IMG/VR virus record: IMGVR_UViG_3300034068_001120
Coordinates: 1-64,000 of that record
Strand: one strand, 5' to 3'
From: a virus
DNA: 64,000 bases
Shown: positions 1 to 64,000 of the stretch, one piece after another
How the letters are laid out: each line of letters begins with the position of its first letter
Numbering within the stretch: the first letter of the stretch is position 1
Made by a program: the position numbers and the translations under genes
The notes under the pieces: model-generated
Seen by the model: only the letters and a program-made list of their open reading frames with translations
Database searches by the model: none
Told to the model about the DNA's origin: nothing

Positions 1-1138
1 CATCGTTAAATGATTCTTCGACTATATCTGAAGAAGTCTTTGGTTGAATTGGCTTATTACCAATACTTCCAATGTTTTCTTTGATTGTAGTTAATTTTTC
101 GGCGAATTGTTCAACTGTTTCGAATTCAATATCTTCGGCAAGTGCACGAAGTTTTTCAGAATCCGTATCAGTTAAACCTTCAGAAATATCTCGAAGCAAA
201 ATTTCGCAATGAAGTTGTTCATTTTGTTCTGCGAGATGCAGGGTATCTTGAATTTGTTCATCAAGTTCTGTTTCTAGTGAAGAACAAGATTCAACTGCTT
301 CTTCTAGAAGATCAAGTCTTTCTTCTGGAACTTCGATATATGATTCGGCAAAGAGTTCACGAAGATTTCCAATGAATTGCTCGGTTACTTCTGTTCGCAG
401 ACCAGAGTCCACGGCAAGACGATTTTCCTGCATCCATTCTTCAACAACATAATTCAAATATTGATCAATGCGTTCAACAAGTTCTTCGGTAACTGATTCG
501 GTGTGTTCTTCGAGAAGAGCCTCGTAATCAGCCTGAAGTTCTTCTGTGATTGCACTAACACGGCTCGAGACATGTGCCTCGAAGAGTGTTGTTGCCTTTG
601 TGACAAATTCTTCAGAAAGATTCTGTCCTGCAAGAAGAGTTTCAATTCCTTGAACTTCTTCTGTGGTTGCCTTGGCATCACTCTTCTTTGCCTTAATTGT
701 GGCACGATTCTTCTCGACAGATGCACCCGTTGGTTCTGCAATTAGAACGGTCTTACCATTGGCTGTCATTTGCTTACCATTGATTGCTTCTGCTGCTTCG
801 TTTTTCATATTTTTTTCTTTCTTAGTTTCTTTTTTATCTTCTGCTTTATCTTCTTTGGAATCTTTGCCTTTTTTCTTGCCCATGAACTTCTTCAAGAATG
901 CAGGAAGTTTCTTTTCCTTTTTATCTTCTTCTTCTGCAGCATCTTCTTGATCGCCATCATCGACGGCTGATGCTACTTCTTCGAGTTCTTCAATCTCTTC
1001 TTCAAGATCTTCTGCCACATCACCCTCGAGGTCTTCGTCTCCCTCTACTTCGTCGTTGACTTCTTCAACGACTTCTTGGTCGAATGATTCGCCCAATATT
1101 ACTTTACGAATGACATCTTCAATTTTTTCTCGTGACAT
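1..1138 (-). CDS. gp22: Prohead core scaffold protein (partial, runs off the left edge; absent from the ORF track)
   Basis: Manual translation from ATG 1138 (SD AAGGAG upstream): MSREKIEDVIRK...FVTKATTLFEA...IDQYLNYVVEEWMQENRLAVDSGLRTE...ESYIEVPEE, the conserved gp22 core; follows gp21. Confidence 0.93.
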   Translation of the reverse strand, partial: MSREKIEDVIRKVILGESFDQEVVEEVNDEVEGDEDLEGDVAEDLEEEIEELEEVASAVDDGDQEDAAEEEDKKEKKLPAFLKKFMGKKKGKDSKEDKAEDKKETKKEKNMKNEAAEAINGKQMTANGKTVLIAEPTGASVEKNRATIKAKKSDAKATTEEVQGIETLLAGQNLSEEFVTKATTLFEAHVSSRVSAITEELQADYEALLEEHTESVTEELVERIDQYLNYVVEEWMQENRLAVDSGLRTEVTEQFIGNLRELFAESYIEVPEERLDLLEEAVESCSSLETELDEQIQDTLHLAEQNEQLHCEILLRDISEGLTDTDSEKLRALAEDIEFETVEQFAEKLTTIKENIGSIGNKPIQPKTSSDIVEESFND

Positions 1139-1173
1139 GACAGTGAATCTCCTTTGGAATATATGTAGACGAA

Positions 1174-1815
1174 TTAAAGTTTTGATACAAAATCGGCGTA
1201 TAGCTTCATCATTTGTTCTTCTAGGTTTCTAGAAGCGGTATTTTCAATGATTTTCTTATAAGAATCAATGACAATTGGCTTGATTATTCCATTGTCCCAG
1301 ATCCATTCTTTTCCTTCCATTATGCCATTTACAAAGGCATTTGGGGCAGATGGATCTGCCACCACATCGACCGAGGCAAGCATAAAGTCTTCTTGAACTA
1401 TGTTGACTCCTTCGTGTTCTTTGAGAGATCCCATGCCTCTTGAAGAAACTCCAAGTTTGGCACCTTCATCCATCAAATTTTTAACTATTTTTCCGTATGG
1501 CGTATCTAGAATCTTGGCTCGGCCGTATACGTCATTTCCTTCAACTCTGAGTTCTTTAATAATATGAGAGACTCGATCTAGATTTATTGACGGGCCTTCT
1601 GGATGACCCATTTCACCCATTGCTCTATTTTGTAGAACATATTCATTATTATATCGAGTAACCTCATTGTTCATTGTTGTTGAAGGATACATTCTGCCAT
1701 TGCGATTCTTGGTCTCGCTCTGCATGAAAATACCTTCAATAAAATAATTCTTCGCACCATTCTTTTCTTCGGTAAGAAGTTTTACACTGAGAGTTGTTTC
1801 CGTAATTAATTTCAT
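1174..1815 (-). CDS. gp21: Prohead core protease
   Basis: MKLITE, YFIEGIFMQ, NRNGRMYP, GEMGHP, GVSSRGMGSL, DVVADPSAPNAFV motifs. Confidence 0.97.
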   Translation of the reverse strand: MKLITETTLSVKLLTEEKNGAKNYFIEGIFMQSETKNRNGRMYPSTTMNNEVTRYNNEYVLQNRAMGEMGHPEGPSINLDRVSHIIKELRVEGNDVYGRAKILDTPYGKIVKNLMDEGAKLGVSSRGMGSLKEHEGVNIVQEDFMLASVDVVADPSAPNAFVNGIMEGKEWIWDNGIIKPIVIDSYKKIIENTASRNLEEQMMKLYADFVSKL

Positions 1816-2198
1816 TTCTTCAGTATTCTGGCTGTTGCCTTGTGTATTCCACTAGTTCTTTTTATAAGCTCGTCTGCGTGGAGGTCTTTTATTCTGTGAT
1901 TTTGCTGAAACAGTGGCTTGCTCAGTTCCGCGTGGATCCCTTCCGCCGACCTTTGTGCTCGCCGATTCGCCTTTTTCATATACCGTCCCAATAACTCAGG
2001 ACTCAATTCATCAAGTTGTTTTGTTTCTTCTTTAATAATTTCTTCTGATTCCTCAGGCGTATTGAACATGGATTTGGTTATTTCATATCGAGCCTCGTCC
2101 ATTGCAAGACTTGACTTTGCATACAATGAACCAAAGATCAAACCCTTTGCTTCTGTGAAATTCTTTAATACTAGTGCTCGTGCGATTTGTTTATTCAT
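1812..2198 (-). CDS. Probable prohead core protein (gp68 position)
   Basis: Lies between gp20 and gp21; LDELSPELLGRYMKKA motif of the type seen in T4-like head-internal proteins. Confidence 0.55.
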   Translation of the reverse strand: MNKQIARALVLKNFTEAKGLIFGSLYAKSSLAMDEARYEITKSMFNTPEESEEIIKEETKQLDELSPELLGRYMKKANRRAQRSAEGIHAELSKPLFQQNHRIKDLHADELIKRTSGIHKATARILKK

Positions 2199-2218
2199 GT
2201 GTCTCCTGAGAATACTAT

Positions 2219-2407
2219 TTATTTAGTAATATCTTCATCTTCGGTATTGTTCTCGTCCTCAATATTTGAGGATTTGTCCATATAAAATAAAGAATTCGAT
2301 ATATTTCTTCGTTCTGTGTCTAATTTTTCTCGAACTTTGTCTTTGAGTTGACTGAAAATAGCCGTCTGAAAGTCCCCAAATCCCATATCTTCTTCATCAT
2401 TGCTCAT
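2219..2407 (-). CDS. Small acidic prohead core protein (gp67 position)
   Basis: Acidic 62 aa ORF overlapping the portal stop codon; synteny. Confidence 0.55.
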   Translation of the reverse strand: MSNDEEDMGFGDFQTAIFSQLKDKVREKLDTERRNISNSLFYMDKSSNIEDENNTEDEDITK

Positions 2408-4068
2408 TTTGATTTACCTTTCGGTGGCACTATTTCGCCAATTGTGACATCTCTCTTCTTTGGTTGTTCCGAAGCAACAGAGGCTGGTTTAGATCCACCT
2501 GCTGGCTCTGGACTTGGAGGTGCATTTACATCTTGACCACCCTGAGGAACAATTGTTCCTTCTTGGGTCTCGGCGTTAATCTCGGCATCAATTGCATTCA
2601 TATCTTCATCTGTTTGACGTAGAATATGCTTACGAATCCAATTTCTTGAATAATATCGTCCAACAAAATCTTCTGCATCTCTTGCCGATGTCATTCTATC
2701 TCGCAATACTTCAGATTCTTTGAGTTCTGTAAAGTGAGAATCTTTATTAAATTGAAAAACCAGATTTGATTCTATATCTTTCCATTCATCTTCTCGGATT
2801 ACACCTTTAAGAATTAATTGAACTCGCATCAGTTCTGAAATCAATTCACTGAACTTCATACGAAGTCGTTCAATAAATTTAAAGAATTTCACTTCATCTC
2901 TTGAAATTTCTGATGCTCTTCCCAGATTAAATCCAGATTGTTCTTCTAATCTAGAAGCAGGAACATTCAATGCTTGAAATAATTTCTTCTGGAAATACTT
3001 AACATCATCCATTTCTCCAAGATTCTGTCCAGCAGGCATTGTAGTGATTTCTGTGCCTTTTCCGCCTTCACGGCGTGGCATCCAAAAATCCTCAATCATG
3101 GATAGATGTTTTCTACTATCTCCAATTTCACCTGTAGATGGATCATATATTAACTTGTTGCGATATCGTCGCATAAGACCACTAACATATTCTTCTGCTT
3201 TTGCCTTTGGTAAATTGCCTACATCTACATAAAAAATTCTGCGTTCTGGTGCTCGTGTTATTCTGTAAATAACAATAGCATCTTCAATCATTCGCAATTG
3301 ATTTAATGATTTAATTGCTTTATGCAAATATCCAATAATTTTCTTTCGTCGTGCGTCATACAATCCAGAATGAGCAAAGCAAATGGCATCTGGAGAAATA
3401 CGCAAGCCTTCAAGTTGTCCGCCAATATTTCCAGAAGCAGTTGTGGATGATTCATTTTCACTGAACACATAAAATTCTTCAACTGATGTTACTAGATTGG
3501 CTCCAGTTGGCGCGCCTTGTATCAACGGCTTTTTATGAATCTTGCGAATTTTTCGTATTTTTATAGGATCAATTGGACGCAATTCCATGATGCCGTTCTT
3601 CTTTTGTTTTTCGTCTACAATAATATGATAATATATTCTACCATCAACATACCATCTTCGGAATATTTCATATCCTCGTTTAGACATATTCAACAATCTC
3701 AGAATTTCATGAAATTCTTCTTCTATTTTAGTTTTAATACTAGACGGTAGTTTTAACTTTGCAACATCTAGTTTAATGATCTCATATGATTCGTCATAGA
3801 CAATTGCTTCATTGCAAATATCATTAATGGCGGTTTCTGCTTCCGGTTGCAGTGCCATATCACGATACTTGTGAATTAATTCTATGTCGGTTTTTATGGA
3901 TCCGTCAAAATCAACATATGCGCCATAGTAGCCACCTGCTTCTACAGGATATGCGCCATCGTCGTAATCAGGTGCGACAAATGAAACCGCTTTGGAATTT
4001 GCGGGCTTATCGTCGGGATCTTTTCCGGGATTCTTGCCTAATATCAATCCGAATAAATTAAATGCCAT
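2404..4068 (-). CDS. gp20: Portal vertex protein
   Basis: FRRWYVDGRIYYH, NQLRMIEDAIVIYRITRAPERRIFYVDVGNLPK, EDFWMPRREGGKGTEI; start taken at MAFNLF (4083 is the alternative). Confidence 0.98.
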   Translation of the reverse strand: MAFNLFGLILGKNPGKDPDDKPANSKAVSFVAPDYDDGAYPVEAGGYYGAYVDFDGSIKTDIELIHKYRDMALQPEAETAINDICNEAIVYDESYEIIKLDVAKLKLPSSIKTKIEEEFHEILRLLNMSKRGYEIFRRWYVDGRIYYHIIVDEKQKKNGIMELRPIDPIKIRKIRKIHKKPLIQGAPTGANLVTSVEEFYVFSENESSTTASGNIGGQLEGLRISPDAICFAHSGLYDARRKKIIGYLHKAIKSLNQLRMIEDAIVIYRITRAPERRIFYVDVGNLPKAKAEEYVSGLMRRYRNKLIYDPSTGEIGDSRKHLSMIEDFWMPRREGGKGTEITTMPAGQNLGEMDDVKYFQKKLFQALNVPASRLEEQSGFNLGRASEISRDEVKFFKFIERLRMKFSELISELMRVQLILKGVIREDEWKDIESNLVFQFNKDSHFTELKESEVLRDRMTSARDAEDFVGRYYSRNWIRKHILRQTDEDMNAIDAEINAETQEGTIVPQGGQDVNAPPSPEPAGGSKPASVASEQPKKRDVTIGEIVPPKGKSK

Positions 4069-4097
4069 AAATGTAAAGTCCAATCAAAAAAGGTGAA

Positions 4098-4706
4098 TTA
4101 ACCGAAACCGACGCTGCTTGGAATACCGAAGAATTGCAGAATAGACGTGATGGCATCTCCACCACCAGAAGGTGCGGATCCTCCTTCTACTGCTTCCCAC
4201 CACGAATAATTAAGGGTGACAGGAAACTCTGCGATTTGATCGTTATTGTCGAATGCCATATCAATTGGACCAATATCAGATGGAAAGCATCCAAAGAACG
4301 AATATGTTCTTAGTGCATCACCTGTTCTGAGCAATTGTGTAATGCTCCATGTTGGCATTATAGCAAACATGTTATTGTCTCCAACGTTTCCCTTATGAGA
4401 ATTGAACTGAGAACTCCAATGCTCAAAATGACTTCTGAGTTTCATTGAAGCATCAGAGATAATAGTGATTTGCCAATCCTGAAATGTTCGATCTCCAGGA
4501 ATTCTAATTTTTCGTCCACGATATGGAACTTCTATGGTTCCAAGTGAAGAAGCAGGAATTGATGCTGCTTTGCACAAAAATGCGATGTTTCGACCGTCAG
4601 GATATCCTGGAATAGTTCCAGATACCTTGAACAAATTTGTGCGAAGACCTCCACCAGAGAAGGCGTTGACGAAACCCGAAATATTATTGCTTGGATCTAC
4701 TGGCAT
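4098..4706 (-). CDS. gp19: Tail tube protein
   Basis: GGGLRTNLF, FLCKAASIPAS, VPYRGRKIRIPGDRTF, GCFPSDIG; directly after the sheath gene. Confidence 0.96.
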   Translation of the reverse strand: MPVDPSNNISGFVNAFSGGGLRTNLFKVSGTIPGYPDGRNIAFLCKAASIPASSLGTIEVPYRGRKIRIPGDRTFQDWQITIISDASMKLRSHFEHWSSQFNSHKGNVGDNNMFAIMPTWSITQLLRTGDALRTYSFFGCFPSDIGPIDMAFDNNDQIAEFPVTLNYSWWEAVEGGSAPSGGGDAITSILQFFGIPSSVGFG

Positions 4707-4744
4707 TTGTGTGTACTACTCCTTTTATATGTAGTATGCTAAAC

Positions 4745-6829
4745 TTAGGCTCCGACGACTTCAGAAAAATTTACCCCGGTTCTGGTTGCAATGAAATTCA
4801 ACTGAATGAAATTAATGGATCGAGTTGGTTTGATGTAGATGTCTGCAACAAACTCATTGCGATCAATGACTTCTCCAGTATTATTAGTATCATCACACAC
4901 CACCAAGAAATCCGTAATTCCTCGGCGTTGTTGAACTGTTCGTAGGAACGGAACAACCAGATTCTTAAATTGTACTCGAGTGAATTGATCATTCTGTTCA
5001 AACAAGAAATACTTTGATGCAATTGCAATTGCCTTCTCTAGAACAATGAACAATCGTCGTACATTTATACGATCAAACGCAGATGGGCGTGTCTGCATTG
5101 TCTTGTCTCCAAACAGAATCGTTCCTTGACCAGGAAAGGACACAACGGGATTTACTTGCTTTTGGTAAAGTTCATCTCTGTGTGCTTCTGATGATGGATT
5201 ATAAGGCAACTTAACAACATTCTTAATTTGACCACGATTAAATCCTGCTGGACTAAACCAAGCCTCATTCGTGAATTCTGTTCGTGCCACAAGACCTGCA
5301 ATATCTGGATTAAGTGGCATAGCTCGAACAACATTATTATATGTGTCCAGTTGCAATTTCCATCCACTGTCCATTACTGCATAAGATGAATTAATATTAA
5401 GCGAATTCTCTCTATATGTTTTAATGTTATTAAGAGCCGCATACGGAAGTGCATTTACTACACTTGCAGCCGAAGGCGATGCAAATGCCATACAATCTTT
5501 GCGTGGTTCCACAATGTTTTGTATAATCATTGTAGCCAAAGTAGAACTTGCGTCGCCAAGAGGCATAAGAGAAACGTCTACTTCATCTGGATTTGCAAAA
5601 TTCATCCAACCACTAGTATATCTTTCGGAATCTGTTGGAGCGGTATCGCTTGCTCCGTCGAGATTAACACACAACACATTAGTATTAACCAACGAATTGG
5701 ACTTTGATACTGATGTTATTGCTGATAGATTTCCAAAGGTGGCGGAAGCCAATTGCGCTGTTCCTGATGAAGAACCAAGATCAACTGGCAATGCCCAAAT
5801 ATATTCCGACTGGTTATTGATAACTGTTTTCCAGTAATTGCTAGATCCATCGGAATTTACTGCATCCGATGCTCTGGAAACGCCTTCGAATTTTTCTATA
5901 ACACTACCAGCAACTCCAGTCCACAATCCCAATTTATCGCTGATTACAACATTAATCAGATCATTGCTTCCACCCTTTGAGGCTGCATCGCTAGTAGAAG
6001 TTGCAGTTGTCGAGACTTGTCGTGCATAAGCAGACTTAATCGTCATTGTGGCACCAGCAGCCTGAGTCACTGGAATTCCACCATCCACAAACAAATTCAA
6101 GTAACCGAATGTTGGTCCCGCTGGAAGTGCCATGTCCCATCCAGAAGTAACTCCAAAGAAATTACGAAATGTAGCAGTTACAGCAACCGATGTTGGAGCC
6201 GCAGAAGATCCAATTACTCGTGTAACGCCATTCAAGGTAGCAGAAGTACCATCATCAAAGGTAATCAAGTCACCGACACTGAAGCTTCTGGCTTCCGATG
6301 TGGATCCAACGTACATTCTAAGGAATGTTGCACCTGCTGTAGCCTGATAAGCAAGACTCGCTCCTGTAGTTCCAGCACCACTCACAACAGCGCATTGAAT
6401 ACTATTTCCAAGAACACCTGGATATTTTGAAGCAAATAGTGCAGGAAGAGTTAGGCTTGGTAGAGTTGTATTGACCAAAACTGAAGTTGCAAAACTTGTT
6501 GCATTTGGAATTTGTGCTGTTGCGTAAGCAGTAACACCAGTAACAGTGCAAGTTGCATTGTATGCCGTTGCTCCCAAAGCACGAACAACTCCGCAATTAT
6601 TTCCATATCCTAGGAAATTTGCAACACTGAAAAAGTCAACATAATTGGATGTGTCTGGTTTGCCAAAAATATTAACAAGTTCTGTTTGATTTGTAACAGT
6701 GATTACTTCATTTCCTGGACCCCAATGAAAATATCCAGCAAATCCACCAGGAGTGGATGCCACGGCAGGGATAATTGCGGTCAAATCTTTTTCTGTTATG
6801 CTTACGCCAGGGCTAACTCTAAATCCCAT
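4745..6829 (-). CDS. gp18: Tail sheath protein
   Basis: SPGVSITEKDLT, WFSPAGFNRG, LFGDKT, SAFDRINVRRLF, YIKPTRSINFIQLNF. Confidence 0.98.
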   Translation of the reverse strand: MGFRVSPGVSITEKDLTAIIPAVASTPGGFAGYFHWGPGNEVITVTNQTELVNIFGKPDTSNYVDFFSVANFLGYGNNCGVVRALGATAYNATCTVTGVTAYATAQIPNATSFATSVLVNTTLPSLTLPALFASKYPGVLGNSIQCAVVSGAGTTGASLAYQATAGATFLRMYVGSTSEARSFSVGDLITFDDGTSATLNGVTRVIGSSAAPTSVAVTATFRNFFGVTSGWDMALPAGPTFGYLNLFVDGGIPVTQAAGATMTIKSAYARQVSTTATSTSDAASKGGSNDLINVVISDKLGLWTGVAGSVIEKFEGVSRASDAVNSDGSSNYWKTVINNQSEYIWALPVDLGSSSGTAQLASATFGNLSAITSVSKSNSLVNTNVLCVNLDGASDTAPTDSERYTSGWMNFANPDEVDVSLMPLGDASSTLATMIIQNIVEPRKDCMAFASPSAASVVNALPYAALNNIKTYRENSLNINSSYAVMDSGWKLQLDTYNNVVRAMPLNPDIAGLVARTEFTNEAWFSPAGFNRGQIKNVVKLPYNPSSEAHRDELYQKQVNPVVSFPGQGTILFGDKTMQTRPSAFDRINVRRLFIVLEKAIAIASKYFLFEQNDQFTRVQFKNLVVPFLRTVQQRRGITDFLVVCDDTNNTGEVIDRNEFVADIYIKPTRSINFIQLNFIATRTGVNFSEVVGA

Positions 6830-6901
6830 TTTAGTATCTCCTTAGTGAATTCTGTAGTCTGTTCTGTATTATGTATTATTTTTCTATTCTTGGATTAGCC
6901 T

Positions 6902-8575
6902 TTAGCCCCATTGATTATTTCTATTTTTTGTGTCTCCTATGTCCCAAATATTGCCTCTATCGTCTATATGATGAGTTTCTCCCAATCCATCATCCATAAA
7001 CCCAAAAGGAGTCATTTCATCTTCCAAATTTTTCATTTGATCTTCGTATAGATCTTTTCTAATATCTAATCCAGTTAAATCTTTAAAATATTCCTGAGTG
7101 GTCAACCAAGCAAACAACACCAAAGTCATTGCCAAATCATCATGATGTCCATCTTCTGCTTCGTAAGATTCTCCTTTTGCCACAAAAGAGCATAACTCTT
7201 CTACTATGGCGTAATCCTCGATTATGAGTTTATTGTCTTCAATTAAATTTTTCAGAATAGAACAGCCTATTCGTTTTACTGCCGAAGAAGTTCTGACTCC
7301 CATAAAAGAAGATCCACTCTTTCCGAATCCACCATTTACGACCTGTCCTTTTCTACCAAGCATTTGGACATGAATAAGATTCTCGTATTCCATGTCCTTA
7401 TGCAAGATATCTGCTACTTGCTGACCAAGATCATTAATCTCAACTAAAATATACGATCTATTATATTGTCTTGCCACAGGATATATGGCATTAGGATAAA
7501 GCATGGGAGCCAATTCATTGTTTCTAAAAGTTGCCGCTATTTGATAAGGAAATATAGTAATATCAACAACAACAAACGCATGATAATCTTGTCCTTGTCC
7601 TCTTGAAGTATCTACAACTATAACATACCGATGTTCGGGTATTGGTTTATGATATATCTTTAATCCTTCGGCATTAGAAAATATAGGAGTAGAATATGCC
7701 AGTGTCTTTAATCTGTCGGGTGTTATGAGTGTTCTCATAGATCCAAGAAACTGACACTCGAATTCTGTGGTAAATTGATCTAAAGAAGTATTGGCAATTG
7801 TTTGTTTCTTCCAATTATCGTCTCTTCCAGGAACATCTCGCCAATCTACTTCTATTGGAACATATTCGTTTTTTCCTTCTTCTCCTTCTTTCTTGTTTGC
7901 ATCAACCCAAAACTTATAAAACATATTCAATCCCTTTGGAGTTGAAATCATTACAACCTTTGTGCTTTGTCCACTTGTAATGGTGGGATACACCGAAGAA
8001 AAGAATTCTTCTGAAACATTCTGGGGAACGTAGGCAAATTCATCGAGTAGCAAAAAATTATACGATCCACCACGAACAGCCGAAGAAGAAGTTGCACTTG
8101 CAAGAACTTTAGAGCCATTTTCCAGAACAATAGATCCTTTATTCCATTCTACTACTCCTTGTTGTAACCACAACGGCAAAAATTCATATGCCATTTTTAA
8201 TCTGCCCAATAATTCTCTTGCAGTAGTAAGTTTGTTGGCAAGAATAGCAACATTCATACTTTGATTAAATAAGATATAATGAAGTAAATAAGAGGTGATT
8301 GTGGTGGACTTTCCACTTTGGCGTGGACACTTTGCAATAACAAATCTGTTGCGATGCACGGTTTCTATCATATCCTCTTGAAAATCATATAGAGAGAATG
8401 GAATGGTTCCTTTATCCAAAGAGATAATTTTTACATAATTCTTAATAAAATATACAGGATCTTGAGAACATCGAACATATTCTTCAATTTGTTTTTCTGA
8501 AAAATTTATAGTAACACCTGCTGCCTTCAGATTGGCATTTCCCATGTATTTTTGACTATTCTGCTTATTCGTCAT
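6902..8575 (-). CDS. gp17: Terminase large subunit
   Basis: YMGNANLK, PRQSGKST Walker A, LLLDEFAYV Walker B, STPKG, VDTSRG, HDDLAM nuclease motifs. Confidence 0.98.
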   Translation of the reverse strand: MTNKQNSQKYMGNANLKAAGVTINFSEKQIEEYVRCSQDPVYFIKNYVKIISLDKGTIPFSLYDFQEDMIETVHRNRFVIAKCPRQSGKSTTITSYLLHYILFNQSMNVAILANKLTTARELLGRLKMAYEFLPLWLQQGVVEWNKGSIVLENGSKVLASATSSSAVRGGSYNFLLLDEFAYVPQNVSEEFFSSVYPTITSGQSTKVVMISTPKGLNMFYKFWVDANKKEGEEGKNEYVPIEVDWRDVPGRDDNWKKQTIANTSLDQFTTEFECQFLGSMRTLITPDRLKTLAYSTPIFSNAEGLKIYHKPIPEHRYVIVVDTSRGQGQDYHAFVVVDITIFPYQIAATFRNNELAPMLYPNAIYPVARQYNRSYILVEINDLGQQVADILHKDMEYENLIHVQMLGRKGQVVNGGFGKSGSSFMGVRTSSAVKRIGCSILKNLIEDNKLIIEDYAIVEELCSFVAKGESYEAEDGHHDDLAMTLVLFAWLTTQEYFKDLTGLDIRKDLYEDQMKNLEDEMTPFGFMDDGLGETHHIDDRGNIWDIGDTKNRNNQWG

Positions 8576-9068
8576 CTGTATTGTCTTTTTGGTTTTGAAT
8601 AGTCTCTAGAATATCTGGTCGGTTGTCAAATGCCTTGGTAGAGGATCGTGCTGTGTTTATAATGTCTTGTAGTTCTTTTGTGGATCCAACATATATGGAA
8701 TTAGTAGTATTTGATATTTTGTTGATTGTAGTTTCTTTTCGAATCGTTTTAATTTTTTCGTGTAGATTCATTATTTCTTGATTTGCATCTGAAAGAGATT
8801 TAATCATTTGCGCCACTACCTCATATGCTCGTGGAGAATCTCCTTCTAGAGCAACGGCCAAAACACCATCCAATGCACCTTTTCCGACTTCAACTAGTTC
8901 TCGTAAGTTTTTACGAACTGCGTTATAATCTGCATGTAAATCAGATTCTAATTTTTCATCTTTAATAGGAGGCAATTCGGATTTTATTAGTATTGCCTTT
9001 TGAGGAACAACAACATTATCAGGTGATAATCCTAGTGCATTTTCTATTGAATTAAATTCATTAGCCAT
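8565..9068 (-). CDS. gp16: Terminase small subunit
   Basis: DYNAVRKNL, SPRAYEVVAQMIK, IYVGSTKELQ; overlaps the gp17 start. Confidence 0.93.
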   Translation of the reverse strand: MANEFNSIENALGLSPDNVVVPQKAILIKSELPPIKDEKLESDLHADYNAVRKNLRELVEVGKGALDGVLAVALEGDSPRAYEVVAQMIKSLSDANQEIMNLHEKIKTIRKETTINKISNTTNSIYVGSTKELQDIINTARSSTKAFDNRPDILETIQNQKDNTDDE

Positions 9069-9084
9069 AATAAAACACCTTTCA

Positions 9085-9897
9085 TCACCATGGAGCAGTA
9101 GTAATGCCGTTCGGTGGATTTAAATATTCAATATAGGAAGAAGTTGCCGAATATGCAGTTATACCAGAACTGGCTCCCAGTGATCCTGTAACTCCTAGTG
9201 GTCCAGTGATTCCTGTTATAATCGTGGCATAGTCCGCAGTAAGTCCTGATAAATCATCTGAAAATACATCAAAATTATTGAGATTTGCATAAACCGTTCT
9301 GATTTCTTTGTGTGACTTTATTTCACCAAAGATATATGCCTTCATTGTAAAATTAAGAGTAAAGGTTATTACTCGACGAGTAGATAATTCTCCTTCGTAC
9401 TCGTCCTGTGATAATATACCATTCAAATAAACAGGAACATCTAATTTATCATTCACTCCTCCGAAATTTATTGTTACAACAAATTCTGGAGAAAAATACG
9501 GAAGAATTTGTTCAATGATTCTAAGACCATCTTCCATATTTCTAACATGAATATATAATCCAAAATCAATATTGTATGGAACTTCTGCATACGAATAACT
9601 TTGACCAGTTGAATTGGATCGGGATATTGTTTTCGAAAGACTGTTTCTTTTTCTGGCAGGATCATATACGAATCCTGTAATTTCAAAACCAATTCTTGGA
9701 AGAGTGGTTTCCATTTGTTGCTCTTGAAGAGATACAGCAATTCTTGCAAGAAATTTTTCTTTTGCAGAATAAGAAACAGGAACCAGAATCTTTTTGGTTC
9801 CACCGCTTTCTACTCGTTCAATTTCTATACTATTAAAGAGCGAGCCGAATGCCACGACCAATTTTCTAATTGTTCCGTTATAGAAAGATCCGAACAT
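9085..9897 (-). CDS. gp15: Tail sheath stabiliser / tail terminator
   Basis: FYNGTIRKLVVAFGSLFN, LPRIGFEITGFVYD, IIEQILPYF; start moved to MFGSF. Confidence 0.94.
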   Translation of the reverse strand: MFGSFYNGTIRKLVVAFGSLFNSIEIERVESGGTKKILVPVSYSAKEKFLARIAVSLQEQQMETTLPRIGFEITGFVYDPARKRNSLSKTISRSNSTGQSYSYAEVPYNIDFGLYIHVRNMEDGLRIIEQILPYFSPEFVVTINFGGVNDKLDVPVYLNGILSQDEYEGELSTRRVITFTLNFTMKAYIFGEIKSHKEIRTVYANLNNFDVFSDDLSGLTADYATIITGITGPLGVTGSLGASSGITAYSATSSYIEYLNPPNGITTAPW

Positions 9898-9898
9898 T

Positions 9899-10804
9899 CT
9901 AGTACGCTCCTTCGCTAAAAGGATCGGTATCTGTGAAATCAAATATCTGATCTCTATTCGTTTCTAGATCTATTTCATCATTATCTTGTTGGGCCACATT
10001 AGAAACCTTTATGTTGGAATCTGTTATAGAACTGATGACAAATTGCGTTCCAGAAGAATCTCCAGTAACAACATTGCCAACAGAGAATGTGCCTGTTGCC
10101 ATACGAACATTCACGGTAATTGTCTTCGGTGATGTTGTTTTGGCAATAACAGATCCTTGTGCCGATGGTTCTAAGGAACTTCCAACAAATACTCGTTCTC
10201 CCACGGTGTAAGCCGAACCAGTTATTCCAGCCGTGAGCCCAAATATCTGTGCATAATCAGAAGAAAAGAGTGCACCCTGATCTATATCGGTTTGTCCTGT
10301 AATAATTTCTTCTTGATTGTAGATGAATCGCTGACAAGATAATTGAAATATTGACTTTAATCCTAATGGATAGAAAGGCATTTCTTTTTCTACGAATTTT
10401 ATTTCAAAGAATGCCTTGGCATAATCAAAATAAATTAAATCGCCTTCTCTGGGTGATCCTAGTTCTCTGATATTTTGATTGTGAGACATAACTTCAAGAA
10501 ATCTTCGTTGAGAAACAATAAAAGTTCCTTCATCTGGAATTTCTAATCCAAATCGAGAAATTAAATGTCCAGTAGCAGGAGGAGCAGGAGCAAATCCAGC
10601 ATCAGGTGAATTAAAATACATTTCAATTCTATTAATGTCCGTAAACTTAGACACCACATCGCCGAGTAGGGTATCTTGTGATACTAATTCTCGTGGAATG
10701 TAAATATAATCATATCCATGAATTTTAATTGCTTCTATGGTAAGACTATCAATTAATCGTTGTTCACTAGGAACATGCTTTCGAAAATATGGATTCGTTG
10801 TCAT
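9899..10804 (-). CDS. gp14: Neck protein
   Basis: EAIKIHGYDYIYIPR, PREGDLIYF, FEIKFVE, DFTDTDPF. Confidence 0.93.
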   Translation of the reverse strand: MTTNPYFRKHVPSEQRLIDSLTIEAIKIHGYDYIYIPRELVSQDTLLGDVVSKFTDINRIEMYFNSPDAGFAPAPPATGHLISRFGLEIPDEGTFIVSQRRFLEVMSHNQNIRELGSPREGDLIYFDYAKAFFEIKFVEKEMPFYPLGLKSIFQLSCQRFIYNQEEIITGQTDIDQGALFSSDYAQIFGLTAGITGSAYTVGERVFVGSSLEPSAQGSVIAKTTSPKTITVNVRMATGTFSVGNVVTGDSSGTQFVISSITDSNIKVSNVAQQDNDEIDLETNRDQIFDFTDTDPFSEGAY

Positions 10805-10805
10805 T

Positions 10806-11564
10806 TTATCCAGTAATAAAATCAGGAGGTTCTTGATAACGCAGAACGGTTTGTTCTTCTAGTTCGGTTATTTCTCGAATGGCTTCTGTGTAAATTTTAG
10901 TACCATTAAAAGTCATATTTCCTGGCATGGCAATACCTTCATACTTACTAAGATTAATGCCCCATTGTCGCTTAATAAGTGCTGTTACATATTTCTTTAA
11001 TAGAATATCGCCGTAAATTTCACGTGCTGCATCTGGATCTAATGTTGTATACCCTTCAATAAGCAGAAACTGACCAACAATAAAGCCATCAGTAATATTG
11101 GTATCTATGACTAGTTTATTTGAGTGTCTATTGAATCTGATTTGTTTCTCTGGATCCAATAATTGTTGCAACAATTCAATATATTGCATTGCCGTAGTAA
11201 AGTGAGTAAGATTAATTTGACCATTTCTTACACCATAAAAATCATTTAATGCCAACTGATATCTAATATTAAAAATATTATTGACTTGCATGTTAAATCC
11301 AGCCTGAAATACTTTTGTCACAGAAATAAGACGAGTATCTATAGCGTCAGTGGATATATATTTGTTATTTCTATCTGTTTGCGTAATTTGATATTTATAA
11401 TACTGTCTTTGAAATCCCTCACTGCTCATCTCGGCAAACCATTGCAGAGCCTCATCCATTCTATCTTCTAGCTGCGAATCTTCTACATTTATTTCAATGA
11501 CAGGAGAACCAAGAGCACGCAATGCGTATTCTTTTAATTCTTGTCGTGTGGTTGGTATTGCCAT
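10806..11564 (-). CDS. gp13: Neck protein
   Basis: YALRALGSPVIEINVEDSQLEDR, LKKYVTALIKRQWGINLSKY. Confidence 0.95.
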   Translation of the reverse strand: MAIPTTRQELKEYALRALGSPVIEINVEDSQLEDRMDEALQWFAEMSSEGFQRQYYKYQITQTDRNNKYISTDAIDTRLISVTKVFQAGFNMQVNNIFNIRYQLALNDFYGVRNGQINLTHFTTAMQYIELLQQLLDPEKQIRFNRHSNKLVIDTNITDGFIVGQFLLIEGYTTLDPDAAREIYGDILLKKYVTALIKRQWGINLSKYEGIAMPGNMTFNGTKIYTEAIREITELEEQTVLRYQEPPDFITG

Positions 11565-11565
11565 A

Positions 11566-13839
11566 TTACGTGGTTCTCATAATAAAGGCAAGAGCATAGT
11601 ATGGTGGAAGATTTGCAGTGTTTATTTCAGGCACCACAGTAACATCTGCTTCACTGAAAGCAGCCCCAGTATTCTTTTTAGGTTTGGATGTATTATATCG
11701 CTTTAGAGTATCACCACCTTGTGCACCTCCTGCACCGATATTCGTACCCGCATAATTATCAATTGCACTGATACCAGGAGTATTGTCGTCCATAGCATAA
11801 ACATGTCTGTGATCCACAAGACTTGCTGTTGCAGATCCACCTGATGCAGCAACAGCATATCCTCCTGTACCTGCACCTGCACTTGCACCAACAACAAATC
11901 TACCACGAAGATCAGGAGTTCCATTGGATCCATTGCAAAGTGCCCAAGATGTGGGAATATTAGCAACAGTACCACTCCACATAATAATTCCACCTACTGG
12001 AATAGTTCCATTTCCAACAAATGAAGTTGCATTTACCGCACCACTCACATCCAACTTCACAGGCATAGTCGTCAAAGAAGTCTCTATTATTTTCTTCGTA
12101 TTTGCGCCTTGTTTAACGTCTGCTGTTGAAATTAAATTAGGACTATTATAAAGACTAGTCAAAAACTGGCCTTCCCACAAAGTTTGATCTGCAAAATTTC
12201 CACCATATCCAATATCAATTCTATCCACTGACCACGTAGGCCACTCGGTCAATAAGGTATTATCGCCTAATACAATAACAGCATTTGTTCTGGAATTGAT
12301 GGGTGATGCCGCATCGCCGCCATTCAAAAATCCTGTCTGTATTATATTAAATGGAGTATTTCCTGTGCATTCGACATCACAATTGTACCAAGTCACATCA
12401 TTATTAATGGTCTTAATGTATCCAGAAACAATACACTGCCAATTTTTCATTCCTCCTGAGCCACCAGATACGGATGCAGGCATTTTTCTATTCATGCCGC
12501 TGATAGTTACTTTGACAAAATGATCATATTGGGGATTCGTTGCAGATGTCGTTGTTCCAGGAGGAAGTATAATAACAAACGGACCACAACTAGCACTGGT
12601 TCCTGGTTCAATACTAGTATGGAATCGTAATAAATTGGTGGTGGAACTTGTGATATTAGAATCACCAACAGAGACAGTTTTTACCACGGCTCCTGAAGGA
12701 TACGTTAAATATGTTGTCTTGTATTGATTTCTCACAGGAAGAATAGTGGATCCAGTTCTAGTCTGTGCAATGGTTCCGTTATAAGTTATTCCAGTAGTAA
12801 CAAACAATCCACTCGCAGTAATACCAGCAGCAGAGATGCCCGTGGCTGTCAAAAGAGTTGCGCTCATTGTTGTGCCAGTTAATCCTCCTGCCACAGTGAA
12901 TACCAGATTAGAATTTGCAGAAAATCCTGCTGCAATTCCACTACCATCATTATACTGAATCATTCCAGTGGAGCCTGCAGGTTCTGCCGTATCCCATACT
13001 AATTGACCTGCGCCATTGGTTCCCAATAATTGTCCATTCGTTCCATCACTAACAGGAAGATACCAAGTGGTGGGAGTCGTAATCGCTGGAGGTGCTTGGA
13101 ATCCCACTGTTTTTCCTGTTGAATCCGTGAATACAAAACTTCCACCACAAACACCACGGAAATCTTTGCCTAGAAAATTTCCTTCAAAGGTACCAGTAAC
13201 ACCAGAATGAATATTGGTTCCCGAGGTTGATCCATTGAGCAGATATACAAAATTTCTGGATCCGGCTTTAGCACCAAAGAATCCTAAAGATGCTCCAGCG
13301 GAGTTGTCTGTGTCTGGATAGAAAAATGCAATGCCTCGATCCATCGCACGTGAACCAGCACCAGTTACACCAACTCCCCCAGTTTGTCCAAGCGATATAA
13401 CAGCATCGGCTATTGTAAAATTTGCACTACTCGTAGAAGTCAGGGTTCCGCCAACGAAAAAATTACCAGTAACTGTTACATGTGAGAGTATAGTAGCCGA
13501 ACCACCAGCAACACCCATTGTAATTGCAGTTGCATTAGAACCAATTGTAAGAGTAGATCCAGCGGCATTAAAGGTATGAAATGCTGCCTGTGTTCCTCGA
13601 ATTCCCGCCGAGAATGTATGTCCTGTAAGAACTGTTGGAAGCAAAGCTGCAGTTAATACTCCTTCTGCATCGGTTGTTGTTAATGAAACACTACTAGACG
13701 AAACACCAGAATATACCTTTAACTTATTGAGTTTATAGGCTGATAAATTACTTTGATCTTTCCAAGTATTAAACGTATTGTTTAATGCAACTTCTGGGAT
13801 TGAATAATTATTGGAGTCTGGTCCTGTATTTACTGGCAT
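11566..13839 (-). CDS. Tail fibre / whisker-like protein with C-terminal collar domain
   Basis: N-terminal NNTFNTWK, Gly/Thr-rich body, C-terminal PVGGIIMWSG...WALCNGSNGTPDLRGRFVVG...NLPPYYALAFIM. Confidence 0.8.
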   Translation of the reverse strand: MPVNTGPDSNNYSIPEVALNNTFNTWKDQSNLSAYKLNKLKVYSGVSSSSVSLTTTDAEGVLTAALLPTVLTGHTFSAGIRGTQAAFHTFNAAGSTLTIGSNATAITMGVAGGSATILSHVTVTGNFFVGGTLTSTSSANFTIADAVISLGQTGGVGVTGAGSRAMDRGIAFFYPDTDNSAGASLGFFGAKAGSRNFVYLLNGSTSGTNIHSGVTGTFEGNFLGKDFRGVCGGSFVFTDSTGKTVGFQAPPAITTPTTWYLPVSDGTNGQLLGTNGAGQLVWDTAEPAGSTGMIQYNDGSGIAAGFSANSNLVFTVAGGLTGTTMSATLLTATGISAAGITASGLFVTTGITYNGTIAQTRTGSTILPVRNQYKTTYLTYPSGAVVKTVSVGDSNITSSTTNLLRFHTSIEPGTSASCGPFVIILPPGTTTSATNPQYDHFVKVTISGMNRKMPASVSGGSGGMKNWQCIVSGYIKTINNDVTWYNCDVECTGNTPFNIIQTGFLNGGDAASPINSRTNAVIVLGDNTLLTEWPTWSVDRIDIGYGGNFADQTLWEGQFLTSLYNSPNLISTADVKQGANTKKIIETSLTTMPVKLDVSGAVNATSFVGNGTIPVGGIIMWSGTVANIPTSWALCNGSNGTPDLRGRFVVGASAGAGTGGYAVAASGGSATASLVDHRHVYAMDDNTPGISAIDNYAGTNIGAGGAQGGDTLKRYNTSKPKKNTGAAFSEADVTVVPEINTANLPPYYALAFIMRTT

Positions 13840-14033
13840 TTACTAGTTTCCTGTGTATTATGTACGAATTTCAGAACTTCTTCTAACTGAGCCTTTAAAG
13901 TATGTATCTCTATTTCTAAATCCTTAATCTGCGTTTCTGTTTTCTTTTTTTCTATAAATTCTTCTGCTGCTTGAGTATCAGCCAGTATGAGTGCCCCAGA
14001 ATAAGAATCTCGTTTATATTTTCTTAATCCCAT
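13830..14033 (-). CDS. Small coiled-coil hypothetical protein
   Basis: 67 aa, tightly packed in the structural operon. Confidence 0.65.
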   Translation of the reverse strand: MGLRKYKRDSYSGALILADTQAAEEFIEKKKTETQIKDLEIEIHTLKAQLEEVLKFVHNTQETSKCQ

Positions 14034-14035
14034 AA

Positions 14036-17000
14036 TTAACTCACAAAACTAGCAACTCGTATACTGCGAACAGCAGGAGTCTGATAATATGTTGCAGGAA
14101 CGGCAGTAGATGCAAGAGATATTTTAATTTGATAGGAAGAAAATGCGGTTCCTAATGTTATGCCGTATGTTCCTGTACTATAATCTAAATCTGATCCACT
14201 CACAGGAGTAGAAACGGATCTGGTTAACGCATTCCAAGTCTTTGTTTGAATTTGTGCTTCTCCTGCTGTGGAAACTCTATAATATACTTCTAATGATGAT
14301 CCACTCGGAGTATTTGTGTCCACAAAAATTGCAAGTCCATTTGAGTTCACGGCATCCACGGCAACAATACGACTAATATATTGTGACGGAGAGCCAGTAG
14401 CAACTCGCATAGCAATTCCAGTGGCATACATTGCTTGTGTATCAACTACAGGTGAAACAAATCCAGTACCATTAAAGCTATATTGAAGATTAAATGCTGT
14501 TGAAGGAATTGATGTCATATAAATGTTTTCATTATTTTTAAATGCAAGACTTGTTGAGTCTGTGAATTGTCGGGAAATACCACAACCAGCAGGAATCACT
14601 TCTGGAGAACTAAACTTTAATATTTGCTTTGCCAGATTATTTGTCAGTGTTGCATTAAATCTACTAGAAGCACCAGTTTCAAATACGCAACGATTTACAT
14701 TAAACATAAGATCAGTTGAGTTTTCTGCAACAGAAAGTCCCATGGAAGTAGAAGTATATAAAGTTCCTACCAGTTGATTATTTCCAACGCGACCACCTGT
14801 AGAATCTCCACTTGCTAATGCATTGTATCCAGAGTCTGCTGCATATAAAGAATATTTCTGAGAATTAGTACTAATGCATATTGCATATTCTCCTGGTTCT
14901 AAGAATACAGGACTAGAAAATGTAAAGGTTGTGGCATATGGAGTTACTGAGTCTGCCGTTACACCTGCAGACAAAAGTGTCACGGTGGAAAACGGTAATA
15001 CCACCGAAGGAGACGGATATCCAGATATAGTTGGTCTGATTTGTACGGTGACAGGAAGCACAGAATCTTTTTCGGAAAAGAACAATTCCACGCTCTTGAT
15101 AAAGAGTCCTTCTGGATTACTTTTCTTGTCAACGAAGAATGTTTGTGAAAGTGGATCTGCCCATTGTGAATTTTCTAAAATATCAACAGAAAACTCTCTT
15201 GCAAATGGATTCTTTACAATTCCATCACTTGATACAGTTTGTCTTCTGAGTACAGGTGGACGAGTAGAATAAGATCCAGAATCTCGTTGATCCAAAGCAC
15301 CAACACAATAATATGTTGCTTCGGCTGCCGTGGTTGCATTTTCATTAGTCGAAGAATCTACCAGTCGAACAATCTTCTCTCCTGCGGTATAGGTATTTGC
15401 CGGAATGTTGAATGTAGCACCGCAAGTTCCATATGCGTCACTTGATAATCCACTCTTTACAACATCGCCATCAAAATAAATTGAAAGTCCTGTTGTTGAT
15501 GGTTTAAGACCAAATGCAGTGAATGTTATTCCTGTTGTTGCTGGAATATATTGAACAATACTACGATCCACTATTTTTGTACCAACTCTGGTTTTAATTC
15601 TATTCTTCAGACGAGACATCTTCATACGAGTACTAAGATTCTCATCTATTCCAATTATTGTGCGACTTATCCCAGCAGATGCATTACCCGAATTAATATT
15701 GGGAATAACCGAGGAAGATGCAACATGAGGGGTTTTAAGATTTTGTTTTTGTACGTCATCTTGTTCTTGATTATTGTCTTCTATTCCTGTCCACATACTC
15801 TCCCAATCATTCCATTGGGTACCGAATCCTCGTGAATTGTCCGCATTAGATCCCAACCAATTATCATTTTCGCCTAATGCATTTGTTTTTACTATTGGAC
15901 GATATGCAACATCGTATACCGTAGCAACCGAAGGAGTTAATTTGGCAAATCCAAGCCAATTAATTGTATTGGATGGATTAACAATAATCTGCTTGGTTGA
16001 TTCTCCATTTTCAATATAGGGAGTTTGTGTATAACTCAATGTAATCAAACCATCTGCTGATAACGTAGTTCCAGTATAAGCATAACCACCCAACGAAACT
16101 GTTGATGGTGTAAAAAATGGACGCAATTCACCTGTTTCATAATCAACAGAACATATATGATCTCCAGAAGCAACATCGCCAATAGAATGTCCCACAAATT
16201 CTTCAGAAAATATAGAAGTTTTTAATGGTTCTGTAGCAGCTCCTGCCAATGTTTTAATGGATTTTGAATCTGTTTCCAATTCAGACAAAGATAATTTGGC
16301 AAAAACTTCCACATCATCAATACGTTTTTCTATTTTTCCAATATCCTGCATGGTGTATCGCTTATTGTCTGTTGCGGTAAACAATACATCTCCTGCATTA
16401 TGTGTATATGCTGGTATCGAAGCCGTACCAAGAACCATAGCATCAATTGGATCTGGTGGAACCGAAGGAGATATATCTGGAGTTCCCGTAACTGTTAAGA
16501 ATTCTGCTGTTCCATCTGTTGGATCAGTTCGTAGGCATATCTTGTCTATTCTAGGAAGATAATGAGTATAGGATACTGTTGTGGATTTTTCTGTTCTGAA
16601 TGGTTTAAAGAGTGGAGTAGTTGCAGTTAATCCAGAATGCCTGAAATCTAGGCAATTAGCAAGAGAAACCGTTTTACCAGTTTTTGGACTTGTGAATAAA
16701 GGAACATTATCATACGAAACTCCAATGTATGAAGTTGCACCAATGAAAGGAGCGGCCGCTAATCCACCATGAAGAAAATAATTATAACCAACAGACAATG
16801 TTCCTGATGTGTTAAAAGCATCCCAAGCGGTTTGTTTGGATGACTTTACCATTATGCGAGAATAATTATAATGAGTATCAGTTTGTCCGTCATCTAATTC
16901 AAAATAATCTGATATATCTGTAGGACCTATACTATGGGTAATACCTGTTATAGAATAGACATCGGCTTTTGATAGCGTGTATACACTGCGTCCATTTTCT

Positions 17001-18910
17001 AGGGTGTTTGCATTGTATGCAATTGCCGAATCTGTTGCAGCCGTCGAAGTTTTCGTTCGTATAGAAGAACTGCTTATAGTGGACGGTTTATATACAACTG
17101 GAACCAAGACACGTAGGTTTCCGCTAGTAAATCCTGAAGGAGTAGTACCGCCATTATAAGAAAAAACAACACTATTAGCACCTGACGTTATACTGCTTGT
17201 TCCAGCATGGTAAGCTGGAAAAAATACTTGTCCTGTTGCATTCGATATTGCAATATCTGCTAGTGTGGTGTTTGGATCAAGGTCAATATATGCGTCAGAT
17301 ACTGTCTCAGAGAACATGCTACCGCTATCAGATATCGTGAATGTTGTTCCGCCCGCAGCAGTGTGTATGTAATTGGTTAAAGTATTCGTCCATAATCTTC
17401 CAGGAGCCGCTACTGCAGTGACTTGATCTATGGCATATCCAGTCGTCATTTCATATACAAGAGATTGCGAGTTTGGAGATTGAACTTGTGCAAAGGTAGT
17501 TCCAGTTCCAGAGGGAACAAATGTACCGCAAGTATGTCCTGCGCTCCAACCCGTTCCATTATTATCAACAAAATACAATGCACCACTACTAGCTCCAGCA
17601 ACTGAACCACTTAATCCATACAAATATAAATTGTAATTATATCCTGTAGTAGATCCAGTACTCACTGGAATGGCACCATGAACATAGCCTGTTGCAACTA
17701 CACCACTGGAAGAATTTCTAAATTTTACTTCTACAGAACCAGAATTAATATTCACTAGATTATTGGCAAATGTTGTTCCGAATGCGGCACTAGTGCCCAT
17801 ACAAACACCCACATAATTACCCAATCCAAATCCATAAGTTAAATTTGTTTCTGTTTGTGTTGTTCTGGCTTTTGCAACATTCAAGGTTATTGGATATTGT
17901 GATTCTAATTCGTGTCCTTGCACGTATGCTTTACCAGGACCAATTACAAATCCCAAAGTAGAACCACTCAAATTCTTTACCTTTACATCAAATGGCCTAA
18001 CAATATACGAGCCAGATTCGTCAAATGTTCTACGAGATAATGCAGATTCTATCTCGGCATAGGATACTCGTTCAGATTTTCTTGTGATTTTGCCTGCATC
18101 GAATCTAATCAATTCAATGAAATCATTTGCTTCTGAAGTAATGCCAGATTGCGTTAACATTAAATCTATCTTATAACGATCTCCACCTGGTGCATTATAA
18201 TTAGACGAGCCAATTGCAGGATCCTTTAAGGTAGAATCTTCTTCTGCTGTTACTGTATCTCGTACCACATCAAATCCAACACGAGTAGTAAGAAGATTAA
18301 AAGAAGCGGCGGTTCCACCGAATGACACATCCAGTGTGCTACCAGATATACGATATGGTGTAAACTTTTGTGTTCCTACTGGAGTAAAAAATCCATCAAC
18401 ATAAAAAATACCATCGGCAACGGTAATCAATTTGCATGATTCAGTGGTTCCAATAACGCCATTCGTTAATGTGGTGCCACCCAATGAAATGTTTCCCGCA
18501 CTAAAAGAATAGCCAGAGGTGAAGTCGACTATTACTACTAAATGGGTAGTACTACCTCCAGACGAAAGAGGTACATAATGAACTATCTTTGCTTTTGTTG
18601 TGCTTTGAACTAATTCAGATCCGATTAGGGTATCATAATCCAATACAGCGGCATCATTAAGACTGGCAATAGTTATTCTTATGGCAGAGGTAGTTCTGAC
18701 ACTTATTCCACCACCAATAATGCGAGATCCATCTTTGAAGAGATGATCCCCAACCTTTGAAACTTGGTTTTGTAATATAGATTGTGCTTGAGTTATTTCT
18801 CTGGCTTGCAAAGCATAGCCAGGTCGGAATAGAACACGTAAAAATCCAGAATCAGTAGTAAAATCGTCGTAATACGGATTTATATTGAAAATACTAGGGT
18901 CGTATGTCAT
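14036..18910 (-). CDS. Large virion structural protein, VrlC-like / DUF4815 family
   Basis: NINPYYDDF...RVLFRPGYALQAREITQAQSILQNQ, RRTFDESGSY, PGKAYVQGHE, DPLSQTFFV. Confidence 0.88.
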   Translation of the reverse strand: MTYDPSIFNINPYYDDFTTDSGFLRVLFRPGYALQAREITQAQSILQNQVSKVGDHLFKDGSRIIGGGISVRTTSAIRITIASLNDAAVLDYDTLIGSELVQSTTKAKIVHYVPLSSGGSTTHLVVIVDFTSGYSFSAGNISLGGTTLTNGVIGTTESCKLITVADGIFYVDGFFTPVGTQKFTPYRISGSTLDVSFGGTAASFNLLTTRVGFDVVRDTVTAEEDSTLKDPAIGSSNYNAPGGDRYKIDLMLTQSGITSEANDFIELIRFDAGKITRKSERVSYAEIESALSRRTFDESGSYIVRPFDVKVKNLSGSTLGFVIGPGKAYVQGHELESQYPITLNVAKARTTQTETNLTYGFGLGNYVGVCMGTSAAFGTTFANNLVNINSGSVEVKFRNSSSGVVATGYVHGAIPVSTGSTTGYNYNLYLYGLSGSVAGASSGALYFVDNNGTGWSAGHTCGTFVPSGTGTTFAQVQSPNSQSLVYEMTTGYAIDQVTAVAAPGRLWTNTLTNYIHTAAGGTTFTISDSGSMFSETVSDAYIDLDPNTTLADIAISNATGQVFFPAYHAGTSSITSGANSVVFSYNGGTTPSGFTSGNLRVLVPVVYKPSTISSSSIRTKTSTAATDSAIAYNANTLENGRSVYTLSKADVYSITGITHSIGPTDISDYFELDDGQTDTHYNYSRIMVKSSKQTAWDAFNTSGTLSVGYNYFLHGGLAAAPFIGATSYIGVSYDNVPLFTSPKTGKTVSLANCLDFRHSGLTATTPLFKPFRTEKSTTVSYTHYLPRIDKICLRTDPTDGTAEFLTVTGTPDISPSVPPDPIDAMVLGTASIPAYTHNAGDVLFTATDNKRYTMQDIGKIEKRIDDVEVFAKLSLSELETDSKSIKTLAGAATEPLKTSIFSEEFVGHSIGDVASGDHICSVDYETGELRPFFTPSTVSLGGYAYTGTTLSADGLITLSYTQTPYIENGESTKQIIVNPSNTINWLGFAKLTPSVATVYDVAYRPIVKTNALGENDNWLGSNADNSRGFGTQWNDWESMWTGIEDNNQEQDDVQKQNLKTPHVASSSVIPNINSGNASAGISRTIIGIDENLSTRMKMSRLKNRIKTRVGTKIVDRSIVQYIPATTGITFTAFGLKPSTTGLSIYFDGDVVKSGLSSDAYGTCGATFNIPANTYTAGEKIVRLVDSSTNENATTAAEATYYCVGALDQRDSGSYSTRPPVLRRQTVSSDGIVKNPFAREFSVDILENSQWADPLSQTFFVDKKSNPEGLFIKSVELFFSEKDSVLPVTVQIRPTISGYPSPSVVLPFSTVTLLSAGVTADSVTPYATTFTFSSPVFLEPGEYAICISTNSQKYSLYAADSGYNALASGDSTGGRVGNNQLVGTLYTSTSMGLSVAENSTDLMFNVNRCVFETGASSRFNATLTNNLAKQILKFSSPEVIPAGCGISRQFTDSTSLAFKNNENIYMTSIPSTAFNLQYSFNGTGFVSPVVDTQAMYATGIAMRVATGSPSQYISRIVAVDAVNSNGLAIFVDTNTPSGSSLEVYYRVSTAGEAQIQTKTWNALTRSVSTPVSGSDLDYSTGTYGITLGTAFSSYQIKISLASTAVPATYYQTPAVRSIRVASFVS

Positions 18911-18919
18911 TAGTTCCTT

Positions 18920-21274
18920 TTAAAAGCCTACCGATAGTCTAAATTCTTCATTTTGTCCTACGACTCTATCAATCGCCACTACACTGTCTATGTATAATAT
19001 TTCTCCAGAATTGGGGTTGATGTCTGGTAGAGAAACTCCTGTAACGAGATATGCACCCAAAGCAGAATATGTCGAGGAATCTCCATCAGCAATATTTTTA
19101 AACTGTCCCGTTACTTCGCTTACCCATAATGTACCATAACTAGAATTTACAAGTTCCCAAGTATACACCTTGGCACTAGCATATCCAATTGCAATTGATC
19201 CAGTCTGTCCCTGTGTAACTGTATCGCCAGTTGTGAAAGTAGAGGAAGAAAGTCCACTACCAGTTACCTGTAATGCATGCAATCCTGTATAACTAGACAA
19301 TCCAAGCGAATCAATATAAGGATCGCCTACATCTATAATTTTAAATTTACTGTCGCTTGTAAATGTCAATCCACCAGAAAGTTGGGCCGTTGTGACAAAT
19401 TCGCCGTATCTTGGAGATATAGAATTGATTTTTGCCGATGCCAACGATGATGCACCCGTCACTCCTGCCGTTGTGGATATAGCAAAGGAATTTTTTGTGG
19501 ATCGCACACCAAGAGTATATCCACCAGGTGTTATTTCACTAATACTTAAAACAATTCCTTCTGCCTCAATACTGTATCCAAAACTAATTCCCACAGAACC
19601 AGATCCAGGAACAGTAAATGTTACACCAACAGGAATAGTTTGAGTGATTTTTTCTCCAGCAGTAAATGTAGCCGTGGCATCGAGTCCTATAATATAATCA
19701 TTTGGTCTATCAGAATAATCAATAAAACTTTTAGAGTCGCTTGCAGTTTTAAGCAAAACTTTCTTGGAGGTGTCATTTGTAGATTTTATTGCATATACCT
19801 TTGCCGTGGCAAACGTTTCTAATCCCAACAAAGCAGTTGTATTGGTTGTTATGTTTGTTGCAGAGAATAAACTAGCGGATAGTGTGCTAGTAGTGGAAGT
19901 ACTTGTATTTAAAAGAAGAACATCTCTGTAAAATATATCACTAGTTCCTGCAAGTTCTCCTGGATTAGATAGTAGTGTTGGATTTTTAATAATTCCAACC
20001 TGTCTATATGATCCTCCTGATTTTATTTTTGTTTCGTCTAATGGTGTTATTCTAGCAACCATTGCAATGCGATCTGCATTCAATTCTTTTAATATATTAG
20101 CACCATGCCCTCCTTTTGGAGCAAGAACAGCAGTCAATATTGGAGGTGTTGTTTCTTGAAATGGTGTCGGAATAATATCCATGATTGCATGAGAATAATT
20201 ATATCCTGAATTTATAACATCAATTCCTTGTATAGAAAGATCATCGGCCATAATAGGAGATACATATGCTCCATCTCCATCTCCAATAATATTAATAAAT
20301 GGCAAAATTTCAATAACAGGATAATTGGAATTTCCAATAACGGATAGAGTAAATCCAATCGTATCATTCTCTATTATAAAATATCTTGAAGTTGATCCAG
20401 TTACACCTGCAGCACTAATAACACCATAATTATTTATTTGTGATATATTACCCTCGTTTGTTGCCACGCGTACTGCATATCCGTTAAATCCAGGAGAACC
20501 GCCGCCAGGCATATTTTCGCGATTAATAATTTGATTGAGGCTAGATATATCTGTAATTTCTAACTGCGTTTGTGTACTAGAAAGAGCAACTGATCGAGAT
20601 ACTAGTAGACCAGAAGTTGTGGTGGTAATTGCAACAGAATGGCGATAAATGCCGCTAGTAACTCCAGTAGCAACAGATACATCTACTCTGGATATTCCGC
20701 CATCCGCTGCTTGTAATTGTGTATTATATTGATTTTGGGTTTCCAGAACACTACTATCAGTTATATAATTGATTGGTATATAAAGTGAAGTACTGCCCAA
20801 CAAATCGGCTTCTTTAACCGTTCCAATATATTTCCAAATGTATAGATCTGCTGTTTTAAATACTGTGGAAAGTATGCTAGTCGGCTCTACTGTAGAAGGT
20901 GCTCCATCAGCATTTGATATGCATATGTAAATATTATTTTGACTATTTAATACATAGAAAGTTTCAGGAGTATCAACATTAAATAGATCAATACTATCAT
21001 CATATTGATCATAGATCTCATTAAGAGTCCAATCTCGTTTGGCAACAACATATAGAATGTCGGTTGGGTTTAATTTTTTATATCCTATTATGCTGCGACC
21101 AATTTGTTTTTCACTTTTATCAGAATCAATATAGGTATCTGGAGAATTTTCATTTGTCCAGGGTGTGCATTTTGCTATAAAAAAATAATATTGATTATTT
21201 CTATCGGTTGATATATTCTGCAGTAAATTATCGGCAGAAGAACGACTCATTGAATTTTTTATAATAGATGGCAT
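18920..21274 (-). CDS. gp8: Baseplate wedge subunit (extended)
   Basis: FYVLNSQNNIYICISN, PKGGHGANILKEL, YRQVGIIKNP, SGEILYID. Confidence 0.88.
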   Translation of the reverse strand: MPSIIKNSMSRSSADNLLQNISTDRNNQYYFFIAKCTPWTNENSPDTYIDSDKSEKQIGRSIIGYKKLNPTDILYVVAKRDWTLNEIYDQYDDSIDLFNVDTPETFYVLNSQNNIYICISNADGAPSTVEPTSILSTVFKTADLYIWKYIGTVKEADLLGSTSLYIPINYITDSSVLETQNQYNTQLQAADGGISRVDVSVATGVTSGIYRHSVAITTTTSGLLVSRSVALSSTQTQLEITDISSLNQIINRENMPGGGSPGFNGYAVRVATNEGNISQINNYGVISAAGVTGSTSRYFIIENDTIGFTLSVIGNSNYPVIEILPFINIIGDGDGAYVSPIMADDLSIQGIDVINSGYNYSHAIMDIIPTPFQETTPPILTAVLAPKGGHGANILKELNADRIAMVARITPLDETKIKSGGSYRQVGIIKNPTLLSNPGELAGTSDIFYRDVLLLNTSTSTTSTLSASLFSATNITTNTTALLGLETFATAKVYAIKSTNDTSKKVLLKTASDSKSFIDYSDRPNDYIIGLDATATFTAGEKITQTIPVGVTFTVPGSGSVGISFGYSIEAEGIVLSISEITPGGYTLGVRSTKNSFAISTTAGVTGASSLASAKINSISPRYGEFVTTAQLSGGLTFTSDSKFKIIDVGDPYIDSLGLSSYTGLHALQVTGSGLSSSTFTTGDTVTQGQTGSIAIGYASAKVYTWELVNSSYGTLWVSEVTGQFKNIADGDSSTYSALGAYLVTGVSLPDINPNSGEILYIDSVVAIDRVVGQNEEFRLSVGF

Positions 21275-21287
21275 GGTATTGTCCTGA

Positions 21288-21295
21288 TATTTATA
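21288..21295 (-). promoter_or_regulatory. T4-type late promoter
   Basis: TATAAATA upstream of gp8. Confidence 0.72.
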
Positions 21296-21301
21296 TAAGT
21301 A

Positions 21302-24300
21302 TTAATCGCTTAAAAACGTATTAAGTGTTATTCCTGAAAAGGCTTTTCCTGGATTGGGATGCGGTTTTATATCCCAATATGGTTCATGGATAACTTTGGC
21401 ACTACGATGCACTGTTTCGTATGCATATGGTAGTTTATCGTCCATTTTATATTTACGAGACAAGTAACCATACACCATTTGTCTTTCTAATTCAGTGAGT
21501 TTTCTGTCGTAGACTATAACTTCATTAATGACACCACGAAATCCGTATGAAGTATTTGTAATAGCCTGGCTAATCCAAGCAGCATTTCCAAAAGTATGAC
21601 CACTAGAAACAACGGTTGGTCTAAGAAATACTCCAAATCTACCAATATCTAAAGTCAATCCGCTAGTTGGAGTTGGAGATGCAGAATTTAATCCATCTTG
21701 AGTTGAAACAGGAATACCCGTAGATCGAGAACGATTTTCTGCTCTGTCTCCATTTACATACGCATAGAGTGTTTGGGAAGTATCACGAGAAACTTCACCG
21801 ATTATCATTTCCATACACACGCCAGAAACATGAGGATCGTATGCAATACTTGTTGCTAGAGCATTTGTGACTGGGCGAACACCCTTCCAAGGAGCGAAAC
21901 CAAGCAATCCAGTAGAACTACCCCCAATCGAGCTGTATCGCTTAATTCCAGAAACAATAGAGTAATAGTCCACAGTTTGAAAACTAGGAGTGTTATCTAT
22001 TTTATTCCAAGAACGAGAAAATATAACAGAATCATCTCCTAACGTGTGGTATGCATCAGTAAATGGTTTATTAGTACCAACCAATCCCAATCCATTTCCG
22101 TATTCATCACTAGCGTTTCTGAATACTATAAACATATCCATATCTGCCGAAAGAGTCAATCCGTTTTTAAGATAGAAGTGTTGTCCAACCAGCAGTTTAT
22201 CTCCTGTAGAACCAGGACCAAACGTAATTCCCAAAGTGGTAGATCCAAGAGTTAGTCCAGTAGTTGATCCCGTCCATATAGTTTGTGGTCCAAATATCAC
22301 TTCACCATTAAAAGAAATTCCCGTGGCTCCAACAATACCGTTATCATTAATAATTAACGTGGGACGTAATTTATCAATAGTAACTCCCTGAAGACCTGCC
22401 GCACTAGTCCATCTATCCCACTTCGGTGGAATAGCATGATTTAATGAAGCAGAAGCATCTCTCCAGACATCCATACTTGCTCCATTAATCATTGCTCCAC
22501 ATACACCAATATTTTCTGGTTTCAGCCACAGCGTTAACCCAGGAATTCTATTCATGTTATTTCCGATTTCTTGACCGCTCTCGTTTCCTGCTTCCCAAGA
22601 TCCGCTCGATCCAAGCGGAATACCAAGAGGATTGTGTACTATTGTACCATTTTCTGGAACAGTGGCATAAGTTATTCCCATGCACAAACCATAGACTGTT
22701 CCTACTGGAGAAGTAAGACCACGTACGGCAAATGAGGAACTGGAAATATATGGATTGTATCCAATTGGATACAAATCACCTGCAGTTGAACCTATATATT
22801 GAAATCCATAAAACTTTAAATTATATGCAGTTGATCCTGAAGAAAACATAGACACTGTTGCATATAAGATCTGCCCTGCAGGAACTGTAATTGTGCGTGT
22901 TTGTGTGCCTGCTTTAAAATATCTGAGGTTGGTGCCGTCACGTTGTACCGAATAAGATACACCAGAAACTGTGGAGAGCGGACCAACAGGATTAGCACCG
23001 TCTTCAAAGATGTACATTCCATTGCTGTTCATCAACCAAGCATAACACACTCCAGCAGGAAGTACGGCAACTGGAATTGTTACTCCCCTTAATCCAACAA
23101 GAATATTTGATCCTAAATCTAAATTAAATTCTAATCTAAAATCTCCAGTATATCCTTCAACAGATGTTGCACCACCACTGCTCCATGCTGCTGCACCTGC
23201 CGCTATTCCACTTGTGCGCAAAAGATCCAATCTTCCGCTAGTTGTTGCTCCACTCAATCCAGCCCAAGTCAATGAATCAGTGCTTGCAGTATAGCCAGTA
23301 GTAGCCTGTCCGTTTGCTCGCAAATTTAAAGTACTATCTATCCTGTATGGTGCATATTCACCAATAAATGGAGATGGAAAGTCCTTTCTCCATGCATCTG
23401 CATTACTCGTCACCAGTAAATTAGCATTTAGTAAAATCTCACCAAACATTTTCATTCCAGCGGGATGTATTATGGATTTTAATACAGTAAAATACTTATC
23501 AAAAGAAACGTGCGACTGTAGCACATACGAATAATCTTGATAATAATTTCCATCTTGAATCTTTTTATTGGATGATATTTTGCCTTTGTTTCCATAAAAA
23601 TATCCTGGATAATTAGTTATGGCTGTTGGTGTTAGTATAATCCTAGAAGCTGTGTTCACTCCCGATGAAGAAATAACCATTGCCGATACTTCTGAATAAT
23701 AATTAATACCAGAATCCTGGATTGATATTTTCTTAATAGTACCTGCCAAGCCAATAACACTTACCTTTGCCACAAATCCAACACCATCAGAAACAATGAA
23801 TAAATTATCTCCAACCACATAACCTGTGCCTGGCGTATCAATATAAAAATCACCAAGAACACTATATGTTTTCTCTGCGTAATCTGTTGTCGCACTTCTG
23901 GCTATTATATCTGCATCTGGAAGAAATACTCCAATTATATCTGTAAGAAAAAATTCAGTAACGGGAATTCCATGGGCAGAATAACGAACAATATTATCAA
24001 TAGTAGCACTCGCTATAACTAAAGAGGAATCAGTATCAGAATATTGGATCAGTTTTCCGCGCAATGAATTATAGATATCATCCCCAGATAAACATGTAGT
24101 TTTTACTGATTTTGGTTCAACCCAGACACCGCTAGAAATTCTAAGAATATCTTCTTTTGGGGAATAGATTTCTAGATCACTGTTGTACAATACTCTAAAC
24201 AAGAATCTATATGCATTTTCTGTTCCTTTGTTTCCATAAAATTCTCTGATTTTTTTCAGTAATGTAGTTTTATTAGGAGTATATCCCTCTGCATTAATTG

Positions 24301-24577
24301 CTAATACTTCAGGAAATGATTCTGTGTATATATTTTTAAAGTGATCATAGAATTCCGTTAAATTCTTATCAACATCACCAACAGTACCGAGTTTACTGGA
24401 TACGTATCCTGGATTGCCAGGAGATTCCAACCATTCGTAATATGCTTTAATAAACAAGATCAGTTTAGGATGATCTGATTTCATAAACGTAGGAAATTGT
24501 TCCGTAATAAACGGAGATATAATATTTTCCAATTCCTGCATTGGAGTATCTAAAATGATAGACTTAATAGTGCTCAT
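21302..24577 (-). CDS. gp7: Baseplate wedge initiator-like protein with a C-terminal beta-rich extension
   Basis: FIKAYYEWLE, IREFYGNKGT...FLFRVLY, IQDGNYYQDYSYVL...IIHPAGMKMFG; lies between gp6 and gp8. Confidence 0.75.
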   Translation of the reverse strand: MSTIKSIILDTPMQELENIISPFITEQFPTFMKSDHPKLILFIKAYYEWLESPGNPGYVSSKLGTVGDVDKNLTEFYDHFKNIYTESFPEVLAINAEGYTPNKTTLLKKIREFYGNKGTENAYRFLFRVLYNSDLEIYSPKEDILRISSGVWVEPKSVKTTCLSGDDIYNSLRGKLIQYSDTDSSLVIASATIDNIVRYSAHGIPVTEFFLTDIIGVFLPDADIIARSATTDYAEKTYSVLGDFYIDTPGTGYVVGDNLFIVSDGVGFVAKVSVIGLAGTIKKISIQDSGINYYSEVSAMVISSSGVNTASRIILTPTAITNYPGYFYGNKGKISSNKKIQDGNYYQDYSYVLQSHVSFDKYFTVLKSIIHPAGMKMFGEILLNANLLVTSNADAWRKDFPSPFIGEYAPYRIDSTLNLRANGQATTGYTASTDSLTWAGLSGATTSGRLDLLRTSGIAAGAAAWSSGGATSVEGYTGDFRLEFNLDLGSNILVGLRGVTIPVAVLPAGVCYAWLMNSNGMYIFEDGANPVGPLSTVSGVSYSVQRDGTNLRYFKAGTQTRTITVPAGQILYATVSMFSSGSTAYNLKFYGFQYIGSTAGDLYPIGYNPYISSSSFAVRGLTSPVGTVYGLCMGITYATVPENGTIVHNPLGIPLGSSGSWEAGNESGQEIGNNMNRIPGLTLWLKPENIGVCGAMINGASMDVWRDASASLNHAIPPKWDRWTSAAGLQGVTIDKLRPTLIINDNGIVGATGISFNGEVIFGPQTIWTGSTTGLTLGSTTLGITFGPGSTGDKLLVGQHFYLKNGLTLSADMDMFIVFRNASDEYGNGLGLVGTNKPFTDAYHTLGDDSVIFSRSWNKIDNTPSFQTVDYYSIVSGIKRYSSIGGSSTGLLGFAPWKGVRPVTNALATSIAYDPHVSGVCMEMIIGEVSRDTSQTLYAYVNGDRAENRSRSTGIPVSTQDGLNSASPTPTSGLTLDIGRFGVFLRPTVVSSGHTFGNAAWISQAITNTSYGFRGVINEVIVYDRKLTELERQMVYGYLSRKYKMDDKLPYAYETVHRSAKVIHEPYWDIKPHPNPGKAFSGITLNTFLSD

Positions 24578-24578
24578 T

Positions 24579-26396
24579 TTATAAAGTTATTGTTTCTTTT
24601 CTTTTCTCGTATGGAATCATATTAACACTCACAGAATCCGAATATACACCACTAATGCGAAAGATTTTATTCTCAAACACAAAAAGATCTGTATTTTTTG
24701 GCATAACAGTTATTGTCAGGTATTGTTGAGAAGCATTAGAAATAATTGGTAGGAATTTACTATTAAAAGTAACCTTTCCAGTATTATATACAACAGTGCC
24801 AACCGATGGATATACTATCGTTGTGATATTTGTGGTTGCGTCTGTGGATGTTACGTTTAAAACACCCATTCCATTTTCTTGTAGGCGACAATTATTCACT
24901 GTAGTATTTTGTGTATTTTTATGTGTAATTAAACTTGAGGTCACGGCTCCTCCCTCGGCTAGTTCTTTTATTGGATTCATATAAGTTAAACTAAATCCTT
25001 TGGATGCAGAAAACTTGTTTAAGTCTATAGATTTTCTAAGAGAGATAGTGGTTTCATTACTAAGAATAGAAATATCTAATGCATTGATACCCTCAGAGAT
25101 TTTTGATGTGTATAAATTATCACCAAAAGATTGCAATGCCTGTGCAGAATATCCAAACAAGTAAGCAACAATAACTGCCTTTAACGTTCCTGTACTATAA
25201 GCCAATATAGTTGGATCATAAGTTATAATTGTGTTGACTATTATATCAATAAAATCCGCATCCACAATTTCTGGAATTATGCTAACCACTGATGATTTAG
25301 TTCGCAATGTTTGTGCCAATGCATACTTTTCAGATGTTGTTAATGCATCCCCAGAGTTTGGTTTTACGGCAATAAATACTTTTCCATATTGTGGTGGGTT
25401 TGTTGTTTCACCACCATACACCAACACACTATCTGTGTTTGGATACTCTCTCATAACAGCAACACGATAATCTTCTTCGGTTACTGCTCGTCCACCAGAT
25501 TGATAATATTTTGGAGCAAGAAATTTAATCTTTGCAACACTTTCTTCTGCTGCTCCACCAGATGATTGAGATACAACTACTGGAGTATTCAATCCCGCTA
25601 CTACTGCTTCAAAATCTGTAATGCCATTTGCCACTTCGCCATTGGTTTCTAGGTAATCTATAATAACAACATTACCAGCAGTTGGTTGTATTCCCAAAAA
25701 ATTGTCGCCGAAATATAATTCATACATTCCTGCTTCTTTTTCTTGTAGGAAATATACTTTGGATGTTGGAGTAAGATCAATGTATGTTTCTGCTTGAGTC
25801 CATATATCATTTAACCCAGTTTGATCTACTACCGAAGCTTGAACTCGAACTCGAATGGTTGATGTATCTATTTTATCATTTGGAAGAAGAAGAGTATTAA
25901 GATTTTTCTTAATAGGATCATACACATAAGTTATTCTGCGTAATGTTCCTTCTTTTACTTCTACATTTTCAAATACCCCCTCAGAATTGGAATATATTGT
26001 ATTTAATAGAACAAATCTATATGGTACTTTTGCCGCATCTGTTCCTATAAACTCTGATGCATAACTCAAAAACTGATCTGCATTCCCAGATGCTGCTGTT
26101 ATGGTTAGAGTTGCAGTAGCCGCTCTTTTAGATCCTGTAAGATATCCCAGTGTTTTTGCATGAGATACAACACTTGGTCTCATTAAAGCACTATCCAAAA
26201 ACATTTCATTGGCAATCATATTTGAATAGAATGCCTGATAATGTGTATTGTACGCCATAACATCTAGGATAGTATTGAGTACAGATCCGTCAAAGTTATA
26301 ATCTCTAAGTGTATCTTGTGTACTAAGATATGATTTTAAAGATTGTTTGGTTTGATCAAAATCCAAACCAACAACATTGAAACTATTATTTGCCAT
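24579..26396 (-). CDS. gp6: Baseplate wedge subunit
   Basis: LDFDQTK, DYNFDGS, LDVMAYNTHY, NEMFLDSA, RAVTEEDY, YGKVFIAVKP. Confidence 0.95.
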   Translation of the reverse strand: MANNSFNVVGLDFDQTKQSLKSYLSTQDTLRDYNFDGSVLNTILDVMAYNTHYQAFYSNMIANEMFLDSALMRPSVVSHAKTLGYLTGSKRAATATLTITAASGNADQFLSYASEFIGTDAAKVPYRFVLLNTIYSNSEGVFENVEVKEGTLRRITYVYDPIKKNLNTLLLPNDKIDTSTIRVRVQASVVDQTGLNDIWTQAETYIDLTPTSKVYFLQEKEAGMYELYFGDNFLGIQPTAGNVVIIDYLETNGEVANGITDFEAVVAGLNTPVVVSQSSGGAAEESVAKIKFLAPKYYQSGGRAVTEEDYRVAVMREYPNTDSVLVYGGETTNPPQYGKVFIAVKPNSGDALTTSEKYALAQTLRTKSSVVSIIPEIVDADFIDIIVNTIITYDPTILAYSTGTLKAVIVAYLFGYSAQALQSFGDNLYTSKISEGINALDISILSNETTISLRKSIDLNKFSASKGFSLTYMNPIKELAEGGAVTSSLITHKNTQNTTVNNCRLQENGMGVLNVTSTDATTNITTIVYPSVGTVVYNTGKVTFNSKFLPIISNASQQYLTITVMPKNTDLFVFENKIFRISGVYSDSVSVNMIPYEKRKETITL

Positions 26397-26807
26397 TTAG
26401 CGAATCCTTTCTAAAACAACAGACAACCTATCTACTCGTCCAATTGCTCGTATAGAGAACTCCACAGATACCGTATAATAATTTTCGTCATTATTGGCGA
26501 TTACATCCACCTGAACATTATCAACTCGTGGTTCGTGATTATTGATTGTATCGTATATTCGATCTTTGATCTCTATAGTGGTGATTGCATCTATTGGTTC
26601 AAATAATAAATTGCGCAAAGAACCACCCAATCTTGGTTGAAACAATCTTTCTCCAAACGAAGTATTTAATAAATTGGATATAGATCTACGAATAGATTGT
26701 TCGTCCTTTAATAATAAAAGATCACCATTTCTTGGGTTTTTTGTAAAATTTGGATCAATATCTGAAAATATTGTTGTATTTAAAAAATTAGATACTTTAA
26801 TTGGCAT
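26397..26807 (-). CDS. gp25: Baseplate wedge subunit / sheath initiator
   Basis: SISNLLNTSFGERLFQP, LLFEP, HEPRV. Confidence 0.94.
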   Translation of the reverse strand: MPIKVSNFLNTTIFSDIDPNFTKNPRNGDLLLLKDEQSIRRSISNLLNTSFGERLFQPRLGGSLRNLLFEPIDAITTIEIKDRIYDTINNHEPRVDNVQVDVIANNDENYYTVSVEFSIRAIGRVDRLSVVLERIR

Positions 26808-27473
26808 TTATTTCCTATTTGTGTGTGTGAGATGTATGTTTATATTCTTTGTGGTGGCTTCTATAACTTGTTCTAATGAATCTTCGGATATTCCTTCTTG
26901 TTTTATACTATCCAATCCATTCCCATCACACCAATGACAACAAACAAATCCCATAGGAGTAAGACTGTCGCTATATTTCAATGAACTAACCGTGAAATAT
27001 TCTACATTATTTATCTCTAATGCAGATCTAAGAGAACAATCCAACAAAGATTCCACAGAAATAATTTTGTATGGACTAACTTCTAACAAATGCACCAATT
27101 CCATGTATCTAGTGACTAAAACATCCTGCGATTCTAATAGCATCGACTGAATACCTGTAGAAACTGATTCATGTGTTACTGAAAATCGTCTCATTGAACT
27201 ACCGTCGGCAAATATACCACCATTATGAAATTGAAATATTAATGCACGGGAACTACGAGTCACTAATCGCAATTCTGTCAATAGTTCATGTATTTGCGAA
27301 TGTTTATCTTTATTCTTAATATCTCTGGAAAAAAGTTCTTTTATGCTTGGTTTTCTTCTTCGTATTGCTCCAATTATACCCAAGGCTATGCCAAAGATAA
27401 CTCCGCCCAATATTTCCGCCAAAGGACCAATAAAATCTCGCAATGCCGTGTATACTTGTAACATATGAGTCAC
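26808..27473 (-). CDS. Single-TM protein with a probable GAF-like domain (holin candidate)
   Basis: Hydrophobic residues ~15-37 followed by RRRK; IFQFHNGG...FSVTHE...PMGFVCCHW pattern. Confidence 0.45.
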   Translation of the reverse strand: MTHMLQVYTALRDFIGPLAEILGGVIFGIALGIIGAIRRRKPSIKELFSRDIKNKDKHSQIHELLTELRLVTRSSRALIFQFHNGGIFADGSSMRRFSVTHESVSTGIQSMLLESQDVLVTRYMELVHLLEVSPYKIISVESLLDCSLRSALEINNVEYFTVSSLKYSDSLTPMGFVCCHWCDGNGLDSIKQEGISEDSLEQVIEATTKNINIHLTHTNRK

Positions 27474-28540
27474 CTAAATCCTGTATCTGTTGGTGCATGC
27501 TTAGAATCATATGCACGTTGAGCGTATTCTTTGAATTCAGGAGATAACAAATTTCCTGACAACTTTGCTTGTATTTTATTGCATGGATCTGTTCCATCTC
27601 CCACCAAATTAATCAAAAAATTGATTTGTGTGAATTCTGAAATCTTCAGCATGGCTTCTTCCATCAGATCCGTTGCTTTGTTTGTAAGATCGTTCATTGC
27701 ACCAATTCCTTCATTGATTGCTCCTGACACTGCGTCTATTCCATCTGCTATTCCTTTGGCAATATCATCTGCTGCACCCAGATCTGCTGGATTGCCTATC
27801 ATTTTATCAATATCAGCATGAACCTTGGTCATTGCGGCTATTCTTGTTATTCCATCTTCGGTTACAATACTTGCGGCACCACTAATATCTAATCCTTCTA
27901 TACCAAAAGCACATCCAATCTTTCCATATAAATCCATTTGACCCACCATGGACATAAGATTCTTGGGATCACTGAGTCTATCTGCTTCTGCTTTGAATAA
28001 ATTAACTGAGTTTTGCATTGAAACCAAATTACCAGCCATATTATTTATTTTTCCAGTATCAACTCCCATTACTGCAAGTTTATTAAATAATGGCGAAGCA
28101 GGATCGCTGAATACCGCAAATGCCGTAATAGATTTTCCAAGTGCCGCACTCAATGCTCCCGCATTTTTTCCTGCTACATTTTGTATAGGGTTGTTTGTTT
28201 CACACCATGCATGTGCTGCTTTTTCTTCATCTGTAACTGATTTTTTACATGGACATGGTGCGGCTTCATCTACTCCAGACAATAATGTTGGATCTACTGT
28301 AATAGCAGCATTAGATTGTAGTAATGCTGCTTCTGCTGCCGCTGCTGCTTTATCTTGTTTTTGTGCCTCCCATGTGGCAAAATTTGCTGCTGCTTCTTGA
28401 GCAGCAATTTCACTTTGCAATACTGCAAGTTGTGGCATTTCTTCCTTGTTGATTGCATCTTCTTCTTGAACACCCCACGCAGATGAGTTCACTTTTGGTG
28501 TTATTGGCGTTTCAATCGGTTTACCATCTGAAAATCCCAT
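27470..28540 (-). CDS. Hypothetical helical protein in the baseplate operon
   Basis: 356 aa Ala-rich ORF between PAAR and the TM protein. Confidence 0.7.
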   Translation of the reverse strand: MGFSDGKPIETPITPKVNSSAWGVQEEDAINKEEMPQLAVLQSEIAAQEAAANFATWEAQKQDKAAAAAEAALLQSNAAITVDPTLLSGVDEAAPCPCKKSVTDEEKAAHAWCETNNPIQNVAGKNAGALSAALGKSITAFAVFSDPASPLFNKLAVMGVDTGKINNMAGNLVSMQNSVNLFKAEADRLSDPKNLMSMVGQMDLYGKIGCAFGIEGLDISGAASIVTEDGITRIAAMTKVHADIDKMIGNPADLGAADDIAKGIADGIDAVSGAINEGIGAMNDLTNKATDLMEEAMLKISEFTQINFLINLVGDGTDPCNKIQAKLSGNLLSPEFKEYAQRAYDSKHAPTDTGFR

Positions 28541-28544
28541 ATAA

Positions 28545-28805
28545 TTATCCTATTAAAAAGGTAGAAGAACCAGTAGGTGTATGTCCACAAGATGCTTGAC
28601 TTGCTTCTGTGCATACTGGAATACCATTAACAATAAAAGAAGAACTACCATTTGTCATTATGGCATTATTGTGATCTCCTTCACCGTGGTCTTGTATTGG
28701 ATTTCCTTCCACACATATAGGCATACCATCTACCAAGAAGGAATCTATTCCGTCTAATATAAGTCCACCAGCGGTATCCTGAAATGCTCTGCATACTCCT
28801 GACAT
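28545..28805 (-). CDS. PAAR-type spike tip protein (gp5.4-like)
   Basis: 86 aa after gp5; DTAGG, VDGMPIC, HGEGDH, VNGIPVC, ASCGH, GSS. Confidence 0.9.
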   Translation of the reverse strand: MSGVCRAFQDTAGGLILDGIDSFLVDGMPICVEGNPIQDHGEGDHNNAIMTNGSSSFIVNGIPVCTEASQASCGHTPTGSSTFLIG

Positions 28806-28817
28806 ATTATCTCCTTA

Positions 28818-29924
28818 TTAAATAATTACGGACTTTGGGCGAACTACTGGAGGACCAGAATTAACTTCAATTCTCTGTCCAACATTCATAATAGATCCAT
28901 CTGATATAAATGATACTACCTTGCCAGAAAACGCAATATTTTCTTCGGCAAAGAATTCCATCTGTTTTCCAGATGCCTTTAAGTTTCCATCGACTTTAAG
29001 GTTTATGTCTCCCTTTGCGAGAATATTGACTTCTCCATTTAGTTGAATATTTCCTCCACCATTAACTGTAATATTTATACCACCAGAAACAACTAAATCT
29101 ACACCCTCTGATCCAGCAACATAAATCTTCTTATTTCCATAACAGATCTCGTAATCATCTCCCACAATTCTCTGAACTCTTGTGCCATCTGGCGGAACAT
29201 ATGCTTTCGGTGGTGCCGTATATCCATTTCCAATTTCAACAAAAGTGCCAGATGTATGATACTGGTGTATTCTTTCGTGTCCTGGCGTATCATCAAATTC
29301 TTCAATATGTCCGCTTTCAGTGAATCGTACATGATTCTTTGGATAAACTGGATCAAATGGTGTGCGTGGTTCGCTCCATATTTTTCCATTTGCCATATCA
29401 GGAACACTTATGATTCCTTCTTTTCTGCTATAATTTTTGAAATCAACAACAGTACCACCGAATAATCCAGAACCATCAGTTCTTGCTAATCTATTGGTGT
29501 CTTGTTCTCCTGCAATAGAGCATCCCTTTGGTACTATACCTTGAGCAACATCTAATTCTGTAACAGGATATGTACCATTTGGATTATTGAATCCTTTATC
29601 TCGTATCGCACCAGATTGAGGAATTCCTCCAAATGAACCAATAATTATTGGATCTTGTGCTTCTTTTCCATCTCGAAAAAATCCAAATACATGAGATCCC
29701 ACCAACAATCCAGTAGGAGAAGTACCAATACCAGATAATGCGGCACTTGTAATCGGCTGCATTGGATATGCCCATGGAAGAGCCGCAACAGGTAATTCTT
29801 TTAGATCAGTTGAATGATATCCAAATACTCGAACACGACATCGACCCAAAAATAAAGGATCGCTCGTATCCTCTACAACACCATGCCACCAAATAAATCC
29901 AACCTGTCCTAGAAATTCTTTCAT
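28818..29924 (-). CDS. gp5: Baseplate hub / central spike, no lysozyme domain
   Basis: WWHGVVED..DP..LGRCRVRVFGYH, VFGFFRDG, YPKNHV..TESGHIEEFDDTPGHERI, beta-helix-like C-terminus. Confidence 0.93.
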   Translation of the reverse strand: MKEFLGQVGFIWWHGVVEDTSDPLFLGRCRVRVFGYHSTDLKELPVAALPWAYPMQPITSAALSGIGTSPTGLLVGSHVFGFFRDGKEAQDPIIIGSFGGIPQSGAIRDKGFNNPNGTYPVTELDVAQGIVPKGCSIAGEQDTNRLARTDGSGLFGGTVVDFKNYSRKEGIISVPDMANGKIWSEPRTPFDPVYPKNHVRFTESGHIEEFDDTPGHERIHQYHTSGTFVEIGNGYTAPPKAYVPPDGTRVQRIVGDDYEICYGNKKIYVAGSEGVDLVVSGGINITVNGGGNIQLNGEVNILAKGDINLKVDGNLKASGKQMEFFAEENIAFSGKVVSFISDGSIMNVGQRIEVNSGPPVVRPKSVII

Positions 29925-31243
29925 ATAACTCCCATACAATTTCTGCTTAATTCTAATTTACAACTATACAATGTACTTAGTGTATGTTTAATAGAAGTTA
30001 TAATAAAATCTCCACTTAAATTTTCGTCTGCTCTGTTTCCTTGGGCCACATCAGAATGTCCATCTGCCGATATTTTAGGAACAAATACAGCAATAACCTG
30101 TCCAACTCGTTTACGATTATCGCCAAATATTTCTATTATAATTTTTTGAGTTGTCATTGTGTTCATATGATAATTTCTTTTTAACAGAGTAGTCTCTATT
30201 TGCATGTTATCAATAATAGGATTCGCTTTACTATACACAGTATAGGGAGTAACCGCACTATAATGTAGAGACGCTCCCTTTTTTAACATATTTTCTGCGG
30301 GTAAATCTGCAAAACGAAAATGTCTACCCTTTCCTAATTTTTTCTTATCATCAAATATCATTTCTTCTAGAAAATCATTTTGGCGTAATTGTTTTCTCAA
30401 TACATCATGAATCAATAACGAAGAAGATACTGTGCCTTCCATAATATTTTCTGCCATGTCGAATCTTTTTGCTTCGTGTACATCTTGGATTCTGTGATAT
30501 TCAGGTGGTAGAATGGTGGTACTACGAATGTTCTCTCTAGTTGGATTCGGATTTCTAGTAGTAAAATGATATCGAAGAATGTCTCGAGATCCTTCTTCTA
30601 TAATATGTGCCAAACTCTTAAAACAATGACCGTCTAATGTTTCATAAAAGAAAAATGGCATGTAATCTGTAACGGTTAATGAGTATGCTTTTGTTGCCAA
30701 CCAACTTATTGCCTTAAATGGACTATATGTTGCTGGAAGAACAAAACTATAATTATCCTTTGTATTTTCTATTTGAAGTTTTTTACCCCACACGGTTTCT
30801 GAAAAATGTCTGGTAAATATATTAGAAACCATACCAGATACTGAACCAGAAACAGCATAACCACAGCGTTGAGAAAAATTGTAATATCCTCCTTCGCTTA
30901 TAAGATGAAGCACATAACTTTGAGTCTTTCCACTTTCGTAGATCTCAAGATCCTCCAACTTATAAACACGAAAAATCAATGTGGTTTCATTGATTTGTGC
31001 TATATCTGTTTTGAATACCAATTCAATCGTTTCTTGTCCAGTTATTGGAAGAATCTCTGGTAAGTTTACGCCATCTTCAATGTATATTTTTGCCGTGAGA
31101 TTTGGCGAAAACATATCCTCAAATATTTCTATATGTTTAAATATTTTTCTAATATCAACACTTTTATTATTTACCAAAGAGGTAAGCATTAGTTTTTGGA
31201 GCCTATAATCTCCTGGTTTGGTAATATTAGAACCTTGTGGCAT
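29921..31243 (-). CDS. Baseplate hub protein (gp27-like)
   Basis: IEIFEDMFS, LPITGQE, FFFYET..G, LSGDFIITSIKH; lies between gp53 and gp5. Confidence 0.7.
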   Translation of the reverse strand: MPQGSNITKPGDYRLQKLMLTSLVNNKSVDIRKIFKHIEIFEDMFSPNLTAKIYIEDGVNLPEILPITGQETIELVFKTDIAQINETTLIFRVYKLEDLEIYESGKTQSYVLHLISEGGYYNFSQRCGYAVSGSVSGMVSNIFTRHFSETVWGKKLQIENTKDNYSFVLPATYSPFKAISWLATKAYSLTVTDYMPFFFYETLDGHCFKSLAHIIEEGSRDILRYHFTTRNPNPTRENIRSTTILPPEYHRIQDVHEAKRFDMAENIMEGTVSSSLLIHDVLRKQLRQNDFLEEMIFDDKKKLGKGRHFRFADLPAENMLKKGASLHYSAVTPYTVYSKANPIIDNMQIETTLLKRNYHMNTMTTQKIIIEIFGDNRKRVGQVIAVFVPKISADGHSDVAQGNRADENLSGDFIITSIKHTLSTLYSCKLELSRNCMGVI

Positions 31244-31246
31244 ATT

Positions 31247-32116
31247 TTAAACTTTCAACAAATTATCTAATTCTTTTATTGCTCGATCCTTATATTTTGG
31301 ATGAAGTAATTTTATTGTTCGTTTTGTTTCATTTAAATCCATCTCATAAATTAAATTAGATACTGCATAGGCAGTTACGGCATCTCCACTTATACCCATA
31401 TATTTCCCAATATACGTATCATAAAAGTTAGATGCAGTTGCGCCAATCGATGCACCAAAGTCAGTGGTACCATCTAATACATTGTGATAATATCCATTTG
31501 AAATGGACAATGAATCTACTATTATGGTTTCATTTGCTCCTACATCATCTGTGGGTCTATCAACTTTAAAATGATGAGCAGCCATGTACGTTTGTTCTAT
31601 TTTTCGTATATTTATTCCCAGTGTTGCGCCAGTAACTTGTATGTAAGCATTACCTGTAGAAAATTGACTGCTTTGTACAATTAGTTTGCACATCGTAGGC
31701 TCGAAGTCTTCTATTGTAGATGAGGTTCCTGCTTGTGTCAACGTAACACCAGGAATTATATCAGAATCATACAATAATCCACCACTAAGACCAGTAAAAA
31801 ATACAGAATATCCTGTGTACTTTTTCTGAATATATTCTTCCATTGTTGCTGCTGATTTATACCATCCATGATACGGATCTATTACTGTATTCATTAATAG
31901 AACAAGCCAATGAAGCAATGGATCTCCATAAAGACGTTCTGCTATGTGTTCTGGACGTTCTCCATCTTTCACATCGTATAGAATAAAAATTCCATTGCCT
32001 TCTCTGACATTATCGGACAGGGCTACTCGTCTCAACAGATTACGAGCAACAACAGGAGTAATGGTAGTTCCATTGTATATTGGATATTGTAGCACTGGAA
32101 ACTTATTAAAATACAT
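31247..32116 (-). CDS. gp53: Baseplate wedge subunit (LysM-like)
   Basis: MYFNKFP, YDVKDGERPEHIAERLYGD..LHWLVLL.N, NETKRTIKLL. Confidence 0.93.
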   Translation of the reverse strand: MYFNKFPVLQYPIYNGTTITPVVARNLLRRVALSDNVREGNGIFILYDVKDGERPEHIAERLYGDPLLHWLVLLMNTVIDPYHGWYKSAATMEEYIQKKYTGYSVFFTGLSGGLLYDSDIIPGVTLTQAGTSSTIEDFEPTMCKLIVQSSQFSTGNAYIQVTGATLGINIRKIEQTYMAAHHFKVDRPTDDVGANETIIVDSLSISNGYYHNVLDGTTDFGASIGATASNFYDTYIGKYMGISGDAVTAYAVSNLIYEMDLNETKRTIKLLHPKYKDRAIKELDNLLKV

Positions 32117-33552
32117 TAGAATCCCTTTTCTACGGCTTCTCTAGTAAGGAGACCGATTTCGCTGAATTGAATTGTTAAGTTGACTCCTATAGGAGCATTA
32201 TCTCTAAATGTAGAGAATAGAGATTGTGGTGTATAGTTTACTTGAATATTTGTTGCAACACATCTGGCTATCTTTGGAATATATTCATTTTCAAGAAATC
32301 CTTTGGAGTTTGGGTTAGTTGATAAGAACCTAATCTCGAATTCAGCAGGAACTCTTAACATTATCTCTACATTAGATTGACCATCCCCGAACGCTTGATC
32401 TTGAATTGCGGGATGTGCATGATATCTAAAGGTTTCTATTATATCTTGAATCATACGAGTTTCAATTTCTGATCTTGCATATAATTCCCAGGCAAAAGAA
32501 AATGTTCGAAATTCTTTTTGCTTAAACATTTTTTCTAGTCTGGGATTTATTACTGTTCCTAATAATAATTGTCTTTCTGCTCCAATTCCTACTTTATCTG
32601 TTGCCCAGCCAAGTGCCGCTCCTGCAACCTGCATGGTAGCATCCACCACACCACGACCACCACCAGAAACTGCTTCTATAGTACCATTAACCGCCTTAAA
32701 ACTAGCATCATTATATGAAAAAATATCTTCATTATTAATACTTGTGCACATAGGAAGGTAAATGGATGTCATTTGATCATATTGTGCAACACTGACTTGA
32801 GTCAAAGCAACATCTGCCGCTATAGTATTAGCAACACCAAATGGAATTGGTGCTGCTGCTACTACTGCTGCTCCGACTGCCGATTGCACATCACTAGAAG
32901 TCAACTTTTGTGCTCTTTCGTTTTGGCTTAAATTTTGTCCGCTAGCAGCCGTGGCAATTCTATTAGATAAAGAATCTACAACGGTTTGTGATGATGTTAT
33001 TTTGCTTTGTAAGTTTTGTGCTTCTTCGGTATCAACAATAGCAGACGAAGTCGTGAATTTTCTTGATAAATTTTCTCCAGGTAGTTCAAACTCACTCATA
33101 AGATTTCCATAATTTACTACAGAAGCAGATTGAGTGGCTAACCCAATGGCTCGATTAGCGGTCTGTAAATCGGATTGCAGTTGAATTTTATTCTTTTCTT
33201 CCTGTTCGAGTTGCTTTATTAGCATATCATTTTGCCATCTCCAAAATATTTTAAATTGGACGGCATGAGGCACTTGATTCATTCCTATTTCAGTTGGAAA
33301 TTTCAATACCGATGGCTTTGCTCTGGTTCCTTTTGTACTATATTCCGTGGATTCTAATAATTTAGAAATCTCGCTTTCATCCTGAACTGGAGCATTATCC
33401 GATGAGGTTGTTCTGGTAGTTGCAGTATATAAATCGGATTTACTGGAAAATGCGGGAGTTTTCAGTAATGCAGTAAGATCTTCCTGCATCTGTTCTTTTT
33501 TTGCCGCAGCATCGAATACTTCTTGTGGTGTTGGTGTTCCTGGAGGTAGCAT
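32116..33552 (-). CDS. gp48: Baseplate tail-tube cap
   Basis: IYLPM, INPRLEKMF..EFRTFSFAW, IIETFRYHAHP, CVATNIQVNYTP, LTIQFSE. Confidence 0.85.
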   Translation of the reverse strand: MLPPGTPTPQEVFDAAAKKEQMQEDLTALLKTPAFSSKSDLYTATTRTTSSDNAPVQDESEISKLLESTEYSTKGTRAKPSVLKFPTEIGMNQVPHAVQFKIFWRWQNDMLIKQLEQEEKNKIQLQSDLQTANRAIGLATQSASVVNYGNLMSEFELPGENLSRKFTTSSAIVDTEEAQNLQSKITSSQTVVDSLSNRIATAASGQNLSQNERAQKLTSSDVQSAVGAAVVAAAPIPFGVANTIAADVALTQVSVAQYDQMTSIYLPMCTSINNEDIFSYNDASFKAVNGTIEAVSGGGRGVVDATMQVAGAALGWATDKVGIGAERQLLLGTVINPRLEKMFKQKEFRTFSFAWELYARSEIETRMIQDIIETFRYHAHPAIQDQAFGDGQSNVEIMLRVPAEFEIRFLSTNPNSKGFLENEYIPKIARCVATNIQVNYTPQSLFSTFRDNAPIGVNLTIQFSEIGLLTREAVEKGF

Positions 33553-33586
33553 GTACGCCTTTATATTATTTCGTTACAGAACCGAA

Positions 33587-33603
33587 CTACATATATATTT
33601 ATA
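33587..33603. promoter_or_regulatory. Face-to-face late promoters at the divergence point
   Basis: CTACATA (+, 33587-33593) and TATAAATA (-, 33596-33603). Confidence 0.6.
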
Positions 33604-34040
33604 TGGCATACCGAGGATTCTTCAAACCACAAAATCCAACCAAATACATAGGAAATCCTATTAAGATTATGTATAGAAGTTTGTGGGAAAGAAAATTCAT
33701 GAAATTTTGCGATTCGGCAAAAAATGTTCTTCGCTGGGGATCAGAAGAGGTAGTCGTTCCCTATTTTAATCCACTAGATCAAAAAGCCCACAGATATTTT
33801 GTAGACTTTATAGTGGAAATGCAAACCAAAGAAGGCATAAAAACTCTACTAATAGAGATAAAACCAAAAAAACAATGCAAAGAGCCAATCAAGAAAAAAC
33901 GCATAACAAAGAGTTATATTTCAGAAATCAAGGCTTGGGTTACGAATAGTGCCAAATGGGCTGCGGCAACCGAAGAATCTAAAAAAAGGGGATGGGAGTT
34001 CAAAATCTTGACCGAAGATGACCTATTCAGAAAATCATGA
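33603..34040 (+). CDS. gp4: Head completion nuclease
   Basis: MAYRGFFKPQNPTKYIG, YRSLWERKFMKFCD, HRYFVDF, LIEIKP, FKILTE; start moved to 33603. Confidence 0.95.
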   Translation: MAYRGFFKPQNPTKYIGNPIKIMYRSLWERKFMKFCDSAKNVLRWGSEEVVVPYFNPLDQKAHRYFVDFIVEMQTKEGIKTLLIEIKPKKQCKEPIKKKRITKSYISEIKAWVTNSAKWAAATEESKKRGWEFKILTEDDLFRKS

Positions 34041-34645
34041 AAGAGAATCTATCAGATAAAAAGAATGAACTAATTGATCTGGTGGAAGATACTATTACTG
34101 GATTAGGTGGAACTGATGCATCCTATTCTGAATTGCTTCACTTTTTAGTTAAAATGCATGCTTTGTCTAGACCAAAGAGATTGATGATTGGTCAGCTTTT
34201 ATTTTTTAAATACTTACCAACCAACGAGCGATTCATAAAAGCCAAAAAGCATTACGACATATATCCACTCATATTGATTACCGAGGTTCATCGGGGAGGA
34301 TTTGAAGGAATCAATCTGCATTACATAGACTCAAAAATAAGAACTACTCTATTTAATAATATAATGGAGAATCTGGTTGTGATTAGAGGCGGCGAGACTA
34401 GAACAAACAGAATCAAAATAAACTATCACCTGTTGTCTAGGTTTTCCATGTTTCGTTATTTTAGACCCTGCTATCGACAATACAAGTGGCAGGGATTACG
34501 AAAGCCACCTATAGCCATACCATTTCAATTATGGCAAACAGTTGAAGAATTAGATCTTGGATTATTTCGTCATGCAAACAAATCAAAGATATATCTTGAA
34601 TCATGGAAAACAATTAGAAGATCCTTAGTAGGAAAGAGGAAATAA
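34037..34645 (+). CDS. gp2: DNA end protector protein
   Basis: IGQLLFFKY, YDIYPL, FEGINLHY, PCYRQY; follows gp4. Confidence 0.8.
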   Translation: MKENLSDKKNELIDLVEDTITGLGGTDASYSELLHFLVKMHALSRPKRLMIGQLLFFKYLPTNERFIKAKKHYDIYPLILITEVHRGGFEGINLHYIDSKIRTTLFNNIMENLVVIRGGETRTNRIKINYHLLSRFSMFRYFRPCYRQYKWQGLRKPPIAIPFQLWQTVEELDLGLFRHANKSKIYLESWKTIRRSLVGKRK

Positions 34646-35329
34646 ATGGCAGAATTTGATATTCCACCGTCGAACATAGATTTAATGCAGGACACCATTC
34701 TTAGAGGTGGTATAGCGTTTCCAAATAGATACTCCGTTAGTGTAGTGCTACCTCCAGCATTAACAAATCCAAATAATACAGAACAAAAACAATTAAATAT
34801 TCGTTGTGAAAATGCAGCCATTGTTGGTCGTGCTTTTTCAACGTTACAATATCGATTTTATGGTCCTGCTCGAAATATACCATATGAATCAATATATTCT
34901 GGAGAAATACAAATATCATTTTTGCTATCTGGTTATTTACAGGAACGAGAGTATTTTGAAACATGGATGAATAAAATGTGCAACAAGGATGATTATAAAT
35001 TTAGATATTATGATGAATATGTTGGTAGTATGGTTGTAACAGTAATAGGAAGAGACGAAGTACCAACTTATTCTATTCTATTAGAAGAAGTCTGTCCCAA
35101 ATTGATTGGAGAAATTTCTCTGGGTTATGATAAAAATGATGAAGCCATGAGACAAGATATAACACTCTCATATCGAAAATATTCAATTAATAAAATTGAT
35201 CTACCAACACCACCACCATACATTCCACCAATTCAAAAACCTGCACAACCACCACAACCCACAGAAGTGTTTGAGCCAATTCCTGATGATTTTCAAATAG
35301 GTCAAGGCAGCAGAAGTATCATTGGTTGA
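34646..35329 (+). CDS. gp54: Baseplate tail-tube initiator (tube-protein paralogue)
   Basis: GGIAFPNRY, YGPARNIPY, YFETWM, YYDEYVG; synteny with gp2 and gp26. Confidence 0.72.
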   Translation: MAEFDIPPSNIDLMQDTILRGGIAFPNRYSVSVVLPPALTNPNNTEQKQLNIRCENAAIVGRAFSTLQYRFYGPARNIPYESIYSGEIQISFLLSGYLQEREYFETWMNKMCNKDDYKFRYYDEYVGSMVVTVIGRDEVPTYSILLEEVCPKLIGEISLGYDKNDEAMRQDITLSYRKYSINKIDLPTPPPYIPPIQKPAQPPQPTEVFEPIPDDFQIGQGSRSIIG

Positions 35330-35335
35330 TTGGTG

Positions 35336-35343
35336 TATAAATA
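35336..35343 (+). promoter_or_regulatory. T4-type late promoter
   Basis: TATAAATA upstream of gp26. Confidence 0.75.
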
Positions 35344-35382
35344 TAGAGTACATCTATTATAGTATTTTTTGAAAGGAATACA

Positions 35383-36093
35383 ATGAGTAAATTGAATTTA
35401 ATATCTGCGTCTCTACCCACTTATACAATGACTCTTCCCATATCAGGAAAGATCATCAAGTATCGTCCATTTGTTGTTCGAGAGGAAAAGGTATTGCTTA
35501 TTGCATTACAATCCAAAGATCAAAAACAAATTACGGATTCTATTAGAAATGTAGTTGTTGCTTGTACTGACTCGGTATTGGATACCAAGAATATTAGTAT
35601 AGCAGAATCCGAATATGCTTTTTTACAAATACGAGCAAAATCCATTGGCGAAGAAGTTAAGCCTCAAGTAAAATGTTCTAGTTGTGGAAATCCCACAACA
35701 ATAAAAATTCGACTTGATCAGATTCAAATGAAGAAATCAGATAAAGAAATGATTGATCCAACCATAGTCATGTCAGATGATTTGAGTATTGTTATGCGAT
35801 ATCCATCTATCCATGATGCAGAGGCTAATGCAGGAGAAGTAGAAACCACCTTTAAACTAGCCGAACAATGTATAGAATCTATTATCCTGAAAGATGAGAT
35901 ATTTCCAAAAAAGGATATTAGTCCTAAAGAATTAACTCAATTCATTGATAATTTATTACCCGATCAATTTTCAAAAATTTTAGTTTTTCTGAAGAGCACA
36001 CCTGAATTGCAATACAATTTTGATTATAAATGCCCAACTTGTGGAGAAAGGGTTGCGGTGGAACTGAAAACAATCTCAGATTTTTTTCAATAG
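35383..36093 (+). CDS. gp26: Baseplate hub assembly chaperone
   Basis: LPISGKIIKYRPFVVREEKVLL, EYAFLQIRAKSIGE, two CxxC pairs, ends SDFFQ. Confidence 0.9.
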   Translation: MSKLNLISASLPTYTMTLPISGKIIKYRPFVVREEKVLLIALQSKDQKQITDSIRNVVVACTDSVLDTKNISIAESEYAFLQIRAKSIGEEVKPQVKCSSCGNPTTIKIRLDQIQMKKSDKEMIDPTIVMSDDLSIVMRYPSIHDAEANAGEVETTFKLAEQCIESIILKDEIFPKKDISPKELTQFIDNLLPDQFSKILVFLKSTPELQYNFDYKCPTCGERVAVELKTISDFFQ

Positions 36094-36275
36094 CACTCTG
36101 CCATAACGACTTGGCAGCGTATTTTAAACTAACATTCAATCTTGTACAACATCAGGGTCATTCTCTGGAAGATATAGAGAATCTAATACCATGGGAAAAA
36201 GAAGTATATATAAATTTATTAATTAATCACATCAAAGAAGAAAAAGAGAAAATCAAAAACAGAACTCCCCAATAA
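36081..36275 (+). CDS. gp51: Baseplate hub assembly catalyst; probably reached by a -1 frameshift from gp26
   Basis: YFKLTFNLVQHQGHSLEDIENLIPWEKEVYINLL is the gp51 signature; the only in-frame ATG (36030) is inside gp26 and has no SD. Confidence 0.8.
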   Translation, partial: FFSIALCHNDLAAYFKLTFNLVQHQGHSLEDIENLIPWEKEVYINLLINHIKEEKEKIKNRTPQ

Positions 36276-38488
36276 TGGCAAAAAAACCTTTAATCTCAGA
36301 AATAGAAAAACTACAGTCCAAATATAACGTTGCTGCAAGTCTTTCGTCTACGATATCTGATCAGATTATTCAGGCAGAAGGTTTAATTGGAACTTTAGAG
36401 ACAGCATATTATGATGCATCTGATTTTAAAACAAAAGCAATAGAAGCCCAGAAAAAACTAAAAGCAGATGTAGCAGCAAAAAAATCAACACCTGCCAAGA
36501 ATATTCCAAAGAATATGGCAAAGTGGAAGAAACTATTGCAGTCCGCAGAGACAGATGTAATAAACGCAGAAGTAAGAAAAGCAACAGCAAAAAGAGATTT
36601 GACTGCTACTAAAAAGAAAGTAGACGTTCTAAACAGACAAAAACAAACAAATGACACAAAGATAATTTCCATTGAATCAAATATAAAAAACGCCATTAAG
36701 ATTCAAACCGAGGCATTGACTGCAGAAAAAATAAAAATAGCATCAGAATCAAAAATAGGCACAGACTACAACATGCGAGTTTCTAAGTTATTTAATACTA
36801 TAGAACGATCAACATCAATTCCTAATAAAGAATTACAATCTCATGTGTTAGGAACTTCTAGTGGAGAAAGATCTGGTTCATCGCAATCTGGTGTAAGAGC
36901 AAAGAAAAACGAATTCATCGCCAAAAATCCTGATCTATTTGACAAATCTAAAATAGAAGGAAGAACAGCAAACGAATTATTAAATGAAGCAGTTTCTCTT
37001 TCTGAATTATCTTTGACGGCAAGCCAAAAAGATGCTAACAGCATATTGGGTAGGTTATTATATTTAGAAAAAACAGCAAAGGCCACAAAGGATGATGAGG
37101 TTGCTAAATTAATTTTGAGTATTATTGGTCCAGTGAAAACTGCCATGGCGAAAAAAGCAACGTTCAGTAGTTTTACAGAAAAACGAATCGGTGATTATGT
37201 ATCGTCTATACCAGAAATGCTTATACGAAAACTTCCAGGCATTGGTGGTGTGCTTGGCGATTACATGAAACAACAAAAAGATAGACGAGATGCAGAATTA
37301 GACGAAGAAAAATTAATGGCAAGAAGAATTTCCGAAGGAAAATCCAGAGGACGTTATTCAGATGATGCATCAAGCCCAAAATCTAAAAAGGCTGTTTCAG
37401 ATTATTCAAACGACACCTCAAGTACAACACCCATAAAGCCCGTTTCAGATGACACATCAAGTCCGATGGCTGATATTGGTGGATCAAGAGCATCCGAATT
37501 GGGTGCATCAACTATAAGTTCGGCTATGTGTCTGGATGAAATATTAAAAGAAGTAATAGACATCAGAAAACTATTACACGAAAGTTTGGATCCAGAAGAA
37601 TCAACACTCACTGGAAGAGAAAAACAGTTTGAAACTCCCGATATGAAAAAAGCCAAAGCACTAAAACCAAATGCGATGAAAGAAGGTGGGATGGGATCTG
37701 CCATAACATCTGGAATGAGTTGGCTGGATTCTCTTATTACTGGAGGAATATCTGGTTTAGTGGCATCTATCTTACCCGCCATCGTTCCCATGATTATGAG
37801 TGCAATGGGAACACTTTTGGCTACTGCAGGAGCGGTTGCTTCATTTATAGGACCAATTGTACTTGCAGCAGGTATAGCCTACGGAGGATACAAATTGGGT
37901 GAATACTTATCAGAAGAATATCTAATACCATTTCTAGAAAAGGTAGGTTTGATAGTAACTCCTGGTAATACTCCAGGAATAGTTCCAGGTGGTGCAGAAG
38001 ACACTTATATTAAGAATGACGAGATAGCAATGAAAGATAAATTGGCTGCTAATAATGCAGAGGGAGAACTTGCGCGTGATGTTGGTTTCTTTAAATTTTA
38101 TCCAGACAAAGATCAAAGAGCCGAACTATTTGCAAAAGATCCTAACGAATTAAAAACATCTCTTTTACTTGGTTCTGGATTGGCAAAGTTATTAGGTAAT
38201 AATGGACTATCAGAAGAAGAAGTAGATGCGCTTATAGCAAAACAACAATTTATGGGAGAGCTCACCAAGCCAAAAGAAGGCACACAACAAAATAAAGCCA
38301 TGGAATTTGAGGATTCCATAGATCAACTTGATTCGACTTCACAAAAACCATATTCTACTTCAGAGTCACCTAGAAATAACATAAATTCAGTACAGACCAA
38401 CAATTATGTTACAAATATAAATTCAAAGTCGGGTACACGAAATACCGAATCGACTCTTGAAAAGATGAATAGATCCTCATTTGCATAA
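36275..38488 (+). CDS. Probable tape measure protein (gp29 position)
   Basis: Long helical coiled coil with an Ala/Gly hydrophobic segment, directly after gp26/gp51. Confidence 0.65.
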   Translation: MAKKPLISEIEKLQSKYNVAASLSSTISDQIIQAEGLIGTLETAYYDASDFKTKAIEAQKKLKADVAAKKSTPAKNIPKNMAKWKKLLQSAETDVINAEVRKATAKRDLTATKKKVDVLNRQKQTNDTKIISIESNIKNAIKIQTEALTAEKIKIASESKIGTDYNMRVSKLFNTIERSTSIPNKELQSHVLGTSSGERSGSSQSGVRAKKNEFIAKNPDLFDKSKIEGRTANELLNEAVSLSELSLTASQKDANSILGRLLYLEKTAKATKDDEVAKLILSIIGPVKTAMAKKATFSSFTEKRIGDYVSSIPEMLIRKLPGIGGVLGDYMKQQKDRRDAELDEEKLMARRISEGKSRGRYSDDASSPKSKKAVSDYSNDTSSTTPIKPVSDDTSSPMADIGGSRASELGASTISSAMCLDEILKEVIDIRKLLHESLDPEESTLTGREKQFETPDMKKAKALKPNAMKEGGMGSAITSGMSWLDSLITGGISGLVASILPAIVPMIMSAMGTLLATAGAVASFIGPIVLAAGIAYGGYKLGEYLSEEYLIPFLEKVGLIVTPGNTPGIVPGGAEDTYIKNDEIAMKDKLAANNAEGELARDVGFFKFYPDKDQRAELFAKDPNELKTSLLLGSGLAKLLGNNGLSEEEVDALIAKQQFMGELTKPKEGTQQNKAMEFEDSIDQLDSTSQKPYSTSESPRNNINSVQTNNYVTNINSKSGTRNTESTLEKMNRSSFA

Positions 38489-38519
38489 AAAACAGGCGCA
38501 CCGAAATGCGCCTGTTTTT
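38487..38519. terminator. Bidirectional intrinsic terminator
   Basis: AAAAACAGGCGCA-CCGAAA-TGCGCCTGTTTTT between the convergent tape measure and gp32 genes. Confidence 0.92.
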
Positions 38520-38543
38520 CTAACATGATATAATCAGTTGGCT

Positions 38544-39455
38544 TCAATCATCATTCGCCAACTTCTCAAAATACGAGAGAGCATCCTCAGTCTCATTCTC
38601 TGAAGACTTCGGAGCCTTCTTTGCAGGAACTCGAGAAGCAGATTCTGTAGGAGCAGATTCAAACGAAGCCTTTTCCGCTCCTCCTGTTACGTTTGCACTT
38701 TCTGCTACTGATCGAATATCATCTCCAAGCACTTGCTGCAATCGAGTCTTCAATTCATCATAAGACTTGAAATTCTTTGGATCAGTAAATTCCTTGAGAG
38801 AATGTTGCTTCTTCCACAGAAGTTCCAATGCCTTATCATCTCCACCAAGAAGCGGTGTAGGTGCTGCAAACTCTGAACGATCATAATTAACATATCCATC
38901 AACCTGACGAATCTTTAACTTGAAATCAGCACCAGCCCAAAAATCAAATGGATTGAGTGGCTTCTCATCTTGATATTGCGGATTCATTGCTTCCTGAATC
39001 TTTTCAAAAATCTTCTTGCCATACTTAAACAGGAAAACCTTTCCTTCGTTTTCTGGATTCTTTGGATCTGATACAATATAGATGTTTGAAATGTAAGACA
39101 ATCGACGCTTTCGATCTCGCGCAATATTCTTATCTGCATCACTACCACTTTGCCAAAGTTGTGAATTCATTTCAGAAACTGGATCTTTCAATCCAATACT
39201 TGTAAGAGAATTTTCAATATACCAACCACCTGTACCACGGAATCCGTGATTGTAAAGACGAGCCCAAGGCAAATCTTCGCCATCTGGTGCAGGCAACAAT
39301 CTGATAATAGCATAACCATTATTCGTCTTGTCCAATGCAGGTTTCCAAAAACGATCATCTTTATATGAATCGCTTTTCTTCACCATCTTTTCCATTTCAT
39401 TTGCCAATGTTTGATACGCATTCTTTGAAGTATTCTTCAAATCTTTAAATCCCAT
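38544..39455 (-). CDS. gp32: Single-stranded DNA-binding protein
   Basis: DDRFWKP, NGYAIIRLLP, WYIENSLT, GKVFLFKYGKKIF, NPFDFW.GADFKLK, acidic tail; start at MGFKDL. Confidence 0.97.
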   Translation of the reverse strand: MGFKDLKNTSKNAYQTLANEMEKMVKKSDSYKDDRFWKPALDKTNNGYAIIRLLPAPDGEDLPWARLYNHGFRGTGGWYIENSLTSIGLKDPVSEMNSQLWQSGSDADKNIARDRKRRLSYISNIYIVSDPKNPENEGKVFLFKYGKKIFEKIQEAMNPQYQDEKPLNPFDFWAGADFKLKIRQVDGYVNYDRSEFAAPTPLLGGDDKALELLWKKQHSLKEFTDPKNFKSYDELKTRLQQVLGDDIRSVAESANVTGGAEKASFESAPTESASRVPAKKAPKSSENETEDALSYFEKLANDD

Positions 39456-39489
39456 AATAATCTCCTTGTTAATGTTACCGATCACTTAT

Positions 39490-39517
39490 ATTATATCACG
39501 AAAATCCAACAAGTCAA
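39490..39517 (-). promoter_or_regulatory. Sigma70-type promoter for gp32
   Basis: TTGACT-16 nt-TATAAT with TGn extended -10. Confidence 0.7.
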
Positions 39518-39518
39518 A

Positions 39519-39734
39519 TCAAAGCGGCAATTTTGATGTTTTCGGTAGCAAATTTAATTCTTGCCCCTCAATTTTAATTTTTTGAATTATTGGTTTGCTC
39601 AAAAACTTTGCCGCAACTTGCGGTTCAATACCAAATTGTTCACAAATTGCAATTACCGAATCAATGTACGATGCATTATGCATTTTTGCATATTTTTCTA
39701 CTTCTTTAGGAAACCTAATATTATTAACTTCCAA
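39519..39734 (-). CDS. gp33: Late transcription coactivator
   Basis: SYIDSVIAICEQFGIEP..AKFLSKPIIQKIKIEG..LNLLPK; adjacent to gp32. Confidence 0.85.
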   Translation of the reverse strand: MEVNNIRFPKEVEKYAKMHNASYIDSVIAICEQFGIEPQVAAKFLSKPIIQKIKIEGQELNLLPKTSKLPL

Positions 39735-39758
39735 CTGGTGATGCTTTCTTGTTTGTAT

Positions 39759-39953
39759 CTAGACAAGATGCCTGTTGTGTCCTATTCTAGAGTTATTCTT
39801 TTTTTCGTACCCGTGAAACATTCCTTGCGTAAATCCTGTATGTTTTCCACTTTGATATCCTCGATCATATGCAAATGCATACAGTTTGAGTGCTCCTGCA
39901 ACGAACAAACAGATTGACGACATAATAATTGAGATGAGTGATAGTGTTTCCAT
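39759..39953 (-). CDS. Small membrane-anchored hypothetical protein
   Basis: N-terminal hydrophobic helix followed by AYDRGY..G...G..G repeats. Confidence 0.5.
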   Translation of the reverse strand: METLSLISIIMSSICLFVAGALKLYAFAYDRGYQSGKHTGFTQGMFHGYEKKNNSRIGHNRHLV

Positions 39954-39997
39954 ACCCGTATGTACTTTATCTCATATTCTGAACCATACCTTAACAA

Positions 39998-40072
39998 TGA
40001 CTCTGTTGGGATTCGAACCCAAGTGTCCTCCTTGAAAGGGAGGTGTCCTAGACCAGACTAGACGACAGAGCC
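39998..40072 (-). tRNA. tRNA-Glu(UUC)
   Basis: GGCTCTG/CAGAGTC acceptor, CCTCC-CTTTCAA-GGAGG anticodon arm, GGTTCGAATCC T arm; no encoded CCA. Confidence 0.95.
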
Positions 40073-40078
40073 GATCCT

Positions 40079-40540
40079 TTAGCGAACTCGGGCTTGACCA
40101 TATCCATAGACTGGTTGTGGTGCGTAACAAGCAGATCCGAATCCACTATATCCTCCTCCACAATCACCCTGATAGCCTGCATAACCACCCTGATAACCAT
40201 TTCCGTTATAGTATCCTACACCATATCCGACTCCGTATCCTGCTCCATATCCATATCCAACCCCACCCCCATTAGGATACGAATTGTAGCCGTTCATGGA
40301 ACCAAATCCCCATGATCCTCCGCCACCTTGTGTACCAATCATAACAGCAGGATTGGTGGCACTTACGACTTGTTCGCTTGTGTAATTTGGATTGTATCCG
40401 TAACCACTGCTTCGATTGGTATAGGTTGTCGTCGAACCATCTGCATTTTTTACTTCTTTGACAATATCAGTTTTTTGAATTTGACATCCAACACCAATAC
40501 TAATTACTGTTGCAAATGAGATAATATTTTGAAGTTTCAT
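40079..40540 (-). CDS. Gly/Tyr-rich putative lipoprotein
   Basis: Signal peptide ending IGVG-C; GYG low-complexity C-terminal half. Confidence 0.6.
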   Translation of the reverse strand: MKLQNIISFATVISIGVGCQIQKTDIVKEVKNADGSTTTYTNRSSGYGYNPNYTSEQVVSATNPAVMIGTQGGGGSWGFGSMNGYNSYPNGGGVGYGYGAGYGVGYGVGYYNGNGYQGGYAGYQGDCGGGYSGFGSACYAPQPVYGYGQARVR

Positions 40541-40582
40541 ATAGTCCTTTTGTTGTTTTACTGTTCAATCCTACACCCTAAT

Positions 40583-40610
40583 AGTATATACCAAATTACT
40601 GCGTTGTCAA
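40583..40610 (-). promoter_or_regulatory. Sigma70-type promoter
   Basis: TTGACA-16 nt-TATACT upstream of the lipoprotein and tRNA-Glu. Confidence 0.65.
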
Positions 40611-40747
40611 GTTTTTTTGGATGGTTTCTTTATTTGATTTGAATCTATGGCAGAATTACTCTTTGCCATGGTTTTCTGGGTTATTTTTGTGATAGCGGCC
40701 CGTAGAAGCATATTTTTAAATACGTCTAGTCCTTTGGGTTTTCCCAC
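40607..40747 (-). CDS. Possible 46-aa basic peptide
   Basis: GTG start just after CATAAATA; MGKPKGLDVFKNMLLRAAITK...KKPSKKT. Confidence 0.35.
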   Translation of the reverse strand: MGKPKGLDVFKNMLLRAAITKITQKTMAKSNSAIDSNQIKKPSKKT

Positions 40748-40783
40748 ATAACTATTTATGATTTTGCATATTTACAAAATGCC

Positions 40784-41620
40784 TTATTCTACCGGCGTAT
40801 TTGGCTCTTTTACCGATGTTCTCTTGGCAAATTTGTTTGCAGAATCAATATTATCAAAATATTCAAACTTGCCATTTCTGTCTTTGGCACCCCAAATACC
40901 ACTACTAGTTTTCCAAACAGACTGCAAGGCATGGTATTTTGGATCATGATACTCTCCAGCCTGTTTGCCAATTTTTGGTTTTTTGTTTTCTGTACCCTTG
41001 GTTGGAGCATATAGTTTAGCATTGCCAGAGTTGGCTGGTAGATAGTCTGTTGGCGATGCCTTTGTCTGGGTCTTGGATCGATCTGGAGGCGTTTCTTCTC
41101 CTGTTTTGGCTCCAGACCCTCCAGACTCTAAAGCAGAAAAGAAATCAGTTACTTTATGCTTTGCCAATTCTAAGTTATCTTGTCCTTCACCCTTCTCAAA
41201 CTTCATTAATACTTTACCTATTCCCTTGGTTTCGTTGGTGGAAATATAATAAAAATTTATTGAATTCTTAAACATAACCAAAGGTTGATCAAATTGACGA
41301 CCCAAAGTTATAATTTGTGTTTTTGTGATATTTGGCACCATTAAACTCTTTTCAGATACATCATTGCCTTCTTTTTTAGAAGAACTACACAATTCAATAT
41401 AACCGTATCCCATATCAATTACTTTTGATTTTAATTCATCATGAGTTTGTGCATTGATTTCTTCGGTTGCCTTGCTTTGAAAACTAGAAACTATACCAAA
41501 ATCTCTACTATCATCTGCCACTAAATCAAAAACAGCAGACAATCTCTTTTTGGTGGGATTACTGGTTTCCATCGCCTCAGATAGTGTGCACTTATTAAAA
41601 TATTGCGTGAATTTCTTCAT
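40784..41620 (-). CDS. Late hypothetical protein, possible internal head protein
   Basis: TATAAATA at 41631-41638; N-terminus MKKFTQYF...LSEA. Confidence 0.7.
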   Translation of the reverse strand: MKKFTQYFNKCTLSEAMETSNPTKKRLSAVFDLVADDSRDFGIVSSFQSKATEEINAQTHDELKSKVIDMGYGYIELCSSSKKEGNDVSEKSLMVPNITKTQIITLGRQFDQPLVMFKNSINFYYISTNETKGIGKVLMKFEKGEGQDNLELAKHKVTDFFSALESGGSGAKTGEETPPDRSKTQTKASPTDYLPANSGNAKLYAPTKGTENKKPKIGKQAGEYHDPKYHALQSVWKTSSGIWGAKDRNGKFEYFDNIDSANKFAKRTSVKEPNTPVE

Positions 41621-41666
41621 GGGATCCTCTTATTTATATAGAGGATATATTTTTCAACCATTACAA

Positions 41667-41726
41667 AAGCGATGGAGGGAATCGAACCCTCAGTAATGCG
41701 TACAAGACCCACCTTGCAGCATCGCC
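41667..41726 (-). ncRNA. tRNA-like element (acceptor stem and T arm, no canonical D/anticodon arms)
   Basis: GGCGATG...GAGGG-TTCGATT-CCCTC-CATCGCT-T; only 28 nt between acceptor and T arm. Confidence 0.6.
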
Positions 41727-41736
41727 TCACATCAAA

Positions 41737-42030
41737 TTATCGAGCAGACATTGCCATATTACTGGCAGTGTTCATCGTACGACTTGATGTATATGCACGA
41801 TACTCTCGAAGACCCTTCTTGGTAATCTTCATGCTGTATGAAGTAAAACCCGAACTATTCTTCGTAGTCGTGATAGAATAGAATCCATAAGAATCTCCCA
41901 TCTTCTTAATTGACGAAATCAATGATCGGAAGTTCTTCACTCCAAAGCGAGTCTTTGCCTGAGCAGCAGTGAATGATCGTCCTTCAAAAAGACATTCCAA
42001 AACTCGAACGGTATTGTTTACCTTTGACAT
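41737..42030 (-). CDS. Probable winged-helix DNA-binding protein
   Basis: Basic 97 aa; FTAAQAKTRFGVKNFRSLISSIKK followed by a beta hairpin; GGAG SD. Confidence 0.6.
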   Translation of the reverse strand: MSKVNNTVRVLECLFEGRSFTAAQAKTRFGVKNFRSLISSIKKMGDSYGFYSITTTKNSSGFTSYSMKITKKGLREYRAYTSSRTMNTASNMAMSAR

Positions 42031-42138
42031 AATAAATCTCCAACGGCCTCATGTTGTACGCATTAAATCTGGCCAAAATTCAATGCGTTTATGTGATCAA
42101 TGTGGCAAGAAAATGACACACGTCAAATGTTTTTATTA

Positions 42139-42387
42139 TTAGTTCAGTCCCCATACAGAAAGACTAGCAGCAGAAAACGAAACTCCTGCTACTTGTATGG
42201 GTATTAGTTGAGTTGATATTGCAGGAATATGTATTCGCTGTGCGCTTGTCTGTCCTGCAAAAGTTGCACCATAAGTATATAAATCTAGATGAGTTGGTCC
42301 TGATGGAGTTGTGCATTCCACAAAAATGCCTTTGCATTTAACCGTTGCATTAGTTGTAAGCAGTGTTAATTTAGAATAGATGTCCAT
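42139..42387 (-). CDS. Small beta-rich protein, paralogue of the next ORF; possible capsid decoration
   Basis: Shares YSK, LDLY.Y, RIH.P, PI.VAGVSF...LSVW with 42400-42654. Confidence 0.7.
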   Translation of the reverse strand: MDIYSKLTLLTTNATVKCKGIFVECTTPSGPTHLDLYTYGATFAGQTSAQRIHIPAISTQLIPIQVAGVSFSAASLSVWGLN

Positions 42388-42399
42388 GGTATGCTCCTA

Positions 42400-42654
42400 T
42401 TAAGACAACGACCATACACTTAAATTTGCACCAGCAAAAGAAACTCCTGCTACTTTTATTGGAAGTATCTGAAATGATGAGATTGGTACATGAATTCTAA
42501 CACTTGATGTTACACCAGTAGAAGTATAAGCATAAAGATCTAATGTAGTTCCACCAGCAGGGGTGTTATTAATATTATCAATCATTAATCCTTTAGATCC
42601 ACTGACAAATTGATTTGTTACTAACGGACTGACTTTTGAATATTTATCGTACAT
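42400..42654 (-). CDS. Small beta-rich protein, possible capsid decoration
   Basis: CTAAATA late-type promoter (42673-42679) and AAGGAG SD; paralogue of the previous ORF. Confidence 0.7.
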   Translation of the reverse strand: MYDKYSKVSPLVTNQFVSGSKGLMIDNINNTPAGGTTLDLYAYTSTGVTSSVRIHVPISSFQILPIKVAGVSFAGANLSVWSLS

Positions 42655-42701
42655 TATTGGATCTCCTTGCTCTATTTAGACAACGAAGTACATGGCGAAT
42701 A

Positions 42702-43073
42702 TCAGGTAGTTTTGTACTTTGTTTTCCACGCTTCTAACGAAATGCATCTGGGTCTTTGAGACTTATCACACCAATACCACCAAGAATTTGATTTATTAGC
42801 CAAAAACCACAATAACGCACCATCTTGTCCGCATCCACCAATTGCATCTTCCCACAAAATTACATCCAAACCATCTTCCCATTCTGTGCCATATGTTTGA
42901 AGAGATATGCCTGTCATTATTTTAAGCATAATCTGGTTAAGTGCTTCTTTTTCGCTTATTTTTATTAGGATTGGTTCTTGTGTTTGTGCCTTTGGTTTTT
43001 TTAAAAACAGCGTCCCAATTGCGCGACCAAATTTTTGGATCAACCCACCTGTATGCGTCACCTTTTCCTGCAT
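42702..43073 (-). CDS. Hypothetical protein
   Basis: 123 aa Trp-rich ORF with AAGGA SD. Confidence 0.65.
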   Translation of the reverse strand: MQEKVTHTGGLIQKFGRAIGTLFLKKPKAQTQEPILIKISEKEALNQIMLKIMTGISLQTYGTEWEDGLDVILWEDAIGGCGQDGALLWFLANKSNSWWYWCDKSQRPRCISLEAWKTKYKTT

Positions 43074-43090
43074 TATTCTTTCCTTTCACG

Positions 43091-43348
43091 TCAAACCTGC
43101 ATGCCACTTTGAACTAACTGCATAATTTCTCTTGCACACGGAGACAACCACAGATTTCGGGATTCTATTTCCCAATCATTGAATGCTCTATACAATAAGG
43201 CTTCTAATACTTCATCGGTATCTATTCGTGATATAATTCTATCTTTGGGAGGAAGAGTTGGTTCCATAAGACCCAACAACCAAATGCCATCTACATCATA
43301 ATCAATGAACGGATATAAACCAGACGATTCAATATACTCTCTCGACAT
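43091..43348 (-). CDS. Hypothetical protein
   Basis: 85 aa ORF with AAGGA SD. Confidence 0.6.
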   Translation of the reverse strand: MSREYIESSGLYPFIDYDVDGIWLLGLMEPTLPPKDRIISRIDTDEVLEALLYRAFNDWEIESRNLWLSPCAREIMQLVQSGMQV

Positions 43349-43386
43349 ATTATTATTTTCCTTTTAAAAATTAATACAATACAAAA

Positions 43387-43457
43387 TAGGCAGTTCAGGT
43401 GTTGATCCTGATTGAACCCGTTATAAGCGGGTCTGCGAAGCCGTCCGCCCACCGCCC
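43387..43457 (-). tRNA. Atypical tRNA-Ile(UAU)
   Basis: GGGCGGT/ACTGCCT acceptor, GCGG/TCGC D stem, ACCCG-CTTATAA-CGGGT anticodon arm, TCAGG-ATCAACA-CCTGA T arm. Confidence 0.78.
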
Positions 43458-43461
43458 AATA

Positions 43462-43683
43462 TTATTTACTCAATACGCTTTTCTTATTTCCAACATGACC
43501 ATTAGTATTTTTCATAAAATAGTTGCTTTGTTGTCTGTCCAAATCATTGCCAAGTCGATACTGAACCACCAACTCACTATCTATCACAGATGCCAGATCT
43601 TTCAATATTTTTGTGGATAAATCTGTTGCAGTTTTTTCATCTGCACCTACTGGAATATCAATATGTAATCTAAATTGTGACAT
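43462..43683 (-). CDS. Hypothetical protein, probably on a leaderless mRNA
   Basis: Start MSQFRLH lies 5 nt after a -10 box. Confidence 0.65.
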   Translation of the reverse strand: MSQFRLHIDIPVGADEKTATDLSTKILKDLASVIDSELVVQYRLGNDLDRQQSNYFMKNTNGHVGNKKSVLSK

Positions 43684-43688
43684 GCTAA

Positions 43689-43716
43689 AGTATACACCAT
43701 TATCGGACCTTGTCAA
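43689..43716 (-). promoter_or_regulatory. Sigma70-type promoter
   Basis: TTGACA-16 nt-TATACT. Confidence 0.72.
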
Positions 43717-43739
43717 GTACAAGGCACCAAAATCAATAT

Positions 43740-43937
43740 TTAATCTGCGCCTTCATCCACATTATTTATTTTATCCATAAGATCAACTGCACGCGTTGCT
43801 TTTCTCAGTCGAACCATTGTAACGGCTAAGTCTTTCCATCCAATGGTGTCCAACAAATACGCTTCATAAGACGAAATAACCGCAGAGGATGCCTTGGTCA
43901 ATTCAACATATAAATCTCGTTCTAATTTCTTGGCCAT
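43740..43937 (-). CDS. Hypothetical protein
   Basis: 65 aa ORF in a packed operon. Confidence 0.6.
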   Translation of the reverse strand: MAKKLERDLYVELTKASSAVISSYEAYLLDTIGWKDLAVTMVRLRKATRAVDLMDKINNVDEGAD

Positions 43938-43940
43938 TGT

Positions 43941-44255
43941 TTACGCCTTTTTAAAAAAGTTAACCAAACGATAAAACCATGTATGTGTAGGTTGTGGACT
44001 GTTTAATACCTTTCGCTTTTCTTCTTGGTACTCCATGATCATTTCCATTTTTAATAATTCATGAATCTGTGCTGGCATTATAACTCGAATATCTTTGGAA
44101 TACTTAATCTTTGCAAACATGATTAACTCATAAATTTGAAGGGATTTTAATACTACTTCCCATTGTTCTCCTCCATTAAAAGATTCATATATTCCGTAGT
44201 AGGTGCCACGGGAATCTATCTCTATCATATCAATACCTAAGATATGTTGTTCCAT
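43941..44255 (-). CDS. Hypothetical protein
   Basis: GAGGAG SD; ATAAATA upstream. Confidence 0.65.
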   Translation of the reverse strand: MEQHILGIDMIEIDSRGTYYGIYESFNGGEQWEVVLKSLQIYELIMFAKIKYSKDIRVIMPAQIHELLKMEMIMEYQEEKRKVLNSPQPTHTWFYRLVNFFKKA

Positions 44256-44298
44256 ATAGATCTCCTCAAGGATATTTATCTAATAAGTGAGGTTGGAA

Positions 44299-44381
44299 TG
44301 CGGAACAAGGGACTCGAACCCTTATGCGCGGGGCGCACAAAATTTTAAATTTTGCATGTATACCAATTCCATCAGTTCCGC
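44299..44381 (-). tRNA. tRNA-Leu(UAA)
   Basis: GCGGAAC/GTTCCGC acceptor, CAAAA-TTTAAAA-TTTTG anticodon arm, long variable arm, GGTTCGAGTCC. Confidence 0.94.
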
Positions 44382-44387
44382 AAATGA

Positions 44388-44735
44388 TTATATCAAGAAT
44401 TCGTGATCTACTCGTGGTACTTCGTAGTATCGTCTAATGTTCCAGAACTTTGCTAGTGCACGTTCCCAACAAGCACCCTTACTGAATTGAAATCCTGCTA
44501 ACATATAAATTGCATCGCAAGTAGCCAGAACCTGAATATCACGTCTGGCGCAATCTTGGTATTCCCATTCTCCTTGATTCTCTGGTTTTAATCCAGCATC
44601 TTTATCTAATCTAGCAGGATTAATGACATCCCATCCAGCAGCCAAAAGTTGCGTTTCTTTTGAAAAAAACGCATCCCAATTGTTGTTTGGAAATCCTGTC
44701 ATGGGTCCTGCAATATATATTTTTGGCTTTTTCAT
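44388..44735 (-). CDS. DUF4406 / nucleoside 2-deoxyribosyltransferase-like protein
   Basis: KIYIAGPMTG, VINPA, CDAIYML, SKGA..E. Confidence 0.82.
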   Translation of the reverse strand: MKKPKIYIAGPMTGFPNNNWDAFFSKETQLLAAGWDVINPARLDKDAGLKPENQGEWEYQDCARRDIQVLATCDAIYMLAGFQFSKGACWERALAKFWNIRRYYEVPRVDHEFLI

Positions 44736-44836
44736 AAAATTAATCTCAAAGTAGCCGATGTATGTAGATCATTAATTTGGAGAATTTGAATTTAAATACA
44801 TACTATAGATCAGAATCTATTAAATAGGAATATCAT

Positions 44837-45406
44837 ATGATACCATTCAAATCGTTTAACTCAAAGCAAATTACAGAATCAGAAACCAATTATAGTGAGT
44901 TTGTTTCTGTGTTAGCCGAAGAATACGAAATGAGTGTGGAAGAAGTTGAAACACTTATCGAAGATGTGGTCAAAGAAAAAAATAGATATCGTATTGCTGG
45001 ATCCAAGAATAGACCACATCGTGTGGACAGAAATTATATAAAGAAAAAATATAAACGAGCGGGTTTCGTGCGAGCCAAAAAGTATATTCTTGATAAAAAG
45101 GGAAGAAGACTACGATTAGATACTCCAAAAGAAGCAAGATACAGAACAGCAACGGCTCAGAAAATGAAAAATTTGGATAAGGGTGGTGACTACCATGGTC
45201 TCGAACAAGTGACAAGTAGAACGCTAAAGAAGATGAGTCGTATGTCTAAATCACCAAAGAAGAAAGACAATTCGGCGATGAGAGCGTTCATTGCTCGATC
45301 TGCTGCAATTAAATACAAAAAAACCAAAAGAACAAAGCCAGTGGTAAAGAAATTAAAGAAGAAAACGTCAAGTCAACCTAGACGACTAGCATCGGCTTCC
45401 AGATAA
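44837..45406 (+). CDS. Very basic late protein, possible internal head protein
   Basis: TAAATA and AGGA upstream; MIPFKSF...ITESE, acidic N-terminal part, Lys/Arg-rich remainder. Confidence 0.7.
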   Translation: MIPFKSFNSKQITESETNYSEFVSVLAEEYEMSVEEVETLIEDVVKEKNRYRIAGSKNRPHRVDRNYIKKKYKRAGFVRAKKYILDKKGRRLRLDTPKEARYRTATAQKMKNLDKGGDYHGLEQVTSRTLKKMSRMSKSPKKKDNSAMRAFIARSAAIKYKKTKRTKPVVKKLKKKTSSQPRRLASASR

Positions 45407-45414
45407 TTAAAATG

Positions 45415-46863
45415 TTATGAAGGAAACGGAGATCCCGAATTGGTCTCTATGGTTATACCAGATGCGAATGTGGTATTAGCCAAGGCGGCTTCGGTTATTC
45501 TTATTCCGTAGTAACCAGCAGAAGGAACATAGGTAGAGCCTATTCCTGCTCCAGGAACCAACTCATCGTTTACGGGACTCAATCGTACTAAACCGCCGAG
45601 ATCTGCGCCTGCTGAAGATGATATTCTACCGTTAGTACAAATAACTCCTTGTTGACCAAATATAGAAGTAGAATCAACTACTAGTCTTCCAGATGCCAAA
45701 GAAAAATCTGAAAGCGTAACAGTTCCTCGCAATTTAACCAAAGGAGCACCTGTCTGTGTACCCGATCCCAAGGTGGCAAATTTAAAATCTGTATTGGCTG
45801 CTGGCTCTGCTTCCGTTGGATTAGTTCCTAATATAACGGTATATGGCAAAATAGTACCAAGAGATATTCCTTGCGCTCGAAGAGCACTATTCAATGTAAG
45901 ATCTGCATATGATGCTGCGTTTTGAGGAGAAAGTGCGTTCGTGTCTCCATTTCTACGAATAGACGAACTAAGTGTATATGTACTGGCTACCGATGCATCA
46001 AAACATCTAATATTTGGTGATATTGTTATAAAATTCAATCCGCTCGATGAGCCATAAGGTATAGTTGTGTTAAATATTTGTCCAAGTAAATTTACTGGAC
46101 ACGACGCAGTAACACCAGAATCTTCTATAATAGTAAATAATGGTGATATTTTTAGTTCATTCAATACTATGCCACTTTGAATCAATAGAGATTTAGCAGT
46201 ACCGCCTTCAATGCGAAGTGCCGTTTGTAATTTCCATGGTCTATCTGTTATAGAAAATGCAGGTCCATTAAAATACGATTCGCCTGCAGGAGCAACTCGT
46301 GTAAATGTTATTGGAGTATTTGCGCCCTTTGGAACTATATTAATATCGTATGCACCGTCATTTGTATCGTAAATATATGTTGCACTTCCTGCACTGACTC
46401 CTAATGGATATCCTACCAAATTAGCAGCGGTATATCCAATTGTTTCTGTTATTGAAGAGTTTCCCAAAGTTGGTCCACCGACTCTGGCATGTCCAAATAA
46501 TCCAGTTTCTAATGGCAATCCGTCGGTACTATAATTATTGAATGGTCCTATGGTTACAACAGATGCAGAGAGTATGGCATTTGAACTATTCAAACAAGGA
46601 CTTAGTACATAAGTGTATGCACCCGTTCCAGTTACCCCAGATAAAGTACTACCCAAAGTAGGAAATCGGTCTGATATGAATACTGTATCGGCTACTCCAG
46701 GAATTCCTGTTGCTCCAGTAACGCCTGAACCAACTGTACCAATACTATATGCCCAATTAGCACTCGCTCCTATGCTCGTTGCAGCAATCCATGCAACATA
46801 TGATTCGCCTGTTGTACCTTTAGGGAATCCTGCAGCCGAACCTTTCCAATAATACTTTGCCAT
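45415..46863 (-). CDS. Gly/Thr/Ser-rich beta protein, probable virion appendage
   Basis: MAKYYWKG...ANW...P...DTVFI N-terminus shared with the next ORF; AGGAG SD. Confidence 0.7.
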   Translation of the reverse strand: MAKYYWKGSAAGFPKGTTGESYVAWIAATSIGASANWAYSIGTVGSGVTGATGIPGVADTVFISDRFPTLGSTLSGVTGTGAYTYVLSPCLNSSNAILSASVVTIGPFNNYSTDGLPLETGLFGHARVGGPTLGNSSITETIGYTAANLVGYPLGVSAGSATYIYDTNDGAYDINIVPKGANTPITFTRVAPAGESYFNGPAFSITDRPWKLQTALRIEGGTAKSLLIQSGIVLNELKISPLFTIIEDSGVTASCPVNLLGQIFNTTIPYGSSSGLNFITISPNIRCFDASVASTYTLSSSIRRNGDTNALSPQNAASYADLTLNSALRAQGISLGTILPYTVILGTNPTEAEPAANTDFKFATLGSGTQTGAPLVKLRGTVTLSDFSLASGRLVVDSTSIFGQQGVICTNGRISSSAGADLGGLVRLSPVNDELVPGAGIGSTYVPSAGYYGIRITEAALANTTFASGITIETNSGSPFPS

Positions 46864-46884
46864 TTAATATTCTCCTAGAATTCT

Positions 46885-48261
46885 TTAACCAGATATAGTG
46901 CTATTGGGATGAGGAATGAATGTACATGTCGAAGATTCTATTTTTAGTCCTGCTGCACCAGTCCAACCGTATGCAAGAGCAGAACCACCCAGTATTAACG
47001 GAACGGTTCCAGTGATACCATAAAATCCTGTTGATGGTCGTCTTAAATCTAAACTGGAGTGTCCGCGCAAAATACCTGATTTAATGTTAATTGTATCTTG
47101 AGCATTTGAATTACTCAATATATTCATATGAGAATCTTCCAGTAACATATCATTAATAAAACAAGCACCCTGTATTACTATATCTGCTTCTCCTCCAGCT
47201 ACATTTGAGGTATTATCTTCCCATAAATTATAATATAATGGAGTTGTGCTTAATGAAGATGCAGTAGTTCCAACAGGATTACCAATATAAATCGTATATG
47301 CGCCTGCTGTTGTTGATGGTGGCTGAGTTTTATTAAACTTAATGCCTTTGAAGTTCTGATAATCATTTGCAGAAGACGCAGAACGATCATTTGTTGTTGA
47401 TCCCACCGTGCAATTTATAATTATTGCCGTGGTTATTCCTGTAAAATGGTTTAGCAAATTAATAGACATGTTATCACAGGTAGATCCCAATGGAAAATAT
47501 ACAGATCCAGGCTGTCCTTTGATTTCGAATGTATTAACTGTAGTAGCAGCAGCAACATTTACATCACCAAACCAATAACCATATCCATTTGGCTGAGTCG
47601 CAGTAGAAGTAACAAACTCTGGCGTAGTCCATTTTCCAATTTTTCCGGAAAGAGTTACATTCCATCTGTGCTTTGAAAAATTTGCTGTGCTGTTGGTATT
47701 ATATGACACCACCGAAGATATTTGATTGTAACTACTAGCCGTATATCCACCATTAACAATGCCCTTATATCCAACATTCCAATAATCTGGGTTAGTCAAC
47801 ATCCAAGTATCGTCTATTAATTCTAAAGATGAATACTGCCAAAATAAAGGCATAGAAACATCAGAATTAAAAGAAAATTTAGAATAGGTGTATCCCTCAG
47901 CAGGAGATCCAATTACTCCTACATTTAAATTAAATAGAGGTCCTGTAGCAGTCAATCCAGAAGTAGATCCTGCACTCACCCAGTAATAAGTAGTGCCAGT
48001 TATGCTCATGCCACCAGTCGCACAATTAGCCATAATTGGTGCCAGATTAACAGTAGAATATCCTTGTACTGGATAGGGTACTACATTATTAATATAAACA
48101 CTATCACCCGCCCATGGTGATCTTCCACTTGGTATTAGTTGGGTAAAATGTGGATTTCCACCAGTTCCGCCAATAATTTGTGGGGTAACCCAATTTTGGG
48201 CAGTATTCCAATCTCCGCCACTAGTCCCTGCTGTATTTCCTAACCAATACAATACTGCCAT
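46885..48261 (-). CDS. Gly/Thr/Ser-rich beta protein, probable virion appendage
   Basis: MAVLYWLG...WNTAQNW...P.AGDSVYI; late-type promoter upstream. Confidence 0.7.
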   Translation of the reverse strand: MAVLYWLGNTAGTSGGDWNTAQNWVTPQIIGGTGGNPHFTQLIPSGRSPWAGDSVYINNVVPYPVQGYSTVNLAPIMANCATGGMSITGTTYYWVSAGSTSGLTATGPLFNLNVGVIGSPAEGYTYSKFSFNSDVSMPLFWQYSSLELIDDTWMLTNPDYWNVGYKGIVNGGYTASSYNQISSVVSYNTNSTANFSKHRWNVTLSGKIGKWTTPEFVTSTATQPNGYGYWFGDVNVAAATTVNTFEIKGQPGSVYFPLGSTCDNMSINLLNHFTGITTAIIINCTVGSTTNDRSASSANDYQNFKGIKFNKTQPPSTTAGAYTIYIGNPVGTTASSLSTTPLYYNLWEDNTSNVAGGEADIVIQGACFINDMLLEDSHMNILSNSNAQDTINIKSGILRGHSSLDLRRPSTGFYGITGTVPLILGGSALAYGWTGAAGLKIESSTCTFIPHPNSTISG

Positions 48262-48272
48262 TTGTGTCCTCT

Positions 48273-48304
48273 AAAAAGGGAAAGTGAGTGTTACCGCTTC
48301 CCTC
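48273..48304 (-). terminator. Probable intrinsic terminator overlapping a late promoter start
   Basis: GAGGGAAG...CTTTCCC-TTTTT directly after CTACATA. Confidence 0.5.
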
Positions 48305-48389
48305 TATGTAGACACAAATATATTTTGTATATTTACAAAACACCCCAAGTCAGGTAAATAACGCAATAATTGATCAAAAAATACAATAT

Positions 48390-49052
48390 TTAAAGATTCA
48401 TCAATTCAAGGTATGGTTGTTTTCCATTTAGTACAACTCCACACGACACAACTGGTTTCTTGAGATGATATTGTCCATATGAAAAATTGATATGATTTCT
48501 GTCTACTCCTGTACCAACATCCATACCAAAGAATCTGGTTGTTGGTCCAACTAACCAATTAATTCCTGCTATTGAATGATGATGTCCAAGAACACAACTG
48601 GTTGCTCTTGCTTTGGCAAGATTAAATGAAGGATATTGAGAGCCAGTTCCTGTTCCGTGAGTGTAGTAGACCCCATCAATAGTGAATCCATAATCCCAAA
48701 CCCACTTTGGAGTTTTATATATTTCAGGATATTGTTTAATATAGAACGAAGGAATGCCGACATCCGCACTCAATCTAAAAACTCGTTCATCATGGTTACC
48801 AATACAAATCTTCATCTTTGGAAATACCTTGTACCATTTTTTAATACAAGCCAAGGATGCTCTATATTCATCCATTGCAGCAACCGAGTCTGGATGCTTC
48901 TTGTGAAAAGAAATGGTATGATGATCTACAACATCTCCAATATGAACCACACCAGTGCATTTATACTTTTTGTATATTTCTTGCACAAATTGCAAGTATT
49001 TGGGATGAACAGCAGGAAAATGAGTATCACCAATAACTAAAATGTTTGACAT
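48390..49052 (-). CDS. Calcineurin-like metallophosphoesterase
   Basis: GDTH, GDVVD, GNHD, THG, GHHH motifs. Confidence 0.92.
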   Translation of the reverse strand: MSNILVIGDTHFPAVHPKYLQFVQEIYKKYKCTGVVHIGDVVDHHTISFHKKHPDSVAAMDEYRASLACIKKWYKVFPKMKICIGNHDERVFRLSADVGIPSFYIKQYPEIYKTPKWVWDYGFTIDGVYYTHGTGTGSQYPSFNLAKARATSCVLGHHHSIAGINWLVGPTTRFFGMDVGTGVDRNHINFSYGQYHLKKPVVSCGVVLNGKQPYLELMNL

Positions 49053-49076
49053 AATATAAATCCTTTAAATAAGTGG

Positions 49077-49280
49077 TTACACGATATTAGTAGTTTCACA
49101 CAACTCGTTTAGTTCTTTGCGTATTTTCTTATGCTCCATGAGTAATGAATCATACTCAGCGGAAATCTTCTCTATATGTAGAGTTAGTTTCTGTATTTCC
49201 TTACAAGATACCAGCACATTCTTATGATTTTTCCAAGGAATACCACATACTTCACACAATAAGTCTTTTGATAAATTCAT
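49077..49280 (-). CDS. Small Zn-finger / coiled-coil protein
   Basis: CEVCGIPWKNH...C then heptads; start moved to MNLSK. Confidence 0.6.
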   Translation of the reverse strand: MNLSKDLLCEVCGIPWKNHKNVLVSCKEIQKLTLHIEKISAEYDSLLMEHKKIRKELNELCETTNIV

Positions 49281-49285
49281 TTTTA

Positions 49286-49477
49286 TTATTTTCGATCTAA
49301 ATAAAATAAACAAGTAAGAATAAATGCACATCCTAGTATTACTGGAAGGGAATTTCGAGCAATATGTATGAAAAATCCCAATAATCCTTCAGTACAATAA
49401 ATCAATCCAACACTAAAGATATAAACCAATATAAAGGCGCAACAAAAATACGGAATATCTTTTCGTGTTAATTTCAT
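49286..49477 (-). CDS. Two-TM small membrane protein
   Basis: Start MKLTRK overlaps the upstream stop (ATGA); two hydrophobic segments. Confidence 0.6.
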   Translation of the reverse strand: MKLTRKDIPYFCCAFILVYIFSVGLIYCTEGLLGFFIHIARNSLPVILGCAFILTCLFYLDRK

Positions 49478-49812
49478 TCGTCCTTTCCTGCGCCCCATCC
49501 CGACATACGAACACGATCTGTATTTCGATTTAGTTCTTTGATAGTCTTCTTGTTCATATCTACCGAAACATAAACACAGGCATCCAGACCATGGTCTTCT
49601 GGTTTCTTTTTTGAATCAAGTCCTGCTATTGTTCCAAGACCGTAGAACTGTTCTCCTACTTCTAGCATTGGTCCGCCTTCAAAGTCAAACATGCCTTCTC
49701 CTTGCCTAGCATATTGGCTTTTGCCATATATTCTAAAAACGCCTTGTTTAGAATCAACACACTCAATTGTGCGTTTGTCTCCGTATCTGGATTGTGTAAT
49801 TATTGGGTTCAT
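49474..49812 (-). CDS. Hypothetical protein
   Basis: SRYGDKR, FDFEGGP motifs; ATGA coupling. Confidence 0.7.
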   Translation of the reverse strand: MNPIITQSRYGDKRTIECVDSKQGVFRIYGKSQYARQGEGMFDFEGGPMLEVGEQFYGLGTIAGLDSKKKPEDHGLDACVYVSVDMNKKTIKELNRNTDRVRMSGWGAGKDE

Positions 49813-49928
49813 TGTTTGCCTTTCTTTTTCTTGAGTTGCTTATAATCCCAAACTGACCATCCTATCATACCAAATAGTGCAGTGAATGCGAGGATAACGA
49901 ATATGAGTACTTGTGTTCGTTCGTTCAT
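49809..49928 (-). CDS. 39-aa single-TM micropeptide
   Basis: MNERTQVLIFVILAFTALFGMIGWSVWDYKQLKKKKGKQ; ATGA overlaps at both ends. Confidence 0.7.
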   Translation of the reverse strand: MNERTQVLIFVILAFTALFGMIGWSVWDYKQLKKKKGKQ

Positions 49929-50104
49929 TTCAGTTTGCTTTCTGTGATCACATCTGTAATCACGAGTGGGTAATGGCGAAGACACGCCGATGCCTTTGCT
50001 CTAATCTCTTTAGGCACTTTTGGTGTTATTGTTTTATTAAGTAGTGCAATTAGAAATTCCTTAGTCATTTCAAGTGATCTGATTTCTTCTTCTCTTGTTG
50101 TCAT
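49925..50104 (-). CDS. 59-aa protein, BPSL0761-like
   Basis: MTTREEEIRSL...TPKVPKEIRAKASACLRHYP; ATGA overlaps. Confidence 0.72.
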   Translation of the reverse strand: MTTREEEIRSLEMTKEFLIALLNKTITPKVPKEIRAKASACLRHYPLVITDVITESKLK

Positions 50105-50271
50105 TTTGTTTGCTCTTTGTAAATTTCGTACAGTCCTTCTAGGTGTCCATTAGAATCCGCACCATGTTCGATTCGACAATTAATTTCCGTCAAGATGCGC
50201 CGCACTAAAGAGTTCGCTTCGTCCCGTTCCTTACGAAGTTGCTCTATTTCTTCTTCTCTTGTTGTCATTTT
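50082..50271. repeat. 26-bp perfect direct repeat (50082-50107, 50246-50271)
   Basis: ATTTCTTCTTCTCTTGTTGTCATTTT twice; it is the start of two adjacent genes. Confidence 0.9.
50101..50268 (-). CDS. 55-aa hypothetical protein
   Basis: MTTREEEIEQLRKERDEANSLVRR...; ATGA overlaps. Confidence 0.7.
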   Translation of the reverse strand: MTTREEEIEQLRKERDEANSLVRRILTEINCRIEHGADSNGHLEGLYEIYKEQTK

Positions 50272-51278
50272 TTCTTCTTTATTGGTTTGATCTTTGGTGG
50301 AGTCTTACTGAACTTACCTTCTTTTGCTTCTTTTAATCCTTTGCAAAGTTTTGCATCTTGCGACACTTCTTGCGACAAAGTGTCACTAGCCACTTCCTCC
50401 TTGAAGCAATCCCAACCACGATCAGCGGCAAACCATTGCAATTTTAGACGAGTTGGTTCGACAGTTTTTTCTGCCAAAAACCAACAAACCTCACGCCTTG
50501 CATAGTCACGCTCTTTCCGTAGTTGTGCATTCTCTGCACAAGTTCCAGCGATTCCCATATGAGATGCCCACGGCACACCACAGGAATGGCAATGAGATTG
50601 AACTGCTGCAGAATCTGTATCCTCTAATTGCGACACTTCTTGTGACAAAGTGTCACGAGCCACTTCTTGCAGTTGTGCAATCACTATCTTCATCTCTGTC
50701 ATTTCTGTTCGGCGATCCCACAATTCTTGATTAAGACTGTCCCACATTTCTTGCGACATTTCTTGTGAAAATTGTTCCGACACTTTGTCGGGATTTGAAT
50801 CTGTTAGGAATTCTTCGGCACTTCCACTTACCCAACCTTGGCGTTTTAGATTACAGGCAGTACAAGTGGTGTGCAACCAACCACTATCTGTATTTCTCCG
50901 TGCAGGACTTCCACATAGTTCACATATTCGTCCTGACATTGCTTCTGCCAACTCAATCATTGCTTCTGTGCTAGCATCTCCACCGTCCACATAGAATCGA
51001 AGTGTTCCCAATTTCTCTTTGACTTGGGCAGCAACAACCTGTACATATTCAGGATCACCTTCTTCGACGAACTCGTACTTATCTGTTTCGATTATGTAGC
51101 GTGTATTTGCAGCAGTACAATGTTGTTGCATTGTATAACAGAGTGTATCTAGGAGGTCGTACCACCCATCGTTGCATTCGATACCCCATGCCATACAAGT
51201 CACCATCGGATCACCGCCGATATTCTTGAATATCTTTGGATAGGTTTTTATTAAATCGTTTTGTAATTTTTCATTCAT
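50265..51278 (-). CDS. Mosaic hypothetical protein
   Basis: IECNDGWY...QVKEKLGTLRFY...ICELCG domain followed by a repeat-bounded module. Confidence 0.75.
   Translation of the reverse strand: MNEKLQNDLIKTYPKIFKNIGGDPMVTCMAWGIECNDGWYDLLDTLCYTMQQHCTAANTRYIIETDKYEFVEEGDPEYVQVVAAQVKEKLGTLRFYVDGGDASTEAMIELAEAMSGRICELCGSPARRNTDSGWLHTTCTACNLKRQGWVSGSAEEFLTDSNPDKVSEQFSQEMSQEMWDSLNQELWDRRTEMTEMKIVIAQLQEVARDTLSQEVSQLEDTDSAAVQSHCHSCGVPWASHMGIAGTCAENAQLRKERDYARREVCWFLAEKTVEPTRLKLQWFAADRGWDCFKEEVASDTLSQEVSQDAKLCKGLKEAKEGKFSKTPPKIKPIKKKK
50358..50666. repeat. 39-bp direct repeat with 2 mismatches (50358-50396, 50628-50666)
   Basis: TTGCGACACTTCTTG(C/T)GACAAAGTGTCAC(T/G)AGCCACTTC, 270 bp apart. Confidence 0.9.
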
Positions 51279-51543
51279 GTGAGTTTCTTTCTTGTTCTAC
51301 TCTTTCATCCAAGTCAATTAGAATTACTTTGCGCCATGTTTCTTGGTCACACCCATTGCTATACATTGCCTCATTTACTTCTTTTACAATCATGTCTTTT
51401 GTATTTTTGGATAAGAGTTTCCAATTCGTTACGATGGCATCGGCACCGTCTGATGAAGCGTATGTCTTCCTAGACAGACAATATCTAAACATCCAAAATA
51501 GCTGGTCTTCTGTTACTGTTATTTTATTATTTAACTTTCCCAA
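51271..51543 (-). CDS. Hypothetical protein
   Basis: FRYCLSRKTY motif; packed operon. Confidence 0.7.
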   Translation of the reverse strand: MGKLNNKITVTEDQLFWMFRYCLSRKTYASSDGADAIVTNWKLLSKNTKDMIVKEVNEAMYSNGCDQETWRKVILIDLDERVEQERNSHE

Positions 51544-52070
51544 TATACTATTTCTCCTCGTTTGTAAAATTTTAAGTTCTTTGAATGCTTTTCATCTGTA
51601 AAATGCTTGTCCTTGATAGTGAAATGATTATTAGGAACAAGAGCAAAATATCCACGATCAAGTGTAATAAGACTTAAGGGTTTATGTTCAGCAGGATAAC
51701 GAGAATAACCATCTTTCCAATCAATTATGATTCCTGTATGCCTACCTTGTTTTCCTGCATGAAATACATTGACAGCGAGTCCTTCAAGATAAGTTGCTCC
51801 AAAAGTTTCAAGATGATTACCCATTCCACCCCAAGGTTGAATGGCATTATTCTTACCATCATCAAACACTTCCGTGGTAGACAAAGCAGATAAGGGAAGA
51901 CCCGACCAATGAGCACCTGATTGAAGAACAACATGACAGCAAATCAATTGTCCTATTCTTGAGTATATAGCGTGCCATATAGCAGGAGTGTGCCCAATAG
52001 GCATATCATTACCAAGAAATGAATTTTTAACATTCACATACAGATGATGTGGTAGGTTAGCATTTTTCAT
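51531..52070 (-). CDS. Hypothetical protein
   Basis: GAGGAG SD before MKNANLP; SGAHW..LP, EHK, FALVPNN motifs. Confidence 0.75.
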   Translation of the reverse strand: MKNANLPHHLYVNVKNSFLGNDMPIGHTPAIWHAIYSRIGQLICCHVVLQSGAHWSGLPLSALSTTEVFDDGKNNAIQPWGGMGNHLETFGATYLEGLAVNVFHAGKQGRHTGIIIDWKDGYSRYPAEHKPLSLITLDRGYFALVPNNHFTIKDKHFTDEKHSKNLKFYKRGEIVYWES

Positions 52071-52081
52071 TTCATATCTCC

Positions 52082-52243
52082 TCAAGCCCAATCTGGAAGC
52101 GAGTCAGGTCCGTCATCATCATGAGAATTGGTTGCCCAACAAAGTTTATCAATCTGTTTTTGTTGTTGGGCAATCTTATCTTCTGCCACTTTAAGTCTTC
52201 TTTGTAGTTCCTTTAACTGAAACTCAAGTTGTAAATTTGTCAT
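52082..52243 (-). CDS. 53-aa coiled-coil peptide
   Basis: MTNLQLEFQLKELQRRLKVAEDK...; ATGA overlap, AAGGA SD. Confidence 0.65.
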   Translation of the reverse strand: MTNLQLEFQLKELQRRLKVAEDKIAQQQKQIDKLCWATNSHDDDGPDSLPDWA

Positions 52244-52758
52244 TTCATATATCCTTTTTTGAACTGTTCGTTGTTAAAGTTTGCTTCCTCTTGAAGATTG
52301 AGCATCTCTGCTAGTTGATTCTGCTCGTCTTCACGGCAGATCTTCATTACATTCTCAATGGAAAGAGTGCAATCTCCTGCAGGGGATGCGCCGTACGGAG
52401 GTAATATCCCACGCACAACTGGTGACGGGACATACTCTGATATTCTTATTTTTGCCTCTTCTATCCGCTCATGTAAGACTCCTGCTCCCTCGAGGGTATC
52501 CAACAACTCCTCCTTGAGGGCAACAACTTGATCTTGTAGTTTTACAAGTTCAGCAATCGCTCTACCCATCAAAATCTGCTCTAGGGACGATCCCCTGCCC
52601 TCATCCAAATACTTCTGCATCAATAAGATCGTATTAGGTTCTCCATTCTCTCCTTCAAATAGTTTGCCCACAAACGAACTACTGAGTTCATTCATAAATT
52701 TTTCTACCGTCATCGTGTCTGCAATCTTTTGCCCTTGTGTTTGTGGTTTAATTTTCAT
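52240..52758 (-). CDS. Hypothetical protein
   Basis: 172 aa ORF with AAGGA SD. Confidence 0.7.
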   Translation of the reverse strand: MKIKPQTQGQKIADTMTVEKFMNELSSSFVGKLFEGENGEPNTILLMQKYLDEGRGSSLEQILMGRAIAELVKLQDQVVALKEELLDTLEGAGVLHERIEEAKIRISEYVPSPVVRGILPPYGASPAGDCTLSIENVMKICREDEQNQLAEMLNLQEEANFNNEQFKKGYMK

Positions 52759-52835
52759 TTTTTATTCCTTCTATCCATTAGGATTGAAATTACGATTGCA
52801 ACAGATACAACTAATACTAGAAACAAAATAATCAT
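52755..52835 (-). CDS. 26-aa TM micropeptide
   Basis: MIILFLVLVVSVAIVISILMDRRNKK; ATGA overlaps. Confidence 0.6.
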   Translation of the reverse strand: MIILFLVLVVSVAIVISILMDRRNKK

Positions 52836-52912
52836 TTGCGTTTCTCGTTTTGTAGTAACAATATAATGTTAAATAATTGAACCACAATTATAATGCACAA
52901 TAAAGTAATCAT
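52832..52912 (-). CDS. 26-aa TM micropeptide
   Basis: MITLLCIIIVVQLFNIILLLQNEKRK; ATGA overlaps. Confidence 0.6.
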   Translation of the reverse strand: MITLLCIIIVVQLFNIILLLQNEKRK

Positions 52913-53019
52913 CGAAGGTTTATCCTTTTTAAGATTGTATGAAGAAGTGTACTGACTATAGCACACAGCAACATAAAGCAAACTACAGGTATTGCTACAG
53001 AGAGTACGGTTTCAATCAT
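52909..53019 (-). CDS. 36-aa TM micropeptide
   Basis: MIETVLSVAIPVVCFMLLCAIVSTLLHTILKRINLR; ATGA overlap with the uvsE stop. Confidence 0.6.
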   Translation of the reverse strand: MIETVLSVAIPVVCFMLLCAIVSTLLHTILKRINLR

Positions 53020-53960
53020 TTTGTTTGGCTCTTTTCAGGCATTGAACAATACCTATACATAGGATTTTTGGTTGTGTACCACAAGACTGCAAGATCTTTT
53101 GCTTTTGCTTCTACCATTATATCATATGGTAGAGTAAGTGATAATTCAGGAATCATACTATTTATGAAATCTGAATGTGCCTGTGGTCTAGCACCTATTT
53201 TAGATTCTGAATAATGTACTTTCGGTATCTCACAAAATCCCGCCCAAGTACTGAACGCCATTGCAGCGGCATCTTGTAAAGATTCTCGATTGCAAAATTG
53301 GTGATGATGAATATCCAAAACCAATTTAATTCCAGGACAACGAGGCACAATGAGTTCAAACAGATCACTCATACTCCACATACTCGCCTTATCATCATTC
53401 TCTATCGTTAGTCTTTCTTGAATAGCAACAGGCAAAAGAGCATATTGTTCTGCAAATCGTTTTGCAGTTTCTAGTTTGTTCTCATATACACCACCAATAT
53501 GGATATTGATTGCAAACTCTGCTCCATATCCTAGCATATCTGCAATTGTAGAGTGCATTTGCAATCCTAAAATACTTTTCTCTACAGTTTTAGGATTAGG
53601 TGAAGCAAGGCAAGTATATGGGCCAGGATGACAACTCAATCGCATTCTTTTTTGTTTTGCGTAGTAACCTGCTGTTTGTAAATTGGTTTGTATTGCAACT
53701 GCATCAGGCAAATCTGTTACCTTGTATTGCAATGTAGAATGATCTATAAACGGAAATATGCCACTACCAACTCGAAAAAAGTAAATCTTATTTTGATAAT
53801 TCCATTCTAGAATCGGCAACAAGTCAGCACTATTTTTAAGTGCCAACTCGTTTGCACGAGCAATAGAAAACTTATTCATTCGACAAGTTCTATCTGTTAG
53901 GACTTCGTTTGATTCATTAAGTGTCATATTTTTACAAGCATATCCAAACCGTTTAATCAT
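53016..53960 (-). CDS. uvsE: UV DNA damage endonuclease (UvsE/UvdE)
   Basis: FGYAC, RLSCHPG, IHIGG, LTIENDD, LDIHHH, PKVHYS, AHSD, MVEAKAKD. Confidence 0.94.
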   Translation of the reverse strand: MIKRFGYACKNMTLNESNEVLTDRTCRMNKFSIARANELALKNSADLLPILEWNYQNKIYFFRVGSGIFPFIDHSTLQYKVTDLPDAVAIQTNLQTAGYYAKQKRMRLSCHPGPYTCLASPNPKTVEKSILGLQMHSTIADMLGYGAEFAINIHIGGVYENKLETAKRFAEQYALLPVAIQERLTIENDDKASMWSMSDLFELIVPRCPGIKLVLDIHHHQFCNRESLQDAAAMAFSTWAGFCEIPKVHYSESKIGARPQAHSDFINSMIPELSLTLPYDIMVEAKAKDLAVLWYTTKNPMYRYCSMPEKSQTK

Positions 53961-54201
53961 GTCGATTTAATCCTAATTGTTTTTGGTATTCCATTACGAT
54001 TCTTCCTGCTTCATCACACGATTTTTCGTGTCCATGAGTATTTGTGAAGTGGCCTTTATCACAATGAATAATATTTAATAAATCCTCTACATCATTCTTT
54101 AACTTTCTATATTCTCTGCATTTAGATAAATCTCCAAGACTATTAACTATAGGAAATCCACAGTTCACACATTGTATTAAAGGATTAAAGCCGTTAATCA
54201 C
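53953..54201 (-). CDS. Small Cys-motif / coiled-coil protein
   Basis: CVNCGFP...C.EYRKL; AAGGA SD, GTG start. Confidence 0.6.
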   Translation of the reverse strand: MINGFNPLIQCVNCGFPIVNSLGDLSKCREYRKLKNDVEDLLNIIHCDKGHFTNTHGHEKSCDEAGRIVMEYQKQLGLNRHD

Positions 54202-54326
54202 TTGTATTCCTTTCTTGAAATAATATAGGATACCGTTTTTAATCCAACAAACATACCAAGTGCAAATACAGCAATAATTATACCATTGTACTCAAGGAAC
54301 GATTGAATGTTCAATACAGTCTGCAT
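54198..54326 (-). CDS. 42-aa TM micropeptide
   Basis: MQTVLNIQSFLEYNGIIIAVFALGMFVGLKTVSYIISRKEYK; fills the gap between ligase and the next ORF with overlaps. Confidence 0.6.
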   Translation of the reverse strand: MQTVLNIQSFLEYNGIIIAVFALGMFVGLKTVSYIISRKEYK

Positions 54327-55468
54327 CATTCGTAGTCCCTCACACTAACACCGATAGGAAACCGTGGCAGATTGCCATTAGTGAGTCCCTGATACCGTAC
54401 AGTCAACATCTTCCCGATTACACTCCTAGGATTCTTTAAGATGTCTTTAAGAACATCAAGTGAGCCTTCCATCTTGCAATCAAACAAATCACCCTTTAAT
54501 GTTGTACAAGTAAAGATGGCACATTCTGCCATTCGACCACGACCTGCCTTTACTCCTGTAATCTTAAACTCGGCATCATCGAACTCCTTGATCTTTTGCA
54601 GATTGTAGGATCGTTTGTATTCATAAAGAGAATCGGCATTGCGTGCCATTGTGCCTTCGTATCCTGATGTGCGATCTTCTTGAAATTGTTCCATTAGTTG
54701 ATTCGCGTCCAATATAAAAGTAGTATTCACAGAAATCAACGGTGCTTTGAGTTCGGCATTCTTGATTGCATCTGTGCGTTCCGTGAATGCACAACCATCA
54801 ATCATATCATACACATGATATTCCACCACTTCGTGTCCTGCCTTTGGCGTGACTTGCTTCACAAACGATACAATCTCTTCAAACCGATTCTTGTAAGAAT
54901 GGTTATATAGTTCACCATCCAAAACAGTTCGATCTTCTGCCGTGTCTCCATCATATTGAGGAAACTGTTCTTCCAATGCACGAATAATGTGAGGAACTCC
55001 TGTAATCGGCTTGCGAGTGCGCGACCACAAAGTAGCCACACCAAGTTCAATAATAGCAATGCATCGAATACCATCTAGTTTCGGTTGAGCATAACAAGGA
55101 TACTCAATCTTACTTTCGTGATCTCGGAATTTGTGAGCCAGCATGGGATCAACGCCACCAACAACGAATTGAGTGTCAACCAATCCTGCCTTGGCTGATT
55201 CTTTTGTCTTGGAATATCCACTCTTTAACTTTTTCTCCCATTGTGCAGTTGCTTCTGCAATAGCCTGTTCTTCAGGACTTGTTTCATTGGATTTACCCAC
55301 ATTCTTTCCTTTTCGGATTATATCTCTTGTGGTTTGCATTTTACCATCAATCTGACCATATACTTTGATAATACAATTGCTTTCCACACAAATACTCCAT
55401 TGTTGAATGCTTCCGTTGGAATTAAGAGAAAATAATGGTGCAAAGTTTTTCATGATTAAGGTTTTCAT
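54326..55468 (-). CDS. lig: ATP-dependent DNA ligase with an N-terminal WGR-like domain
   Basis: PMLA, QPKLDGIR (motif I), LDGELY, YHVYD, EGTMAR, KIKEFDDAEF, LPRFP. Confidence 0.93.
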   Translation of the reverse strand: MKTLIMKNFAPLFSLNSNGSIQQWSICVESNCIIKVYGQIDGKMQTTRDIIRKGKNVGKSNETSPEEQAIAEATAQWEKKLKSGYSKTKESAKAGLVDTQFVVGGVDPMLAHKFRDHESKIEYPCYAQPKLDGIRCIAIIELGVATLWSRTRKPITGVPHIIRALEEQFPQYDGDTAEDRTVLDGELYNHSYKNRFEEIVSFVKQVTPKAGHEVVEYHVYDMIDGCAFTERTDAIKNAELKAPLISVNTTFILDANQLMEQFQEDRTSGYEGTMARNADSLYEYKRSYNLQKIKEFDDAEFKITGVKAGRGRMAECAIFTCTTLKGDLFDCKMEGSLDVLKDILKNPRSVIGKMLTVRYQGLTNGNLPRFPIGVSVRDYE

Positions 55469-55482
55469 TGTCGGCTTTCTGT

Positions 55483-55809
55483 TTATTTGGTTCGAGTTTT
55501 ACGATTCGAGTGCATGAATTCTGTGGTTTCGTTTTTGTCGTAGCATTTCCATTTGATTCGTGGCATTTGAGTGACAAAGTACGCAATAAGCGTATTGACA
55601 CGCGCAATTCCTCTAATAGTGAACGAGTACTCTCTTACATTAGTAAGAAAACTATATCCTCTACCTCTTTCAGATCTCCTAAAGGTCTTGGGAAGCATAT
55701 CCGCAAGCATATCAAGTTTCCAATCTTGTTTGCTTGAAAAAACCAAGTCAAATACTCGATTCTTGTCCCCTTGTAGTTCTTTTATTTGATTGACAGGTTT
55801 CTTTTTCAT
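55483..55809 (-). CDS. Hypothetical basic protein
   Basis: 108 aa ORF with AAGGA SD. Confidence 0.6.
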   Translation of the reverse strand: MKKKPVNQIKELQGDKNRVFDLVFSSKQDWKLDMLADMLPKTFRRSERGRGYSFLTNVREYSFTIRGIARVNTLIAYFVTQMPRIKWKCYDKNETTEFMHSNRKTRTK

Positions 55810-55813
55810 TATT

Positions 55814-56014
55814 TTAATTTCCTTGTTTTAAGTTTGAATCCGATCTATCCATAATAGGTATCCCATCTTCAAGAATGGTTGACAGAATCATTTTGGGAAA
55901 TTCATCCTCTGTCTTAAAGCATTGAAATGCTTCGGAGGCAAACGCCTCGGCTTGCTCTGTATCCTGACAAACAAATTCCAATACCAGTTTAATTTCTTTA
56001 TTGTGCATCTGCAC
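55814..56014 (-). CDS. Hypothetical protein
   Basis: AAGGAG upstream; packed operon. Confidence 0.55.
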   Translation of the reverse strand: MQMHNKEIKLVLEFVCQDTEQAEAFASEAFQCFKTEDEFPKMILSTILEDGIPIMDRSDSNLKQGN

Positions 56015-56276
56015 TCCTTTTTAAAATATTAGTAGTTTCCTTGCTTTCCCGTTCTTCAAAAAACGAATAATCCAACACAGGCAGAGTAATTGCATTTGCA
56101 TAACGAATCATGTCTTCTTGAAGTCCATCCACCGAGTCGGAGGACATAGGATAGGATGCTGTGGAACTGCACATAACAGGTTCTCCACCTTCAAAATAGA
56201 CTTCACGAATATCCCAAATAAAAGCATCTCCTACACTTGACATAATCACTCGATATTCCCAATAATTCTTTTTCAT
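55998..56276 (-). CDS. Hypothetical protein
   Basis: Start moved to MKKNYWEYRV to avoid the tRNA-Lys; IREVYF, LPVL motifs. Confidence 0.7.
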   Translation of the reverse strand: MKKNYWEYRVIMSSVGDAFIWDIREVYFEGGEPVMCSSTASYPMSSDSVDGLQEDMIRYANAITLPVLDYSFFEERESKETTNILKRSADAQ

Positions 56277-56293
56277 GCGATTTCCTTTTTGAA

Positions 56294-56366
56294 TGAGGTC
56301 GGTGGGACTCGAACCCACGACCAAGAAATTAAAAGTTTCCTGCGCTTCCAACTGCGCCACGACCTC
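56294..56366 (-). tRNA. tRNA-Lys(UUU)
   Basis: GAGGTCG/CGACCTC acceptor, GGAAA-CTTTTAA-TTTCT anticodon arm, GGTTCGAGTCC. Confidence 0.95.
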
Positions 56367-56383
56367 AATATATTAAATTTTGC

Positions 56384-57055
56384 TCAAAGTTGCACAGCCT
56401 GATAATTTGCTCCTGCTTTCAATATAGGAGCAGGAAGAAACATCTTACGATTACATATAGGATTGCAATACGACTCGGCATAATATCCTGCCATAGAAAT
56501 CCATTCAGGATTACCATTTCCTGGAGGAACAAGTCGAACAGGAGCATCAATTGCGTGTTGCAAAGCCAAAAGAAATTGTTCGTCGTTTAGATGATTGCTT
56601 TCTGTAATAAAAATATCCCAAGCAGCCAATCCATGAACAATCATACAAAGAGTAGTCCATCCTGTATCTGTGGGAGAGATGGTAATACCAATCATGTCCA
56701 TCATTTTCCTGTTTGTTGACATGGGAGCAATAGTGGTATCATATTGAATAGAACAATGTTCTCTACCATTAGAATGTCCAAGTAGATGACTTGCTTCACG
56801 CCGTGAACGCTTGTCAAGAATACTTAAATATTCATTAACCTTATCAGTCATTGCGCTCATTCGTTCTTGAATACCCAACTCTCGTTCTTCACGCAATTTA
56901 ATAAATATATTCTCACAATGTCGAAAAGGTACATACGCAGGAATTATCCTGACTCCCACACTACGCGCGGGAAGTGTAGACGGAGAGGTGGCAAGAGCCT
57001 GTTTAATGGCCGCAAGATGAGCAGTGATGTTAGCGGAAGGGTTAGGTGTTTTCAT
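56384..57055 (-). CDS. Hypothetical early protein
   Basis: Start MKTPN just after a sigma70 promoter; ITESNHLNDEQF motif. Confidence 0.7.
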   Translation of the reverse strand: MKTPNPSANITAHLAAIKQALATSPSTLPARSVGVRIIPAYVPFRHCENIFIKLREERELGIQERMSAMTDKVNEYLSILDKRSRREASHLLGHSNGREHCSIQYDTTIAPMSTNRKMMDMIGITISPTDTGWTTLCMIVHGLAAWDIFITESNHLNDEQFLLALQHAIDAPVRLVPPGNGNPEWISMAGYYAESYCNPICNRKMFLPAPILKAGANYQAVQL

Positions 57056-57064
57056 GTTATACAA

Positions 57065-57093
57065 AGTATACAACAGGAATCACCTCTTGTCAA
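57065..57093 (-). promoter_or_regulatory. Sigma70-type promoter
   Basis: TTGACA-17 nt-TATACT. Confidence 0.75.
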
Positions 57094-57284
57094 ATGAGAA
57101 GCCTAATAATGAATATTTTAATTTGATACCTGCATTATTATTCGTAAAATACATTATCCGAATAAAATATCGGCAGAATATGCTATTCAAGAGAGCATAA
57201 CAGGAGAGTGGTGCTATGACGAAAGAGGTGGGATAGCGGATCACAGCGGTCATTCTAGCCTTATAGATAAACCACTGTGAAGTC

Positions 57285-57329
57285 GGTGTCAGGTGGGGTG
57301 AATGGTGTCTGCGGGTGTCTGATGGTGTC
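57285..57329 (+). repeat. Phased GGTGTC hexamers
   Basis: GGTGTC at 57285, 57304, 57314 and 57324 in non-coding DNA. Confidence 0.7.
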
Positions 57330-57390
57330 AGGATGATGTTGGGTTAGTCTGCATACCCAGATGGACTCTATTTTTACCATAAATACTTTT

Positions 57391-57783
57391 ATGATCACCT
57401 TTATTCCTTTTCTTCTAGAATCTTCCCCGACACTCTCTGCACTTCGTCGAGCCAATGAAAAAGACTTGCAAGAACTTCCAGGGACCCGTGGCAAAGCAGC
57501 ACATCGCAAATTACATCTTATAATTAAAAGATTAATTCGTAACGAATCCACTGATTGGAGATCAAACCTGCACCTGTGGAGAGAGTACCTGCAAGCTACT
57601 ATGCAAGAAGATAGTACTATTGGTATAGGCTTTCCTGCAGCAGAACCAGCCCAGAGAGCGGCTCGAGAACCGGGATCTGATCCAACTATGACGGCTAAAA
57701 GAATGAGACGGCGTAGACCTGTCGGTGAATGGTCGAGGTCTGGTACTGGACCAGTTGAGATGGGTAGAAGCACTTGGAGTTAA
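57391..57783 (+). CDS. Arg-rich late protein, possible internal head protein
   Basis: CATAAATA 57378-57385 then ATG; MITFIPFLLES. Confidence 0.55.
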   Translation: MITFIPFLLESSPTLSALRRANEKDLQELPGTRGKAAHRKLHLIIKRLIRNESTDWRSNLHLWREYLQATMQEDSTIGIGFPAAEPAQRAAREPGSDPTMTAKRMRRRRPVGEWSRSGTGPVEMGRSTWS

Positions 57784-57816
57784 AATATAATTCACCCAGC
57801 GTTATCCAGCGTTAAA

Positions 57817-57890
57817 CATTCCTGAGTGGACTCGAACCACTGACCACCAGATTAGAAATCTAGTGCTCTATCCAACTGAGCTACAGGAAT
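57817..57890 (-). tRNA. tRNA-Arg(UCU)
   Basis: ATTCCTG/CAGGAAT acceptor, CTAGA-TTTCTAA-TCTGG anticodon arm, GGTTCGAGTCC. Confidence 0.94.
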
Positions 57891-57910
57891 AACATATTAG
57901 TTGATTAGTT

Positions 57911-58201
57911 TTACTGAGAACCGTATTTACGGGCCCGCAATCCAGCGGCTCGTTCTAATCGTTCATGATAACATTTAGGTGTGCCTCTGGCAACCTTTCG
58001 CATGACTTCTTTGAAGTCTTGTCCTGGACCCAGCGTGGCATCGCAGCCTGTGACTGGAGGAGTAATCCAAGATTTAGCGATAACTCCTTTGGCTTCGCAG
58101 TGTGGACAAGGCTGGCTCAGAGGCTGATTTCTATCCGTCACACTTAAGAACTGTTCGAACTTGTAAGCGCACTCGGCACACGAAAAATCATAAGTCGGCA
58201 T
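57911..58201 (-). CDS. FmdB-family zinc-ribbon protein
   Basis: MPTYDFSCAEC..FE...PCPHC. Confidence 0.88.
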   Translation of the reverse strand: MPTYDFSCAECAYKFEQFLSVTDRNQPLSQPCPHCEAKGVIAKSWITPPVTGCDATLGPGQDFKEVMRKVARGTPKCYHERLERAAGLRARKYGSQ

Positions 58202-58204
58202 TTG

Positions 58205-58639
58205 TTAAATCTTTCTTGCAACACGAAGTCGGTGCAGTTTTTTTAAATATCTGGTGCGTTCGTAACTAATGTATTTAGCAGGAATCGGCAGACGAAATTC
58301 TCGGCACACTCTGGAAACCTCGGCTTCAGTTGATTCTTCCATAAGTAAATAGTCGGCGTGTAAAAAGATCGGATCATCTCTCATCCATTGTTTCATGTGC
58401 ACATATTCATGGACCAGAGTGAGCAGCCATTGATAGGTTCTCTTGTTTCCTGTGGCGACTCGGATAGTACCATGAATCCACAAGGCATGTATCGGAGGCT
58501 CAAAGTAGCCATCACATCTTTCTCCCTCGGCATTCACTCTTTTATTCTGGGTGATGAAAAGTCTTACATTGCACTTCTGGCAATGCGTTCGGACTGTGTC
58601 CAGAAATCGAATTACTCTAGGATTCTTCATGTAAGCCAT
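58205..58639 (-). CDS. HExxH zincin-like protein
   Basis: TLVHEYVHMKQW...EESTE; GGAGG SD. Confidence 0.7.
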   Translation of the reverse strand: MAYMKNPRVIRFLDTVRTHCQKCNVRLFITQNKRVNAEGERCDGYFEPPIHALWIHGTIRVATGNKRTYQWLLTLVHEYVHMKQWMRDDPIFLHADYLLMEESTEAEVSRVCREFRLPIPAKYISYERTRYLKKLHRLRVARKI

Positions 58640-58935
58640 AGAAAACCTCCCTGAGTATGTATTCTTATTTTATTGATCGGAGGGTAATTCTCGGTTAAAA
58701 GGTATTCGAATATACTTCTGAATAACCTTAAAGAATCAATAGAATCTAACAATTTGAAACTACAGAAGTATGTAGTATGGCGTTTTTATAATAATAAGGC
58801 GGTTAATATATTTTTCCAAAATAAATATTCTTTCCGTGTCACAATTTCCTCCTGGACCGCGGCAGGGGTTTCTGAGAACTATGACTTTTTAAGATATAAC
58901 ATATTGTTTGATAGTTTAATCCCGTGGAATTCTCC

Positions 58936-59092
58936 CACTGGGTCCAGGGGAGCGGGTAATTTATATTTTAATCGGATCTCGGATAACATATTATTCAGTC
59001 GGACTCTCACCGGCCAAGGGTCCCTGGCAAAGTTCACGGGGTCCAGGGGAACGCGTAAATAATATTTTAATCGGCTCTGACTTAACATATTA
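58936..59092. repeat. 58-bp imperfect direct repeat with a 99-bp period
   Basis: 58936-58993 vs 59035-59092, 48/58 identical by manual alignment. Confidence 0.85.
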
Positions 59093-59173
59093 ATCGGATT
59101 AGATTTCGCGTGCGCCGCGCCAGCGGGTCCGGCCCAGTGTGGCGAACTATGACGCAGAACCAAAATATAAAAT

Positions 59174-59208
59174 AAAAATCCCCCAACGGACGGGGGTTCG
59201 TCGGGGGA
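59174..59208 (-). terminator. Intrinsic terminator
   Basis: TCCCCCGACG-loop-CGTTGGGGGA-TTTTT. Confidence 0.8.
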
Positions 59209-59250
59209 CAGATGTCGGAGCGGTGAAACGCGCGACCTGTTATGTAGACT

Positions 59251-59472
59251 TCATCCCAATCTTCTAATGGGATAAGCCGTCGATCCATTGTCGGAGACTT
59301 GAAACAATGTACTAGATCCATCTTGAAACTGAACCACTATCTCATCGCCATACAGCACGGCAGATTGGGCTTTGGAGGTCACCGTACACATAGGAGAGTT
59401 CCAACCACCCTTCCACAACAAGACTCGGCCAGACTTAACTGTAACAAACATTTGATCTGTGTTGTCTTCCAT
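59251..59472 (-). CDS. Hypothetical beta-rich protein
   Basis: 73 aa, AAGGA SD. Confidence 0.7.
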   Translation of the reverse strand: MEDNTDQMFVTVKSGRVLLWKGGWNSPMCTVTSKAQSAVLYGDEIVVQFQDGSSTLFQVSDNGSTAYPIRRLG

Positions 59473-59498
59473 TTGAGTTCCTTTAATATATTTGTTTG

Positions 59499-59538
59499 AA
59501 AAAGAAACCCCGACAACTAGTTTAGTAATTGTCGGGGT
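59499..59538 (-). terminator. Intrinsic terminator
   Basis: ACCCCGACAA-loop-TTGTCGGGGT-TTCTTTTT. Confidence 0.85.
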
Positions 59539-59542
59539 CTGT

Positions 59543-59654
59543 GTAAGATCATCATAAACTATCTGCTAGATCTTTCGATGAAACAGATAAGGATTTTTAT
59601 TCACTACATGGTTTATGGCTGAACTGATGATCTCACTATAGTGTACACATAAAC
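59543..59654 (-). ncRNA. Candidate structured RNA
   Basis: Nested stems GTGAGATCAT/ATGATCTTAC, CATAAAC/GTTTATG, TATCTGT/GCAGATA, ATC-GAAA-GAT. Confidence 0.5.
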
Positions 59655-59981
59655 TTATATAATATTCTGTGCAGATTTCATTCCTTTAACATTAGGTGAA
59701 CCGGCCTTGCGTCCTCGCTTGTTGTCGTTCACCGTCAAAGTACTGACATCCACATTCAGTTCAGGAATCAGGTAGTAGCCTCGTCCTGCTCGTCGATTCT
59801 GTGTAATTGCGATCCAAGCAGGAATAGCAACATAGACAGAGTTCTCCAAGACTTCCACCAAGTCTTTGCGTGACACCTGACACTCGTTGAGTACTGTCAG
59901 GCTATTACGATTGACTTGAAGAAAGGTGATGAAGTCCACCTGACCTTGTGTATAAGTTGAAGACATAATTGAATTAGACAT
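59655..59981 (-). CDS. Stand-alone paralogue of the AAA+ ATPase N-terminal domain
   Basis: PAWI...RRAGRGYYLIPEL vs PAWI...RKQGRGIYSVPEL. Confidence 0.72.
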   Translation of the reverse strand: MSNSIMSSTYTQGQVDFITFLQVNRNSLTVLNECQVSRKDLVEVLENSVYVAIPAWIAITQNRRAGRGYYLIPELNVDVSTLTVNDNKRGRKAGSPNVKGMKSAQNII

Positions 59982-60041
59982 TAGATTTCTTTCTGTTGAA
60001 TTGATTTGAATAATGAAACACGATGAGTCATAGCCCTTGGG

Positions 60042-60515
60042 TTATTTGATTCTATGCACCTCCACAGTTGGTGAGGCAAGAGAGTTCACCCAATTTATAA
60101 TTTGAATGAGCGCACTCACATCCACCATCTTACAAAATAGTCCGTCACCAAATGCCACCCAATTCTTTTGAGGATCAAGAATGGATACTTCGGCACGAAC
60201 TACATCAGGAATAAATTCGAATCGAATGTTGAGAAGTGATTGAGGAAGTCCTAATGGATTCACATCATCAGATGAACCATCCAACTCCTCTTGTTGAGGA
60301 GTGTAAATGTTAAGAACATATCCGTTTGGAAACTTCATTGTGAACTGTGATCCTGCGGGTTCGTAATGCGGTCCTGGAACTGCTGTAATATTTCGATTGG
60401 AGAATCCTGCAAAATCATTAGCCAAGTCTTTGATGTCGGCAGATGCACGACCTTGAACCGCTAATTCATTCTGATGAAGTCTATTATCCACGGCGTTTGT
60501 AATTGGTTGTGTCAT
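60042..60515 (-). CDS. Hypothetical protein
   Basis: 157 aa; FTMKFPNGY, AEVSIL motifs. Confidence 0.7.
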   Translation of the reverse strand: MTQPITNAVDNRLHQNELAVQGRASADIKDLANDFAGFSNRNITAVPGPHYEPAGSQFTMKFPNGYVLNIYTPQQEELDGSSDDVNPLGLPQSLLNIRFEFIPDVVRAEVSILDPQKNWVAFGDGLFCKMVDVSALIQIINWVNSLASPTVEVHRIK

Positions 60516-60536
60516 TTTGTTTCTTTCTTTTATATT

Positions 60537-61814
60537 TTAGATTGGACAGATTGTTGGAGAAACACTAGACGGAACTACGGCAGGAGCAGGAGATCCTTCG
60601 GCAGGACGCATTTGAGTATCGGCATCCACCTTGGTGTAGAACTCCATAAAGGATTGCTTTGTATCCTCGTCGAAGCGAGACACACATCGTTCAATGGCAG
60701 TCATCTTGTCTCCGAAGATTGAGAAGCCAAACACAATGTCTCGCAGTCGGCGGGTCGTGATGATGTCAGACACAACATTCTGCTTGAATGACTTGCGAAT
60801 AATGTCTGCCCAATTCACCAAGTTCACAATGAATGCAGAGTCATCGACTCCAACCGACTCGGCATACTTGGTGAGAATCTTGTTCTCGGTTGCAATGCCT
60901 GCATAATCCTGCTCGTAAGTAAAGCGGAAGCGTTCCAAGAAGGCTTCGTTCATTTGGTTTGTGCCAATGAATCTGCCGTCAGAACATCCCTTGCCTTTGG
61001 TGTTGGCAGTTGCGACAACGGTGAATCCTGCAACAGGTCTGACAAACATTCCAATCTTTGGAATAAACTTTCCCTTGCCTTCCAAGATACTTTGAAGACA
61101 CATAATGAGATGAGTTCCCAAGTCCACTTCGTCGAGAAGAAGAACAGCACCTCGTTGCATTGCAACAAGAGCAGGTCCAGGACAGAATACAGTTTCGCCA
61201 TTCTGCAATCTGAATCCACCGATCAATTCATCTTCGTCGGTCTGTGCAGTAAGATTCACACGAATACATTCTCGATTCAGTTGAGCGCAAACTTGCTCAA
61301 CCATTGTGGTCTTGCCATTACCTGACAAGCCTGTGATGAAGATTGGACAGAACGAACCTGACTTCACAATCTTCTTGATCTCATTGTGATATCCCCACGG
61401 AATATAATTATCATCTTCAAGAGGAATAAAAGTATTGCCGATATCTGTTTGTGATGCAGTCTTGATAAGACTTGCGGTTGTGGTGGTGGTGCTGTTGGTG
61501 GTGGTTGGTTTCATTGGTGTAATGGTTTCTGTTGTTGTGGGTGTGATGATGGCAGGAGTAGATACTTTGTTGCGGTTGCGAGTGTTTGGAATCACGGTGA
61601 TGTCTGTGTCTTTGGCAAACAATTCAGGAACAGAATAAATTCCTCTGCCTTGCTTGCGATCTTCTGACATAATCCAAGCAGGAACGATTGAGTATCCTGC
61701 TTTGCAAGCAATGGTGTTGAGCAGACTGAACTCAAACATATCGGTTGGTTGGGTGGGAAGGAATGGTCGGGCAGATTTCACGAAGAGGAATTGTGTGGTG
61801 GTGAGTGTGTGCAT
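60537..61814 (-). CDS. MoxR/CobS-like AAA+ ATPase
   Basis: ITGLSGNGKT, DEDELIGG, LLLDEVD, ATANTKGKG, NEAFLERF, ITTRRL; start moved to MHTL (AAGGA SD). Confidence 0.93.
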   Translation of the reverse strand: MHTLTTTQFLFVKSARPFLPTQPTDMFEFSLLNTIACKAGYSIVPAWIMSEDRKQGRGIYSVPELFAKDTDITVIPNTRNRNKVSTPAIITPTTTETITPMKPTTTNSTTTTTASLIKTASQTDIGNTFIPLEDDNYIPWGYHNEIKKIVKSGSFCPIFITGLSGNGKTTMVEQVCAQLNRECIRVNLTAQTDEDELIGGFRLQNGETVFCPGPALVAMQRGAVLLLDEVDLGTHLIMCLQSILEGKGKFIPKIGMFVRPVAGFTVVATANTKGKGCSDGRFIGTNQMNEAFLERFRFTYEQDYAGIATENKILTKYAESVGVDDSAFIVNLVNWADIIRKSFKQNVVSDIITTRRLRDIVFGFSIFGDKMTAIERCVSRFDEDTKQSFMEFYTKVDADTQMRPAEGSPAPAVVPSSVSPTICPI

Positions 61815-61833
61815 TGTGTCCTTTGTTATATAA

Positions 61834-61861
61834 AGTATATGTCGTAAATGGGGGTTGTCAA
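61834..61861 (-). promoter_or_regulatory. Sigma70-type promoter
   Basis: TTGACA-16 nt-TATACT. Confidence 0.72.
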
Positions 61862-61891
61862 ATAATGCGGTCAATTTTTCAAAGATTTATT

Positions 61892-64000
61892 TTATGTTCC
61901 AAGAGTCTCGCCGATCAGGGTGGCAACCGATTTGAGTGATCCAATTGCGGATTGATTGGCAATGAATGCCTTCTGCAATTCTGTTTTGGACTTTGCCGTG
62001 TTCATATTCTTTGACACAGTTTCCAACATACCTTGAGCAGAATAACCAATCTCTCCGTTCTGTTGACGAGCAATACGATTCTGATCAACAACGATTGCAG
62101 TATCAAATCCGTCAACTGCACATCGAACGAATCCATCTCGTTTCCAATTACAATTCGGAAGTTCTGTTGCGCCTTTGATTTGATGAGCAGGAGATCCTTT
62201 CGACCAATGCAACTTAATCCAATGAATTGCTGTTCCTGTTCGCTTTCGGATAATGTCACAGGCAATCCACACAGAAGTAGATTGAACTGTAAGAGTCTTG
62301 TCCAATTCTTCAATGTTATATTTAAGTCCTGTCACAGGATCAGAAATAATAATGTTGCTGTGTCTGTGTCGATTTGAACCATCGGAATTCTTTCTGTCAC
62401 TTGGAAGAAAGAATCCATCACAAGAATCTCCGTCAGTCAAGACAACCAAGTGAGTGGACTGAAGATTATTCTTTGCCTTGAACTCCTCAATAGTTTCCAC
62501 AATTTCAATCAATGCCGAAGTGGTTGGAGTTCCACTCAAATGATATTGATTATGCTTTGCACAATTATCAATGTCCTGCCAATTCCACAGAATACTCTTT
62601 CCCTTTTCATACTCGGCATTTGTCATCTTGGATGACAACCAATTCAGAAGATGAATGGGATGCATTTTCACATTGTCCTTGTCGTATTTTCTATCCGTTC
62701 GACTCGACAAATCTTCTCCGCTTGAGTTGCTAAAATCATTTGGAGTCCAAGTATGATCAGAGAATGCAAAGACTTCAAATGGAATTCCACTTCGTCGGCA
62801 AAAGTCTGTGAGAATAATAAGTTGTCCAATGGTTGATCGCATAATTCCCTGCATTGAACCCGACCAATCCAACAGAATAATAATGCCGTGATTCTTTCCT
62901 TTGGCAATCTTTACAGTTCTGCGAAAGACATCATCAGACCAACGATAAGAATTCATTCTCAAAGTATCAAGCGCACCTGTCTTTGCAACAGAAGAACGAT
63001 GAAACAAGTCCGCAGCTTGTTTTCTTGCAAAAGCCTGTGACATTGTTCTGCTTGCATCAGTATAATCTTTCACCTTGATTGGAGTGAGAACTTTCTGCAA
63101 ATCCAAATTGTTTGGTTTGGATGCAATAATCAAATCAACATCTTTCAGAATCATATTGTAAGTCACAATCACATTTGGATGCTTTGGTGGAAGTGTGCAA
63201 AGATAATGATTGTCCATTGGACTTGTTTTAGCAGTGCTTGCCATTTTTTCAATTGCCTGTTCCATCATCTTGTTTGTTGATGGAGTTGGCAATTGTTGCT
63301 GTTGGTGTTGCTGTTGTGGTTTCTGCTGTGAAACTTTAGATTCTGACGATTCTTTGGAAGAAGATTCACCTTCTTCTCCTTCGCCTTCGCCTTCTCCTGC
63401 TTGTTGTTCTGCCGATGGATCATTCTCCATCTCCACAGGATGATTCTGTCCCTGTGATTTGCAGAATTTAATAATTTTCACCGCAAGATCAACAACATTC
63501 TGAAATGATTGTGTTCGTTCCATCAGCGGAATAAACTGCGATTCAGCGGAAGAAAAAGGAATCACAACATTAGAATGAATGCCCAATTTGAAGTGAAGAT
63601 TCAACCGATCTGCAAAGCAAGCAGTCGGGAATGTGGAAGGCTTTCCAAAGAATTCCTGTGCAACAAAGTATTCATAAGCCAAGTAGAAATCTCGTTTCAA
63701 GCCTTGAAACTTGTTCTTGATAAGTCTTTCAATTCTTGCATCTTCCACAATATTCAAATATGATTTGGCTTGTTCTGTGGAACATCCTGTTTGCTTTGCA
63801 ATAAAATCCATTCCATCCACCCATTCTTTGGCAGGAGTCCACAAAGCGTGTCCGACTTCGTGTCCAACCAACATATCATATGTTGATTCTGAAGCAGTCT
63901 CCCACAGAGGAAGAAAGAGTGTTCGTGTTTTAAGATTAAACATTGCAGTCGGAATCTTTTCGTGGAGAATTGTAATGTTCTCGGATGCGAGAAGTTTCGC
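61892..64000 (-). CDS. CobT-like VWA protein with an N-terminal HExxH domain (5' end beyond the window)
   Basis: Frame open to the edge (AKLLASENI...); GHEVGHAL, NIVEDARIE, MIDAS LDWSGSM, GTP, VLTDG. Confidence 0.9.
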   Translation of the reverse strand, partial: AKLLASENITILHEKIPTAMFNLKTRTLFLPLWETASESTYDMLVGHEVGHALWTPAKEWVDGMDFIAKQTGCSTEQAKSYLNIVEDARIERLIKNKFQGLKRDFYLAYEYFVAQEFFGKPSTFPTACFADRLNLHFKLGIHSNVVIPFSSAESQFIPLMERTQSFQNVVDLAVKIIKFCKSQGQNHPVEMENDPSAEQQAGEGEGEGEEGESSSKESSESKVSQQKPQQQHQQQQLPTPSTNKMMEQAIEKMASTAKTSPMDNHYLCTLPPKHPNVIVTYNMILKDVDLIIASKPNNLDLQKVLTPIKVKDYTDASRTMSQAFARKQAADLFHRSSVAKTGALDTLRMNSYRWSDDVFRRTVKIAKGKNHGIIILLDWSGSMQGIMRSTIGQLIILTDFCRRSGIPFEVFAFSDHTWTPNDFSNSSGEDLSSRTDRKYDKDNVKMHPIHLLNWLSSKMTNAEYEKGKSILWNWQDIDNCAKHNQYHLSGTPTTSALIEIVETIEEFKAKNNLQSTHLVVLTDGDSCDGFFLPSDRKNSDGSNRHRHSNIIISDPVTGLKYNIEELDKTLTVQSTSVWIACDIIRKRTGTAIHWIKLHWSKGSPAHQIKGATELPNCNWKRDGFVRCAVDGFDTAIVVDQNRIARQQNGEIGYSAQGMLETVSKNMNTAKSKTELQKAFIANQSAIGSLKSVATLIGETLGT

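Follow-up and report, generated by a model that had tools for sequence, protein, structure and literature searches.

The T4-like structural module

The window analyzed here is the whole stretch of 64,000 nucleotides at positions 1 to 64,000 of IMG/VR record IMGVR_UViG_3300034068_001120 (102.8 kb, 57% complete). The record comes from an uncultured, T4-like, aquatic phage; among cultured phages, Pelagibacter phage HTVC008M is nearest to it (sheath identity 43.6%). A T4-like myovirus structural module is present, with homologues of the sheath, gp15, gp14, gp6, gp7, gp8, gp53, VrlC and TerL in conserved order. The sheath, TerL, gp15, gp14, fibre-like, VrlC/DUF4815, gp8-like, gp7-like, gp6 and gp53 proteins were identified with Pfam and PHROGs. 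The 559-aa ORF is probably the portal, judging from the gene order sheath-tube-portal shared with HTVC008M, and the 482-aa and 458-aa pair matched no Pfam or PHROG family. The genes are listed here with their observed and expected counts of the tripeptide motif G-x-T.

2404..4083, minus strand: 559-aa ORF, putative portal, internal control; 0 vs 1.3
4745..6829, minus strand: tail sheath, 694 aa (Pfam and PHROG); 10 vs 5.2
9085..9942, minus strand: gp15 tail sheath stabiliser, 285 aa (Pfam T4-gp15_tss); 6 vs 1.8
9899..10804, minus strand: gp14 neck protein, 301 aa (Pfam T4_neck-protein); 3 vs 1.7, weak by itself
11566..13839, minus strand: fibre / tail-collar-like protein, 757 aa (C-terminal PHROG tail collar fibre match); 17 vs 13.5, not significant by itself
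14036..18910, minus strand: VrlC-like DUF4815 protein, 1,624 aa (Pfam DUF4815); 28 vs 16.6
18920..21274, minus strand: gp8-like baseplate wedge protein, 784 aa (PHROG baseplate wedge); 11 vs 7.2
21302..24577, minus strand: gp7-like baseplate wedge protein, 1,091 aa (Pfam Baseplate_wedge and PHROG); 22 vs 9.7 (z 4.4), with G-x-C 4 vs 0.5
24579..26396, minus strand: gp6, 605 aa, internal control (Pfam and PHROG); 2 vs 3.8
31247..32116, minus strand: gp53 baseplate wedge protein, 289 aa (Pfam Phage_gp53); 5 vs 2.0
42139..42654, minus strand: two small unannotated ORFs of 82 and 84 aa; 3 G-x-T each
45415..48261, minus strand: pair of G/T-rich proteins, 482 and 458 aa; 12 vs 6.6 and 13 vs 6.0
98346-100991, minus strand, outside the window: collagen-like tail fibre, 881 aa; 143 consecutive Gly-X-Y triplets

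Relatives of this phage were sought in three ways. Megablast found nothing among phage records that matches the window region, a search of viral contigs with the gp8-like protein alone gave one weak locus only, and a sheath-anchored search of IMG/VR for close kin returned, from 60% identity upward, no fragment longer than 20 kb. Near homologues were seen on other contigs, one of 150 kb with a VrlC 92% identical and another of 114 kb with a sheath 90% identical.

G-x-T is over-represented in outward-facing virion proteins

An earlier note on this DNA had claimed that G-x-T is pervasive in the outer virion proteins, and our main test set was the 12 proteins that it named (6,931 aa in total). Expected counts came from whole-protein shuffles and from shuffles within blocks of 40, 20 and 10 residues, with 500 shuffles. 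The 12 proteins hold 133 G-x-T, compared with 71.6 expected from whole-protein shuffles and 74.8-77.4 from block shuffles (z 7.3-8.5 overall), and none of the 500 shuffles reached the observed count. The claim was borne out for this set (133 vs 72-77) and failed for the large distal fibres: four large G/T-rich fibre-like proteins at 86-98 kb, outside the window, show no enrichment (57/64.3, or 0.89). When the comparison with related patterns proposed in the same note was made, the surplus proved specific to G-x-T. TxG and GT were flat (78 vs 72-78 for each), as was GxxxT (73 vs 72-76), and GxxT was depleted (56 vs 72-77). Among 1,140 residue-pair and gap combinations in the named set, G-x-T ranked first, with a z of 7.3 and a runner-up at 3.4. 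Because the 12 proteins had been picked by eye for the motif, their z-score is somewhat inflated, but the unselected tests for the surplus still hold; across all window ORFs of at least 100 aa, G-x-T ranked second of 1,552 combinations (158/117, z 3.8).

At x, the preferred residues are V, I, A and S, and at +3 they are G, A, L and F. In its longer form, [STA]GxT[GAFL], the motif occurs 34 times vs 6.1 expected, which is 5.6 times expectation. G-x-S reached just 88 vs 69-72 in the named set. It had also been proposed that Cys interchanges with Thr, as in O-/S-glycosylation, and this interchange is weak: a handful of sites is involved, with G-x-C at 8 vs 4.4 (z about 1.8), most of that surplus supplied by the gp7-like protein, and no enrichment in relatives (ratio 1.07).

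Three simpler sources of the signal were rejected. Runs of Gly-x-y hold only 10 of the 133 sites, and 123 remained vs 67.6 expected after the runs were masked, so the surplus does not originate from collagen-like runs. A motif at the DNA level was also rejected, since GGNNNNAC is in surplus in codon phase 0 alone (133 vs 72); GGNNNNAC in the other phases and in the reverse complement is unremarkable, and Gly codon usage is likewise. Local composition was dismissed because the signal persists in block shuffles down to 10 residues. The data support a surplus that is real, directional and spacing-specific and that acts at the protein level.

When the genes of this one contig were grouped by class, the ratio of observed to expected G-x-T was 1.86 for outer proteins, 0.49 for internal structural proteins (Poisson P 0.007) and 1.04 for other genes. 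A short acceptor-type motif that is over-represented on the candidate substrates and avoided elsewhere is a feature shared with sequon-directed protein glycosylation in general. The internal structural proteins, pooled, are depleted (11 vs 22.2 expected), and the remaining ORFs are neutral (56 vs 54). The scarcity described earlier by eye for portal, terminase, gp6 and gp32 was confirmed (0/1.3 for the putative portal, 3/2.2 for TerL, 2/3.8 for gp6 and 0/0.7 for gp32). These counts support confinement of the surplus to outward-facing virion proteins of the tail, neck and baseplate.

Most mapped sites include loop residues

A bias of the motif to exposed insertions had been suggested, and the sheath agrees with it: nine of its 10 sites fall within residues 86-259, a variable insertion region. 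In gp15, the C-terminal tail contains five Gly-x-y triplets (residues 244-258). Sites were mapped onto the secondary structure of AF2 models of the sheath and the gp8-like protein (pLDDT 82.6 for the latter). In the sheath model they occupy loops or loop/strand junctions, and in the gp8-like model a strand begins at 5 of the 11 sites. Taken together, loop residues form part of 17 of the 21 sites, and helix interiors hold no site. The Gly lies at most five residues upstream of a strand start in 13 of the 21, and nine sites straddle a coil/strand boundary. Specificity for strand starts was rejected, since the glycines of G-x-T are not placed significantly differently from other glycines (p 0.15).

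The surplus is a trait of one clade

HTVC008M has no surplus genome-wide (275/252). Homologues in HTVC008M and in cyanophage-like loci have ratios of 0.96-1.09, compared with about 1.5 in a large uncultured clade. Loci were grouped by whole-locus ratio as non-enriched (at most 1.1; 24 loci) or enriched (at least 1.3; 26 loci), and these pool to 0.96 and 1.56, respectively (1.51 for the latter with collagen runs masked), a contrast that is descriptive because the groups are defined by the ratio itself. Several non-enriched loci have the same GC content of 38-39%. The absence of enrichment in relatives at equal GC led us to reject the view that GC or amino-acid composition drives the surplus, and its absence in HTVC008M and the 24 cyanophage-like loci led us to reject a universal fold grammar. 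The clade G-x-S ratio is 1.02, which is not enriched, and non-enriched relatives show TxT (1.28) and SxT (1.20) instead.

Individual proteins were followed across relatives. In 120 sheath homologues with 59-97% identity, the mean G-x-T count is 10.2 vs 5.9 expected. In enriched relatives, gp15 orthologues have 21 vs 7.1 and gp14 orthologues 20 vs 8.7. The gp8-like orthologues have a ratio of 1.61 where the locus is enriched and 0.76 where it is not, and those of gp6 are un-enriched in both groups (0.70 and 0.87). VrlC homologues have ratios of 1.38-1.50 at 53% identity or more and about 1.0-1.2 below that. Convergent gain of the motif, claimed earlier, applies to part of the data. Many G-x-T in VrlC are gains of the close clade, with SVV, TVT, QVN or RVA in relatives at the aligned columns, but about half of the sheath sites are at clade-conserved columns. 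One subclade inside this clade (L008/L026/L010) lacks the surplus in its VrlC, gp8 and gp7. The G-x-T trait is a labile property of the clade, and neither fold nor GC content dictates it.

Collagen-like fibre and search for a modifying enzyme

In the collagen-like fibre, Y is Thr in 142 of the 143 triplets, and X is Pro in 76 and Ser in 49. G-P-T repeats are the proven beta-O-GlcNAc acceptor of Clostridioides difficile SgtA, a 358-aa GT-A plus TPR enzyme whose gene adjoins bclA3 (PMC7157674).

The earlier statement that the window encodes no modifying enzyme was correct, and none was found in the whole 102.8-kb record either. A six-frame family search of the record gave no GT1, GT2, GT8 or GT9 match (PF00535, PF13641, PF00534, PF01075 and PF01501). 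A tblastn search of the record with the GT2+TPR protein of relatives gave no match. Pfam scans of about 50 of its ORFs revealed no transferase, the ORFs near the collagen-like fibre gene had no Pfam match, and two ORFs of 418 and 390 aa at 81.9-84.4 kb had no match in a protein atlas. The region 6-14 kb from the sheath, where glycosyltransferase (GT)-bearing phages keep the gene, is fully covered in the window but lacks it. No transferase came to light in the records of the nearest enriched relatives (95, 49, 35 and 57 kb) or in roughly 340 kb of sub-clade fragments. Relatives of the last two contig genes, followed in T4-like records, showed no GT2+TPR gene beyond the point where our contig ends. 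Matches to GT2+TPR reached through these last genes were seen only in a 348-kb jumbo phage, linked by a weak match of 34% identity, and one relative reached in this way, L181, carries GT4- and GT9-family genes instead. Since the record is 57% complete and the collagen-like fibre gene lies 1.8 kb from its end, the lack of a transferase is a result for the contig only.

Three enriched relatives have, within their structural modules, a gene for a GT2+TPR-like protein of about 400 aa (400-464). Among proteins with solved structures, this one is most similar to GmaR (E 4.9e-8) and SunS (E 7e-5), over the N-terminal GT2 half. The 42 loci anchored on this gene alone have a masked G-x-T ratio of 1.46 (z 19.7). 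A masked ratio of at least 1.2 was found in 40 of these 42 loci vs 33 of 66 VrlC-anchored loci, and one of at least 1.1 in 41 of the 42, in loci compared without phylogenetic control and mostly from records 10-50% complete. Among the enriched VrlC-anchored fragments, again mostly 10-50% complete, the gene was seen in only 3 of 26. Cultured cyanophages and pelagiphages have no GT2+TPR homologue. In Tunturi_5, an unrelated jumbo phage, a distance of 3.7 kb separates a GT2+TPR homologue from a gene for a collagen-like fibre with G-x-T at 79 vs 30. The GT-bearing phages are distant from ours (identity about 31% for VrlC and about 50% for the sheath), and therefore the association of GT and G-x-T could be shared ancestry only.

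Possible explanations for the motif

We tentatively favour the reading that [S/T/A]-G-x-T-[G/A/F/L] is a selected motif on solvent-facing proteins and most likely the acceptor of a soluble O-glycosyltransferase of the SgtA/GmaR type, though we stop a little short of thinking it an even bet. The enzyme would combine a GT2 catalytic domain with TPR-like repeats and act late in infection. It would decorate the (Gly-Pro/Ser-Thr)143 collagen-like tail fibre, and the same enzyme would modify isolated G-x-T in loops and strand starts of sheath, neck and baseplate-periphery proteins. On this reading, the phage would have an enzyme of the GT2+TPR type, encoded in the 43% of its genome that the record lacks or supplied by the host, and the Thr of G-x-T would actually be modified. 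The glycosylation sequon proposed in the earlier note is thus plausible, with enriched relatives carrying the GT2+TPR gene, and it stays unproven because no glycosyltransferase was found in the 57%-complete record or its nearest kin. Against glycosylation, the most exposed large fibres are un-enriched, and so is G-x-S in the clade, though SgtA accepts Ser in vitro.

A structural habit of the lineage, with no modification, has a lesser but serious chance of being correct. Here, G-x-T would mark loop-to-strand junctions, with Gly ending a turn, a hydrophobic x pointing inward and a beta-branched Thr exposed, and the clade would put Gly in slots where cyanophage-like relatives have Ser or Thr. 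The 13 of 21 mapped sites with Gly at most five residues before a strand start, the nine that straddle a coil/strand boundary and the residue preferences at x and +3 are in line with this, as are the Thr-specific enrichment and the TxT and SxT of non-enriched relatives. Conserved columns at half of the sheath sites also suit a structural role, and no transferase was found in the phage's own record. However, HTVC008M and non-enriched loci have these folds without the surplus, even at equal GC, the trait was lost in the nested subclade, and G-x-T glycines are placed like other glycines. Moreover, internal structural proteins with beta structure come out depleted where neutrality would be expected, and the uniform enrichment of GT2+TPR-bearing loci would be left unexplained. 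A functional motif with some other role (a host-encoded enzyme, another Thr modification, or an effect on the protein surface, for example on solubility or protease resistance) seems unlikely to us. In its favour, the pattern is selection-like, with outer proteins enriched, inner ones depleted and the trait labile, and roughly 340 kb of sub-clade fragments contained no transferase; nothing positive speaks for any particular alternative, and both the collagen-like fibre with its G-x-T and the relatives' link to GT2+TPR indicate glycosylation specifically. An artefact of composition, G/T-rich low complexity, decayed collagen repeats, a DNA motif or choice by eye is very improbable. The proteins were indeed picked by eye and are G-, T- and S-rich, with short Gly-x-y runs in gp15 and some fibres. 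Nevertheless, 10-residue block shuffles keep a z of 7.3-7.5, masking leaves the surplus in place, reverse and shifted controls are flat with the signal in-frame only, the unselected whole-window test ranks the motif second, and the surplus recurs in independent relatives. These controls effectively refute the artefact reading.

Relation to known systems and significance

GmaR is the flagellin O-GlcNAc transferase of Listeria, and both GmaR and SunS glycosylate proteins or peptides in the cytoplasm. To our knowledge, neither uses a G-x-T site. GmaR of Listeria monocytogenes and SunS, an S-glycosyltransferase of Bacillus subtilis, are the closest solved relatives of the GT2+TPR protein of our phage's relatives; the similarity spans only about 100 residues, and the enzyme is absent from this record. 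Mycobacteriophages reportedly encode transferases that decorate their own virion proteins, with capsid and tail-tube subunits modified (Freeman and colleagues, 2023, in Cell Host Microbe, a study cited in PMC12801897). That is a different phage group with different transferases, and we know of no G-x-T motif described there.

The SgtA-BclA3 system resembles ours in its substrate, as SgtA glycosylates Thr there and the contig's collagen-like protein has 142 G-x-T triplets with X mostly Pro or Ser. The enzymes are likened by domains and size (400-464 aa for the relatives' protein vs 358 aa), and the relatives' gene is near fibre genes. The differences are that no transferase was found in this record, that the setting is a phage rather than a spore, and that the motif is also scattered over virion proteins that are globular and not collagen-like, a spread for which SgtA offers no described parallel. 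Pelagimyophages, which like our phage are T4-like and aquatic, have transferase genes among the tail-fibre genes (the host-recognition cluster) and structural proteins with collagen repeats; the transferases, mostly GT8, were interpreted by the authors as modifying host LPS (PMC7029224). Unlike the phage studied here, the cultured pelagimyophage HTVC008M lacks the G-x-T surplus. Our searches of the literature turned up no account of G-x-T as a motif of T4-like virions.

As a broader and more tentative proposal, a large uncultured aquatic T4-like clade may coat its sheath, neck and baseplate periphery with O-linked sugars at a minimal G-x-T tag borrowed from its collagen-like fibres. The tag would have arisen independently at many positions and disappeared in some sublineages, and this phage's transferase would be encoded off the sequenced fragment. 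If Thr is glycosylated, whole T4-like virions, beyond the fibres, would bear a glycan coat set by a tag of three residues. This would matter for how the phage recognizes its host, how stable the particle is and how it escapes grazing or binding in natural waters, and the tag would be a simple sequence signature to predict glycosylated phage proteins from metagenomes. If Thr is unmodified, the motif would still be a clean case of a strong, lineage-specific and labile short-range sequence bias that needs a structural explanation.

The structural module

The window holds the module of late structural genes of an uncultured T4-like myovirus whose GC content is ~38%. It makes up the first 64 kb of a 102,841-bp IMG/VR record, a fragment that CheckV puts at 57% complete. 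A DNA-level search of phage records gave no match to the window. Among cultured phages, Pelagibacter phage HTVC008M is the nearest (sheath identity 43.6%).

Structural genes of the window, all on the minus strand, as assigned with Pfam and PHROGs
4745-6829, minus, tail sheath
6902-8575, minus, large terminase
9085-9942, minus, gp15
9899-10804, minus, gp14
11566-13839, minus, fibre/collar-like protein
14036-18910, minus, VrlC-like DUF4815 protein
18920-21274, minus, gp8-like wedge protein
21302-24577, minus, gp7-like wedge protein
24579-26396, minus, gp6
31247-32116, minus, gp53

A 153-aa ORF at 40079-40540 (minus strand), without a Pfam family, is 24% Gly with strong G-x-G periodicity (18 vs 8.6 expected). 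Outside the window, a pair of neighbouring ORFs (418 and 390 aa; whole-contig positions 81945-84370, minus strand) lies past small ORFs, including a nuclease, that come after the fibre cluster. This pair had no Pfam match, no informative protein-atlas match and no homologue in HTVC008M or in a 177-kb relative.

G-x-T surplus in outer virion proteins

Twelve outer virion proteins (6,931 aa), picked out by eye in the earlier note as rich in G-x-T, contain 133 such motifs, compared with 71.6 expected from whole-protein shuffles. Shuffling in blocks of 40, 20 or 10 residues, which keeps local G/T-rich patches intact, gave expectations of 74.8-77.4 (z 7.3-8.5), and 0 of 500 shuffles reached 133. 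The excess over composition is therefore real. Against expectations of ~72-78, the control pairs TxG (78), GT (78) and GxxxT (73) were flat and GxxT was depleted (56). G-x-T ranked first among the 1,140 residue-pair and spacing combinations with enough counts (z 7.3; second place, 3.4). Since the 12 proteins had been chosen for the motif, the scan was rerun on all window ORFs of at least 100 aa, and G-x-T came second of 1,552 combinations (158 vs 117). In a loosely defined longer form, [S/T/A]-G-x-T-[G/A/F/L], the motif occurred 34 times vs 6.1 expected, and charged residues are avoided near G-x-T.

Collagen-like repeats were excluded as the source, since Gly-x-y runs hold only 10 of the 133 sites and masking them left 123 vs 67.6. 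A DNA-level motif was also excluded: the word GGNNNNAC is enriched in codon phase 0 only (133 vs 72), and neither of the remaining phases nor its reverse complement departs from expectation. Gly codon usage does not differ between the motif and other positions. For Thr, the codon ACT accounts for 51% within G-x-T and 35% elsewhere in the 12 enriched genes (Fisher p 0.0007). Near its end, gp15 (9085-9942, minus strand) carries five Gly-x-y triplets at residues 244-258 (G-I-T, G-P-L, G-V-T, G-S-L, G-A-S), a short collagen-like stretch that is unusual for gp15.

In the whole-contig analysis, the ratio of observed to expected counts in the named proteins was 1.86. The other structural proteins pooled, comprising the portal, tube and scaffold ORFs (by position), gp13, gp6 and the remaining tail, hub and tape-measure ORFs, were depleted (11 vs 22.2, Poisson P 0.007), and the 57 remaining contig ORFs were neutral (56 vs 54). 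Therefore, the scarcity claimed earlier for the portal, terminase, gp6 and gp32 holds in the counts, with the 559-aa portal-position ORF taken as the portal. The description of the motif as pervasive in outer proteins fits the named set but not every fibre. At 86-98 kb, four large fibre-like proteins rich in G and T, which are presumably more exposed than any other part of the particle, showed no enrichment (57 vs 64.3), and the fibre-like protein at 11566-13839 was not significant on its own (17 vs 13.5). The proposed Thr/Cys interchange is weak. One sheath column swaps G-V-T and G-V-C in 22 of 120 homologues and G-x-C totals 8 vs 4.4, but the gp7-like protein supplies 4 of the 8 and G-x-C is not enriched in relatives (1.07).

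Distribution among relatives

Genome-wide, HTVC008M has 275 G-x-T motifs vs 252, with no structural protein standing out. Using VrlC homologues as the anchor, 79 IMG/VR loci were collected. They were grouped by the ratio itself (enriched, at least 1.3; non-enriched, at most 1.1), so the pooled contrast between 26 enriched loci (1,959 vs 1,260, or 1.56; z 19.7, top-ranked pair) and 24 non-enriched loci (0.96) is descriptive. The surplus of the enriched group was seen in the VrlC (1.38 vs 0.95 in non-enriched loci) and gp8-like (1.61 vs 0.76) orthogroups, and in neither group for gp6 (0.70 and 0.87). The HTVC008M counts and the non-enriched loci reject the way these folds are built as the sole driver. 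Base composition is not the cause either, because non-enriched loci exist at the window's own 38-39% GC. The surplus is confirmed, and neither chance, composition, repeats nor fold can account for its strength and specificity.

A quick VrlC tree grouped the enriched loci together in a single large clade, apart from the HTVC008M-type clade. A nested subclade among the closest IMG/VR kin (loci L008, L026 and L010) has no surplus in VrlC, gp8 or gp7; therefore, the trait is clade-level but labile. Convergent gain, as claimed earlier, is partly borne out. Many VrlC sites are gains limited to close relatives, with SVV, TVT, QVN or RVA at those places in others, but about half of the occurrences in sheath homologues are clade-conserved columns. 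The 120 closest sheath homologues (59-97% identity) average 10.2 motifs vs 5.9.

Other pairs were also over-represented. In the non-enriched relatives and HTVC008M, structural proteins of the cyanophage/pelagiphage type have a surplus of T-x-T (1.28; z 4.8 in HTVC008M) and of S-x-T (1.20) instead of G-x-T. Among the pairs over-represented in structural proteins of the enriched group within loci L007-L085, CxxC ranks second (127 vs 33, z 16), and Cys and Trp are commoner near the G-x-T sites.

A candidate transferase in relatives

Three enriched records encode, inside the structural module, a protein of 400-464 aa whose N-terminal half is of the GT2 type and whose C-terminal repeats are TPR-like. 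Among solved structures, the best matches to it are the S-glycosyltransferase SunS and GmaR, which in Listeria is the O-GlcNAc transferase of flagellin. IMG/VR contains at least 391 relatives of the GT2+TPR protein. Around the genes for the best 80 of them, loci picked by this gene alone, flanking proteins contained 3,124 G-x-T motifs vs 2,029, and 2,666 vs 1,823 after collagen masking (1.46, z 19.7; TxG 1.02). The ratio reached 1.2 in 40 of 42 GT2+TPR-anchored loci and in 33 of 66 VrlC-anchored loci, an association that is not phylogenetically independent because the anchored loci are related to one another. In a near-complete 177-kb genome bearing the gene, the surplus is likewise limited to the structural region. 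In jumbo phage Tunturi_5, of an unrelated lineage, 3.7 kb separates a homologue from a fibre with collagen-like G-x-T repeats (79 vs 30). No homologue was found in cultured cyanophages and pelagiphages. The GT-bearing phages are far from the query phage (VrlC ~31%, sheath ~50% identity).

The earlier statement that no modifying enzyme lies in the window extends to the whole 102,841-bp record, where six-frame searches for the GT2, GT2_3, GT1, GT9 and GT8 families and Pfam scans of ~50 ORFs found no transferase, and tblastn with the relatives' GT2+TPR enzyme gave no match. Genomes that carry the gene have it at a distance of 6-14 kb from the sheath, an interval that the window spans completely without containing a GT2+TPR gene. 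Co-occurrence of motif and enzyme thus appears in the interrelated GT-anchored loci but not in the nearest enriched relatives, whose fragments (95, 49, 35 and 57 kb) likewise yielded no such gene. Any such enzyme of the query phage would thus be either encoded in the 43% of the genome that the record lacks or provided by the host.

Other candidate modifying genes were noted in relatives. At L181:18601-20752 (plus strand), GT4-family and GT9 (heptosyltransferase-family) genes directly follow collagen-containing fibres, and record G030 (loci L087, L090 and L092) has a cluster of GT10-, GT11-, GT2- and GT7N-like genes beside its GT2+TPR gene. In L180, a close relative with one fibre protein 94% identical to that of the query phage, a 221-aa ORF just past the fibre cluster (13922-14587, plus strand) has a weak, below-cut-off sulfotransferase-family match (E 0.002) and no homologue on the query contig.

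Structural context and interpretation

Secondary structure was mapped for 21 sites on two AlphaFold2 models, one for the sheath (mean pLDDT 68.5) and one for the gp8-like protein (82.6). Eight sites are predicted wholly in loops, nine across a loop/strand boundary, three inside strands and one at a helix end. Burial in regular cores, which the earlier note held would count against a modification, is thus not seen in the modeled secondary structure (17 of 21 in loops or at boundaries). The placement is not distinctive either, as the Gly lies within 5 residues upstream of a strand start in 13 of 21 sites vs 44 of 102 other glycines (p 0.15). Of the 10 sheath sites, nine fall in the stretch (residues 86-259) that separates the two conserved sheath domains, N- and C-terminal, defined by Pfam; its counterpart in T4 gp18 makes up that protein's protruding outer domains. 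A serious rival explanation of the surplus, though less likely than not, is a structural habit of the lineage at junctions between loops and strands.

Outside the window, a tail-fibre protein of 881 aa (whole-contig positions 98346-100991, minus strand; L006:14346-16991), encoded 1.8 kb from the contig end, has 143 uninterrupted Gly-X-Y triplets, with Thr at Y in 142 and Pro (76) or Ser (49) most often at X. A second run of 18 triplets lies near its C-terminus. In the G-P-T repeats of C. difficile BclA3, Thr carries beta-O-GlcNAc put on by SgtA, a 358-aa GT-A and TPR enzyme whose gene adjoins that of its substrate and which also accepts Ser in vitro (PMC7157674). The phage fibre resembles these repeats and would be a ready-made G-x-T substrate.

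Protein O-glycosylation of G-x-T collagen repeats and glycosylation of phage virions are already known; the literature searched gave no description of a G-x-T tag scattered over globular virion proteins of T4-like phages. We tentatively take as the single best explanation of the surplus, from sequence comparison, that the Thr of G-x-T may be the acceptor site of a protein O-glycosyltransferase of the SgtA/GmaR type, because this would jointly explain the difference between outer and inner proteins, a spread that is clade-specific but labile, the collagen-like G-x-T fibre and the link to a transferase in relatives.
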